Part shown: positions 1 to 64,000 of the stretch, in pieces
How positions within the stretch are numbered: position 1 is the first letter of the stretch
Layout of the letters: every line of letters starts with the position of its first letter
Assembly: GCA_951406725.2 (NCBI GenBank)
Contig: OX597819.1
Location: forward strand, 54,312,001-54,376,000
Length of the DNA stretch: 64,000 nucleotides
DNA from: Octopus vulgaris
Taxonomy: Eukaryota
Direction of reading: 5' to 3'
Made by a program: the position numbers and the translations under genes
The notes under the pieces: model-generated
Databases searched by the model: none
What the model was told of the DNA's origin: nothing
Seen by the model: only the letters and a program-made list of their open reading frames with translations

Positions 1-12
1 GCCCTGCTACCA
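1..12 (+). CDS. 3' end of an upstream exon of the X11/Mint gene (..PAT, phase 1)
   Basis: gccctgctacca is followed by a consensus donor GTGAGT (13-18). A phase-1 end joins exon 6072 in frame (a+at = Asn). Only 12 nt are visible. Confidence 0.55.
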
Positions 13-2147
13 GTGAGTGGTCAACACAAATAGATTTAGTGCCCTAATTTCTTTTTTCAGGTGGAGGCTACCACTGTTTCTGTTCTACCTCTCAGTCCTC
101 TCCTTTTTCCTTTCTTATGTCAACACTACTACATTTGCTTCTTACATCTTTTGAGTTACGCTTACTCTGGCTTTTAAATAATAAACAGCTGTTTTATTGA
201 AATAGATAAATTTATGTAAGTGGAATGCTTACAGATAAGGTGTTTTCTTCTTATTCAGTTACAAACAAAACTTTCTTTTTATCATATGAGGCCTTTGGAA
301 AACTCATTGAAATCATTTAGTGCCTTATTTCTTTCTTTATCTATATTTCACAAGCTGCAAATTGTGATTAAGCAGTTTATATTTCTATAATCCCCACTCA
401 TATTATCTGTGGTACACTTTTAATGTAGATTAAGATGCATTTAATGAAAAAATATATATTTTGGCATAAATTTGTAACAGAAGTTCATTTCTTTCTTGTT
501 GTTGATAATGCTAGTAGTGTTTAACTGTTATCCCTGAAATCTTAATGAATGTTCCAAATAATAAATAATTAAAACTAAAATACTAACATATTCAAACTTC
601 TAATTTCCTTAATGACTGTCCAGTGGATTAAACCACATGACAAACTTTTTCACGTAATAGTAGTCTTTTCACTCTCAACTTCTTTGTTATGCTTGACATT
701 TCTCTAAAATTATTGTCTGTGTTTTTTCACACATCACTCTGTCTCATTTGATTTCTGAAATTTTGATAATGATTTCTGCATATTAATGAAGTTCTTTAAC
801 AGTTTTATTGTGAAGCTTCATTAATTGTCTTAAATCTATAACTATTGGCTACTTCTTTAGTTTCATATTATTGGCATACTCCCGCTTGTAACTAATTCCT
901 CCGATTAAAAGTTTTCTTACCTCTTAGCATTTCACTCTTGAACCCTCTTTTGTGCTTTTCTCTAAATGAATAATTAATTTTTGTTCTAATATGGGCTTTG
1001 AAAAAAACAAAAAAACTAAAGGGAAGAAAAGAGTGGAAACAAAATTGTTATTTTTTTACTTTTGCTCAAACTGAATTCTTCAATCTTGTTTTTAAATAGT
1101 TTGCTATTGAAGATAATTCCTTAGTATAAAGCTCACAACTTATGTGGATAAGGAATCTAATTTTATAAGATTATCATTTTTCAATTTGAATGAGATATGC
1201 ATGATCAAAGAAAATAGGAAATATTTTCTTTAATGCACAAAACATACATCATTTCAACAGTTATGAATATTAAAATTTTATGAATATATTCTAAAATGAT
1301 ATGTAACTGATGTAATTTTTTGTTTATACTTATTCACATCCTATAAGCATGGATATAAATTAACAAACCTATTCATTCATTGCACCTTTGAAGTTTAAAC
1401 TGCACTTTTCCCATTATTTCCTTCCACAGAAAAAATTCTATCAAAATGAAACTTTAAATAAAGGTTTTTCTAAAGATTTTCTTATAATAATAATTCTTTT
1501 ATGAAATGTTTATTTAAAAAATAAGATTCTCCTATTTTGCTTCCCTTTTTCATTCCCTCCCATTTTTGATATACACATAACACATTTTAAGTTGAAAAAA
1601 TATTTGCTGTATTTTATCAAATTTGTTTAATTTTACTTTATCACTGTTAAGTAAAATTGAAAAAAAAATTATTGAAAAGCTTGTTTGAGTTGTTTTAGGT
1701 GTGATAACTGCTGGGATCTGCCTTACAAACTGCAAGAAGTAAAGTATCTTGTAAGAGGCAATGATACAAGGACCACTAAAGTAAACATTCAAAACCTTTG
1801 ACATTTTTTGTGGTCTGTTGATGCATCCCATTGTCTGCACTTTGGAAGAGGAAAATACCATGTTGAACTGACTTTCCTTAAATGTAACTGCAAAGAAGAA
1901 GTCTTCAGATGTTGTAAGAAAGAAGCAGGCCAACAATGAGGACTCTTAAAGTCAACTATGTTCCAGTTCTCAGGTCTTCATTGTTAGCATTTTTCTACAT
2001 CAAAAGTCAGTCAATACAACCATTCTGGAAGACATATATTCAATGAAACCTAACTGTTAACACTACAAGATGCAATTAATAACATTAATAAGATAAGTTT
2101 AATTAGTATTGTGTAATGAACATTAAAACATTTGAAATTAATGAAAG

Positions 2148-2186
<39 letters not shown>

Positions 2187-3847
2187 CATCAGCTTGTACT
2201 TGAAAATTGATAATATTTCAAAAGAAATTGAATTGTGGAAGGAAATAAAGTTAGCATATTTTAACGGTTGAGACATTAATGTAAAGTTAAAATATTGAGT
2301 AGTAACTGTTAGGATTTCATCTGTTTTATCACTATGAAATTTTGTCTCTAGTGAACATCTATATTATCTTAAAATGTGGTCTTTTTGGTCTACTTCTTAA
2401 ATTTCTATTTAAGAATAGATTGAATAGATGACTGAAATTGTCCCACTTTTGCTAAAACTACACACATTTGAAAAAATGGAAAGTGTTTAGCTATACTGAT
2501 ATTTCAAACTAAATTTAGCCTATATATCTATGAAAGTTAAGTTTATTGAATAATTGTAAAAAAAAAATGTTATTTGTAAATTATTTAAAATATCTTATAA
2601 ATTATTTTTTAAAGAAAGGCCACCATGAAGAAAAAAAGGAAGAAACAACAACAATAATAGTAGTTTTATATATCTTTTATATTTAATTTACAGTACCAAA
2701 GAAGCTGCCCTTGTTAGTGCACAAATTCTTGTTGACAGTTTATAAGTTTTACACATTCTAAAATAAAATTTATACATTTTATATCATGCATGATTATAGC
2801 ATAGTGCTTTTCAAATTCTTTTAACTTATCTGAAGTTATGTATCTTAAAGGATAGGATCCAAATGAACTACTGTGTATCCCATATTTTCATTTTCTCATC
2901 GTAGTGTACAAATGATACCATGGTGATAAAGAGATGTTCAAGTCAAGGTTGTTGCTAGTTCAAAGCATTTTACACTTCATAAAAGCAGCCTTAGATACTG
3001 TTGGTTGCCCTGTAGGTGGCATCTTGGTTGAAATACACTAATTTAACAAGTTTATAGAGAGCTTGATTACTTTAGAAATTTTTTATTAAATATCTTTGTG
3101 TTCAAGTGGATTTGGTATTAAACACCATAATTTGATAGGAAATTACTTTTCAACTATCTAAAGAGAGCATTATTTAATGTGGTTTTTACAATATTGATTT
3201 GATCATTTATTTTAGGTTATAATAAATTCTGGAGTCTGCTCTCATATAATGGATTCTATAGCCCACTTTTATAGATGTCTGTATTCTGAGTGCATTAATA
3301 AATTCTCTTTATCTTATATTGTACACTTTTGCTTTTCAGTGATGGCTTTCTTTTTCAAAGACAGTTGTAATTTTTTTTTATTTATATGAATTCTCAATTG
3401 AGCCTTTTCTTAGGTTACCTTTATGTACTTAGAGCTCTTTTAAAACCCTTTGATATCACTCCATTTAAGACTACTTCTGGTTCAAGATAAAAAATTTCGT
3501 TTTAAAATGTTCTTAGTTAAATACCTTGGATGATGATAATTTTAAGTAAGAACCTCCTGTTAGTTATACTTCTAATTGGTTTAATAGAACAATTAATAAA
3601 AAAGCTAACTACTTTACTGACTCCCTCCAAATTTGTTCATTATAAAAATATGATCTCTAAAAGGTTTTGATCTTTGCATAATGTAAATGGCATTTTGCTG
3701 GTCATAGGAACACATCAAAATAGATTTAAATCCATATTAGAATATTAATACTTTTTATATTTCTTGAAAAGATCATGGTCATATCAGTGTTCTCATTGGT
3801 TCCTTTCCAAGGGTAGTAGAGAGCTAGATGTGGCCCATTATATTGTA

Positions 3848-3982
3848 TTAACTTTTAGCATGCTGTTGGTGCATCATGTTGCTGTATGAGTTTTCTCCCC
3901 TTTCAATGTGACAATGTGCCTGCAGCTATGTAAGAGAAAACTCATACAGTGACATGATGCACCTAAATATGTTAAAGGTTAA
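3848..3982. mobile_element. TTAA-flanked fold-back MITE (piggyBac-like ends)
   Basis: TTAA at both ends, imperfect terminal repeats, and a 30-bp inverted repeat at 3868-3897/3934-3963. Confidence 0.7.
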
Positions 3983-6071
3983 ACTTTGTGTGTTAATTTT
4001 CTGAGTTTAAATTCATAGAAAGCTGAATTTATCTTTGTCTTTCTTAGTTTGTACAACTATTTGCTGGTACATATTTAAAGTCTGTTGGTTACATGTGCTC
4101 CTAAAAAATTCTGGCTCTGTATGCAGTCAAAAGATATTGTTATTGATCAGATTTGAAAACATTGGATTATATGAAATCTTGTCCTGAATAAATGAATCAA
4201 TTAATAACAACTTATTTCCTGTTTTGTGATGTGCACACACTCATGCAATTTCTTTCTTTCTTTTTTTTTTTTTGTTCCATGTGTGTGTGTGTATTCTTAA
4301 GACATATGTTCAGAATATTTAAGTTGAGCTACTGTGATGACATTAGTTTTGTGAATTGTGTAAACCTTTTTATTACTAATGTCAACATTAGGCATTTTTA
4401 TTACTTTTATATTTCTTACCTGACATTTTTTAAATTTAATTATTTCTTTTACTTCCCTGGAGTTACAAACAAACATTTTATAATCTGTTTTCTTTAACAT
4501 CTCTATCTTGAATCTTCGTCTTATTATTATTAGTATCTATAATTAAGACAATATAAATTATATATTCTACAGTTATACAATAATGTTTTTATGTTTATTG
4601 TAGGTATTCTTTGTTGTTGGAGGACTATTTTTGTTTTCAGAACTCAGTATTTTAATTTCTTTTTGTTAACTGGCTTACATACTTGGCATATATTAAATAA
4701 AAATTGTTAGTTATTTAAAACTCAATTCTATTTAAGCATGGTCACAGATAACTGGCTGTATTACCAGTAAAAGAGTATTATCTCAAAATTAATGAAAACA
4801 GGCCAAGTTTAATATGGATTTAATTTCCATTTATAATGGTTTAAATTTAGCTATCTTTAAACAGTTTTTATTACAGATACATATAACTTCAGTTTTCTTT
4901 TTTGCAATCAACAGTTGATATTTTTAATTAACATTAATTTCTCAGTTATATGGTAGTATATTCCCTAGATTTACAATTCAAATTCTGCATGTATATTTAT
5001 AGCTTTATGTTTTAAAGTTTCTAGGTTTTATAGTTACACAAAATCACATTTTTGATATTGAGCTATGATGTTGTTTATAGTGAGACTGAGTTTCTTGTTA
5101 ATAAAACAAAATATAACTTATTTTTTCTAAGTAGCTATAAGTAATGATCATTCAAAGTAAAGCCTGATGCTGCCTTCATTTATACTACCTGTTGTTGAGT
5201 ATGCTTAGATCTTCTTGAGCTGATCCATGTGGTGGTAGCTCATCAAATTGTTAGAAACAAGGCTCATATTCAGTGCTTTGGTTTTGCAAATATAATATGT
5301 TATATCGGGTGAAAATTTGTCACTCATTTTCATAACCATCTTTTTCTTTGTCTTTAAGATTAAGGACTTAATTTATTTAGTTGATGTTTGAGAGTTTATT
5401 GGCAGAGATTTGACTACTACATTAAGGTCAAGCAGCTGTGTAGAACTCAAATGTCTATTGATTAATTTATTGGCTCTGTACTTGGTATCTTGCTCTAAAG
5501 AATGGTGGTTTATTGTGAATCTGCTTATTTGATCTGATACTGCACAACCCTTTAGGGCTACATTATTTGCAAAAGTTTTTTTTTTTGTCAATTCCATGAT
5601 AAAAATGAAGTTTGTTGCTGCTCTATACTGGAACAATTGTTTAGCTGAAGCAAATCTATCATTGACAGGATGATTTCAGCTTGAATTGAAATTGTCAGTG
5701 ATAAAAATAAGTGTAAAATATTGATTAAATCACTTTGTATTGAATCAAATGAATGCTTGTTTGTGTGTGTGTGTGTGTGTAATGTATGTTTGTAATTTGT
5801 TGAAATCTTCCTTGACATGGCATTTTTTTGTTACACCTGTGCTTGTGATTTTTTTTTTGATGTTCAATTAATTATGTGTGATTTTTTTTTAAAGATTACT
5901 ATTGGGACTCATTACTATTGTCAAGATTCAAATTATTATATGATATTGCTTTTCTAACTACTTCAGCATTATCAACAATGTCTTTTATATCAATTTAGTT
6001 CTGTGCACTTAGTAGCTTTTAGTTCTGGTTTTCACTGTTATTGGACATTAACATTTCATATTTTTCCTTAG

Positions 6072-6181
6072 ATTTTGATACAGATGAAGAAACTGACAAA
6101 TTACTCCAAAAACAATATCAAACTGACCAGCATGTTGACATTCCAGAGTTGAGTAAACCTCCAATAAATCTCGGTGCACAA
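6072..6181 (+). CDS. APBA: X11/Mint N-terminal-region exon (110 nt): FDTDEETDKLLQKQYQTDQHVDIPELSKPPINLGAQ
   Basis: Acceptor tttttccttAG and donor GTGAGT. Open frame, phase 1 in and phase 0 out. Contains the acidic dileucine-like ETDKLL and chains in frame to the downstream exons. Confidence 0.8.
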
Positions 6182-6562
6182 GTGAGTTATTTCTTTTTTT
6201 AAATATAGCATATGTCATACCAAAATATATTTTGTTATAATTCACTCATTCATATGATTAAACACATTTATCTGTTTTGGGATAAATCAAAGTTCAGTAT
6301 CTCTAGTTTCTGGAAATTTTCCCTCCCCACTCCCTACTTCCAATATATATTTACATATATATATATATATATCATAAATTTTTTAAAGATAATTGATTTT
6401 TTTCTTATTGAATTTTAAATTATTATTATTATATATATTTTTAAAAATTTTACTTTTTATCTCATTTTCTTGAAGTATTTTGTATGACATAGATTACACA
6501 TTATGCCTCAACTTAAATTTTCACAAAACATTTTAAGACATTATTTTTTTTTTGTCTCTTAG

Positions 6563-6580
6563 CCTGTGAAGAAGAATATG
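6563..6580 (+). CDS. APBA: 18-nt microexon PVKKNM
   Basis: T-tract + gtctcttAG | cctgtgaagaagaatatg | GTGAGA. Symmetric phase 0/0 with no stop. Confidence 0.7.
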
Positions 6581-6770
6581 GTGAGATTTTGTGTACTTTA
6601 TAGCCATGTTTATTCCTTACACTTTGTTGTCACTCAAATTGTAGTTTTCTCTATGGTTATTTATTTTCTTTTCTTACATAGACTGGCTTCACTCAAAATA
6701 ATTTTAGGCACCTTTTAGAATTTGTGTTACGTACAAACATTTGAGTGCATGTATGTATGTATATTATATC

Positions 6771-6804
<34 letters not shown>

Positions 6805-8734
6805 ATAAAAATTATATATAAAATATCCAACAGTGGTGAATATTTTCTCTTTGCTAAGAGGTTAGACTTGTGGACTCCGTAACAATCTTTTCCATTTTGT
6901 ATTATACTCATCATGGTTCCATTGTAGAGGCAGTTGACTAGATGCCCTTCCTGTCATCAACACTTTATTCACCTCTTACATCACACGTGTAATAAATACA
7001 CAGATCAGTGAATGGTTCCCAATTGTTTTGTTTTTTTATCTTAGTGCTGTACTGAAAATCAAACCCCAAATATTATTGGTGCAGCTTGCATAGAAAATTA
7101 AAAATTATGGAAAGTTTAAACAAAGTAGCTTCAAAGATAAACATGTATGAAATTATTGCTTACCTCATCTTATTTATTGTACTTCAGTCTAACAAAATAA
7201 TAAATACATGTTTTGTCAAGATGTTCAAGCATTACTACTAATATTCTAAAGCCTGAAATTATATATTTAAATGCCTGCAGTTCATCTAATATACCTCCCA
7301 TTGTGTATCGTTTCAGAACCATATGTACAATGTATACATACTTATAATGAATACATATATCAAAAATAGCAATAACAAAGATATTGAAATCTTACTTTAT
7401 AAATATTGAATTAGTTCTGTTTTTTGTTAATAACCCCTTTACAAAGGTTTTAAAGATTAAGAGAGAGAGTCTTCTAAATTATTATCAAATATCCATCTCT
7501 TGTACTGTCTCTTACCTGTTAACATCATCCCTTGTATATTGCAAGCTATCACTCACTTTTTATAGGTCCCCTATTATTGACATACATCACATTCTCTTTA
7601 TAATGATCATTTCTATGACTATTCCTTATTCATTCTGTCATACTTGCAGATATGTAGCTACCATTAATATCTCTCTCCCACTACCAAATGCCACTACTAC
7701 ATCTCTACATCTTGTCTCTCTTCACTATACCTGTAACACTGTCTCCAAAATGTCCCTTTCCTCCTCCACACTATCACCTCAGTCACTGTTTCTCCTTTCA
7801 TACTCTCTTTCTCTCTCTCACCTTAGTTAATCTTTGGCAAACAACCTTCTTCCTACCTACACTATTGGTGACGTTGCACTGAATAAATGGAGACAATATA
7901 GATTCATTATGATCCCCTTTTGCCTTGCAGAGTACAAAACAACTTTGCTAGTGTTGGTGTTGTAATAAAAGGCTCCCAGTACATTCTGTAGAGAGGTTGT
8001 TGAAAGAGTAGAGATATTACAGGGCTGAGAGGATCAGCGTTGTGCAGTTGGAGACATGATACTGCCTCTAGTTCTGATAGTGCATCTTGTACATTCTATA
8101 AAGTATTCCAGTGTTAGGAAGGGCATCCAGCTACAAGAACCATGCCAAAATAAAACATGACCAGTCTCCTGATCATGTGTTGAGTAAAAACTTAGATTGT
8201 GATAACCCATCTAATTCATACTAGCATGAAAATCATGTGTGAACTGATGATAATTATGTCCATCTTCTATTCCTCCCTCTGTCCATCCTTCCCTCCATCT
8301 CTCCTTTCTGTCCATTCATCTCTCCTTCTTTCCCTCCTTCTCTTTATCCTATTTTAACACAGAAATTTGACAACAATCCTTTGAACACTGTAAAAGAAAC
8401 AGACTTTGACCTCAAATTTGCAGTGAACCTGTCATATTTTATGGTTCACACACCTACACATAGAAAATAACACACTAAATAATCATAAGATGCAAAACAC
8501 AATATCAGTGCCCAAAATACCTACCTTTAAGGTAGTGTGTTTATACGTGTGTGTGTGTGTGTGTGTGTGTATTAGCTAATGAGTAATATCTAAAAATTTT
8601 AACCATCATTTTGTTTGCAAATTACTTAAATTAATCAGTACAAGATGGATCGACTGGACAACACATACATTTTATAACCCTTACAAAATTGTATTTACAG
8701 CTGCTGATGTTCCGGCAGTATTTATTTTCCATAC

Positions 8735-8957
8735 TAAATGTTGCTATTGGGTATACCCAAAGATTTTAACCATCACTACACTCAAGAACTAGAGACAGCA
8801 TCTTCCAGTCAATCCTTCTCTTACTGTCCACAATGAAACTATATAGTGAATGTGACAAATATCTATGCCTTTCTACTGTGTCTAGTAAATTTAATTAATT
8901 TGATTTATGAATGCAGTGGTGGTTAGAATCTTTGGGTGTACTCTACAGTAACCTTTA
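8735..8957. mobile_element. MITE with ~45-bp imperfect TIRs
   Basis: gggtatacccaaagattttaaccatcactacactca matches the reverse complement of tgaatgcagtggtggttagaatctttgggtgtactc at 30/36. Confidence 0.65.
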
Positions 8958-11900
8958 TTATACTACAGGCACATATCAGTAATGTGTGTCATCATCATCA
9001 TAATGTTCATATTTCCATGCTTGCATGGGGCTGATGGGGTTTGTTGAGGCAGATTTCTTATGACCAGATGTCTTTCTTGTCACTAAGCCTCACCTATGTT
9101 CTAGCAAGGTAATATTTTCCTGTGGCTGGATATGTTTTCATAAAATATTGGCAATGAATGACACTAGTTGTATGACAGTGATACATATACGGTGGTTGTG
9201 TGGTTAAGAAGCTTACTTCCCACTCATGTGGTCTTGGGTTCAGTCACATTGCAGAGCACCTTGGGCATGCCTTTTCTACTCTAGCTTTGGGCTGACGAAA
9301 ACCTGAGTAGATTAGGTAGATGGTTGTAAATGTGCATCATTGTCATACAAGAAAGGTTCTTTGTTTCCATTCTTCTGTAAAAAACATGTCTTGGTTTGAG
9401 GATATATTTACCTTACTTGGTGAAAAGATAGGCATCAGGCTGTAGATAATCTACTTCAACAAAGTCTGTTTGACCCATCCACGCATAGAAAATAGGATGT
9501 TAAATGATCATATATGTGTATATGTGTATTATTATTATTATTATAAGATTATATTATAAATTTCCTGACAACCAAATTACTGAATGATTTCATATCAGAG
9601 GTAGAAAACCAACTCCAGCAATCATTGGAAATGGCTGAAAGGAATAGTATGGTATGCACTCATTGTCACTGGAGGCATGAAAAGGTATCATCTGATCTAT
9701 TGGTCTCTTGGCTGTTGTTCAAAATTGAAACAACATTAAGGGCAGAAATCATTGAAATCAAACCTATGGAAAAGAATAGGTTGCCTATTGGAGTTATGTC
9801 CCTTGTATTGGGGATTCTCCCCCCCCCCCCCAAAAAAAAAACGTTCACCCAAGTATAAAAGATACTTGTTTTTAGGATGGGTTTGGAATAAGGACAGGGT
9901 GGAAAGATTAATTTTAAAATTTAGTGTGGTCATGTACATGCATTTGTGCGTGTGTGTATGTTAGGTATGGCAAATTTTATATTAATTCCTCGCATTGCAG
10001 TGATTAGGAAATACTGATATGGAATCGACATTTATATTTATGTATATATGTGTGTTTGAATATGTATGTCTATTATATTTCTTTAGATATGCTTCTGAAC
10101 ATGTGTGGATTTGTATGATTCACATCAGTTAACATGACCATCATCCTTTTTTATTTGTTTTTCTATGAGTTGACTGAGTTTTCTCTTGCACTGTATCTTA
10201 CCACATATGGCCCATTATCATCTCCTTTATGAGATCCAGCAATCTGAGATCAGCCTTTGCTATTTCTTCTCATGTTTTTTTTGGTGGGGTGGTTTCCCTT
10301 CTGGTATCTTCCATGTGCATCACGTATCCTTTCCCTTTCATCTGATTTCTCGTGTTTTCTCTCAGCTCATTTGTACTCCAATTTTCATGCACATTAACAT
10401 TACACATCCAACAGAGCATGCTTGCTTCATTTCTTCTGCACATATTCTGTATTCAGTGTCTATGTTTCACTATGTAATATTGCACTTCATACATAACTGT
10501 TTAGAAAAGACAACTATGTAGTTCCTCCAATAGTATCATTTTAAAGCAAAGCAGTTTGGGATATCATCACCATCATTATTGTTATCATCATTATCACCAT
10601 CATTCACTATCCATCCATTTTTCCATGCTGGCATGGATTCTATCGGTCTCAGTGTCTTGTCTCTTGTTATGGTCCTTTGTCATTTGGCATGCACAGCAAC
10701 AGAAAAACTGACAATATTTGTTATGCTGTATGTCATGGTATTTTTGGCATGATTTTTAAGGCTTGATGTCCTTCTTATCATCAACCACTTTACAGTGTGA
10801 ACTAAATGTATTTTTTCATGCTGCAAACACTAGAGCAATTGTCTAGTGTGACTAAACAGTCTTGATTGTTAGCAGTGGGATTAAAGAGTCTGTTCTACTC
10901 TTCCTTCCCTTGCTCTTTCATTTTGGCATGGTTTTTGCAGATGGATACCCTCTCTATCACCAACAACTCCACAGCATGGACTAAGAGTGTTTTATTGTCA
11001 CTTGAAATATATAAATTAAATTAGTGTATTGTAGTCTTTTTTTTTTAATTTTCATGTTGTGTTAGTGTAATTTTCATTGATATTTTCGCACTTATATAAA
11101 GATTTGGTTTCTATATACCAGAAATAAACTGCCTTTTATGTATCAGATAGTTTCACTTTTTTTCTTTGTTCTCTTAGTTACAATTATAATTTGAGTGGAA
11201 TTTTCTGTAACTTATTTATTTTCCACAAGAATTACACTGTACTTTTATATCCTCAGAATCATGTACTGTAGTAATTTACTTTGAATAAATACATTGAAAC
11301 AATAGTAGGAAGCTCTGGACATATAAATGAAAGATTATTGTACTCCTTTTGTTTGGAAACTTTATAAGTGGCAATTTCATTGTAACCAGCATTGTTTTAT
11401 TATTTTTTTTTATCTTATGTATGTATTGTTAAGAACAATCCCAGTGGGTAATTTTAACAAATAAACTTTGTGAAAATTAGTTGAATGATTAACAAAATAA
11501 TTAGCAGTTATCCAGGAAATCATTACTTGCCAAAACTGAATATACTCAGATTTTTGGTTGTAAAGAATCTAGTCTAAAAAGAACAAAGTGTTATATTGGT
11601 AGCTTGTCAGATTTGGAGAGTGACATGAAACCAAATATTAGGGTAGTGAAAAGAATAGTACTATGAAGAATAATGATGATGAAGTAGATGCCATTGATAA
11701 GTTAAATACAATCAACTTTAAAAATATTTTGTTGCCAATAAAATCTGTTTTCAATTTCAAAGATCTTTATTATAAGCTTCACTGCTGTAGTTTGTAATTT
11801 TATCATTGACTTTTTTTCAAGCAAATATGAGTAAAATTGAATTGTAAGGATTATAAATTATAGTTCTATTTAAAAAATTATAATTTAATTGTGTTAAGGA

Positions 11901-12766
11901 GCTTTTATTTTCTGATATACGCAACTGAAAGAAGTCTTTAGATATGTACTTACATATGAATTGACCCGTGATATATATATCATTTAATACATGCCAACAT
12001 ATTAAAACCAATGGGAAATTAATTAAAATGAGGATCACATGGTCAGTGACTATAAATATGGTGATAATGGTGTTTTTGAAAGTGTGTATATGTGTTTGCA
12101 TACATGTAGTTTATTTGTTGCTTATGTGTATATTAGATGTCTACAATCTGTTGTATAATTCTTCACTCTAACTACATTACATCACTAATTACATTTAGAT
12201 TATTTCATTGAACATTGTTTGCTTCTTATTTATAAAACTAAAGTTATTGCTGAAAATTAGATCCATACGCAGTCATAAAACTATATTCAGTTTGTGTTTT
12301 TTTTACTCTCCATTTATGACAGTGGTTTCTAGGGCTTTTTAAAAAAAACTTTTATTATGTATTTTCATTCTAGTTTCAAGTCAAATGTATTATTCTTAAT
12401 GGATTGTACGTGTTACATTTTGATAACAACTCTAGCTCTCTCCATCATTCACATTCATTGATCTTAATTGTGTTTCTTTTCGGTAGATTTAATGCTTTAT
12501 AGTGTTCAGTTTTATTCTGAATTCAAATCTCACTAATTAGTGCCTTTAATACTTTTTAATTCAAGAAAATAAGTACTAACCATATATTAGTGTCAGTTCA
12601 GTTCACTAAGCACCTTCCCATCAGCTTTGTAGCTTTATGTTATTGTGAGAAATATATATTATCCAAAAGAAATATGTATTATGTTAATGAAAGTTTTATA
12701 TATCTTGGTTCTTTTATTTATTAGAAAATAGTTTTGTAACTTACGCAATTTTGTTTGTCTTTTCAG

Positions 12767-12797
12767 GCTGAGAAAAGGCGATCACGTGCTAAGGAGG
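12767..12797 (+). CDS. APBA: 31-nt exon AEKRRSRAKE(g)
   Basis: Acceptor ttgtcttttcAG and donor GTGAGT. It converts phase 0 to phase 1, exactly as exon 22979 requires (g+tt = Val). Confidence 0.8.
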
Positions 12798-14996
12798 GTG
12801 AGTAATTATTCAAAAAGAAACTTTGTTTCTAAGTATCAAAATATTTTTTTGAAATGGTGCGATCTTAAATTATTCTTCTTTACTTAAAAATTATTGATCA
12901 TACATTCCAGACTTAGACACTAAATTCAGCTCGTATCTTTGTTTTATATCCTTTATATTATTATTTATTGTTAATTACGTTGGTTGCTCTTAAGAACTTC
13001 AAAAGATTATTTTGTGTTACCAAATTAGATCTTTTTCTGATCATGTTCTATATTTGATACTTCTAACTGAATAAGATTTGCACTGCTATGGATGTCTTTG
13101 CAGTTTAATTTCTTAATTGCTGGTTTTAAACTGAAGAAGTTGTTTTATTCACATTTAATTGCTGTTTGCCTTTTCCTCTATGTCTACTTTTTGTATAAAT
13201 GTAATTATCATATCGTAAAACTTTTTTCAAGTTAAAATTTAGACTTAATTTGGGTTTTTTCTGGCAATTTTATTTGCACAACAAAATACAGTATGATCCA
13301 GAGGATTGAAATAATATTTTCAGTTTTAACTGGATTGCTTGGTTTGCTTACTGTAGACACTAGCCACCAACATAATAAATCATTTATTAATTAACTTATA
13401 CATTCACTCTTTTGTGATCTTTTTCTAACTCTGGGGAGAATATTATTGATTGTTTCTTTTATTTCTTGTGAATTAATCCACTAATCATTACTTTTAGCAT
13501 GTTGATTAAAAATGTTTGTAGTTGGTAGTGTTCATAAACTGCAGTCTACTGACTAAATAAGTAGCATTATATGCACTAACACTTGTGTTGCACTGTCTTC
13601 TAAGCAAAAGTACTGAACACTCATTCAGTAATTTCACTTAGCTGTAAATAGTTTTTTTGCAGTCAACAGCATGAACACACATCTTAATTGATTAGTGTTT
13701 CATTAACATGCAGTGAAAAGCTTAAATACTTGCATGAGAATAACCTATAATACAGTTATCTTACTTAAACATAGGTAATTCTTTGGAAGAGTACTATGTC
13801 TTTGTAAACAGTGTTAAATATAAAATAAAATCAACTGCTTAGTTTTTAATATACTGTACACTTAAGTTTTAATTATGTCTTATTTAAAGAAATAGTAAGA
13901 GAAGTGGTTTGTTAAGAAATAAGACATTAGTTCCCATGGTATTTCCTTGATCACTTCATCAGAAGTTTGCCTATTTACATTATAAAACTATCTGTAAATT
14001 CAAATATTTTACAATACCATTCTTTCCAAGGTATTGTAAATTGGCTTTAGATTTATAAGCAGTTTTATTTTATTTTCAAAACTAATTTGTAGAAAGAATG
14101 CTGTAATTTTGAAATGAACCTTGATTTATAAGAAAGGATCCACATTTATTTCACTGGATTAATTGTTCTAATGTTTCTTGACTTGTTGGCATTTTCAGGA
14201 AATTTAATTTTGTAAGCAGCAATGGTAGCAGCATAGACATAAGGACTTAAGATCCATGGTAAAATGCTCAAACATGTTCTACATAGAAACCAAACGCTAA
14301 GCTCAATGAGGAGAAGTTGTTAGCTAAACAATCCATTCTGATCCAGAATGATCTTTAAGCTATTATTTCTCTTCATTCCAGGTGTAATTTTCATAAAAAA
14401 ATTTCACCCAGTACCTTAGTACTGACCTTACTACAACAGTGGTCTAAAGAGCTGAATTGATGGCCACTGATCACCCAATTAGTGCTTGGCAGTTTGTATT
14501 TTCATATCATTATGTTCTCTGGATAAGACATTTAATTTTTAAAAGACTAGTTCATTTCTCCTCAGTAACATAACTTAATGAAGCCCATTGTCTAAAGTTT
14601 GTTTAGTAGCTACACATCTATTATGCTGGAGCTTATCCTGTTTTCCTTGGAGTTTAAGCAACTGAGAGTACAAGATCCCCACCCCATGAATGAAATGCCA
14701 ATCGATTACAGAGTCAACTGAATGAACAGCAGTAATGTGAAATGAAGTGCCTTAGTCAAGAGCATATCACGTTGCCCAGTCTGAGAATCTAACTGATGAC
14801 CTAGCAATAGTGAACCCAACACTCAAATTACTGCACCAAACACCTTCACTGAAGAGCACTTAGATTTATCAGTGTTTCAATTTCATTAGCTTCTAACACT
14901 AAGTTTTTGTCATCTTGTTGACTAACGACATGACCCTACTTTTTAACTTCTATCATCACTCCAGAGTAGATCAGAAACGAATGTGGTGTGTATGTA

Positions 14997-15074
14997 CAGG
15001 GTGACCCAAAATTTAAGGTACTGTTTAATATATTTTTATGTATTAAGTGGTAGAGTGAATTTTGGGCCACCCTG
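14997..15074. mobile_element. 78-bp Tc1/mariner-type MITE
   Basis: TA | cagggtgacccaaaatt ... aattttgggccaccctg | TA. Confidence 0.8.
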
Positions 15075-15169
15075 TATATACTGTGAAAGGTAGGCCTCTT
15101 AATTTACCATTACTTACAAACTAGCAGAATGTTTCAAGGGAGGTAAATATGTTAAGTTACTTTTAATAT

Positions 15170-15745
15170 TGATTTCAAATTTTGGCACAAGGCCAGCAAT
15201 TTCGCGGGTGGGGGTAAACCAATTACATCGACTGATTTTTAACTAGTACTTGTTTTATTGATCCTGAAAGGATGAAAATCAAAATAGACCTCAGTGGAAT
15301 TTGAAAATGTTAATCAATGTTAAGGCAGTGAATTGGCAGTGATTAGAATGTTGGATAGAATGCCTTACAGTATTTGTTCTGACTTTCTGCATTTCCAAGT
15401 TCAAATCCTGCCAAGGCCAATTCTGGCTTTCATCCTTTCAGGGTTGATATAAAAATACCAATCCAGAACATTGAATTGGCAAAACAGTTAAGGAGCAGAC
15501 AAAATGCCTTGTAGTGTGTGTTCTGGCAGCAACACCTGTGGTAGTATTGATGTCAAATTTTGGCTCAAGGCCAGCAGGTTTGGGGATGTCGATTACCTTG
15601 ACCCCAGTGCTCAACTGGTACTTACTTTATTGAACCTGAAAGGATGAACAGCAAAGTTGACCTTGGCAGAGTTTGAACTTAGAATGTAAAGACAGATGAG
15701 ATGCTGCTAAGCATTCTGCCCATGGTGCTAATGATTCTTCCAGCT
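15170..15745. mobile_element. Cluster of tRNA-derived SINE copies in both orientations
   Basis: The core cctgaaaggatgaa...gacct..g..ga.tttgaa recurs on both strands, with B-box-like gttcaaatcc. The same family occurs near 34.5 kb, 36.2 kb, 55.7 kb, 57.8 kb and 63.8 kb. Boundaries are approximate. Confidence 0.7.
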
Positions 15746-18399
15746 ATGCTTGTGGTAATATTGATGCCAAGCTGTATTGGTCAAAGCTGACAGCTTCTCC
15801 ATTGGTGACATCAAGAGGGAAGACTAGTATGCATGAAAAACGACAGTCTTCCTCAGAACTGCACATACACATGCAAATGCATGGTTAAACTCAACTGATG
15901 GAAACCCTTTGTTAATGAATGTTACTGTAAACATACTGTATATATCTGCATATAAATTGATATTTTAATATTACATCTCTCCCATAAATGAATTTGTCTT
16001 ATATTCAAGGTATAAAACATGACTATTATTTCCTATATTTTATAGTAAGTAGTTAGCATGGGTGATGGTTGATAATAGGCTCACCCCTGCTTTGGTAACT
16101 ACCAACAGGTCTTAAACACCCAGTTGTTTATATACTTTTATGTATGATATTTAGAATTATATACACTCATTGATATATTCAAAGTAATTTGTGTTATATT
16201 ATTGCTGCTAGTGTTTATGTAATATTTTATGAATAATGTTTCTCATGTGTGCATGCTGTATGTTTTGGGATTTATGTGTGTAAACATTAAAGTACTCAGT
16301 ATATACTTATGGAGTCTGTAGAACCCATTATATGCGTATTGTTACATCCATGCCATTTCTTATGTAAGTATCTAAATGGATATGAGTAATCTCATATATA
16401 GGAATAGGTTTCTAAATGTCTATCACACCCAGTGAGGAATGCTAATATTAACATGGTATGAATCTAATTATATAATCCCTCCCAACATACATAACATTTA
16501 AAGCCTTAATAATACTTAATTGTTGCTATTTACAGTATTCTTTGCATCAATAATTCTAGCCATACTTTTATCATCTCTTCTTTTCAGTAGAAACTCTGGT
16601 TATGGTTACTTTTTTTTACTTAATATTTTACAAGAGGTTGTCATGCTTGAATTCTTGATTTACACAAAATGCTAACCTATTCCATCCAAAATAAATATCA
16701 ATTTACCATCATACTTTGTGTCTTCGTCATAATTTATTGTTGAATCTCACATGTTCTAATTTCCCTCTTATGCTGCTTCACTTTGGATCATTGAATGCTA
16801 CTAATCTGATTGGCTTCTGGTAAGTTTTGTTTTACATAACCAAACTGTTTGATGTTGTGTATACTTACATGGTGTGGCTTCTTTAATGTAATGGGGCTAT
16901 TCTTTGTGCTTTCTGTGTTATTGCTATTTTTAAATTTCTCTTTCTGTTGGTGTTTCATTGGTTTCATCAAAATACTTGAGACTCTATACCAAAAACAGCA
17001 CTGACTAGACAATGTCTTTTAGTATATGTTTTATTTAATATGAAGTAATTAGATGTAAAGATATATATTTTCTACTGTATATATAATTCTATCTTTAAAA
17101 ATTTAGATAAAATTATATATTTTAAATACTTTATTAATCTTAATATCATCTCAACCTTTTGACTTTTAATTTTTAGTAGAATTCTTTAGTTAGATTATAT
17201 TAACAACAGGAGGTAGATAGATCCCTACTAGAAGCAACTTCAGCAGCTATAGTACAATTTATTTTATAAAATAAGCTTAAATTAGAAATTGCTAATAGAA
17301 AAATAGTTAAATTTGTTTAAATTGAAGTAGATAATATTTATGTATTCTTGAAGTATTTTATTTCCGGATAGATTATTTCTACTGTGGTTAACATTACTAA
17401 TGTACCTAGAGTTTAACCTACTTAAATATAAAAAAAAAAATCACTAAATATATCAAGTTCAAGTCTGTGTCTTTTCTTTACATCCAATTTCTTATTCACA
17501 AGTCTGATTAGCAGAATTCCATCTTGGATATTTATAGGAACTTACTTATATTTGGGGAAAAAAAAATTATAGCTGATTGAAATAGATTTAAAAATACCAT
17601 TTAAAGGATGTGGTTAGTAAATATGGTTTAAATGTAAAGTGTCATTACCTTCAAAATCCAGTAGAAAGATGTAAGCCAAAGGAAAATATATCAAAGAACC
17701 AAATTCAATGTTTCAAATACTAACATGCTTGATACAGAACAAGATTTGAAGAAGATAGCCTGTTATAATGAGATGGAAGCAATAGATAAAATCTTTTATT
17801 CAGACAGTTGCTATTAATAATTGAATTAGTTGCAAAGGAAATGAAGGACTTGAATATTTATCTACATGTTCTGCTTAAATATTCTTTTCATATAACTTTA
17901 CAAAAAATAAAATTGTTTGCAATATGTAAATTCTTCAAATGCTAACTAATGTATTCATCAAATTTTGAAGCAAAACAATATTTGATGAATGTGTAAGAAA
18001 TATTGAGAATTTAAATGATGATCTATCATAGAAAATTTTTTTAAATAGTTCCAGGTTGTCCAAAAAGTCAGGAATATTTTAGAATCAAAAATATTTGGGG
18101 GAAAAAATTGTTAGAATGGAAGAGAAATAGTTATGTGTATTTTAGAATTTCATATTGATAGTAGTTGGGAAACATAATCATTGGGGTGGGGGGATCTATA
18201 ACATTTTTTTATGATGATTTAGTCTTAGGGAATGAGGTAGTGACCTATCTTTTTCATATATTCCCTAAATTTGAAGACACAGTTTAGGTTTCACAAGTGT
18301 GTGAGATTGATGCTGTTTGAATTTGAAGATGAGTGAGCTGTTGAGAGAAAAGCATAGCTAAGGAGAAAGTTCTGAGGAAGGAAGACTGGATTAAGCACC

Positions 18400-19600
18400 T
18401 AATATGGGATCTAGAGGATAAAACTCAGAAAAGGTAACAAGAGAAAATACAAATGGAAAAGCTTCTGCATTTGCTGTTCACATTGTATCCAACCTGATAT
18501 TACATACCCCCAACAAAACTTCTCTCAAACTATTCTTTCTCTACTCTCAGTCTCACACTCACTGCTTCCATGAATGCCTGTAATTATTGAGATTTACCAA
18601 GACAAACGACCCAGTGGTATCCTTTCACTTTCAAACTGTACACTTCAAAGTTAGCTCTTCTTGTCTTTGTCAGATTCTTCAAGAAGTCTATGTCAATTTT
18701 TGGAAATACACTAGAATGTGTTTTGTATCCAAATGACCAACCTCTATGACCCTGTAATCTATTAACCTCTCAGATGTAATGGAAATGGTTAACAATTATG
18801 TTCATCACTGTAGTCTCTCTCCTTTCTCAGCAACAATCAGTTTATCTTCCATACAGCCAGATTTACCAAAGACTTACTCTCCTGTGTCCCTCACCAGCAA
18901 TCCCTTAGCCTTGAGGAAATGCACTGTTGTTCTTTACAAGTTCTGCTCTGCACTGGGAGAAAAGAAAATTGTTTCTTTTCTGTAATTGAACAACATGACC
19001 TTTCCTCCGCTGTCCAATAATTCTGTAGTAGTATCATGTACCTCACTACATAGCCTAGTTTTGATTTTTTTCTGTGTCTGGCATGAGAACCTTCTGATGA
19101 AGGTACCTGCCTAAAGACTCCATCTCCTTTTTTTTTTTTTCTCTTTTGGATTGGAAGCCTCCTGTTATGCTGAAGTAATGCAGCATGTGCCAACAGGACT
19201 CTCTCTCTCTCTAACCCACATTCTATCAACTCTGGTGTACCCTAAGCCTTTGCAATGTTACCAAGCTGTCTTCTTGCTGGCTAAGATTCTTCGTTAGAGC
19301 CAAGAAATATTTCACTCTTGAAATCTATAAGACCATCATTGCAGCATATTTGTGTGCAGACACAGAGACCTTAATTAGATCTAAAAGAAGGTTAATCAAC
19401 TGATTGGCAAAGAATCACTCATAAAAACACTTCAACCACCGACTCTCAGACATGTGGTTTCCTATCTCTGCTTCTTCTGTGGACATTTATAATAATTATT
19501 AGTTCCTCACCACCCAGGTGTACTAATCCCACCTGTCTCACTTCAGCCTAATTGTGTCTCATTTCCTAGCTCATACACAACACATCTCCTGATCCTTACT
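18400..19600 (+). pseudogene. Highly decayed Penelope-like retroelement (RT thumb/linker/GIY-YIG remnants)
   Basis: Frameshifted remnants resemble SINxxDV...SYLPYS...PHQQSL, a C-x-x-P-x-C-x-x-C linker (~19250) and KHFNH..SDM (~19425), in PLE order. Read by eye only. Confidence 0.35.
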
Positions 19601-22600
19601 CCCCAGAATTGTAATCCTCTGGAGAGTCATGTTTGCTCACCTTGCAAACATGGGTCCACACATGTTCAAGCAAAATATTGCCTATGTTAGTCTCAGAAGC
19701 TTTGCAATGATATGGCTGTCTTGTTAAAAAACAAATGTGACACACACTTTTGTAGTAGGCATGAGAGAGGTTGGGACAGAGAGAGAGAGAACACAGCTCA
19801 GTAGAGGAGAAAACTGCAAAAACTTGTTGAAAAGTATTAAGTATAGTTTATCTCGGCTGGATTACTTTGAATTAATATTATTTTTAATCTGGTCCAGAAA
19901 ATGTGATTACATGTAATGCAGGCACTATTTTAGATGTGTGAACTGTATATTATAGTAGAATAATCATATCTTATGTGGAATATCTACACACATAAAGAAA
20001 AAGAACCTGTTTGAGATGTTATTTTGTTAATGTGAATGTTAAACATAGATATGAAAAATTGCGTAATAGGAGGAAAAAGTGAGAACAGTGTATCATGACT
20101 GTTGAAAGTTGATCTCTCTGCGTACATGCTTCCCTACATGAATTAGATAGTTGCATGAAATTAATCACTAACATCATTACCATATCTGTCATCAGCAACA
20201 TCATTCATATCAATTAAATTCATGGGCAATTTCAATCCATTTGATCATTTTGTTTATTGTTGGTTTGGCACATATCATTAAAGGGAAATAATCCAACACG
20301 ATTTTCGGGCTTCATACATCTACACATGCACATACACTTGTTCACTCAAATTTAAAATAGCAAATGAAAGATTTTAAGAATAAATAATTATAGATTACTG
20401 ATTGAAAACACACACACACACTTTCTGACAGGCTTTCTAGCTAAGATAAAAGACAGCAAGACGGTGCATAAAAGGAAATTATTGAGAAAAAAAGTAATCT
20501 CTTGTAAATTTCTTTGGAGAAGCACTTTTTTCTGTGAGAGTCATCGGGATCTTCTGTTATTGAAGAAGTAGAAGGTTTTTGAGTTATTCAGTTTTTTCTA
20601 AGCAATTATCTGAGAAGATTGCTGTAAACTGTTTTTCTGGACAGTCTAAAAACATTGCTACATATTAGAAAAAATACTTTGCACCTTACTCAGCATCCTT
20701 TAAGATAAAATAATGCATTCTCACATTGTGGGTTTACAGTCGAAAATTAAATCTCTTTAGCTCTTTGCTTGATATGCTTTTATTTATTTATTTTGGTCTG
20801 CCTCTTCAGAGTTTAGTCTTTGTTCCTTCAGGCATTCCATTATATTCTTGTTTTCAGTGCTTCCATTGGTGCTAGTGGAATCGATTTATGCTTCATAAAT
20901 TACTCTCTTAGTGTATTTATATATAGATACATGTGTATATGTGTGTGTGTCTTTATACACACACACACACACCTAAATACATATCTCTTGCTTTACATCT
21001 GTTTTTCCATGCTAGCATAGGTTGGATGGAGACTTAATCGAGACATAATTTTGTAGCTGGATGCCATTTCTGTTACTAATCCTCACATGCTTTCAGCGAG
21101 GGATCTTGATTTGAAATTACAGACTAATGTAATCAGTAGAAAATGTAAACGTCACCTTTTTGCTCAGGCTATGGTAATGAAGCCATGAAGTATCAACATT
21201 TGCAAGCACATGCTCATAAACATGTTATATGCAATAGGTTTCCATACAGTCTCCATCTACCAATTCTACTCATAAGGCATATGGTCAGTCTTAGACTACA
21301 GTGGAAGGCATTTGCTCAGGGTGTCATGCTGAGAGATTAAACCCCAAACCACATGGTTATGGAGTGAACTTCATATCCATAGAACCACCTCTCTTCCATT
21401 TAATAATTGAAATTAAATAGTGTACCTTTATTTAAGAATGATTTGGAAGTTCTGTTTAACTTTGCAAAAATTTGTTAAAGTATAGAGTTTTAGATATTCA
21501 GCTGTTTATACAGTGTTTTCTTTCATGTTGAAAATTCCAGGATTCCTAGGACATTATTCTTACCAAATGATGTATTTACAATAAAACTGTATAAGTGATG
21601 GCAATGTATTAATTCAGTGTTTATAACATTTAGACTTAGTGCTTTATTATTAATATATAGTGAAATAATTACGTCAAGTGATATAGTTATTTCAATTTTT
21701 TTTCCTAATTTAATCTTTAACATAAATAGCAGTCGTATGAATATGAAATAAATAAATAAAATCACCTTGTTCTTAAACATTATTTGTATGATTGTTGTTT
21801 GTTATTTGTTATTTTTCTAACACTATCTTGTTTTAGAATCATATCTTAATTGCAAAACTATCTAATTACTGCTCCTTACTGTAATGAGCCACAAGTCATG
21901 CTCTCTGCCCCATTTCTCCCATTAGTCTTGTGGGTGCTGCAAAAAGGTCATAGATATTTCCAGTCTGCTAATTCCTTAAAAGAAAAAAAAACCCATTTCC
22001 ATTTATAAGATTTTCTTTTTCTTTTTGCACTTGAAATATGAGTGAAGTAACCAAAAGGTTTAGTTTAATAACATCACTTTTATTGTTTGTGTTATTTAAT
22101 TGATGTTCAGTTTGTGTTAGTGAACTGTATTTAAATACTCTCTTTTAATTTAATAACTAATTACGTTAAATATATGACTTACCAGTTATCCTATCATATG
22201 GATTGAGATTTCTGGTAGTAAAATATACAATATAATACTGTCTAGTTTATATTTTGTTTGCTTTTCTTTTTTTTCATCAGTCAATAAAGTTTCATAATTG
22301 AATATTAAGTTATAAAAATTGATCCAAAGGATTAAAAATTTTCTATCTGATACAATAAAAGTCCTGATTTAGGAGGTAAAAGGTTATATGGTTTTTATTG
22401 AAGTTTACAAGATGGGGTTTTGTTTCATTTTCTATTTGTTTTCTTTTTGGCTTTACATACTCCATTCTTTTTTCTTTGACATTTGGGTATATAAATATTA
22501 TAATTAAGATTTGTAAGTTAATTTTCTTTACTTTGTTTTGTTTTTAGTGTATATATTATTTATTTTTAATGTATATGTGTGTGTATATATATATATATAT

Positions 22601-22978
22601 TATTTCTATAATGTTTTCTTCATTCAACAGATGGTAAATAGTCTCTCAGATTTGAAAATGTTATAATTTTAGATCCAGATTTTTCAGAGTGGTTTGAAAC
22701 TTTCAACCAGATTTTGATTTTTTTTTTTTTTTTTTAATTCCTTATAAAAATTTGATTATTTTTAGGGATTAGACAGTTACTTTTTGTATTTGTGATAATT
22801 TCTTTCAGTGAAGTGGTCTTTGCTTTTTTTAGTTTTGATATCAGTTTGGGATTATTGTATATTTTCTTTTTTTTAATTTACAGTGTACTTTGTTGCTTAT
22901 TGTAAATAAGCAACAAGTACATGAATTTTACATGAATAATGTATCATAATGATTATAAACCTTTATTATATTTGGCAG

Positions 22979-23130
22979 TTTGCATAAATGATCCGGACAA
23001 CCCTGCAGTATTGATAGAAGGTGTGTTATTTCGAGCACGTTACCTTGGTTCTACACAATTAATATCTGAAGGGCAACCATCAAAACCAATGAGAATGATA
23101 CAAGCACAAGAAGCTGTTGGACGAATTAAG
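22979..23130 (+). CDS. APBA: X11/Mint/LIN-10 PTB domain exon: VCINDPDNPAVLIEGVLFRARYLGSTQLISEGQPSKPMRMIQAQEAVGRIK
   Basis: The sequence GVLFRARYLGSTQL...RM.QAQEAV.RIK is characteristic of the X11/Mint PTB domain. Acceptor tttggcAG, donor AAG|GTGAAG. Confidence 0.96.
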
Positions 23131-24286
23131 GTGAAGATACTTGACATAAATTTCTTTTATGTTAAAAGTTATTTTATTTACATATTATTTTTCTATTTTA
23201 TTTAGATTTTAAATTCACTAGAAAATGGTGTCCAAGTGTTTTACACACACACACACACAAATGATCTTTATAGGTGCTACATTATTTTTTTGCTCCAGGG
23301 ATAAATACATTACTCTAATTATAAACAAGGCTATTTAATAAATGAATATCAATAGGATTCAAGGTGTGGGACTTATTCAAGATATATTTTTTATTACTTA
23401 CCTGATGTAGTACTTCCCTATTTCCTATTTTTACAGTATTTGACAGGCTTTGGAATATCTTGTGATTCTTTTAAGTTATTAAACTTTAGTATTTCAACCA
23501 TCCTGCTGCTGTGTATTTATTGTTGAACAAGATCATTATAGGTGTATATATTGTTCATACACCAGTCATATGACCAATACCTATACTGTATGGGTTTACG
23601 TTGAATGAAGGGCTAGTCTGAAACTTTATTCCCATTGTTGCCTTTTTAAGACATCCTCTATTTCATTATATTATGATAAGGTATAAATGAAAGGCTGAGT
23701 ATTTTGAATCAGGATGACAAAATTTTTGGCTTAGATCCATATATTATTCATATATACATTATTATTAGTTCCATATATTATTTTGCTGAAAATATACTGT
23801 TTTTAAGACATGTAAAAGCTTTAAGCATTAAATGGGATTTGACAAAGAGAAATACTTTTTGTAAAATAGTATCTACAAAAGGTATTCCGGTAATCATCAA
23901 AGCTAGATGACCGAGTTGTTTCCCTTTGTTTTGTAAACCCATTCTAGGTTAACTCCAAATATTTTCTACACATTTCAATATATTCAGAGTGTGCTAGTGC
24001 ACTGCATTGATATATATATATAAAAAATAATAATAAAGGAGTAAAGTGAAGTGCTTCCCTTACTGATCTCATATATGGTTTATGTAAGTGAAATTTTGTT
24101 TTGATTAGAGGAATTTTCATATTGACTTTGCTAATTATTCTCAAATATTTAAAATTTGCATTATAATTGGTAAAAGACAACAAAAACCTAGTTGTAGTTG
24201 TAAGTGAATCTCAATGAAAAAAGTTGATAATTTCACAACAAATATTTATTCACTGCAGAAATCAGAAATACACATGCAAAATTTTG

Positions 24287-24472
24287 TTACCCTTAACTAC
24301 AGAAAGTGGTTTCATTTACCAGTCTATCTTCTGTTGGAACTTTTTCTTATTTTTCATATGTCAAGTTCATTGCGGTAACACAACTTGCAGAAAATACCAA
24401 CTTGAATGTTTTGGTAGATATTTAAGTCTTACAGGAATAACCATGAAGTTTAATTTCTCAGTTTAAGGGTTA
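24287..24472. mobile_element. Degenerate piggyBac-type MITE
   Basis: Ends ttacccttaactacagaaa ... tttctcagtttaagggttaa. Confidence 0.45.
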
Positions 24473-24869
24473 ATAGAAAATCTGATCCTTGTTAGCAGGC
24501 AAGGGACATGTTTCCATTTTATTAGAAATGTAGCTGATTTGCACCTGGTCGATGAGTTGAGAAACTTTTTTTTTTTACAAGTGGAAAAAAAAATGTTTTA
24601 GCCACTAAGCTTGCATAATTACACAATATGAACCAAGGGAAATAACTCATTTGGGCCAATAATATGAACTGCGATAGATTTACTTTTTAGTAAGAGAAAG
24701 AAAAGAAAAATCAGCGGTTATTGTAAGCAACTTCCTCAGAAGAGATTTAATTTTAAGAAATTGGATATTAATTTCACGAATGCATTACTTTACATGCTCT
24801 CTTCAAAATCCAATCTTTGTTAGCCTACAGTACCCATTACCATCTCTTTGTTTACTGACAAATCCAAAA

Positions 24870-26030
24870 TTCTCAAGCATACTGTGTAAGAAGTTTGCTT
24901 CCATACCTCATCGTTTCATGTTCACTCCCACTGTGTGGTATCTTGGACAAGTATCTCCTGCTATAGCCTCAGCCTTGTAAATAGATTTGGTTGATGAAAA
25001 GTGAAAAGAAGCCTATTATATGTATGTGTGTTATATATAGATTTTCTCTTCATAAACTATGATTGTCTTTCAATCCCCTTCCCTGCCCTCTACTCAGGTT
25101 TTCGCCAGTCACTACAATCCCCACTCCCTACTTGCGCCTTCTTGGCAACACTTGACTGTGTATATTACTACCTTCGTACTTCCCTTTTCTTTACCATCAC
25201 ATCTACGCTTTGATCCTTGTTACTTGTGAGTATACACTGGCACTTCCTTTCTCTCTTACATTTTTGCTATTTCCTACTCTCTCTTTCTTTCTTACCCTTG
25301 CTCTTCCCTCTGGCTGGGTAGTCACATATCTCCTCTCTAGCAGCATATATATATCTGCCCTCATTCTTGGTCACTCTCTTTCTGTCTCTCCCTGGGTAAC
25401 CATGTACCTTCTCTATAGCAAGACACTTATTTCTCTGTCACTCTCTAACATTTCATCCTCTGACATGGGTTCCCCTCCTCAAATGCACCTGCCCCTCTCA
25501 TGATTCCTTGTCTTGCAAGCTACTTGGTGACCCTGCCAGTGCTGGTGCCACATAAAAAGCATGCAGTCCACACTGTAAAGTGGTTATTTGGAGGGGCATC
25601 CAGCTGTAAAAATCATGCGAAAACTAACCTCACCTGTGCTAGTACGACATAAAAAGCACTGAGTCCACTCTAAAAAGTGGTTGGTGTTAGGAAAGGCATC
25701 CGACTATAAAAGCCTTGTCAAAACAGACAGTAGTATAGGGTAGTTTTTCTACATGGCCAGCTTCTGTGAGCCGTCCTGCTCATGCATGCATGCATGGAAG
25801 ATGGATGTTAAACAATGATGATGATATATATAATTATGTGTGTGTGTGTCTTTATGTTTGGCCCCTGCCATCTCCTGACAACCAGTGTTGGATTTTTTAT
25901 ATTCCCATAACTTAGTGGTTTGGTAGAAGATACTGATAGAATGAGTACTAGACTTAATAGATAAGTACTGGGGTTGATTTGTTTTGCCCAAACCCTATCT
26001 GGTCAGTACCCAGTGACTGAAACGAGATAA
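24870..26030 (+). mobile_element. Nested SINE composite (tRNA-head SINE interrupted by an RTE-tail SINE)
   Basis: Head aagaagtttgcttcc...cccactgtgtggtatcttggacaag. RTE-like tail ggtgttaggaaaggcatcc...gatgttaaacaatgatgatgat. 3' part gataagtactggggttgattt. These motifs recur across the window. Confidence 0.6.
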
Positions 26031-26541
26031 ATTTCTTGAAATTATCTCCCCCTCCCTTTGAGCTCTGCTGAGAATTACTTTTGGCTTTTTACTTTTTCTC
26101 CAACTAAAAGGCAAAATGGTAAACAGTTTTTGCTGCATCATTCAAAATATAACTTTTAACAAATATATGTAAATCCATGCCATCGTTCCACTACAGTTAT
26201 TTCCCTTAGTTCATATTTTTGTTTTATTTCACAGGTATTCTATTAACAAACACTATTATAAAATACAAATGCATTCTAGTTTCAACTTGGAATTGATAAT
26301 TCTTGTATTTGTATCTCAGTATCATAACCAGTTAACCATTTCACAATGTATTTACTACTTTTAGTTAAAATGAATTGAAACTGTTATCCAGCTTTCTTGA
26401 TACTTACTGACATTATGGCATATGCATTATTTTGAGAGAATCTAAAATGTATAATCTTTTAATATAAATGTATTTTTCAGAAAAAAACCCATTTAAAAAT
26501 ATATTATAGTATAATTTTGAGATTTTCCTATCTTAAAAGGG

Positions 26542-26544
<3 letters not shown>

Positions 26545-26587
<43 letters not shown>
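26545..26587. repeat. (GT)n microsatellite, representative of many (TA)n, (CA)n and (TTA)n tracts
   Basis: Seen directly. Others lie near 2149, 8547, 27403, 28776, 35038, 40362, 46087 and 61638. Confidence 0.95.
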
Positions 26588-26592
<5 letters not shown>

Positions 26593-27279
26593 GTACAACA
26601 GCATTTACAAGTAATATTTGCTTTCAGGAATAAATTTTGGTTTGTAACAGGTATATTAACAACACTAGCTTCATTGATCATTTACCATATCATTAGTTTT
26701 TTTTTAGTTTTTAGTTGGTTTTATTTTTTAGCTTTTTATGCAATTTAATTAATTATGTATGAAATAAATAAATAGATTACTTCATTACTGAAAAATGTGC
26801 AGATTATTTTATATACAGAAATAATAAAGAATGAATTTTACCTAATAAAGGCTTACATAATTACTTAAACCTCTTATGGTAACAATGAAATCTCTTCCAA
26901 CACACTATTTGCACATTAAATGTTCATCTGTTTGTTGCAGACTTCTCTAATGTATGCCACTTAATGAAAAAGTTCATATAAGTTATATTTCATTATCATG
27001 TTTTATGTGTTTTTACCTCGTCAGTATGTGTTCTTATGATTTTACTGAAAAGTTTTATCATCGTTATCATCATTAACGATATTTGAAATATAATTATGAA
27101 AGGATATAGATTTAAGCTTGTAGTCACACTTTGAAGATTACTTTCATATCAGGACTGATTCAGAAGTCCAAAACTGTTTTAATTAATTCTTTTCTTGAAA
27201 ATCACTAAATATATTATCTTTATTTTAGATTTATATATATTCATGTATCTATGTAGCAAGATAAATTCTTTTCAATGCT

Positions 27280-27401
27280 AGGAAACTCTATAAAGGTAGT
27301 CAATAGCTTCTGCTATATTGGTAACCTAACTGGCAGTGAAAGAGGATGCTCAGCAAGCATAGTAGCTAGAGTAAGAACAGAGTGGAAAAAGTTCAGGAAG
27401 C

Positions 27402-27435
<34 letters not shown>

Positions 27436-28025
27436 GCTGGTGACATGAGAAGTCTCTTCTTTGGTGAAGGGTAGATTGTATGGAGCTTGTGTACAAAGTG
27501 CAATGCTGCATTGTAGGGAGACATGAGGACTTAGTGCTGAGGATGTGCAAGTTTGGACAGAAATGAAGCAAGTATACTCTACTGTCTGAATAATGTTAAG
27601 ACACCTATATCTGACCTTCTGTTCATACTGTAAACTTTCATCACCTTGCACACTGCCAGTTGAGGGGTCCAGTCTTGCTAGTTACTCAGTGACCTTGCTG
27701 CTGCTGGGACCATATAAATAATGTTCAGTACACTCTGTAAAGTGGTTGGCATTAGGATGGGCATCCAACCCTAGAAACTGTGCCAAAGCAGACAGTTTGG
27801 TGCAGTCTTTTGACTTGCTAGTTACTATCAAACTGTCCAACCCATGCCAGAATGGAAAGAGGACATTAAATGATGATTATGATGAATGGTGCGGTATAAA
27901 CGAGTTGAGGAAAACTAAGTATAAGAGCAATCAGTCATACTGTGCAAGAATGGCGACCAGATGAGTTTGGACATGTAGTTTGGATGATAAAAGATGGGTA
28001 AAAAAGTGCCAGGAGATCCTAGTAG
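27280..28025 (+). pseudogene. RTE-clade LINE ORF C-terminal fragment, interrupted by a SINE and (TTA)n
   Basis: Translates to NSFCYIG..GCSASIVARVRTEWKKFRKL..VKGRLYGACVQSAML and later FGHV..DKRWVKKCQEI. Confidence 0.75.
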
Positions 28026-28700
28026 ATCTACTTCCAGAGAATTTTCTTAGTATTTGAGAGAATTAATTTTCTGTGTGCTTATTGTGTTTAATGCTCCTGC
28101 ACATCTGCTGTATACAAAGTCTACCTTCTCTATTATTGTACCTGTGATTTTACTATACTTCTTGTGAGTTCATAGTTTATACTTCATGGAATTCCTATCA
28201 TGCCCATTTCTGCATATCAAACAGGGCCATTTCCCTGATGGTAGCAGAGTCCTGTCTTCTTTCTTACTAATATGTTAATCTTTGCTACATTTGAGGTTAC
28301 AATTCCAGGTTTTGCCTCCATGTCTGGAATTTCTTCTAATTCTGCCACAGATTCAAGATATGAGAACTAGGTCAATAGCATACAGGAGTTCCTATGAACA
28401 ACTGGTTTCTGACTCCTCTGCTGTAGCTTGGAGGATTATGACAAATAGAAAGAAATGAAAACTGAGCCCTGGTGGACTCTTACCTGCATGCTAAATTTAT
28501 TGCTGTTCTTGTTGACTCTTACCTTGATGATGGCATCCCTGTATATGGCTTGTACTACCCTCATCTATTCCTAGCTTCTTTAGTGATCACCAGTTTACAA
28601 AGCATGGAATCCTGTAAAAAGGCTTTCTCTAGCACACTGGCAATGAATGCTAGGTACTCTGGCTTACTACTAGCTAAATACTTTTACTGCAGTCGTTTCA
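28026..28700 (-). pseudogene. RTE-clade LINE reverse transcriptase fragment
   Basis: Minus strand gives LEKAF, HQGSV, LFVIILQA and ELLYAIDLVLI, which are degenerate RT domain 3-5 motifs. Confidence 0.75.
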
Positions 28701-28768
28701 CTGGGATGACAGCATATATTTGATATGTATATGATATGTATTTTTTTATATATTTGCTCCCCACCTTC

Positions 28769-28812
<44 letters not shown>

Positions 28813-29230
28813 ATAAAGATATATCCCTGTGTCTATGTTTTATATAAAGATATGTTGCATAGGTGCGAAATTGCATTGATCTTTTGGCCAATAACTGATA
28901 AGGATTTGGCAACCTTCTCTGTCTGTTTTCCATTTGTTTGTGCATTTATTATATTCTTTTTAACTTACATATATCTTGTATTAAGATATATGTATATATA
29001 TTTTTCATAAAATCATATATCTTAGGTGTATGTATTTCCATCTAAAAATGTATATTGTCCATATATATGTATATATGTTTATGTGTGAGAGAGTGAGTGT
29101 GAATTAGATGCAATCTTGTGCTATGTGTGTATATGTTTAAGTTTTATTTATCCTGATGAACTCTTTTTAATTTAATGCATTTTAACATTTCCTCCTTTTC
29201 TCCCTCACTTCTTTCATATTACATTTTTAG

Positions 29231-29236
29231 GCTTCG
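29231..29236 (+). CDS. APBA: 6-nt microexon (Ala-Ser) in the PTB loop
   Basis: Pyrimidine-rich AG-free zone of about 88 nt with a ttttaac branch-like motif, then tttttAG | GCTTCG | GTGAGT. Phase 0/0. Confidence 0.75.
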
Positions 29237-30799
29237 GTGAGTTATCTCATTCTTCCTTTTTTGATATTGTCTGTACAATAGTTGTAAAACATCTCACCCA
29301 TATATTTAGTTACTACTTGCTATTTATTTCTTTACTCGCTGTAATTTAAGAAAGCAATATTCAGTATTTTTCATTTAAAGCTATTTGGATGTAGAAGAAT
29401 CTTCCTTTTTTTTTTCTTTTTTTTTTTTTGGAGAATACAGTTAATATTTATTTTAATATAATTAATAAAAATACAAAAAGAAAAAATTCAAATATATTTG
29501 CGTTGTAACTGATAACTTAGCATTACCTTGTTGGAATCCTGCCACCTTCAATTTTTATTATACTATAATATAAACACTACCTTTAAGTCTTCCAATATAT
29601 TTTGAAAATTTTAATTTGATTTTAAATTGACTCTGGACAGGAAAAAAAAAAGGAAGATATTCTTATCATTTAGAATCATTTCATTTGAGTCTCTGAATTA
29701 TTTGTTGTGTGTGTGTGAAATATTATTTCTGTTGAATTTTCACTTAGTCTTAATTAGTTGTTTGTAAATTTTAAGGTCATCTTAAAAATGCTTGAAACAA
29801 ACATTCCATTCCTGGTTTTAATTTTCCATCACTTTATACTTGTATAGTTGTTTGGAACATAAGATGCATTCTCTCCTCTGTTTAGATTCTGAATTTAAAG
29901 TTTTTACATTTATATACTTATGCACAAATCAGATGACTTTATGCATAAATCAGAAGTTGTGCTTATGCAAGAAATCAGTTGTTTTATACTTGTTGTAAAC
30001 ATATTGCATTCTTCTGAAATTACCATTTTGATATGTATTTCCTCAATACACTAAAATATTTTATTTTGCTAAATAAGTGAAGTGTTTAGGGTCATGTAAA
30101 AAATATTTCTATGGCAATTTTAGTGAAGGAAAGTTACTTTTTCTTTTCTATCAAACTCATATCTGTTTATACATCTGTAAGTATGAGTAACTGAAGTTTT
30201 ATCTGTTTATCATAACATTCAAACTGGAAACCTTCATATTGTGAAACACTACTAGTTGTTGATCTTTGTTATTTTTTCTCATTTATTCAGGAAATGCATT
30301 ATTGCTTATTCATTTTGTATGTGTGTGTGTAATGTATGTGTGTTCTGTTGTTTTTCTGGCTATATAATTTAAATTTATTACCAATACAGGAAAAAGCCTG
30401 TTTCTAACCCAGAAATATGGTTCTTTCATTGTATTTTATAAAGCACCAGCTAAGCGATCATGTGTGTATGTATTATGTATACATACTAATTTGTGTGTAT
30501 CTATGTATATTTTTCTGTGCAGAATTGAAGTCAGTTACTAGAAAAGTGACAAGGATTCTTTGAGTCAAGATACATCCTGCAATTTGTGAATATGAGAATG
30601 AGTTAATAAATGCATATATGTGGGTGTATATCTGGATGTGTGTGTATGTGTGTTTACTATATGTACATATAAGATTGTGTATATATGTTTATTCCAAGAA
30701 ATTTAAATGAAGAATCTTTAGAATGTTTTGCACATCTTCACTGTATCCACTAATTAATTGGATTTGAAGGGTGTGAGTGAGTTTGCTTTGTTCTAGCAC

Positions 30800-31270
30800 T
30801 TTTGGGCTTCTATTTTCTATTTCAAATCTGTTGTTTCATTATCCAATGCATCTATGATAATTACAGGAAGACATTTAGATCCAGGATACAAAAGTTGTAA
30901 GTTCTGCATCAGTTCCTCATTGATGATCTTTTCTACAACTTTAGATGAGACATTGATCTCTATGGGCAACTAACTTATAAATTATGATAGTTGTTCCCTG
31001 TCCCCTGAAACAGTGTGAGGTCTGTTGTTTTTGCATAAGTTTGTTGTTTTTATTGGATTGCTCCACAGTATTCCTTATTTTTAAAGGTGCGGATTCATGG
31101 GTCTGGTGTGCTTTTTGTATGAGCATCAAGACAATCCTTCATGTAATAGCATTGTAAATATTTTTGGCTACACTGTCATGTCTCATGAAAAGGTAGTGTG
31201 ACATTTTGAGGCAGTTGTTGATGTAGATTGTATCTTTCCTGCTGCAATGGGCACAATCGATGTGTCCTCT
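30800..31270 (-). pseudogene. Restriction-like-endonuclease non-LTR retrotransposon fragment (R4/NeSL-like C-terminus)
   Basis: Minus strand reads RCAHC..HINNC (CCHC-like), RHDSVAK, NRP, VSCP and LPVIIDALD, with frameshifts. Confidence 0.6.
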
Positions 31271-32193
31271 CATATGTATGTATATTTGCCCATCCATTCA
31301 CATACATACATTTTTTCTGTCTATATATTTAGCCTAAAATAGTAAATGCATTTTTATAGTATTTTCTTCACTTTTACTTGATACTTTTTAACTTTTAAGT
31401 AATAAATTTTGTAAACTATTACCAAGATTTGATGTTGTAGTATGATGAAAGAATTGGCTACTAATCTTTTATTTTATCTGTCTATAAGGCCTGTTGTCCT
31501 TAATTTTCATTTAGATAGCATTTCAATTTTTTTTATATGTGAGAATGTTTTATATAGTAAGAATGTGTCAAGTTTTGAAGTGTCTTCTTTACGGTCTTCT
31601 TTTGTCAGCATTATCTGTTCACTAAATATGTGTAGTCTTTATATTATTTTGCATGCATATATTCACATTTGAAATTTTTCAGCAAAACTAATTTTATTTA
31701 TTTGTTCAAAACTCTGGAATATCATCATGTTTTATTTATTTATTTATTTATTTATTTATTGGCACAAAAATGTCTTCACATCATTATCTCAGCGTCAAAA
31801 TCATGCACTTCATTTAAACAGCCTTTAATTAGCATAATTTCAGCATTCATATGGCACCAGTCTCATTATTTTCCTAAAATTCATTGTGATGTATTTTAGC
31901 TTTATTTATTTATTTTTTTTTGTTTGTTTTGCTTTTCTATTCACTTTGATCTCAGTGATTTTATGTATTTCATATATTGTAGTTCTAGAACATTATTTTA
32001 TTATAACTTTTTGTTTAAGCACAATGTCAGTATCTCACTTTTTAACTTATTTAAGAATAAGTGAGAAATTGAGAAATATATTGTCTGTCATTTAATGAAT
32101 TTTTATGTATATTTCATACTGATACATGTTTTTCATTCATATGATCCCCTTTGATTGAATAAATATCAAAGGTACTTGTTATATCTTCGCAAA

Positions 32194-33582
32194 CACTGGT
32201 CAACAAAAATAAACTATTTTTTCTTCAGAGATGCATCCAATTGCATCCTTGGCAGGAATTCTAAGTCTTTCTTTAGCATTTTTGGACTTTAACAGTTTCT
32301 TTTATCTCATTTTTTAAAAATATTTACAGTATTTTAAATAGCATTTTATGCAGAATTTGTATATCACTTGAACTGAAACAGCCTACAGTTGATTAATTCA
32401 AACATAATTAATTTTAACCTTACTTTTATATGGTAGATTCAATTAAATACACTACACATGTTTGTGGAGAATATACATTATAATGCCTCCATTCCAAAAT
32501 CCCTGCTATCAAGTTTCTATTACATAACTATATTGATGGAATCATTCTTCTTACTCTTTGCTAATGGCATCAAGATTTTCTTGAAAGAAATTTAATGAGA
32601 CTATTAGAAGTGTAAGGTGGTTGGTGTTAGAAAGGGCATTTAGTTGTAAAAACCTTGCCAAAGCAGACACTGAAGCCTGGTGCTGTCTTCTGCCTAACCA
32701 GCCCCTGTCAAACTATCCCGCCCATGCCAGAATGGAAAATGGATGTTAAATGATGATGATGATTACACCCATTTCTTTATAGGTGTCAAGGAGTTTCTCA
32801 ATCACACTGCTATATCCAGGGAATTTATTTCTCAGAAAGTTTTCATATAACCACTCAAAAGCTTTCCAAGCTGGTAATTCCAGTGTCTTGAGCATTTGTT
32901 CAAATTCAGTACTTTTTAAAACCCCATTGATCTGCAGCCCCACAAAAGTCCACTCTTTGCACTCACATTTGGAAATTTTCCTTGGAATGGTATTCAAATC
33001 CTTTTGAATTGATTTTACCCACTGTTTTTACAAAATCTTTCATTAAATTAAATATAATATGGATACATGGTAAAAATATCTTCTTGGGGTCAACTAAGAG
33101 GACAGACTTGAAACTGGTTATTCATGGGACACATGGTGACCTTATTGGCCAGTTGCATTTAACAATGATCTTTTGTTACATGACTCCATTGTCTGTGGCA
33201 AAGCATTGATTGTTTCTTAATTTTTTTTTTTTAATCATTCAAATAGTCCACATGATCAAACAGTGCAGATTTTAAGTGGTACCCACTGCTTTTCTTGGTC
33301 TCCTATACAGCAACCAAACTATATCTAGTATATATATAGATCTCTAGTGATAGTTTAACTGTGTTCTGGATGATTTTTACATTTATGAGGAATGTTGATT
33401 AAATGGTAATGGTCTGATTGACTATTCTAAAGAATAGAAAATATTTCAAAATATATCTGTAAAAAAATACAATTGGTCTAATCTCAAAAACTTTGTTCTT
33501 CTGAAAAACTGAAGATAGCTTCAAAAGTGCTTTCTGATTCACTTAAATATACTCCCCAATAGAAATTCTTTGTTGACCAGTG
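32194..33582 (-). mobile_element. Chapaev3-like (CMC) DNA transposon relic with transposase pseudogene
   Basis: TIRs cactggtcaacaaa / tttgttgaccagtg. Minus strand LVDPKKIFLPCIHIIFNLMKDFVK..FVGLQI..AWKAF..FLRNK resembles the LPPLHIKLGLMKxFVK..FVGPQI family. A SINE is inserted at ~32610-32763. No clean TSD. Confidence 0.7.
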
Positions 33583-35033
33583 TTTACTGTTGCAAATGCT
33601 TATAATCATCAAAGCCAATCATAATATATTCCTCTAACACTTATAATACTCTCTTTCTCTGTACTCTTTTTTTCAATCTATACACACACTTACAGATTAT
33701 CATTACAAGTGTTTTCAAGTGAACATGTTTCTAAAATTATTAACTACTTCATGACTAGTATTGGAAATATTCTAAACAAAGAAGCCTTAAATCTAAGATA
33801 TATATTTGTGAGGAACTTTCATACTCAAGTCAAAAATTCTCTTTTGCATTAACATTTTGTGAAATTTTACCAAGAATATGGTAAAATTGGTTTATCCTTT
33901 ATAATCCATAAATTTTCTCTAAGAGTCAATTCTATTACTATTTGGTAATTGATAGCCATATATATGTTCTTAAATTAAGTGTCCATTATTTATTAATGGA
34001 CCTCTTTTATTTTTTCAAAAGAGTTTTACCAAGGTTCTGTTCGCTGTTTAACTCTCAGTGTGACTTTTAAGATTCACATATTTTTAGAATATGTGGTACC
34101 TTTCTTAATTTCCTAATGTGTTGTTAGTTTTCTTCTTTTATTTCCCTTTATCATTTCACTCTTTAATACAACCCTTTTCATTACATGTTCTGCTCAATAC
34201 TGAGAGAAAAGAGCTTTTTGTTTCTTTTCTGTAATTGAACAGCATGACCTTTTCCCCTCCCTTCAATAATTCTGTAGTAGTATCATCACCATGGCATGTA
34301 TCTGGCAACCTAACCACATAGCCTAGTTTTGATTTCCATTTTGGAGATTTTCTTTTACTTACCATTGATATTGTTCTTGGAAAAGGCATGAGCATGACAA
34401 TTTTCTGTTTTCCATCTCCCACTAAATCTTAAATTTCATGCCTAATAATTTTTAGGAAAGTTGCATACTATTTTATCATTAGTATTTAGAAATCATTAGT
34501 TATAATTCTTAACTTAATGTCTTGTTGCATTTATTTATTTCTCTGTATGTAATGAATTCAATTCTCTTCAAGGTCAACTTCACTTTTCATCCCTTTGAGT
34601 TGATAAAATCTACTATGCTGCTTTCCTTAAAACTCTAGTCTTGCTGGAAATTTATAAACTACCACTAAAGGTTACTGAAAGCACTGGCTAATAGATTCTG
34701 TTGTGCGATAGATTAAATACTTTAAGGTATTTAATTGCATTCAATTATGTTCTGTGAAAGTGCAAGGCCTAGTGATTAGGGGTGAAAGTGCATGGCCTGG
34801 TGGTTAGGGTGTGTACTCAATCAAGTCCATGGTTTTGATTTTCTGACCAGGTGATGCATTTCATTTCACCTTGCTCCAGTCCACTCAGTTGTAAATGAGT
34901 TCAAACAATAGCTGAAAAGTTAACCCTGTGGTGGACCAGCATCTCATTCAGGGAGTGGTGGTGTTGTAATCTCGTGCATTTATAAGCCATGGGAAACTGG
35001 TTAAGCTCTGACTTTGAGTCATAGGGCTCACGA

Positions 35034-35065
<32 letters not shown>

Positions 35066-37539
35066 CGCCCCCCCCCATATGTTCTCAGTTCAAATTTCAT
35101 TTGATATAACATGTACTTGTCAAGTAGTGCATTTGACCTAATCTTCTATAACCTTAAAATTCATGGCCTTGTGCCTATATAAAAAGTCAAAATTATACAT
35201 AAAGAATAAAGAAATAATTGCTATCCTAAAGTTGTACTAGCACAAAAAGTTGAAGGCCATTATTTGTAGGTTTTGTAATATGTACAAGGCTTTTTACTTT
35301 TAATCAATTTTAAATATGGCTGAAATAAAATTCATTGTAAATTAAAAGTTTGTTATATTTAGTGTATGTTATACATAGGCACATTAACCACAGTACCTAA
35401 TGTAAAAAAAAAAAAAAAAATAACAGCTGCTCTGACTAAATGCAAAGAAAATATTGTTGAGTCTATTGACAAAACAGAAAAGACAGAGCACAATGGCTGT
35501 GATATTTAGATGTAAAATTATTGACTTCATAGTAATAGATTCAAACTTTACTGTCCAGTTTCCATTCCTTGTTGCTAATTTTATACAAAGCCCCTAACAA
35601 TACTTGGTTCCATTTACCTGGCTGTCAAAATAAGTATTGTTCCAACTTTGTTCAGTAGCAGAAAGTACATTTAAATATAAAATTAAATGTTCTCATAACA
35701 CTCATCTTATTGATATCAACAATATGATTAATATTAAAGAATAGGTTTTCAGTTTCACTTGAATTATGTTCTTGGTTAAGTTAAGGTGTGCAGCGAACCA
35801 ATGAATGGCTTGCTGGAAACCCGTTGGAAACCAATAACATTGTTGTTCACAAAATACAGTATGTAATAATAATAAAAATAGAAAATGTGAAGCACCATCA
35901 TCTCACTTAACTTATGTACACACACACTTGAGATTTGATATTTCCTCAAAAGTCATCTCTTATTAACTCGGCTGTTTTACTTCTCTAAACATATGCATAG
36001 GATGGTGAATTCTTTTGACAATGAGCATTCAGTGTTGTTTAATCAACTGCATTCTTATTTGTGAAATAAACTTGCAAGTGATAGAGTATTCCATAGACAT
36101 ATATATCGTTACTATAATTCTCATGTCAGATCAGCATGTTAGTCTATGACAAGGAGGATCTTTGAATTACATGTGCTGTCAGAGAAAGAGTGAAATTGAC
36201 AAAGAGAAATAAGAATCAGCTCAATATTGAATTATTACTTTTATTTATCAATATTGAAAGGATGAAAGGTAAAACTGATCTCAATAAGATTTTAACACAG
36301 AGAGCCAGAATGAATTGAACAAGGCAACCCAGCTAATGACATTCTTATGACTTTGATAATTTAAAACCTCAAACTGAGGATACAAATAGACAAATAAAGA
36401 GAAAGCAAAACAATTTTATAAGTTTCCCCTTATTAATACAGTTTGTAGTGGATGTCCTGTTTAGGCAACAGATTTTCAATGAATCTGTCTGTGACCAACT
36501 TTCCAGTTCTAATCAATATTGCTTTGCAAACACATTACTTTGCTTTCCAGTTCTGAAACCTTACAAATTTGACTCCTAAAACCTAAGTAATTATTACTGA
36601 CATTGTTTGCTAATATTTTTACTGTTGATCTCATTAAGTCTCATGCTTAAAAATTTGTTTTAAGCTTATTTCATGAATTCATAGTTTATCAGTTGACAAT
36701 AGAATCTTCATTAATTAAAGATGAAAATGTTAGGATCCTCATATTAAGTCTGTAAGTTTTTATGTCTTTTAATTAGGAAAGAAAATATACCCTGCTTCTT
36801 TATCTCAGTCATACATTCAAGAAACTAAATGAATGATGACAAATTTTTGTCAATTTGCTTCTTGCAAATCTTGTCTTTTCTTTCATATAATATTGCAGTT
36901 AAATGGTTTATTTTAATTTTTCATGTTATTAAACATTTCTTCTTTTTTTAAATTTGTTTATTACCTCAATATAAGCTTAGTTGGGTTCTGAGCTTTTTAG
37001 TTCTATCAATTATCCCTTCAGTTGTAGTAACAGATTATTTTTTTGTTTTATACCAACTATTAAATTGCAACTGCTTTTATTTGCATCAGAACTCAGTTAA
37101 ATATATTTTAGAGACATTCATATGAAGCTGCTTTGCAAAACTGTCGGACTATCAATATGTAATTTTTATGCATACAACTGATAATTCATTCTTCACTCAG
37201 AATACCTTCATAGACTATTAAAATAGTGATAAAATATACTATTTTAATAATTTATGTAACTCCTCCCACAAAAATAAATTATTTTCAAGGAATTTGTTAC
37301 TTTTCAAATTATTTTGTAATTCTGAATGCCTAGTAAGGTATGTATTAAATATTTGGGTTAGCAATTAAACAAACTATTAGCTAACCTATTGTTTTTCTTG
37401 AAACTGGGCTATCTTTTAGTTGATAGTTCAAATTGATTACCTGACCATGGGCATTCTGGTCTAGATGAGAAACATCAACTTTTGTCTATTATTACTGGTT
37501 ATTCTCTAGCCTATTATTCTCCTTCATTCTCCTGGCCAG

Positions 37540-37584
37540 GGTGGTGATAAAGAGCTATCTTCAGTGCCAGCTGAGAGTTATGAG
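37540..37584 (+). CDS. APBA: 45-nt cassette exon GGDKELSSVPAESYE
   Basis: ttctccttcattctcctggccAG | 45 nt open frame, GC-richer than flanks | GAG/GTAGGT. Phase 0/0. Confidence 0.65.
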
Positions 37585-38301
37585 GTAGGTATGCAGGCCT
37601 CTATGCCAACTACTACATCTATTTTTCAACTTTTGCTTTTACTGCTTTCTCTTTTATATTGTTGCAAATATAAATATATATATATATATTCCTCTCTCCA
37701 TATATATATATATATATCAGGCTGCTGAGTGGAGAAACGACTGAAAGCATTCAATTTACTATCACAGATAAAATGTCTTGTATTTTTATTTTTTATATCT
37801 GTTGCTTTGTTTCCATTTCTCCCCCAAATTATTTTATTTTTTGCTTGTCTTTTTCTTTTCTTTTATATGCTTGTAGTTTTCTACAGAACAAGTCTCTTCA
37901 CACCATAAAATTTAATATGACATTTTCAATTGTAAAATATCATATTAATCGAATTCTTGTTAAAAGTTGAGTTTAATTGATATAGAATTTTTATTAATAT
38001 AAATTGTATAGATTTATTTTCACGTCTAAATTGAAAATATTTTAAAATCCTCTAATCTTATCTGTTACACTTAGCAGCTGTCTTGATATCTTCAAGCTTC
38101 TTTGATATTAGATTTCTCTATTGGTTTTACTTCAAAATATGTGTTGTTTTATTGGTTTTTCATTTTTTTAAAAACTTTTCACAAGAGAAAGGGATTATGG
38201 CTATTTTTAGAACGATCAGATGATAGCAAGAATTAGTTTCTTAGTATTTTAAGTGCTTAAATAACAGAAACTAGTTTGTTTATATTTTTATAAATTACTA
38301 C

Positions 38302-38520
38302 TTAACCCTTTTGTTACCATATTTCTGTTGAGATGTTCTGTGTTTCTTTCAATTAATTTTAAATAAAACAAAGGATTTAGTAAAATAACTTAGTTATCAT
38401 TAAGCTAGTGTTAGGAACATAAATTATGGGTAAGGTTTGGTGGAAGATTTTAATTTAGAACTTTTGAAAACAAGACAGAGTCAGAGGCAGTTTTAGGCAA
38501 GTTGGTATCAAAAGGGTTAA
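38302..38520. mobile_element. piggyBac-type MITE
   Basis: TTAA | cccttttgttacca ... tggtatcaaaaggg | TTAA. Confidence 0.85.
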
Positions 38521-40356
38521 ATCTAAAAGATTTTGCTACAAAGTTCATTGATTTTAATATTTATGAATTACTGGGCAACGTATTGTTTTGTAATATTACT
38601 GATAATTACTGTTGTTTCTTTTTTGCCCTCTTTTCAGAACAGGCTTGCTTGGCACTGACATGGATTTCTTTTGCTTTCATGTCTAATGGCTTTTGACCAT
38701 CAAAGATTAATTTCTCATTTCTCTAAGTGTGAAGTTTGTTCAAGAGAATATATAGTTGAGATTTTTCAGTCAAGTTGGCCTGAATATTTTTATGGATTAA
38801 GTATTTCAAACAAGATAATATTTAACAATTTTAAATCCTAATAAAAGAAAGAAGATAGTAGTCTTGCTTCTGGACATTATTCTGTCTACACTAAATTCTT
38901 TCAAACAAATCATTCTAAAGAGAGTGCAATCTATTGTTATTTTTCTTAAGCTGTAAGTTTTTAAGATGGGCTATTGCATATGCAAAAGATTTCCTTTTAT
39001 TACTGTATTTTTTCTTGTCTGCAACCTCAAATATCTATATCTATGCTCCAATAAAAATTCCTTCAAACTATTTACTATGCGCTTTGAGGTTATGTTTTCA
39101 TAGAAAACTGAACTCTTATATGAACATATCAGCCACTTTTGTTTTCAACTTCTATTCTTCATAAATACTTCATAGTCTTTGTGTGTGTCTAAAAGTTTAT
39201 ATCTAAAAGTTTTTACTGCAAAGTTCATTGATTGACAATGCTGCCACAAACATAGTTTTGACAAAGTACTAGTCAGTTCAAATATTTACGAAAGAGAGTT
39301 TGATTGTGTGAAAGCTAATACAAATTATATACAATAGTTTCTAAAATTGAACACTGATCTAATTGATCTCAAAATAATTTCAAGTTCCATTTTTTTCTGA
39401 TGTTTTTCTTCCTAACATTTATGGCTATTCATAGTAACACATAATCTTTTCCTCAAGGATTTTCTGTCTCATTTTATGCTCTAATTTTATAGAATAGTGC
39501 TTTATGGAAATTTTACACAAACTACCAATAGCTTTTAATTAGTTTTGAGATTTTTTTTTCTTTTACTGTATTTTATATGATTGGAAAGAAAACTAATTAG
39601 GTTTTTACAAATGTTAATTAGTTTTTCTCATTTTTGTTTAAAGAAAAATGTTCCTAATTGTTTATTTTGGTTTCAGGATTTAAAAATTTCTCAACAAATT
39701 AGGCTGTGAGGTTATTTTCCTTAGAGCCACATTTGATTGGCTAGTTTTGTGTAACACTGGTTGCATAACAGTGCACACACAAACACACACACACAAACTA
39801 TATTAAATAATATATTAGTGTGAATATAACAAGGCATATTAAGTTTATGACATGAACAAGAGTTTGATTCATGGAAGAAACAGCCTTGCATTAAACAAAT
39901 TTGGTTTAGCTTTAGCAGTTTGTTGGGCTTTTACATTACTATGGTCTATTTTTATAAATATTTCACATCTGAGAAAAATAATTGTGTGTAAATTTTTGGA
40001 ATCTGGTTCCAACAAATAAGACATCTCACTGTTGATTATGAGGATTTTATTGGTAAAATTGAAACCTAGATTCATGTGACTTTCTCTTTTTTTTTTTTTG
40101 TCAAAGAGAATATCAGCTGTATCAGTTTTACAACTTGTCTTATAATTGAATATTGAAGATTCCTTATTAAATTTTAAAATCAGCTGAAAACTATAGGGTA
40201 AGAATCTTGGAATTTGGAGATAAGATCTACTGTTTAGAAGAATGATTAAGATTCAGAGATAGAAGAATGATTTGAGTAATGTAACCTCTGTTGGAAGCAT
40301 TTCTTTCTCTCTCAGAATAAAAAGTAAAATATGAGATGTCTGTGTGCATTGGTGTG

Positions 40357-40402
<46 letters not shown>

Positions 40403-40404
40403 CA

Positions 40405-41994
40405 CAGTAGCAGCCATAAAATAAGGGCCAGTAAGAACAAGTTTATTGAAATAGTTATTATAGAGAATTAACAAAACGTTGAGACTAGATATTTTACACA
40501 TATTTAGATATATCTAATATCTATCTTTCATGAAAATTTCAAGTGAATGGAATAAATATTTCGTAAGTTATGAGGAAATAAACAATCTTCCAAATTGCAG
40601 TGGCCAAAAGTTAAGGGTCACTTAGAAGGAATGAACTACTAACCGAGGTGTTTGTTGTTTAGAAGACTGTTAATGGGCAAGCAGTTACTTCTTATGATCT
40701 TACATTATTGGAACATTCAGCTGTCAACATGGCAGCTTGTGAGAGACAACCAGTGTCCTGTGATAGGAAACAAAGGATTGTGTGCCTTCACCAAGAGGAC
40801 AAGTCAAATTCTGTGATTGCAATTACTGTAGGAAGGTCTACAATGAATTGTAGTTCATTTCAAGTCATCAGACTCGACAGACACTAAACCCCAAACCGAT
40901 AGACGTAAAACAGAATCATATTATGGTTAGAATGTCACAAGGGATAGGTTTAAGAATGTTGCTGAGATATCCCGTGAGTTTAGCTCCACTTCTGACGTCA
41001 ATGTATCAAGCAAAACAGTTTCTCAGGGATTACAAGGTACTAGGTTGCTTGCTCAGGCACCGGCAAAGAAACCTCTGATCTCCAAGAAGAATCAAAGAGC
41101 CTGTCTTCGTTTTGCTCATGAGCATGTCATTTGGACAGAAGAACAGTGGTCACAGATTTATTTTAGCAATGAATCAAAGTTCAGTGTGATTGGTTCTGAT
41201 GGCAGGATGTATGTCTGGCGAAGAAGTGGCAAAAAGTTATCTCGTGCATGTTTGAAGAAGACTGTGGAACATGGAGGAGGCAGTGTAATGGTATGGGGAG
41301 TGTTCTCTGCTGCTGGTCGATTTATTCCCCTACAAGGGACTGTCAATGCTGAAATCTGCAAACAGATTCTCAGACAGCATGCCCATCTATATCTCTGACC
41401 CTCGTCAGTTCAACCTCCTATCTTCATGCAGGACAATGCTCCCTGTCACACTGCGAAAAGAGTCGAAGATTGTTTGAGTGATGAAGGGGTTGATCTCATG
41501 GGCTGGCCACCTCAAAGTCTCGATCTCAACCCTAAAGAAAACGTTTGGAAGATTATTGGCGATGAGGCACAAAGGAGAAATCCAGAGAACCAAGATGAAC
41601 TCTTGGAATTATTGAAAAACGAATGGAACAATATTACTTCATCATTTTGCAAGAAATTAATTCAGTCCTGTGGTAACAGATGTCAGAAGGTCATTGATAG
41701 TAAAGGGATGGTCAGAAAATATTAGTAGTAAGGGTTTTTCTTTTTTGTTCTTGTTCCATTTTTCATGGTTTTTCTAAGTGACCCTTAACGTTTTGTTGTT
41801 GCACTTTGGAAGATTATTTATTTCCTCATAACTTACAAAATATTTATTCCATTCAATTGAAATTTTCATGAAAGATAGATATTAGATATATCTAAATATG
41901 TGTAAAATATCTAGTCTGAACGTTTTGTTAATCTTCTATAATAAATATTTCAATACACTTGTTCTTACTGGTCCTTATATTATGGCCGCTACTG
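40405..41994 (+). mobile_element. Tc1-family transposon (1.59 kb) with ~223-bp IR/DR-type TIRs
   Basis: TIRs at 40405-40627 and 41772-41994 begin cagtag, with TA on the right flank. Each TIR contains outer and inner direct repeats. Confidence 0.95.
40729..41725 (+). pseudogene. Tc1 DD34E transposase pseudogene
   Basis: Motifs KKPLISKKN, FSNESKF (first catalytic Asp changed to Asn), HGGGSVMVWG, QDNAPCH and DLNPKENVW, broken by frameshifts and stops. Confidence 0.92.
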
Positions 41995-41996
41995 TA

Positions 41997-42200
41997 TATA
42001 CGAGGTGCGTGATTGAAAAGTTCCTGGCTTTAAGGGTATTGCAAAAGACCTGGTTGAAGGCCTAACCTTCCAAGTTCTTTTACAGGGCTTAGGAAAACTG
42101 AAAGACTGCTGCAATAAGTGTGTGAATCTGAGAGGCGAATGTGTTGAATAAAATAATTAACTGATTTTCCTGTATTTTATTTTACCCAAAGCCAGGAATT
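41997..42200 (+). mobile_element. Short non-autonomous mariner derivative
   Basis: Starts tatacgagg, with inverted aagttcctggcttt / aaagccaggaattt. Internal GLGKLKDCCNKCVNLRGECVE* resembles a mariner transposase C-terminus. Confidence 0.7.
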
Positions 42201-45200
42201 TAAAAATTTAAAAATTGTATGTAATTGTGCATAAAATCCTTAGCTACTAGAGATGAAAATGTTATGTATGACTCTATTCAGTGTAAAATGTTAACTTGTG
42301 AGTAAGAAATGAGTTGAGAAACTAACATAACTTTTTTTAGATAGAAATCAATTATTTTTCAGTTAGATGCAATTAATTATTTTTCATTTAGTTGCCCATC
42401 CCACTTCAAAATTGAACTTTGAAGTAGAAGTGATACTGCTGTCAGCCAGAAATTATGAGACAGTTATAGTTACTTCCCAGTAATTCAGTGCAGTGTTTAT
42501 GTTAAGGTGTGAAGTATGATCATATGATCTCTAGTTCAGCACCTTAACATCATAGATGTTTAATTTATAGATTTAATTAATTGACTTTTACACAGCAATA
42601 ATTACTAATTGTCATATAACCAAGCCAGTCTGTTCCAACATGGATTTTAAAATGTCTCTGTTCCTCATGCAAATAGTATTTAGAGTAGATTGTTTGACTT
42701 CAGAGTGTAAGATCAATATTGCAAGTTTCTTTTATCTCTTCCACCACATCATCAACCATCCATCTTCTATGCTTGTATGGGTAGAATGGTTTGACAGGAT
42801 TCACTGGGTTAGAGGATCGCATCTTGCTCCAATGTCTCAGTTTTAGCATAATACTAACTATTTTACAGAGTGTACTAACTCTGTTTTTCATGGCACCAGC
42901 ACTATAGAGGTGGAATTGCTGTTAGCAAGACAAATGAACACTCTCAAGCCTTGCCTTGTCGCAGCTTGAATCAATTACCAATCCTTTACAGTGTGTAATG
43001 GGTGATTTTTGTGGCACCATCAATGTTGAGGGTCAGCTTGCAGTGTGAAAGAGCCTCTGTACTGGATTGAACAGATTTATTATGAGAGGATGGTGATGGA
43101 GAGAATAACAAAGAGAACAGTGTTGGAGTGGGTATAATAGAAACAGACGAAAGGGGAAGGGGTTAGTAATGTCAGGTATTAGTATGAGGAGGTAATAATG
43201 GAGTGGGTTGAGTAGGTGAAACCAGTGATGGAGTGGTTCAGTCCTTCTGTTATGCCAGCATAGGTTATGCTGTTCATCAGGATCTAAGACAGATTGCATT
43301 GGAATTACACAGGTTTATTGTTGAGAGAATGGTAGGGGAGCAACTAACAAAGACTGATAGAGAAGGAAAGTGAAAATTAGTGTTTGTGGGTTAGTGTGTG
43401 TGTGAGAAAGAGATAGGGGGTAGAATATGGGGGAGTAATGCAGTGCATCCCGAGTTATACATGTGGGTATAGTGATGTGATAAGATGGCCCAGTAGTAAT
43501 AGGAAGGAGAAAAGAAAAAGCAGTGTCAGGAGATTAGTGAAAGAGAGAATGATAAGGGTAGCAGGAAGGGAGGAAGAGATGCAGTGATATGTTATATGGA
43601 TGGGTAGAGTGGTGTGTGGAGGAGAGATAAGATGATGATGATGATGATAAGGGGTCAGAGCATGTCCTCAAGGTAATATGTCAAAAGTGTGTGATGACAG
43701 GAGAATCAGAGGGGATGGGGAGGGGTTGTCAGAGCACAACCCCTTCCCTCTTAAGCATTGTGATTTGACAGGAAAGAGGAAGGAGAGGTATTTGGATACA
43801 AGTGGTAGAGATATGAGAAAGGAGAGGAAGGATACAGATGGTGGACATATTAATACATAAAATAAATATCAGTAATGTACTGAGGCTGAGTCAGAGTACC
43901 TTTCTTCTCACTCTAGTGCCTAAGGAATTATTATTCCTATTTTTAATGTCCTACAAACATTCCTTTAGAATTTATGGTTTTATTTTACACACACACACAT
44001 ACACATTTTTAGTGTAGATGTACTTTTTACCAACTATCTGGAATCTAGTTTTGATTCTCAATAGTATCTATTTCAGTTATATTGCTAATGTTGGGGTTCC
44101 AGTGAATTTTCCACTCTTATTTCCCCTTGCTTTACATCAGTCACCTTGTCTACATGAAGATGAAGAAACCACTCCACTGTTCTCTTTCTGAAACACTACA
44201 GCACTCATTTCTAACTATATTTGGATATATAACAAATAGTCGACTTACCTGGATGGGAATCTACTTGATTACTGCAAAAACAAGTTGCTCATGACTAAGA
44301 ATTGCTTACTATTTGATTCCTAATGTTTGTCATCTTCATTAAAACAAATTTCTGTTTTTCCTTGTAGGAAAGCCAACATATTTAGGCAAATATCTGAAAG
44401 TTCTTTAAAGCACCAATTTCAGACAGTAAAAGGTATGAGAGACCCACTAATATCAGTGAGATGGTTTCTCTTTTTCTGTCTCAAATTATGTACATTAAAA
44501 TCTTAGATCTTAGTTTATAACCTAAAGTTTTTATTCATTATTGGTCTGTGTTTCTTTTGTTATTTCCCTTTGAAATAAGGAAATATATTATTTTTCTTTA
44601 TTATTCCATTTTCATCAGCAGTTTAATTAAATTGAGATACTGTATAATATTTTCTTGGCTCTTTAAAATCTTGTTTTTAGTTTTGTTTTACCAAAATATA
44701 AAAAAATTAGTCATCATAAATGTATTCTTGGAGGAGTTCATCACATGAAATGATATGTTGTGCAACTATTACTTCTATAAAAATTTTAGATTTTCAGAAC
44801 TTTCCAAACCTTGTAATTATCTTCTATTTCTATCACTTGGATCTTTTGATTATTGTCGCTTCCTAAAATACTTCTCAAATCAAATCAATAGAACAACACT
44901 CCTCTAATTCAGAAGCAAAAAATTCATTTTAGTACATTGTTTAATTTACAATTTTCTTTTTGGTACTGATATTCACAGAACAAGTCGTACTCTTCATGAT
45001 TAAATCATTCAAAGGATGTATTTTATATTAGTACAGCTCTTTCTATTTACCAACTTTTAAAAGAATAATTACTGCATCATTAACCTTTCAAATTTTTCAG
45101 TCGTCCATCCATTCTAGTTTTATTTCCTTTTTTAGACAGTCACATAATGTATTTGCATACACACATAAGGCACGCATATGCTCCTCTTAATTTTTAGTGA

Positions 45201-45723
45201 TTACACCATATAGAACAAGTTATTCATTGAAAAACATCTTTCTTAGTATGAAGTTTTGGTCTTCTTCAAATAGTAACAAACCTACTTATTAAGTTAGTGT
45301 TTCCATGTTATAATTTTATTGTAGCTTTCAGTGGGATAAAGTCCCAAACTCTCTTTATATACATGTTTAATTAGTGTGTGAATTAAACAAAAAGTGAAAA
45401 TTACTCAAAATTATTCGGAAAATATTTTTGGAAAAAAAAAAAAAATGTTATGGCATAAAAATCTATTTAAATCTTAGCAAGAAAGGAAATTTGTTCTAAT
45501 CTTTGTTTTTGTGCATGTTGTTGTCTTATGAAATCTCACAAATAATGCACTTTATTACTATAATTGGTGATAATATATTGTCAAAGCATCATACAGTTGA
45601 ACTTGTTTTGGCTTCTTGTCAACAAATATATCACTCGTATGCTGTAGATCTCTTCATTTCATTTAGTCTACACCTTGTGTTGTGTCTTTGACTTGATTCC
45701 TTTTGTTTTTTTGTTTTCTACAG

Positions 45724-45759
45724 ACTTTGGGCACTCTTCATTTTGGTAAACGATATCAG
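45724..45759 (+). CDS. APBA: 36-nt cassette exon TLGTLHFGKRYQ
   Basis: Long T-rich tract ending ttctacAG, 36 nt open frame, donor CAG|GTACCA. Phase 0/0. TGCATG (Rbfox motif) at 45853-45858. Confidence 0.7.
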
Positions 45760-46083
45760 GTACCACATCACTGTTAAAAATGCAGTTTGTAGCATATTGT
45801 AAATCTGGTGACCTTGCACTGTAGTCTATGTTGTCAGTATTTTTATTGTTGATGCATGACCTTGCACGTTACTTTTCACACTGTTGCTGATTGAACACAT
45901 TAAAATGCTGTCTTTTAACTGTTTCATCTTGAATTCCCAAGCTTCTAAAACTTGACCTCTTTCAGACATTTTTCTCTTTATGTTGTGTACTTGCTTTAAT
46001 CCATTTCTGTTTCTTTATATTGAGTAGAATGTTTATGGAATTACAACAAGTATATTTTTGTTATATAGGAGCATACACATGCA

Positions 46084-46130
<47 letters not shown>

Positions 46131-49100
46131 ATATATGGGTGGATGGTATGCACATTTTTGTGTACTGTAGAATTATTTGAAACTTTTCTTTGTAAATTTC
46201 AGTTTAATATTTACCATATCACTTCCAGTATTTTTACAGAGGAAAATTGATATTACTTTCCAGTAAGTGTTTGATATGATGGCCATGTAAGGCCGCCTTG
46301 CTTATGTGCTACAAGAAACAGTTAGGGACAAGTAGCTATCCCAATAATTGTTGACTAGCTTTGGCTAAGAAGACAGAAAAGCTTCTGTTGAACCTCTCTC
46401 CACATTCTCGTCATAATTGTGAACTAATTTCAAGAAATGATTTCTTTTAGGACTTTCAATTTTTGTTGGGAGAAAGATTTAAAGTTGATATTTTTATTTT
46501 ACTAGAACATCAAATATTTAGTAATTTATTTTGAACCACCCCTTCAGTTGAGTTCTTCATGGTATTTTTTTTTTATTCATTGAAATACCTTTTGCAATGT
46601 ATATTAGTAGTGGGGTTTTATTTTTCATTTTTGTTATTGTATTTAGGTTAGTTGCAATAAATCCTATCAGAATAGATTCAAATCTTAAAATAATCAAATA
46701 ATATAATAAGTTTTTTTAAAAAATAGTTTCCTTTCCATTAAAATCTGAAATCTCACAATTTACATAAGCCCCTCATAATTTTACCACATAGTTTAAAAAC
46801 ATCATCATTTTAGTTAATCATTAGTTTATCTTCTAATTGTACTGCTGCTTTCTACTACTATAAAAAAAAAGCTTTCTTTCTCCATGTTTAGTATTATTTC
46901 TAAAGAGAATTTCCTACATGAGGATACTATTTCTTTTCTTTATTCTTTTATTTAAAATTAATTGAATGCCAGTTCAAAAGACTTATACAATAGAAAATTT
47001 AAAGCAAGTATCCCACTGGATACTCAAATTTTAAACTTCTGAATCTATAAGTTTTTTGTTTTATGTTTGAGTTTTTATCCATTTAATTTTAAAGTATCAA
47101 ACATTTTTCATTTAGTATTGGACTAGTTCTCAGCAAATATAAATTTAATGATAAATTTTTTTTTCCAGTAAATGTATGTTTATTTTGTTTATTATTTGTC
47201 CAAATTTATTTGATTTCTTTTATAAATATAATTACAGATTGTTTTTCCAAAACAAAAATTTTAAAGGTATTTTTCATTATGTTTTAATGCATATTGAAGG
47301 ATTGTTTTAAACAAATTTATCAAGATTTTCTAGTTGCAAAAGGCTACTTATGTGTGTGGTTGTACCACTAAATGAAACTTGTTGCAGAGAATACATTTTT
47401 GTTTTAGGCTGTTAGATTCTACTCAGTACACAGAAACAACTATTTTCAGTAATTTCATCCTCTTAATTAGGAAAAAATTGAACTACAGCGTTTTCTAGAA
47501 CTGCAAATCAATAAAAGGGGAAAAAAAAAATATATAACTGGCTGTTTGCTCCATCTGGTCTGTCTTCTCTCTCTTCACACTAGCCAACTTACTTTCAGCT
47601 TTCTTCCTTCATCCATTCTCTCTTATCTATACTTTTCTTGCCTTTACTTTGCTTTTTCTTAGCTTTTCTTTGTTTTGCACCCAGACTAGTGAAACTATGC
47701 TGAAAATCTATTGTTTTTAATCTAGATCTTTCTTTTTAAAACAAAGATTGAAATTTATGTTGTGAGGAGAGAAGATACCTAATATTTAGGAGTAAAGGCC
47801 TGCATTTATGCTAATGATTACATTCTTTCATTTCTTTAGCTATTTAATTCTTATGTTGTTTTGAATCAATGTCATCTTAAAGCAATAAATTTCATGCTTT
47901 ATCCATTTACAAATATTTTGATATGTTACTTGGTATTGATTTTGACATAATTGTATAACAACATGACAATTGAAAATCTCCATACAGCTCAGGTGAAGAA
48001 AGTATATACAATAAAAATTAGAGATAAATTAGATTAGGATTACAAATATCCTATATTGAGAGTAGAAATTTCTAAACTAAAGCATGTGGAATTAAAAATT
48101 TGATTTCAATCCAACATTGAATTATAACTTCAATTTCTTTTTTGCTTAAATACTAGTTTTGAAAATGCATTAGATATGCATTGAGCATATAGAAATTATT
48201 ATTGCTAATTTATGTTTTTCTCAGATAAAGCCTTATTTGTATTTATTTTAATTTGAAATAAGTTGATATAATTATAGTTTCCTGTGGAATCTAGAATAAT
48301 TAAACAGTTGATTTCATACTTTTTGGTTTCATCCTCAATAAGATTGTTAAGTGATTTATCCTCAGGGCATTTTCTGTTGGCAAATAGCACACATCTTCCC
48401 TTTATGAGTAAAGATCTCTAAATTGAAAACATTTTGATTTAAATCTAAAATATATTTAAAATATCTTTTCTTTGATTTGAGCAATTGTTACTTTCAAATA
48501 AAATAATTTGTTCCATATTGAAAGTGAAAGAAATAATTTTCCCAGTTTTGGAAACAAATTTGAACACCTTCATTCTGATTTTAAAATCTATGTAGTAAGA
48601 TTTTAACAAATGTGTAAGTTTTATTGAACTTCATTGATATATCGTATAAAATTCCTGATCCACATGTTAGGAAAATGTATTCAGACATTCTGAAAGATTA
48701 TACTGTAAAAGCAATTTTATGTCAAATTCACTGCTAATTGATTTTTGGAGCTGTAATAAAACTTTAAGGTTAAATTATGTAGATTTACAAACATGAGTTA
48801 TATATCTACATAATTTGATAAAAAAAAAAAAAGAGAGAGATCTAATATGATGGAATATAGTCATGTCATTTCAGCAGCAATTTAGTCATCAAAAAAAAAA
48901 TGTTATAAAGTAATTATATATTTGTAGGAATTTGCTTGCATGAAGTAAAGATGCTTTTAAAGCAAATAGCTTTTATTGAGATATCTTAAATCACAGTACA
49001 GTTTAGTTATTTATGAAATAGATATTTATCCCATAAATTATGCATTGCTTAAAATGTAGCTCTAATTTTCAAAGGCTGCAATAACTTTTTACTGACAAGA

Positions 49101-49700
49101 TTAAGTATTTTTCTCACTTTTATACATTTTCATTGACACTGAAGCATGCAGCTTGCAAACCTAAACCCTTAAGTAAATCACAACTTAAAAATGTATCATA
49201 ACCAACAATTTTTAATAACACTTCTTTAAAGTTTGCAGTTTTTTAAGCTCCCTATCATTTAGGTATACCATTCATTAGTTTCTTGTTTTACTCACCTTTT
49301 CAGTTTACAAATGGGTAACCTTTTGTCATTATCCATTGCATTACATTGTTACACTCTACATGGCAGTGACATTAATAAGAGCAGAAAAAGACTTGATGTC
49401 TTATGACATTTTGTTTATTGCCTTATAATTCTATTTAATTACTGCTCAGATTGTTTTTAGCTTTGATCATTTTGTCATTGATAGTTCTGGTTTGTACTAT
49501 GGTATTGATTCCACTGATTATATATCCACTATTTTACAAAAAAGAAAAAAGTATAGAATGATAGCTTTTGTTTACTATAGCCTTCCTACTACTGTAAAAT
49601 GGAAGTGTTGCCAGCCAGGTAGACCAAGATAAATAGTAATGTATCATACCTAAGAACACAACATAATAGCTGTAGCACACTGTAGCTCTGCCTCAATCAT

Positions 49701-50345
49701 TTAACCCCTTAGCATTTAAACTGGCCATACCTAGCCCAAATAGTCTACCAGTTTTATGTTCAAACTAGCAGCATAGCCCGGCGTTGCCTGGGTATATTAG
49801 AGCCCCTAGTAGGCAACGACTAATCCCAATCTAGTCCTTTCCCTCTAGGGAACGAAGGCGCATGTGTAGGTTACAATGTCTTCTCTTCACTCCAATACTT
49901 CTGTGTATACGAGGTTCCTTGCTGTCCCTTTGGGCGATAAAAAGGTCGAGTTGTGTCCCCTAGACAGAAAATGTGTTGCATAGAAAAAAAGCTTAGATTC
50001 TCGACCCCATGTCGAATTTATCGATTTTTTTCAGAACTGGAGGAACTTTTCAAAATTTTCACTGTTAGTTTTGAATTATGACATTGGGCTATGTGTGTGT
50101 CAAGTTTCATCAGAATCGGTTGAAAGCCGTGGTCAGGGTGAGGGTACAACCTGACAGACACACAGACACACAAACTGCCGTTTATATATAGAGAGATTAA
50201 CCTGACCCAACCTAGTACACCTATCCTAATGTCATTCTAAAAATAAAATGTCACATCATCAAAATTTCAAAGCTATGAAATAATGCAACAATGTGAATAA
50301 ATAAGCATTTCATTTGAAGGAATAATCAGAATGCTAGAGGATTAA
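49701..50345. mobile_element. piggyBac-type MITE hosting a nested Helitron
   Basis: TTAA | ccccttagcatt ... aatgctagagga | TTAA. Confidence 0.7.
49765..50196 (-). mobile_element. Non-autonomous Helitron (Lep1-like architecture)
   Basis: Minus strand starts TC(tctctatatata) and ends with a GC hairpin cccaggcaacgccggg then CTAG. Inserted between A and T, and CpG-rich relative to flanks. Confidence 0.85.
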
Positions 50346-52911
50346 TTGAATTTTCATATTCTGGCATTTATAATAATTTTTTCCTGTCTAGGTGAAATTA
50401 TTTTTAACCACTGAGTAATAGGGAATTCAGTTAAACAAATAGAAGCTATTTTATAACATTGTAAATTAATTAAAATAATGCAGTAGTATATATTTTTCAA
50501 ACATTTCAAGATATGTTTACTCTTCGACTGAACCATAAGTTTACAACTTAGTAATATTATTTTGAGATACTTCTTACTTTTTGTTTAATTTCTGTCTTGT
50601 TTTACTTATGCTCATTTGTTTTTCAAAATACAGATATCTGACCATATAAAAATGAAAAAAACGAAAAAAAGATTTTGCTACTATTATATTCCATGTGTAT
50701 TTCATTATACCTAATCAGTTTTTATTTGTTTGTCCTCACCGCCTTCTTCATTTTTGTTTTTCTGATCATCCTAGTTTCCCTTCATTTTTGTATTATTTGC
50801 TATTGATTTAGCCAACAGTGTTTTAGACATAAGATCAAGTTCACTCTGCCAAGATGTCATAATGGCACTTTGATTTGCTACTTATTGCTAGATTTTGAAA
50901 AGTTAAAACACTGGCCCAAAATAGTTTCATCACATTGAGAAAATATAAATAAAAACAAATTAGATAATCTAAAATAAGATAAACCAGAATTTCCTTGGAT
51001 TAAGCTATATGTTTTAGAAATACTATAATTGGAAAACAGTTTGAATAAACTGGATTAATATATCATTCTATATGAAATGTTTTGCAATAATTTATTTATT
51101 TTAATTCTAACAAATGCTGTTTGAACCTCAGGATTCTTTAACTATATCCTTTGTAAATTAGTAGTATAGGTAAAATACTACTATCTATCTATCACATTTT
51201 TTTCTAATCTTGTGTATTGATTTGACTTGTGCTTTCAGAATTCTATAAGTTTAACTGGGCAATGGGGGAGTACCACAACAATCTGAAGCTTTCCATTATA
51301 TATATATATATATATATTTAGTTGATGTTGTTTAGAACATATAACTATAATGTTCTAGATTTTAATGACAAAAAAATATGTGCAATCACATTCACACTCT
51401 AACTTACATTGTGTGTGTAGGGGGTGTATATTAAAGTACACACATAGATTTGTATGCGCCTGTGTGTTAATAAATGTGCACATATAAATATACAGCAGTT
51501 ATTTGAAGTTGCTTGTTTGGGTTAGGAATATGTATGTGTAATCTTATAGTTATTTAAATGAATTATATACACACATATACACCTGTGTATGTGTATATAT
51601 ATATAAGATAAACTATTGCATTAGTTTTTCTCTTAAATATAAAGGAATAATTTTCCATTATCCACAGATAGATAAAAGTGTTCCAGTCATGATCAATCTG
51701 TTTTTGTTTTGTATTTCTCTTTATTTAAAATAGCAGGGTGTGTTTTGAGGGAGCTTTGGCTGTTATTTCCACATTGTCAATGTATCCTTCTTACTTCAAA
51801 ATAGTTGTATGTGATTTGAGGGAGATTTAGCATACTCCTAGCAGGCTGAGTGACCACATAAAAATCTCTCTCAGTGGCTCTGGACCTTGAGGTAGATTAT
51901 ACAAGCAACCTTATAAGCAAAGTGAATATTTTTCTACAAGAATTTCAAGTAACTGACATATTTGTCATCTTTTAATCTTATCTTGGGAATTAATTCTCAT
52001 CTTAAATTGGACTATTCCATTATATTTTGAATATTCTAACCCCTCAACTGCCATTCTACCTTTCAAAAGAATCTTCTGAACAATGTCTATACCTTCACTC
52101 CTTGAACAGTTGAAGAGTTCACTCTGCAATTGTGAATTTCTAGATTGAACCACATTGAGTGACATGTTGGGTCAAGTGTCTTCTACCATAGCCTTGGCCA
52201 AAATTGGGTTGAGAAAAATTATGTTGAAATCCATTGGATGCAACTGTACCTATATATTAAAGAGCCAGCTGACTCTTAAATTAAAGAGTCATGCTGACAA
52301 TTATGTATAGGGTACAAATGAAGTTGATTGCAAATGTTTTATCACTCATGCTGTTAGAAATGCTGTGAACCAATATTTGGTTGTTGTCAGCTTGTAACCA
52401 ACAATGCAATTGTTCACCAATTAAGTTAGGAAAAAATAAGAAAAAAATGTACATGTTCTACTTTAGCATGAAAGACAAGATAAAATTATTGTATCCTTTT
52501 CTATCTATCAGAATCTCAAAGTTTTGAATATGCTTAAAAATTCTGGAATAGTAACTGTTAAAAGAAAAAATGTCAAAGGCAAACATAAAGAACAAAACTG
52601 ATGTTGTGTTAATTGATGTGTTCTTCCATCATAACAGAAATCCATTTTACCATACCTTTACACCCAATTCAACTCCTTTTGCCTTATTTTTAGTGGTGGT
52701 GTTGGAGAGTGTTACTTTATTTAATACAACAAAGTTAAGGTCTGTAAATATTGACCTCTGAAAAGAAATCACTTGTGTGAGCATTAGAACTATTTAGATG
52801 AGACATTCTTAGCTGGAACCTACAAAGGCTTGCTCATTATATCCATGTACCCTCTTTGCTTGACTGTCAAAAGGGAAAAAAAGCTTAAGACAGTGAAAGG
52901 TATAAAAGTGT

Positions 52912-53250
52912 AGGCGTGGCTGTGTGGTCAAGAAGCCTGCTTTGCAACCACTTGGGCAAGTGCCCTCTACTATTGCTTCAGCCAGCTAATACCTTGTATG
53001 TGAATTTAGTAGATGGAAATTGTGTGGAAGCTTGTTGTGTGTGTGTATGTATATATATATGTGTGTGTGTCTTTGTGTTTGTTACCACCACTTGACAACC
53101 AGTATCAGTTGGCTTATGTTCTTGTAACTTAACAGTTCAGCAAGAGAAGTACCAGACTTAAAAATAAGTACTGGGGTTGATCTATTTGGCTAAAACCCTT
53201 CATGGTGGTGCCCTAGCATGTCCAATGGCTGAAACAAATGAAAGATAAAA
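52912..53250 (+). mobile_element. tRNA-derived SINE composite
   Basis: Head ggcgtggctgtgtggtcaagaagc, an internal (TG)n tract, and 3' core aataagtactggggttgat...ggctgaaacaaatgaaagataaaaga. Confidence 0.65.
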
Positions 53251-53460
53251 GAAGGGTTTTATATTATTTATAGAAAATAATGAGGAATTAAGCCCGACAC
53301 CAGCAACCTTTAGTTCTTATACTCTCAGTTAACTGATTTAAACAGTAACTCTTAACATCTTGTTGAAAATTAAGTCAAAGGCCTAGTTCTGTAATCATTC
53401 TCTTAACAGAACAGCAGTGAATGATAGAGGAATAGATAAGAGTTTTCTGTTGCATTAGAA

Positions 53461-53653
53461 CAGTGGTTCCAAACCTTTTCACAGTGGTTCCCAACTCTTT
53501 TATTTTAATGAGTTTTCCCATGGACTCCTTTTAATATGCTTATCCTTATATATATATATATATATATATGAAATTTTGAATTTAGTTCACAGACCCCCAG
53601 TACTACCTTTGTGGGCCAACAGGGGTCTGCAGGCTCCAGGTTGGGAACTACTG
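53461..53653. mobile_element. hAT (Charlie-like) MITE with duplicated left end
   Basis: cagtggttcc(c/a)aac occurs twice at the left end and ggttgggaactactg at the right. The 8-bp flanks cattagaa/ctttagag match at 6/8. Confidence 0.7.
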
Positions 53654-54980
53654 CTTTAGAGAATTCCTCATTTCTTTCAAAATTAATGTAAATATCATGC
53701 ATTTCAGGACTGGCTCACCAATGCAATCCCATGCCATATTGTGTTGTAGAAGTTAAGAGTTAAAGATGATATATTCATAAATTGGTGTGAAAACTTTGCC
53801 ATACACAATTCAATCCCACTCCTACTTCTTCAAGTGGCTTATATTTTTAAGTTACCCTTGCTTGATGTATCAAACAATATGCAAATGAAAACATTTTCTT
53901 GGAGAATTTTTCCAATATTCGAAACAAATTAGAGAGAGTGGTGTTTAAATTGTAGTATAGCACTCACTGTCCTGAACTATTTTGCAGTTAGATCTATGCA
54001 GTTGAACCAAGAAACAAATTTTCTGGGTCTGGAGCTATGTTTAGTAACTGAGATTAAACTGATGAGTTTGATAAAATAATTCATATGATTTTGCCAAAAT
54101 ACAGCAGTGTCTATTCCATGCACTTTCCCCAGGTATTTTTTAAAACTAAATTTTTTTTTTTTAGTGTTCTGTATCTAGTGGTTTATGCAAACAGTCACTG
54201 AACTGTAAAATAGGAGTGAGGGATTTTTACATATATTCAAATTGAAATTGGAAGTTGTTTACTCAGAATTTGTTTTGTAATTTTTTATTACATTAGTCTT
54301 TGTTGTGACCAGTATTATATCTATATTAAGGTAGTTTATGAAATTGCCCGCTATTTTTCTATTTTGATAGTCAATGCAGTTTAATATTCCATTTAAGTGC
54401 AATGTACTTTTGATATAATGAGCTTCAGATGATGATAATAGTCATAGTATATATGTATTTGTTATATCTTTTTTTATATGATATTTTTATTTCCTATCTG
54501 TGTGTTTGATCGTAAGGTAATTTTATTCAGTCTTATTTTAGTATTAGATATTCATTTCAAAAAAATATTTTGATAACATTGTGAATTAATAGTATATACT
54601 ATTTTTATATACATTTTTTTTTTTCAGAAATGATCATTTAATTCCAAAGAGAATTTTAAATTATTTTATTTAAAACTATGTGATTAAAAAAAATTTTTTA
54701 CTGTTACCAACCCTATTATATTTGTTTTCAGCTGCACAATAATTTTTTTTTTTTAAATAGCCATATTTTCTGAAAAGAAGATTGTAATTAATGAACTGGT
54801 TTTAAAATAAATATCTTTGTGGTTGTGATAAAAATATTGGGGAAAAAATGCAAAATTAAGTTTTTAAAAAATGTAAGCTGTAACATTAGTCATAAAAATA
54901 GTCAAAATAGTTTTTTTTAATAACAGTTTCTGTTTTAGACACATGGCCAGCAATTTTGAGGGGAGGGAAGTTAAATGATT

Positions 54981-55722
54981 ATAATAATAATAATAATAAT
55001 AATTGTGTACAGTGCTCAGGTGCACTACAACTCATCTAAAGTGTATATATAATCAGGTGAAGTTTCGGCGGATTTCGGAAAGCATGAGGGCCTTAAAAGA
55101 TGCAGTGTCATGGCAGTCAACAACTGATGCAGGCAGTTTATTCCATGCTTCAGCAACTCTGAGCGTGAAAAAATGTTTCCGAAAGTCATGGGAGCTGTAT
55201 TGTTTTCTGACTTTGTAGGCATGTCCACGTGTGTTAGACACATGGAGATCAAAAAGGTGTTCAGTGTTGTTGTTGGTGAGGTGGTTGATAACTTTGTGGG
55301 TGTTTACCAAGTCCGTCGCCAAACGCCGGAGCTTCAGTGAATCCATGCCCAGGAAACAAGGCGCTCAGAATATGGTAGGTGTCTGATGGAGGGTATGCGT
55401 TTGGTTGCACGTCTCTGGACAGATTCCAGGAGGTCAATGTTCTGTGCAAGATAGGGGTTCCAAACTGATGATGCGAATTCCAAGTGTGGTCGTACCATAG
55501 CTGTATACAGTTTTAAATAGATGGCTGGAGAGCGGCTAACAAAAGACCTGCTGAGTGATGCCAAGACACCCTCGGCCTTCCTGACAATCTTAGAGATATG
55601 CTTTGACCAACGCAAATACACACGATTCCATCAGTTTTGCAATACAGCTAGTGAGACTGACTGGGCGATAGTTGACAGGTGATGTGCGGTCGCCCTTTTT
55701 GAACAGAGGAATGACACTGGCT
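54981..55722 (-). mobile_element. Young CR1/L2-group LINE 3' fragment with (TTA)n tail, inserted into a SINE
   Basis: Motifs PLFKKGDRTSPVNYRPVSLTSCIAKLMES, MVRPHLEFASSVWNP, LESVQRRATK, TRGHAYK and FFTLRVAEAWNKLP. CpG-rich, with one frameshift. Confidence 0.92.
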
Positions 55723-58028
55723 CTAATACTTGATTTGTATTCTATTTTATCGATTCCGAAAGTACAAAAGGCAAAAATTGACCTTGGGGGTATTTGAAAT
55801 CGAATGTAAAGAACTGAATGATGTTTGATGCTATAATGATTCTGCAGGAAATCTTATATCCTTTTTTGGTTATTCATTGTAGAATATAGACTTAAAACAA
55901 ACGTATATTCCTAAGCATCAGCCTTCTCATACACATATGCTCTTTACTAAAAGCATTTGACCATGTGGTACCATATCAAGCTTTTAAGACTGAATTCCAC
56001 CCCACCAAAAGAAAAACCATCTAGGTTGTACATGTAACAAGTACATGATTCAGATATTCTTTCTCTATCTGCTCTACAGAAGAAACTGTCTGGGAATTCC
56101 TTACCTATACTCAGACCACTGAGACCAATGCTTTTAACTAGATCTAAAATTTTTTTTTCTTGATATTTTTGGGGAGATACAAAAGCTGTGAAAAAATTGT
56201 GTTTGTACTTTTGTAATATGGTTAGTGAATATTGGTTTCTAAAAGAATTCTGAAGGAGACTAATGTATCTAACACTGAAGTACCAAAATATGAACTGCAC
56301 TAAGCAATTAGGGAATATCAGGCTATTTTGAATGTCAAAAACAGAGACTGAATACTATTTTCTCAACATGGGATGATATATTTATAATAGGATGAAGTTT
56401 TTCAACAGCCAAGATTGCCAAACTTAACAGTAGCTGTTTCATTTTTATATCTTTCCTTCTTTTCTAAGAGTGAGTGAGAATGTAATTTGTGAATGCTTTA
56501 TAACCTGGCCACATAACTCACATTGAAAGTGAAAAATATATGACATTCGACATAAAGGGATGCAACTCAGTTCTTAAATAACAAAGTACTTTTTGATATG
56601 CGAATTAGCACCTTTAGATGAGTGTGCATGCACAACAGGCTTCCACAGATTTTCTAACTAGCAAATTTCACTCACAAAGCATTGGTTAACTTGAGTTATG
56701 GCAACAGAAAAATTATATGTGTCTTCATATCTAAATGTCCTATTTACACAATTGAAGGCAAGTTAAACTGTGAAGTTCATTCTTCAGTAAAACTATTGGT
56801 TATGGAGGGAAATTGTAGACATAAGGAGTATGAAAATGAAATGGTTTGAAGAAGAATTGAACCTGTGTCATAGACTGGACTTGTAAAGCTCTTACATTGC
56901 TGGCACATATGCAAATTCCACTTTACTGGTGTTACTATAAACACCTGAGTCGAATTGTCCTTGTAGCTGACAATAGAAATTGAATGCAGCAGTAAAAATA
57001 TTGTGTTAATTCTCATGCAGCTTACTGAAGTGAGAAACACTAGTTAGATATTTCGATGCATTCATCAATTAATCCAGTAATGAACATTCTGATGATGCTA
57101 GTATTAGATATATGAAAGAATGCTTCCAGTGTCTAAAATCAGATATGGAAGTAATGATGAATACATTATAATTATTTGCATAATAACTACATTTTATGTA
57201 ATAATAAAAATGTGTTTTTTTTTTAGTGTGTGAGGATTGTACCTTTTGGGATTTGGAGCTATAAAATGTGATACATTTTCAAGATGTGTTTAGAGAAAAT
57301 TAAATAGTGATGCATTATATGTATTCACCTATTCATTAATTTTTCCATGTTAGCAAGGGTTGGGCATTATTTTACAGCCAGATGTCTCTCCTGTCACTAA
57401 CTGTTGCCATTTCTGAAGTAAGGGAGTTTTTATTCCACTTGTCTTCAAAAGTTCAGAGCAATGGGGTGAATGTCAGCAGCATGTCACCATTTTTGCTTCG
57501 TAGGTTTCATGCAAAGACAATGTAAACAGTTACACAACACATGCACACAAACTAGGCTTCTATACTGTTTCTGTCAAATTCTACTAATTCCACAATCAAA
57601 ACATTGGTCAACTTGGGGCTGTAGTAGAAGATACTTGTTCAAGGTGCCATGAGACAGAAGTCAAAACCACATGGCTATGAAGTGAATTCCATATTCACAC
57701 AGCTATACCTGCATGTATGTTTATTAGCATTGATTGCCAGAATCACTGGAGTGAGACAAAATGCCTCTATAGTATTTCTTCCAAATATTGCCATTCTGAG
57801 TTCAAATCCTGCAAAAGTCACTTTTGCCTTTCATTCTTTCGGAGTCAATAAAGAAAGTGCTGAGGTTGATAGTATTAACTAACTTTCTCCACAAAATTTC
57901 AGACCATGTGTCTTTGCTAGGAACAATTATTAATATCATTTAAAAGAAATCATTAATTTAAAGAAATAATAAACAAAATTAATCATTTTTCATTAAAAAA
58001 TATTGTCAGTTTTTTTTTCTTTCCAACT

Positions 58029-60253
58029 GATGAAGACTTTGGAGATGATATTGAGTTTCAGTTGAGTAGTTGAAAAGAAAATAAATATTAGGAAAAATGA
58101 CTGAAGTGAAATGTTTAGTTTGAAGTCAAGAAATTATGTCACTATAGTTTATATAGAGTACATTAAGATGACATCAAAGTTGAATTTGCTGATGTATATT
58201 TTATTTTTTTTTTAAAAAAGTAAATTTTTAAAATGTGCTGGCAGCATGGAGGAAATAATGTAGTTATTTGTGTTTTGACTAGAATTTAATTGTTTGATCA
58301 AAGTTGAATATATTGATGAATATTGAAAAATGAAAAGAAGAATAGACCTAACAGGAAGTTAATATTATGGGGAAATACTTTTTTTAATGATTCATCAGGA
58401 TGTAGCTAGATTGCAAAAATGTATGTAATTTTTAGTCATTTGATAAGAATAGAAACTGCACTAAGAATAGTGATACTTATACCAAGAATAAAATTATAAG
58501 TAGCTTATGAGTTTGTGAATCTTGGCAGCAAAATATCTTTCCTAATCTTGAAGTTCAAAGAACTTCATCTAGAACAGAGAATTTGGCACAGTTAAAAGTA
58601 TTGTATTCAATTGATTTCAATATGCTGTGAGTACCCATTTTGTGGGTCATTTCCAGATTCACAAAAATCACCTAATATGACTCTTTTTTGGTCTTGATAA
58701 AAACTCAGCATTAGTAGTTTTCAGCCCTGTTGTCATAACTTTAAATTATGTGATGATGGATACTAAATATTATAGTCTCTTTCATTAGTATACAAAGGCT
58801 ATGTTTTATTTGTTTGTTTTTTTAAAACTCTTCTAACTAGATGAAGACTTTGGAGATGATATTGAGTTTCAGTTGAGTAGTTGAAAAGAAAATAAATATT
58901 AGGAAAAATGACTGAAGTGAAATGTTTAGTTTGAAGTCAAGAAATTATGTCACTATAGTTTATATAGAGTACATTAAGATGACATAGAGAATTGCAAGAG
59001 TAGAGAAGGTTGTTTTCTGCTCTTTTAGTAAAAAGAATATAGTGAGAATGGGAGTTTATCAACCCTATGATGAGTCATGGTTAAAGTAATATAATGTAGT
59101 TATTTGCTTATTTACTGAAAGAAGGAATCACATTCAGTTTTAATATATGCATTGTTCTATCTTACATAAAATATATTGTGTTATGAAATGTGAAGTGATT
59201 AACTATTTCATTTCTGATATTTTTATCATGATGAAATTGCACAGCTCATTTACAAATCAGTTTATATATGTTTAAGTTTATTAGGAAAGTGGAAATAACT
59301 ATTTTATGTTCACAAATTATGATCTTGTTTTTATGTACATATTTAATTTTCCCCTTGTCAAAGTAGAAGTATTCAACTGAAAACTTCAATAAACTTTTGA
59401 CACAATCTTGGCAGAAAAATATCTTTCCTAATCTTGAAGTTCAAAGAACTGTTTAGAAAATTGCATCAAATTTCAGTTGTAAAACCACTGTTGGTAAATT
59501 TTCTTCTCTATAACATTCAAATTAGCAGTGTACGTTTTATCAGTAATTATAGGTATTAAAAATGGTTGCTTTTGATCTAATTAATTTTTAGCTTTTTTTT
59601 TTTTTAATTCACATATTATTTTCGTGGCTCTAATTATCTATTTGGCAATTATTAATTACATGTAACTTTTGTCTTCTAAAACATGGTTAAAGTTATGAAC
59701 TATTATCATCATTAGTATTTTTAAAACCACTTTCTCCATGCTGGCATAGGTTGGCTGAAATATCTTGAAGTAGCTTAACATACTCAGAAGCTCTCCCTGA
59801 CTATGACCCTTAACTGTTTTTCAAGTCAGGTACTTTGCACATCAAACTGCAGCTAGGGATTCTATGGAAGACTGAAACATAAAATTGATGCTAAATTGTC
59901 AGCAAGCAGAGACACAGTCACAATAGTTTTCCACATAGTTTTCATTTACCAAAATTTAATCACATAGCTATGCTCATGCCCATCAATGCTGGAAATAAGA
60001 TCTGAAGTAATAGGAAGAAAGATCCATTTAAAAAGCGTAATATTTATTTCAATTTGTAAAACATTCTTTTAAGAGAGCACTCATATTTTTGTAATCTTAA
60101 CACAACTGAAGCTATAAGCAAGTCTTTCCAATGTTAGAATACAGAATTACTCACTATTTCATTTCTGATATTTTTATCATGATGAAATTGCACAGCTCAT
60201 TTACAAATCAGTTTATATAGTTAAGTTTATTAGGAAAGTGGAAATAACTATTT
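58029..60253 (+). repeat. Dispersed local direct duplications (146, 47, ~102 and 16 bp)
   Basis: 58029-58174 = 58840-58985; 58518-58564 ~ 59404-59450; 59202-59304 ~ 60153-60253; 58255-58270 = 59091-59106. Confidence 0.9.
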
Positions 60254-61076
60254 GAATCGGTGTGCATATCTAAATTTTCTTATTTTTCTGTTCAAAGGCA
60301 GTTTTCTCCAACATACCCAGTGAACTGCATTATTTATGGAGCTAACCTTATTTTGAGCAAATTAAAATGAAGCTTGTAATAACTACGCATTCACGAAATC
60401 TAATATTTAGTAGTGTCTATACAGCTTTTGTAAATCACATGTCTTAGACATTGTTTTAGAAGAGCCATAGCTTTTTGAATTATAAAGATTTTCAGCATAC
60501 ATTCCATTAAAATTTTTGTGTAGGGAAACCAGAACAAAATTTGATATAAATAATTTTGTTTGTATATAAGAATGCTAATATATAAGTAAACTTGAGACCA
60601 TTTGTAAGAAGAGACATAATCATACAACTCTAGATTCATAGTAAATCATGAGAATATTAATTATAATAATGAACTTATGACATTTTACTAACTTAATGGT
60701 TCAAGCCAGTGAGTCAGGCTGTTATGTTTTGGTAAGATGACACTTGTATTTCTTAAAGTATTAAACATCAATGATGATGATAATACTCCATTATTGTTAC
60801 TTCACAGATTCTGATATAATTATGGTTATAATAATTCTTATTGTATGGATACCTTTTGTTTGTTCGTTTAATATCTTTTTCCATGCTAGCAAGGGTTAGG
60901 TTACAACCAGATAATATCATAACTTTTATTTGTTTTTCAAATAAGAGAATCTTAACCTTAGAAGAATTTGCAAGTGCAGAACTAGCAAATGATTTTACAG
61001 TTCTATATTTAAGAGATGAGGAATTATGTACATTATTAACAATTGACAGATATTTGTCCTCGTCTTGTTTATTGTT

Positions 61077-61122
61077 AACACAACATTTCGGCTGATATGC
61101 CCTCCAGCATTCATCAGGTGTC
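61077..61122 (-). ncRNA. Degenerate minimal type I hammerhead ribozyme motif (inverted copy)
   Basis: Minus strand reads gacac CTGATGA a tgctg..cagcc GAAA t GTT gtgtt. Stem I gacac/gtgtt is intact. Confidence 0.55.
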
Positions 61123-61404
61123 TTGGGGAAATTTCAAACCTGGGTTCTCATTCCTAAGGTATTTTTCGATGTTGTTGTTCTTGTTATTATTATTAATTAT
61201 TATTATTGTTATTCAGGTCACTGCCTGGAATCAAACTCGGAATCCACACTATATTCCCACAAGCATATGACATAGTGGTTAAGAGCGTGGGATACTAACC
61301 CCAAGATTTCGAGTTCAATTCTAGGCAGTGACTTGAATAATAATGACAACAACAACATTGAAAAATTCCTTAGGAATGAGAATCTAGGTTGGAAATTTCC
61401 CCAA

Positions 61405-61447
61405 GACACCTGATGAAGGCCGGAGGGTATATCAGCCGAAACGTGTT
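61405..61447 (+). ncRNA. Degenerate minimal type I hammerhead ribozyme motif
   Basis: gacac CTGATGA a ggccg..cagcc GAAA c gtgtt. The cleavage triplet is deleted in this copy. Confidence 0.55.
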
Positions 61448-61628
61448 AACAACAAACAAGATGAGGACAAATATCCATCAGTTGTAGATAATGTAGCAAA
61501 TGATTTGTTGATATGAAATGTCAGCAAACGTCGCCAACTATAAACAGTGACACTATCACTTGCAGCTCAGCTGTAAGCTGTGGGGGTCACTGTCTATAGA
61601 GTAGATCACTGCAGATTGCAAACTCACT

Positions 61629-61713
<85 letters not shown>

Positions 61714-62791
61714 TCACAAAAGTTTCTTTCAGTTTCTGTCTACCAAATTTCCTCACAAGGGCTACTGTGGAAGACACTTGGCCCAAGGTGCTGTGCTCTG
61801 CAATTGGAATGAACCTGAATCCATGTGGTTAAGAAGTGAACTTCTTAACTACATGAACCTTTATGATAATAATTATGTTCAGCTGTTGTAAATTCATATC
61901 ATAAATAAGCTAAACTCCACTTCTAAAGACCATTCTTGTATATTTTCCTTTCATAATTCTTTTTATTTTGAAACTGAACTTTTTTTTAATTCTGCCCCCC
62001 CTCTCCCCTTATCTCTCCCTCTCTTTCTCTCGCTCCCCCTTTCTCTTTTTTCCAGCAATTATTTTTCAAATAAACATCTTATTAAATTAGGCCATTAATC
62101 AATTATATAGCAAAATATGTTAACAGATTTTAAATTACCAACTACAGCTAAAACAATTTTGTTACGGAATTTATGTACCATATAATCTATCCACAGAATG
62201 AGCAACAAAATATTTTATTTTATTTATTTGTTTTTGTGCATTTACTGCTCATCTTGTATATATATTATTTAACAGGATACTCGTTAATCATTTTTAAAAA
62301 TGGTGTTTTTGTAAACTGGGAACAGCATTTTATTCAGTTTTTATATTTTAAAAATCTACATAGTCTAGCTTGTCAGTCTGAATAAAACATAATTCATATT
62401 TGTTAAATAATTATTTTTCAAAGTTTGCATATAAAAAGGCCTACAAAGGATGTAGAGTAACTTAAAAACCTGCCAAAAACTTTCTCTGGTAAAAAGGTAT
62501 CATTAATGGTTGATTGTTCAAAGAATTTAGGAAAACAAATCAAACTCTACAAATAATATTCTTTATAAAATAAGTTGATGTATTTATTGAAAAATACCAA
62601 ACAAAAAAAATTCTTTAATATTTCGAAATTGAGTTGAAAAATGTAAATTTGTTTTCAGATGCACTAGATGTATTGCATTTTATTGTATAATTATTTTGTA
62701 AAATATCCACCTGAAATCCATTATGTTTTCTCATCTGTTTTCAATAGGGAAAATGTTATATATATATATATTATTTTCTAATTTTATTTAG

Positions 62792-62878
62792 GCTCCAGAG
62801 GGAGAAAACCAACCTAGTACTGAAGTAGATTTGTTTGTGTCCACTGAAAAAATCATGGTTCTCAATACAGATCTCCAG
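62792..62878 (+). CDS. APBA: X11/Mint PTB domain exon: APEGENQPSTEVDLFVSTEKIMVLNTDLQ
   Basis: Direct continuation of ..EAVGRIK in X11/Mint proteins (APEGE.QP.TEVDLF.ST). Acceptor ttatttAG, donor CAG|GTAATA, 87 nt, phase 0/0. Missed by the ORF track. Confidence 0.96.
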
Positions 62879-63203
62879 GTAATATTATAATTATTGTCAT
62901 TCTTGAAGTATGGAGCATTTTCTTTGACACCCTTTTTTTCATTTGGGAGATATAGTGCACTCAACACTGGCAAATCAACTTTTGCCATCAATTCTTACTT
63001 ATGACAATGTTAAATGTAGCAGGCTTTGTGAAATTTAACATTGCATCTAGCTAACTTGAGAAATATGTGTCTTATTTGATCTTTTGAAAGCACATCCAAT
63101 TCAAAACAATCTTTCTTTATTATGTAAAATGCTATCCATTGAGAAAGTCTGCACTCTTGCTATTACCTGCTTGTTGTTATTGTTATTATTATTATTATCA
63201 TTA

Positions 63204-63772
63204 TTATTACCCTGCATGCATAGGCGAAAGCAGGGTATTGTAATCACTCATCTTTGTTTGTCTGTGTTTGCAAAATTACTGGAAAACAGCTCAACGGATT
63301 TTCACCACATTTGGCAGAAATACTCATTGGGTGAGTGGCTCAAAATGATGAACATTTGGTTTGGTTATCTTTAAAAAAAAAAAGTTTTAAATCGAACTTA
63401 CAAATTTCCTGTTAAGCAACTGGTCACTTTCTTTTTTTTTTTTCACTTTCTTTTTCATATGAATCAACCCTCGTCTGTGTGTGTATATCAATCATGGTGT
63501 ACCTATGCATGTAGACACATGTGGGTACATACATACATATGCGACTCTGTGTGTGTACAGTGATGGATTTGAGGGTTTCATTTATTTATGAGTTGATTTT
63601 TTAATTTTACCAGAGTAAAATACTTATAATGGTGATACTTGAAAAAAAAAAGAAAGAAATTAAATCAGTTCAATTAAAAAGCAATGGTAAGCAACACATT
63701 GTAAACCACATTGCAATTTGTGGAAAAATTTATCTGCACGCAGGATATGCATTGCCCCTCCGATGACTTTTC
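63204..63772 (+). mobile_element. Helentron/DINE-1-like non-autonomous element
   Basis: 5' inverted sub-TIR taccctgc..gcagggta, tgtttgtctgt microsatellite, acggattttcaccacatttgg core, and a 3' gcaggata copy. T-rich insertion site. The 3' limit is uncertain. Confidence 0.65.
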
Positions 63773-63789
63773 TTTTCATTATTATATTT

Positions 63790-64000
63790 AAGGCGGTGAG
63801 CTGACAGAATCATTACCATGCTGGGCAAAGTGCTTAGCATTCTGTCCATCTTTACATTCTGAGCTCAAATTCTGCCAATGTTGACTTTGCCTTTAGTCCT
63901 TTTGGGGTTGATTAAATAGGTGCCAGTTATGCACTGGTGATGATGTAATCAACTGGTCCCCTCCCTCAAAATTTCAGGCTTTGTGCTTATAGTAGAAAGG
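63790..64000 (+). mobile_element. tRNA-derived SINE
   Basis: aaggcggtgagctgacagaatc head, ctgagctcaaattctgcc B-box-like motif and gactttgccttt core shared with the 15-kb copies. Confidence 0.75.

Follow-up and report, generated by a model that had tools for sequence, protein, structure and literature searches.

The 39.7-kb intron that interrupts the PTB domain of the Octopus vulgaris X11/Mint gene contains three optional exons, here named m1, m2 and m3, all inside the 64,000-nucleotide stretch of DNA that was analysed (the window). The exons are real and frame-preserving, and they add 0-29 residues after the first PTB helix. We give a probability of roughly 55% to the reading that their inclusion, which is likely neuronal, would switch X11/Mint off Rab6-GTP and the Golgi, with binding of NPxY cargo likely left intact. 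In neurons, Mint/LIN-10 proteins connect receptors and cargo of the APP family with the Golgi traffic that Rab6 drives, and a Rab6-like gene is found in the same octopus genome.

Table 1. Exons and related features of the X11/Mint gene, in positions of the window
Feature	Positions	Strand	Size	Encoded	Acceptor/donor
Optional microexon, same gene	6563..6580	+	18 nt	PVKKNM	
Exon A, X11/Mint/LIN-10	22979..23130	+		First PTB strand and helix, end ..EAVGRIK	donor gtgaag
Intron with optional exons, X11/Mint PTB domain	23131..62791		39.7 kb		
m1 acceptor region, AG-free zone	29144..29230	+	87 nt		
m1	29231..29236	+	6 nt	Ala-Ser (AS)	tttag/gtgagt
m2	37540..37584	+	45 nt	15 aa	ccag/gtaggt
m3	45724..45759	+	36 nt	12 aa, TLGTLHFGKRYQ	acag/gtacca
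Exon B	62792..62878	+		Starts APEGE.., next PTB strands	

Host gene and PTB junction

The gene belongs to the X11/Mint/LIN-10 (APBA) class, in which the PTB domain is followed by tandem PDZ domains. The peptide encoded by exon A is 100% identical to that of Octopus proteins containing PF00640, PF00595 and PF17820, and residues 918-1312 of one homologue (P0128) match the Mint2 structure 3SUZ (E 2e-148). Exons A and B join in phase 0, as the initial annotation had stated, and exon A has an alternative acceptor at 23009, whose use removes 10 residues.

In four of 24 sequencing runs, over positions 22700-42600, one contig per run spans exon A (22978-23131) exactly and continues past both ends. These runs carry no tissue labels, and depth in the bin of m2, zero in two of them and below 1 in the other two, is dominated by repeats and has no bearing on inclusion. 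Of the 181 joints, 1,233 loose ends and 6,398 pieces in this region, which ends before m3, those listed number 15, 24 and 32, respectively, and no joint to m1 or m2 occurs among them.

Splice sites of the optional exons

All three exons are AG/GT-bounded, phase 0, frame-preserving and stop-free at the coordinates first proposed for them. They take ranks 1-3 among 1,411 AG..GT-bounded, in-frame, stop-free sense candidates of 3-60 nt, with acceptor windows of both 20 and 40 nt, under generic splice-site weights that were approximated from recall and not trained on the octopus locus. Among 1,246 antisense controls none scores as high as m1, m2 and m3 with the 40-nt window, and one scores above m1 and m3 with the 20-nt window. 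An initial scan that used an acceptor cut-off missed m1, which is the sole AG-Ala-Ser-GT site within the intron. No fourth exon stood out there, the best candidate of 63-240 nt being an upstream extension of m2, and when the inserts of homologues, 38 different strings including one regex artefact, were compared with the intron, convincing matches occurred only at m2 and m3.

The acceptor of m1 has an AG exclusion zone of 87 nt, against 23-59 nt at the eight other acceptors scored; its last 40 nt are 88% pyrimidine, and branch-point-like TTAAT/TTAAC sequences lie at -64, -59 and -49 (TTAAC at -49). A long AG exclusion zone, a long pyrimidine tract and a branch point are the features given for neural eMIC microexons in PMC8797185, and m1 has each of them. 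A UGC near the acceptor is enriched at fly eMIC exons in the same source, as an enrichment and not a universal feature. No TGC lies within 30 nt of the 3' splice site of m1, m2 or m3, the nearest to m1 being at -55, which speaks against m1 as an eMIC-type exon.

The description of the set as a microexon cassette holds for m1; under the length definition of 3-27 nt (PMC7935315), m2 and m3 are short cassette exons beyond that range. The possibility that m1 is an alternative donor or acceptor of a neighbouring exon was rejected: no sequence flanking exon A, m2, m3 or exon B encodes AS, which moreover occurs ahead of m2, m3 or exon B.

Combinations in assembled contigs and protein models

Up to eight variants of 0-29 residues had been proposed, and seven of the eight combinations are found in public Octopus protein models, while a contig assembled from another cephalopod supplies the eighth. 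The isoforms of RefSeq Octopus sinensis LOC115212775, which are automatic computed models, have m1, m2 and m3 identical residue for residue and show six combinations among the 18 proteins listed. Thirteen of these contain all three modules, and the other five have none, m1, m2, m1+m3 and m2+m3, one each. The main O. sinensis cluster has 23 members, 15 of which are among those listed, so that m1+m2 and m3 alone may exist in this species too. The combination of m3 alone occurs in an O. vulgaris protein (P0117) and m1+m2 in the Logan contig P0184 from the other cephalopod, while Logan contigs P0183 and P0200 contain all three modules and m1+m3, respectively. The partial combinations of P0184 and P0200 are each on a single long assembled contig, and partial combinations recur in models of Pecten, Biomphalaria and Crassostrea.

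The exons were thought to be hidden and probably missed by standard gene prediction, which the RefSeq models of O. sinensis contradict; m1 is missing from all five O. vulgaris and O. bimaculoides models examined. No published account of the mollusc cassette was found in paper titles and abstract openings, in a search that took in little of the subscription literature. The gene terms do not occur in the searched text, taken without supplements, of 10.64898/2026.09.05.749416, PMC12626424 and 10.64898/2026.09.14.751627, and the term Rab6 does not occur in the searched text of PMC10820826. The first of these works includes O. bimaculoides exon orthologies, and its supplements could well list m1-m3.

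Among cephalopod Logan proteins, all three with inserts and none of the six without them contain the upstream 18-nt microexon (Fisher p=0.012, with rows that are not independent). This microexon is possibly co-included with m1; in RefSeq the two vary independently.

Conservation across animals

The initial annotation took the cassette for an expansion of this lineage, but the AS and 12-aa modules are common to gastropods and bivalves, and the 12-aa module is also found in a nemertean. Pulmonate snails, abalone and oysters have three modules each; the tally of this junction took in 182 proteins, 34 of which were excluded as unreadable there. Gastropods and bivalves have the Ala-Ser dipeptide of m1 at the same junction, and the Mint protein of Lymnaea (AAO83852) carries AS, a 9-aa module and an m3 homologue. 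The m3 pattern TLGxLHFGxx[YF]Q is found in gastropods, bivalves and the nemertean Lineus, with 8 of 12 positions constant over its eight variants; the examined models of Mytilus, Patella and Liolophura have no m3 homologue, through loss or possibly annotation gaps. Cuttlefish-like contigs contain a 14-aa homologue of m2, and none was found outside cephalopods among the homologues compared, so that m2 looks, from these comparisons, like the only cephalopod-specific module.

Insects, a hemichordate and vertebrates have optional inserts of their own at this junction, among them Ala-Leu in proteins of Bombyx, Aedes, Anopheles and Phlebotomus. The vertebrate exon named in the initial annotation is indeed there, as MAQKLAKSRKK of APBA1 in one homologue (P0304) and as a 12-aa Mint2 insert in PDB 3SUZ. 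Homology of m3 to the 9-aa insert of Ptychodera or to the vertebrate inserts was rejected, the sequences having no usable similarity.

Known inserts at the same junction

The closest known system is exon 6 of mammalian Mint1/APBA1 (the Mint1 826 isoform), a frame-preserving optional exon at the ..RIK/APEG.. junction of the PTB domain in the same family, and the octopus gene likewise has its optional insert at the end of the PTB helix. According to PMC3667844, Mint1 that lacks exon 6 (aa 495-505) gains the ability to bind Rab6-GTP, as seen by two-hybrid, pulldown and FRET assays, and is concentrated at the Golgi, with APP binding unaltered. In our translation, the skip-specific primer given there reads across Ser-Arg-Ile-Lys/Ala-Pro, which is the octopus exon A/B junction. 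The Mint1 exon is a single basic exon of 11 aa, whereas the octopus has three modules without sequence kinship to it, and the Rab6 switch is demonstrated for Mint1 and proposed for the octopus.

In Drosophila, the X11 orthologue X11L has a 6-nt exon (DmeEX0007022), the size of m1, which is eMIC-dependent and pan-neuronal (PMC8797185 Table S2). We infer its position at this junction from its length and from the Ala-Leu of other insects; m1 differs in encoding Ala-Ser and in its acceptor without a nearby UGC. Mouse Apba2 has a neural 36-nt exon, MmuEX0005512 (PMC8797185 Table S2), which has the length of m3 and which we infer from that length to be the 12-aa Mint2 insert of 3SUZ at the same junction; this insert is lysine-rich and has no sequence likeness to m3. 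Only four same-position eMIC exons are reported for fly and mouse, and X11L/Apba is not included (PMC8797185).

Proposed Rab6 splice switch and alternative readings

A splicing switch on Rab6 coupling is the likeliest role because the Mint1 exon at this place blocks Rab6-GTP binding and Golgi accumulation and not APP binding. By analogy with Mint1 and with C. elegans LIN-10, whose PTB domain binds RAB-6.2-GTP (PMC3255976), the insert-free octopus PTB domain would bind Rab6-GTP and an insert at the junction would block it. The transfer is an analogy, since the basic insert of mammals has no sequence relation to m1-m3, and an insert of two residues such as m1 might block nothing. From the fly exon, m1 would be a neural microexon of the eMIC/Srrm234 type. 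The likely roles would then be a neural switch for m1, a conserved motif, maybe partner-recruiting, for m3, and a lineage-specific spacer for m2.

In an AlphaFold2 model of an insert-bearing homologue (P0004), a helix covers residues 791-809 and the insert residues 807-835, with pLDDT below 50 over 817-840; the insert is thus predicted to prolong the helix by three residues and to continue as a low-confidence loop. A complex prediction without alignments, which combined an insert-free PTB domain (P0124, residues 908-1085), a bryozoan Rab6 stand-in (P0499), GTP and Mg, scored 0.50, and one control scored 0.41.

The conservation of m3 exceeds the need of plain steric blocking. A possible but doubtful reading is that the cassette mainly brings a gain of function, with m3 as a short motif that binds a protein or lipid and the Rab6 effect secondary or absent. 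It draws on the retention of m3 in cephalopods, gastropods, bivalves and a nemertean in spite of turnover among adjacent modules, and on the place of m3 in the predicted loop, short binding motifs usually occurring in such loops. Against it, m3 is missing from the Mytilus, Patella and Liolophura models, the reading names no partner, and the sole functional study found for the junction reports that inclusion abolishes binding (PMC3667844). A binding motif in m3 is also compatible with a Rab6 switch.

The initial annotation framed the loop variants around APP/NPxY binding, and the inserts do fall within the PTB domain. That they tune the binding of NPxY cargo (APP-like), with up to eight cargo specificities, is nevertheless improbable: a later strand and the C-terminal helix make up the NPxY groove, and Mint PTB constructs have been solved both with the insert (3SUZ) and without it (4DBB). 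In the Mint1 precedent it is Rab6 binding that is switched, APP being bound alike with and without the exon (PMC3667844). It is equally improbable that most combinations are no more than minor splice products which a permissive loop tolerates, with only all-in against all-out, or nothing, mattering, since m1 and m3 persist over molluscan classes and partial combinations occur on single long contigs and in models of three further molluscs, even if many lineages have inserts of unrelated sequence in this loop and 13 of the 18 listed O. sinensis models have all three modules.

A wider version of the Rab6 switch is offered tentatively. The mollusc Ala-Ser and insect Ala-Leu exons would go back to a single neural microexon in the ancestor of protostomes, and the same intron would have been co-opted several times among bilaterians (molluscs, nemerteans, insects, hemichordates and vertebrates) for control of Mint-Rab6 coupling. 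The stacked modules of molluscs would form a graded, cell-type-specific code, to which m3 would add a new binding motif. If this is true, the Ala-Ser/Ala-Leu exon is a rare survivor of a programme reported to be nearly completely rewired between phyla.

Significance

As a gene-finding discovery the cassette has lesser weight because its exons are already in RefSeq and other public models, and the recurrence of m1 and m3 in the sequences of other molluscs indicates that these two modules are older than the octopus. Optional exons that recur in the same intron across bilaterians lend themselves well to the question of whether short exons of neural genes' splicing programmes are inherited or gained anew. 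The octopus gene offers a natural series of eight inserts of 0-29 residues at one junction, which opens the question of whether a microexon of two residues can switch off an interaction with a small GTPase and makes the minimal insert that abolishes such an interaction directly testable.

Host gene and exon organization

The 50-residue translation of exon A is identical to Octopus X11/Mint/LIN-10 proteins, which have one PTB domain followed by tandem PDZ domains. Mapping of the O. sinensis isoform X1 protein onto the window, part of a 2.8 Gb genome, placed most of the exons listed in the table; the 6-nt m1 is too short for this mapping and its position was set separately from the window sequence. 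The two acceptors of exon A (22979 and 23009, +) differ by 30 nt, so that the 10 residues preceding strand 1 of the PTB domain can be left out, as in models from Lineus, Biomphalaria, Pecten, Ruditapes and Crassostrea.

Features of the X11/Mint/LIN-10 gene in the window
Feature	Position	Strand	Basis
Exon	6072-6181	+	isoform X1 mapping
18-nt optional microexon, PVKKNM, upstream of PTB	6563-6580	+	isoform X1 mapping
Exon	12767-12797	+	isoform X1 mapping
Exon A	22979-23130	+	isoform X1 mapping
m1	29231-29236		window sequence
m2	37540-37584	+	isoform X1 mapping
m3	45724-45759	+	isoform X1 mapping
Exon B	62792-62878	+	isoform X1 mapping

Two adjacent ORF remnants at 40931-41722 (+) presumably derive from a Tc1/mariner transposase, and those at 55028-55630 (-) from what we take to be the C terminus of a LINE reverse transcriptase. 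Short interspersed repeats lie at about 25.4-26.0, 27.3-28.0, 32.7-33.3, 38.0-38.6 and 42.0-42.6 kb, and contigs from each of the four sequencing runs compared cover these five stretches to very great depth.

Splice sites and combinations of m1, m2 and m3

The coordinates, phases and splice dinucleotides of the initial annotation all agree with the window sequence. Among 1,411 AG..GT candidates of 3-60 nt that are in frame and free of stops, m1, m2 and m3 rank 1-3 under generic, approximate splice-site weights; of 1,246 antisense control candidates, none scored equally with a 40-nt acceptor window, and with a 20-nt window one exceeded m1 and m3. m1 is the sole AG-Ala-Ser-GT site in the 39.7-kb intron, and its acceptor has an AG-free zone of 87 nt, 88% pyrimidines over the last 40 nt and no UGC within 30 nt. 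No additional exon in this intron stood out in the candidate scans.

The octopus cassette is real. The exons had been described as hidden, but they are already annotated: 13 of the 18 O. sinensis RefSeq proteins listed carry m1+m2+m3, while no insert, m1, m2, m1+m3 and m2+m3 occur once each. The three O. vulgaris models have m2, m3 or m2+m3, and the two O. bimaculoides proteins none or m2+m3, so m1 is absent from these five non-sinensis proteins. Seven of the eight possible combinations are thus represented among the Octopus models examined. The long Logan contigs taken as cuttlefish-like, which group with cuttlefish proteins or start as these do, carry m1+m2+m3 (P0183), m1+m2 (P0184) or m1+m3 (P0200), while P0197, P0198 and P0201 have no insert; m2 in these contigs is a homologue of 14 residues. 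Judged from computed models and assembled contigs, the three exons are in use, and all eight combinations are represented across cephalopods.

The 18-nt microexon, whose peptide is PVKKKT in the cuttlefish-like contigs, accompanies m1 in 3/3 insert-bearing and 0/6 insert-free cephalopod Logan proteins, which weakly suggests co-regulation; these rows are not independent, and RefSeq models combine the two exons freely.

Inserts at the same junction in other animals

The cassette is not, as had been proposed, an expansion in the octopus lineage. Both Ala-Ser and the m3 pattern (TLGxLHFGxx[YF]Q) occur at the junction of exons A and B in Haliotis, Biomphalaria, Lymnaea, Crassostrea, Pecten, Mizuhopecten and Ylistrum, with Ala-Ser as the only insert in Pecten P0238. 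Nucella and Pinctada have the m3 pattern too, as do 9 of 11 proteins of the nemertean Lineus longissimus, where none has Ala-Ser. Pulmonate snails have a third, unrelated module ahead of m3, and in C. virginica such a module comes after m3, an arrangement suggesting that the variable module was gained independently. Examined models of Mytilus, Patella, Liolophura, Owenia and Lingula have no insert at the junction.

Among 15 Bombyx proteins, seven have no insert, five Ala-Leu and three a 54-residue insert plus Ala-Leu; Ala-Leu is also present in Aedes, Anopheles cruzii and Phlebotomus. Ptychodera flava has a 9-residue insert in four of 11 proteins, a 4-residue insert in three and none in four; these two different inserts never occur together in the 11 models (P0305, P0412-P0421) and are possibly mutually exclusive. 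One bird APBA1 has MAQKLAKSRKK, and the Mint2 construct 3SUZ a basic insert of 12 residues. Most of 144 further representatives have no insert or an unreadable junction. Optional inserts of 54-81 residues at this junction (P0254, P0261 and P0263 from Bombyx, P0269 from Artemia) resemble by eye a second copy of the first PTB strand and helix, which would fit a duplication of exon A, and the Lutzomyia longipalpis model P0001 has the junction segment twice, by tandem duplication or merging of paralogues.

Earlier records cover the gene family itself, the vertebrate exon with its function, a fly 6-nt exon and the octopus gene models. Our literature search found no account of the three-module cassette of molluscs, of the m3 motif or of recurrent junction inserts across bilaterians; exon-level tables may exist in preprint supplements.

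Possible function of the inserts

In an AlphaFold2 model of protein P0004 (alignment of 85 rows), the insert (807-835) lies at the end of helix 791-809, which its first three residues prolong; pLDDT is below 50 over 817-840, and the PTB core is confident.

According to PMC3667844, the PTB domain of Mint1 without exon 6 binds Rab6-GTP and the protein gathers at the Golgi, while Mint1 with exon 6 does not bind Rab6-GTP; the exon leaves APP binding unaffected. Mint3, which lacks the same residues, binds Rab6A. The skip primer from this source, translated here, spans the same junction (Ser-Arg-Ile-Lys|Ala-Pro). The LIN-10 PTB domain of C. elegans binds RAB-6.2-GTP (PMC3255976), therefore a PTB-Rab6 interaction exists in protostomes, and the O. 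vulgaris genome has a Rab6-like gene (contig C19). A table of PMC8797185 gives the X11L 6-nt exon as eMIC-dependent and pan-neuronal and lists an Apba2 36-nt exon as neural. According to 10.1101/2023.03.23.533999, X11L exon 8 is alternatively spliced and the adjoining exon 7 has an alternative 3' site, a layout that resembles the octopus locus. The octopus inserts share no sequence with the mammalian Mint1 insert. By analogy with Mint1 exon 6 and LIN-10, and given the octopus Rab6-like gene and the X11L and Apba2 precedents, the octopus cassette is likely a neural splicing switch that would uncouple the X11/Mint adaptor from Rab6, and m3, because it is conserved, may bind a putative partner as well.

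Follow-up and report, generated by a model that had tools for sequence, protein, structure and literature searches.

An optional six-nucleotide exon in the PTB domain of an octopus X11/Mint gene, with two-residue inserts at the same junction in other molluscs and in arthropods

The window (the whole 64-kb stretch of Octopus vulgaris DNA analyzed here) contains part of a gene of the X11/Mint/LIN-10 (APBA) family of trafficking adaptors, whose products have a PTB domain followed by two PDZ domains. Proteins matching an octopus exon of this gene carry both PF00640 and PF00595, and rat Mint2 aligns over PTB-PDZ-PDZ (E value 1e-150); the exons encoding the PDZ domains fall outside the window. The features under consideration are as follows.

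22979..23130, + strand: upstream coding exon with the start of the PTB domain, ending in Arg-Ile-Lys, phase 0 (Pfam PID match)
29142..29228, + strand: AG-free zone of 87 nt (read from the sequence)
29231..29236, + strand: optional microexon of 6 nt encoding Ala-Ser, phase 0-0, AG acceptor and GTGAGT donor (contigs of runs X5, X6 and X17)
37540..37584, + strand: optional exon of 45 nt, 15 acidic and Ser-rich amino acids, phase 0-0 (exact edges in contigs)
45724..45759, + strand: optional exon of 36 nt, 12 amino acids, phase 0-0 (spliced to the 45-nt exon in X6 and X17; X5 skips it)
62792..62878, + strand: constitutive PTB exon, 29 amino acids (tblastn; joined directly in X5)

Three optional in-frame exons of 6, 45 and 36 nt therefore share one 39.7-kb interval, the 6-nt exon being the first. 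The introns separating the five exons measure 6100, 8303, 8139 and 17032 nt, in that order. Because all three optional exons are phase 0-0, the insert can range from 0 to 29 residues. The upstream exon is 100% identical over 47 amino acids to Octopus X11/Mint proteins, its product also matches the solved Mint1/2 structures, and contigs of runs X7 and X11 carry it in one piece. The 36-nt exon is kept in gastropods, bivalves, cephalopods and the nemertean Lineus, and is better conserved than the 45-nt exon, whose counterparts vary among mollusc groups.

Splicing was assessed on assembled contigs from 6 of the 24 listed sequencing runs, which were guessed to be RNA; such contigs reveal joins, not expression levels. 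Junctions were read on a clean 461-nt stretch at the 45-nt exon in four runs. In three of these (X5, X6 and X17, representing three studies and three organism labels) the end of the upstream exon, the six bases and the 45-nt exon are joined, so that the junction k-mer suggested in the preliminary description, the upstream exon end followed by GCTTCG, is present in three of the four runs. Since these joins span kilobase introns precisely at AG/GT edges, the contigs can hardly derive from DNA. Downstream of the 45-nt exon, X6 and X17 continue into the 36-nt exon and X5 passes directly to position 62792. The fourth run, X11, lacks a contig over the 45-nt exon, though this does not prove absence. 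A comparison over 15 kb was dominated by repeats and listed no exon junction. Intronic high-copy repeats lie at about 25300-26300, 27300-28300, 32300-32800 and 34800-35300, with contig depths of hundreds to thousands in all four runs compared.

The exon is skipped as well as included. The Octopus sinensis models P0124, P0005 and P0127 do not contain it, and one X6 contig ends two letters past 23131, the point from which the 6-nt exon differs in sequence from the constitutive one, which hints at the presence of both forms in that run. RefSeq isoform X11 of O. sinensis (P0129) has Ala-Ser by itself, and P0124 has no insert at all. The cluster has 23 O. sinensis models, and the 15 listed represent six of the eight possible exon combinations; the remaining two are supplied by O. 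vulgaris P0112 and run X5. These RefSeq combinations are gene models rather than full-length transcripts, and those of O. sinensis may come from this same assembly. The RefSeq isoforms of O. sinensis LOC115212775 (for example, XP_036359905.1, X11) thus already model the 6-nt exon, alone and combined, although they are automatic and say nothing on its regulation, conservation or function.

A six-base segment between splice-like motifs could be a chance intronic pattern or an alternative splice site of an adjacent exon. When the 39.7-kb interval was resampled 200 times with a local Markov model, a mean of 1.7 YAG-6nt-GTRAG sites arose; requiring an AG-free zone of at least 80 nt lowered the mean to 0.025. 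The chance reading is contradicted by the junction-spanning contigs from three studies and by the three different downstream exons that follow the Ala-Ser dipeptide. An alternative splice site is contradicted by the genomic position of the six bases, which adjoin neither flanking exon. Both explanations are refuted, with a vanishingly small probability left to them, and the 6-nt exon of octopus X11/Mint is a genuine, optionally spliced exon, as initially proposed.

All elements of a canonical microexon (3-27 nt, with AG/GT edges) are present: the acceptor AG at 29229-30, GCTTCG at 29231-36 and the GTGAGT donor at 29237-42. GCTTCG is the sole AG-flanked and GT-flanked 6-nt site coding for Ala-Ser in 23131-62791. 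The AG-free pyrimidine tract, given earlier as about 88 nt, is indeed there, although it measures 87 nt and is densely pyrimidine (90%) only at 29187-29217, the share across the whole zone being 76%. It is the longest among six acceptors examined (28-59 nt for the other five), and AG-to-AG gaps of at least 88 nt make up 45 of 3366 in the window (1.3%). Among 69 YAG-(3-27 nt)-GTRAG sites on both strands, the 6-nt exon alone combines an AG-free zone of at least 40 nt with at least 75% pyrimidine. The branch-like TTTTAAC pointed out earlier is also present, with its A at 29185 (-46); however, it is one of eight yUnAy matches within the AG-free zone, with candidate branch adenines at -75, -56, -46 and -24, and so the branch point is not fixed.

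The preliminary description saw the usual architecture of neural microexons here and, on condition that insects have the insert at the same place, named the exon a candidate SRRM/eMIC target. SRRM3/4- and Srrm234(eMIC)-dependent neural microexons resemble the octopus exon in being 3-27 nt long and symmetric, with a long AG-free zone, a UC-rich tract, a strong donor and a location in an interaction domain. Fly eMIC targets are described as having an extended AG-free zone, a UC-rich tract and, close to the acceptor, UGC (10.1101/2021.02.24.432780). This last element is where the octopus exon differs: UGC occurs only at -55, -112 and -122, and the nearest copy lies upstream of the pyrimidine tract rather than between tract and AG. 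In human SRRM3/4 targets, UGC lies between branch point and AG in 74-79% and is lacking in 21-26%, and it is not strictly needed according to the part of 10.1101/2024.09.17.613571 available. The X11L gene of Drosophila contains DmeEX0007022, a 6-nt, eMIC-dependent, pan-neuronal exon (PMC8797185 Table S2). This exon belongs to the same gene family, has the same length and is likewise frame-preserving, and it is likely to be the one encoding a two-residue insert that insects carry at the same PTB junction. The insect dipeptide is Ala-Leu and the octopus one Ala-Ser. For the place of the fly exon in its protein, no match came from the ExOrthist supplements (PMC8379844) or from the supplement excerpts of PMC11405698, to the extent these were available, and no Drosophila protein was among the matches of the protein searches. 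The Table S2 coordinates place the fly exon between introns of about 140 and 90 nt, compared with 6.1 and 8.3 kb in octopus. A small splice-site shift is also reported for fly X11L in the available parts of 10.1101/2023.03.23.533999 and PMC10484994. Mouse Apba2 has a 36-nt exon, MmuEX0005512, classed as 'Neural' and not eMIC-dependent in the same Table S2; it is taken as the PTB exon on account of its length.

Control by other factors, such as PTBP repression through the CU-rich tract or Nova binding to YCAY, or a lack of neuron specificity altogether, is possible, though well short of probable. YCAY occurs at -26, -17 and +11 of the exon, the tract is CU-rich, the nearest UGC lies upstream of it at -55, and Nova/pasilla shows the greatest overlap with fly eMIC targets in the part of PMC8797185 consulted. 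These YCAY and CU motifs are short, however; eMIC features include both a long AG-free zone and a UC-rich tract, UGC is dispensable in some human targets and the fly 6-nt exon depends on eMIC. The octopus exon would thus work like an eMIC-type microexon and is to be regarded as a candidate member of that class. It is likely to be neuron-enriched in octopus.

The insect Ala-Leu insert after Arg-Ile-Lys mentioned in the preliminary description is borne out by protein comparisons. Of 569 stored proteins, 386 have both anchors flanking the junction (these are counts of isoform models from many related species, not of independent events); 207 have no insert, 14 have exactly two amino acids and none has 1 or 3-10. 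Among 87 anchored matches to the octopus exon, 15 have an insert that opens with Ala-Ser, across cephalopods, gastropods and bivalves, as do 29 of 84 members of the protein cluster that includes the O. sinensis models. Carriers include Octopus, Haliotis, Lymnaea, Biomphalaria, Crassostrea, Pecten, Mizuhopecten and Ylistrum. Of a further set of 115 anchored proteins, 63 have an insert closed by Ala-Leu, the insect version; it stands alone in four of them (Halyomorpha, Cimex, Clastoptera and Aphis) and elsewhere follows a large optional exon. Chelicerates add a third version, Ser-Leu: of another 20 anchored members, 6 open the insert this way, from Limulus and Parasteatoda. At the protein level, Ala-Ser, Ala-Leu and Ser-Leu all occupy one PTB junction, with the same position, phase and length. 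An origin of Ala-Leu from an alternative acceptor or donor was rejected because no Leu codon ends in AG and because the dipeptide occurs after two different upstream exons. Also rejected was a conserved phosphorylation site, the octopus Ser being replaced by Leu in insects.

The insert is missing from all proteins of Lineus (0/11), Tubulanus (0/3), Mytilus (0/19), rotifers (0/23) and ticks (0/12), and likewise from the few models of Owenia, Helobdella, Lingula, Watersipora, Macrostomum and a chiton, the annelids being represented by two single gene models (Owenia and Helobdella). Exons of 6 nt are often missed by gene models, so their absence is weak evidence. The earlier suggestion that the microexon is ancestral to protostomes agrees with the shared position, seen at the protein level, of the two-residue insert in molluscs, insects and chelicerates but not with its absence from the 11 Lineus proteins and the two annelid models; given the nemertean, rotifer, mussel and tick models without it and the thin annelid sampling, protostome ancestry is no more than plausible. 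Judged from sequence, common ancestry of the octopus and arthropod 6-nt exons is likewise plausible, and slightly favored on balance.

A different history would have this intron tolerating inserts in general, with molluscs, arthropods and vertebrates gaining small exons separately and the 6-nt size recurring. This is quite possible, if somewhat on the weaker side of even: many unrelated inserts occur at this PTB junction, the dipeptides differ among lineages, and the insert is missing from Lineus, rotifers, Mytilus and ticks. In flies, eMIC exons turn over fast, with only nine common to all three other insects studied, and hotspots are invoked as well, according to the part of PMC8797185 available. 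A tolerant hotspot would not by itself lead one to expect that the sole very short insert is 2 amino acids long, as it is in 14 of the 386 proteins; moreover, the spider dipeptide sits before a larger optional exon, as in molluscs, a single base change turns the octopus Ser codon into Leu, and the missing models weigh little, as noted above.

Several insect and crustacean proteins (P0116, P0219, P0240, P0357 and P0454) have a large optional exon of 66-165 amino acids in the same interval. It ends in a diverged copy of the first strand and helix of the PTB domain. It looks like a tandem exon duplication, which could supply an alternative strand-helix unit.

The PTB domain of octopus with Ala-Ser was modeled with AlphaFold (mean pLDDT 80, 39 sequences), and the top fold matches of the model are Mint1/2 PTB domains. 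A helix at residues 32-48 ends on the microexon Ala and the Ser starts a loop; the insert is therefore predicted to lie between beta1 and beta2, where the helix ends and the loop begins. Vertebrate Mint1/Mint2 proteins have 11-12 residues at the same junction, and fish and bird models exist with and without them. Exon 6 of human Mint1/APBA1 (amino acids 495-505; Mint1 versus Mint1-826) resembles the octopus exons in being optional, in frame and at the identical junction (PMC3667844, available part); however, the one basic insert of vertebrate Mint is 11-12 amino acids long, and the three octopus exons, encoding 2, 15 and 12 amino acids, have no sequence likeness to it.

The human exon has a measured effect. 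Without exon 6, Mint1 binds Rab6-GTP through its PTB domain and gathers at the Golgi, while the full form does neither; APP binding is the same for both forms, and Mint3, which has no insert, binds Rab6 (all from the accessible part of PMC3667844). The PTB domain of worm LIN-10 binds RAB-6.2-GTP (PMC3255976, in part), and so the Rab6 contact exists in protostomes. As an 11-residue exon at this junction abolishes binding of human Mint1 to Rab6, a Golgi regulator, the octopus cassette is likely a loop-length switch. By analogy, the insert would remove Rab6-GTP binding, spare APP binding and move the adaptor off the Golgi. Its length would count more than residue identity, because the dipeptide is Ala-Ser, Ala-Leu or Ser-Leu depending on the lineage. 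Inclusion would rely on the long AG-free zone and the strong donor, probably helped by an eMIC-type Srrm234. The cassette would then add 2 to 29 loop residues and lower Rab6 coupling, most plausibly in neurons. The combined reading, a real optional exon, likely mainly neuronal, that places Ala-Ser at a predicted helix end and together with the 45- and 36-nt exons lengthens a loop likely to control Rab6, is about evenly balanced between right and wrong.

The weakest step is that two residues alone would suffice against Rab6 binding, which is doubtful; two small residues may not block Rab6, the human switch being an 11-residue basic insert. It is a substantial possibility, though still below an even one, that Ala-Ser has no effect on Rab6, either tuning another contact (lipid, autoinhibitory linker or other partner) or serving as a nearly neutral spacer carried along with the longer exons. 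The dipeptide residues are not conserved across phyla, several lineages appear to have no insert, and all three contigs with the 45-nt exon also have the 6-nt exon. Yet Ala-Ser is kept in three mollusc classes, is annotated alone in octopus (P0129) and scallop (P0209), and occupies the junction that gates Rab6 in human Mint1 (PMC3667844, available part).

The 6-nt exon itself is no discovery, because automatic annotation has it and its class is well known, and the fly counterpart is probably already catalogued. The match across phyla is unusual: the portion of PMC8797185 consulted describes fly and mammal eMIC target exons as almost wholly rewired, with four shared positions. Full-text searches of the open-licence literature gave no paper that treats the octopus exon or the match between molluscs and arthropods. 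With a 6-nt exon at this junction, molluscs, insects and chelicerates present either a candidate for a rare old target or a clean example of repeated hotspot gain. The measured Rab6 effect of the human exon and the fly exon that can be deleted make both origin and function directly testable. In its widest form, the hypothesis starts from a neural, eMIC-driven 6-nt microexon in the protostome ancestor, which molluscs and arthropods would have retained despite the reported near-total turnover of such exons and which would mark a loop that bilaterians recurrently use as a Mint-Rab6 splice switch, octopus having expanded it into a three-exon, eight-state dial for recruiting the adaptor to the Golgi; as a whole this is improbable.

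Two further small exons lie upstream of the PTB domain within this gene. A second optional microexon of 18 nt (6 amino acids; window positions 6563-6580, + strand), with AG and GTGAGA edges and an AG-free zone of merely 23 nt, is present in 12 and missing from 7 of 19 scorable octopus proteins (20 examined). Just 5' of the PTB exon, a 31-nt coding exon (12767-12797, + strand) includes a basic stretch; the ten residues of this exon are found in 19 of the 20 octopod proteins examined, the remaining one being partial.
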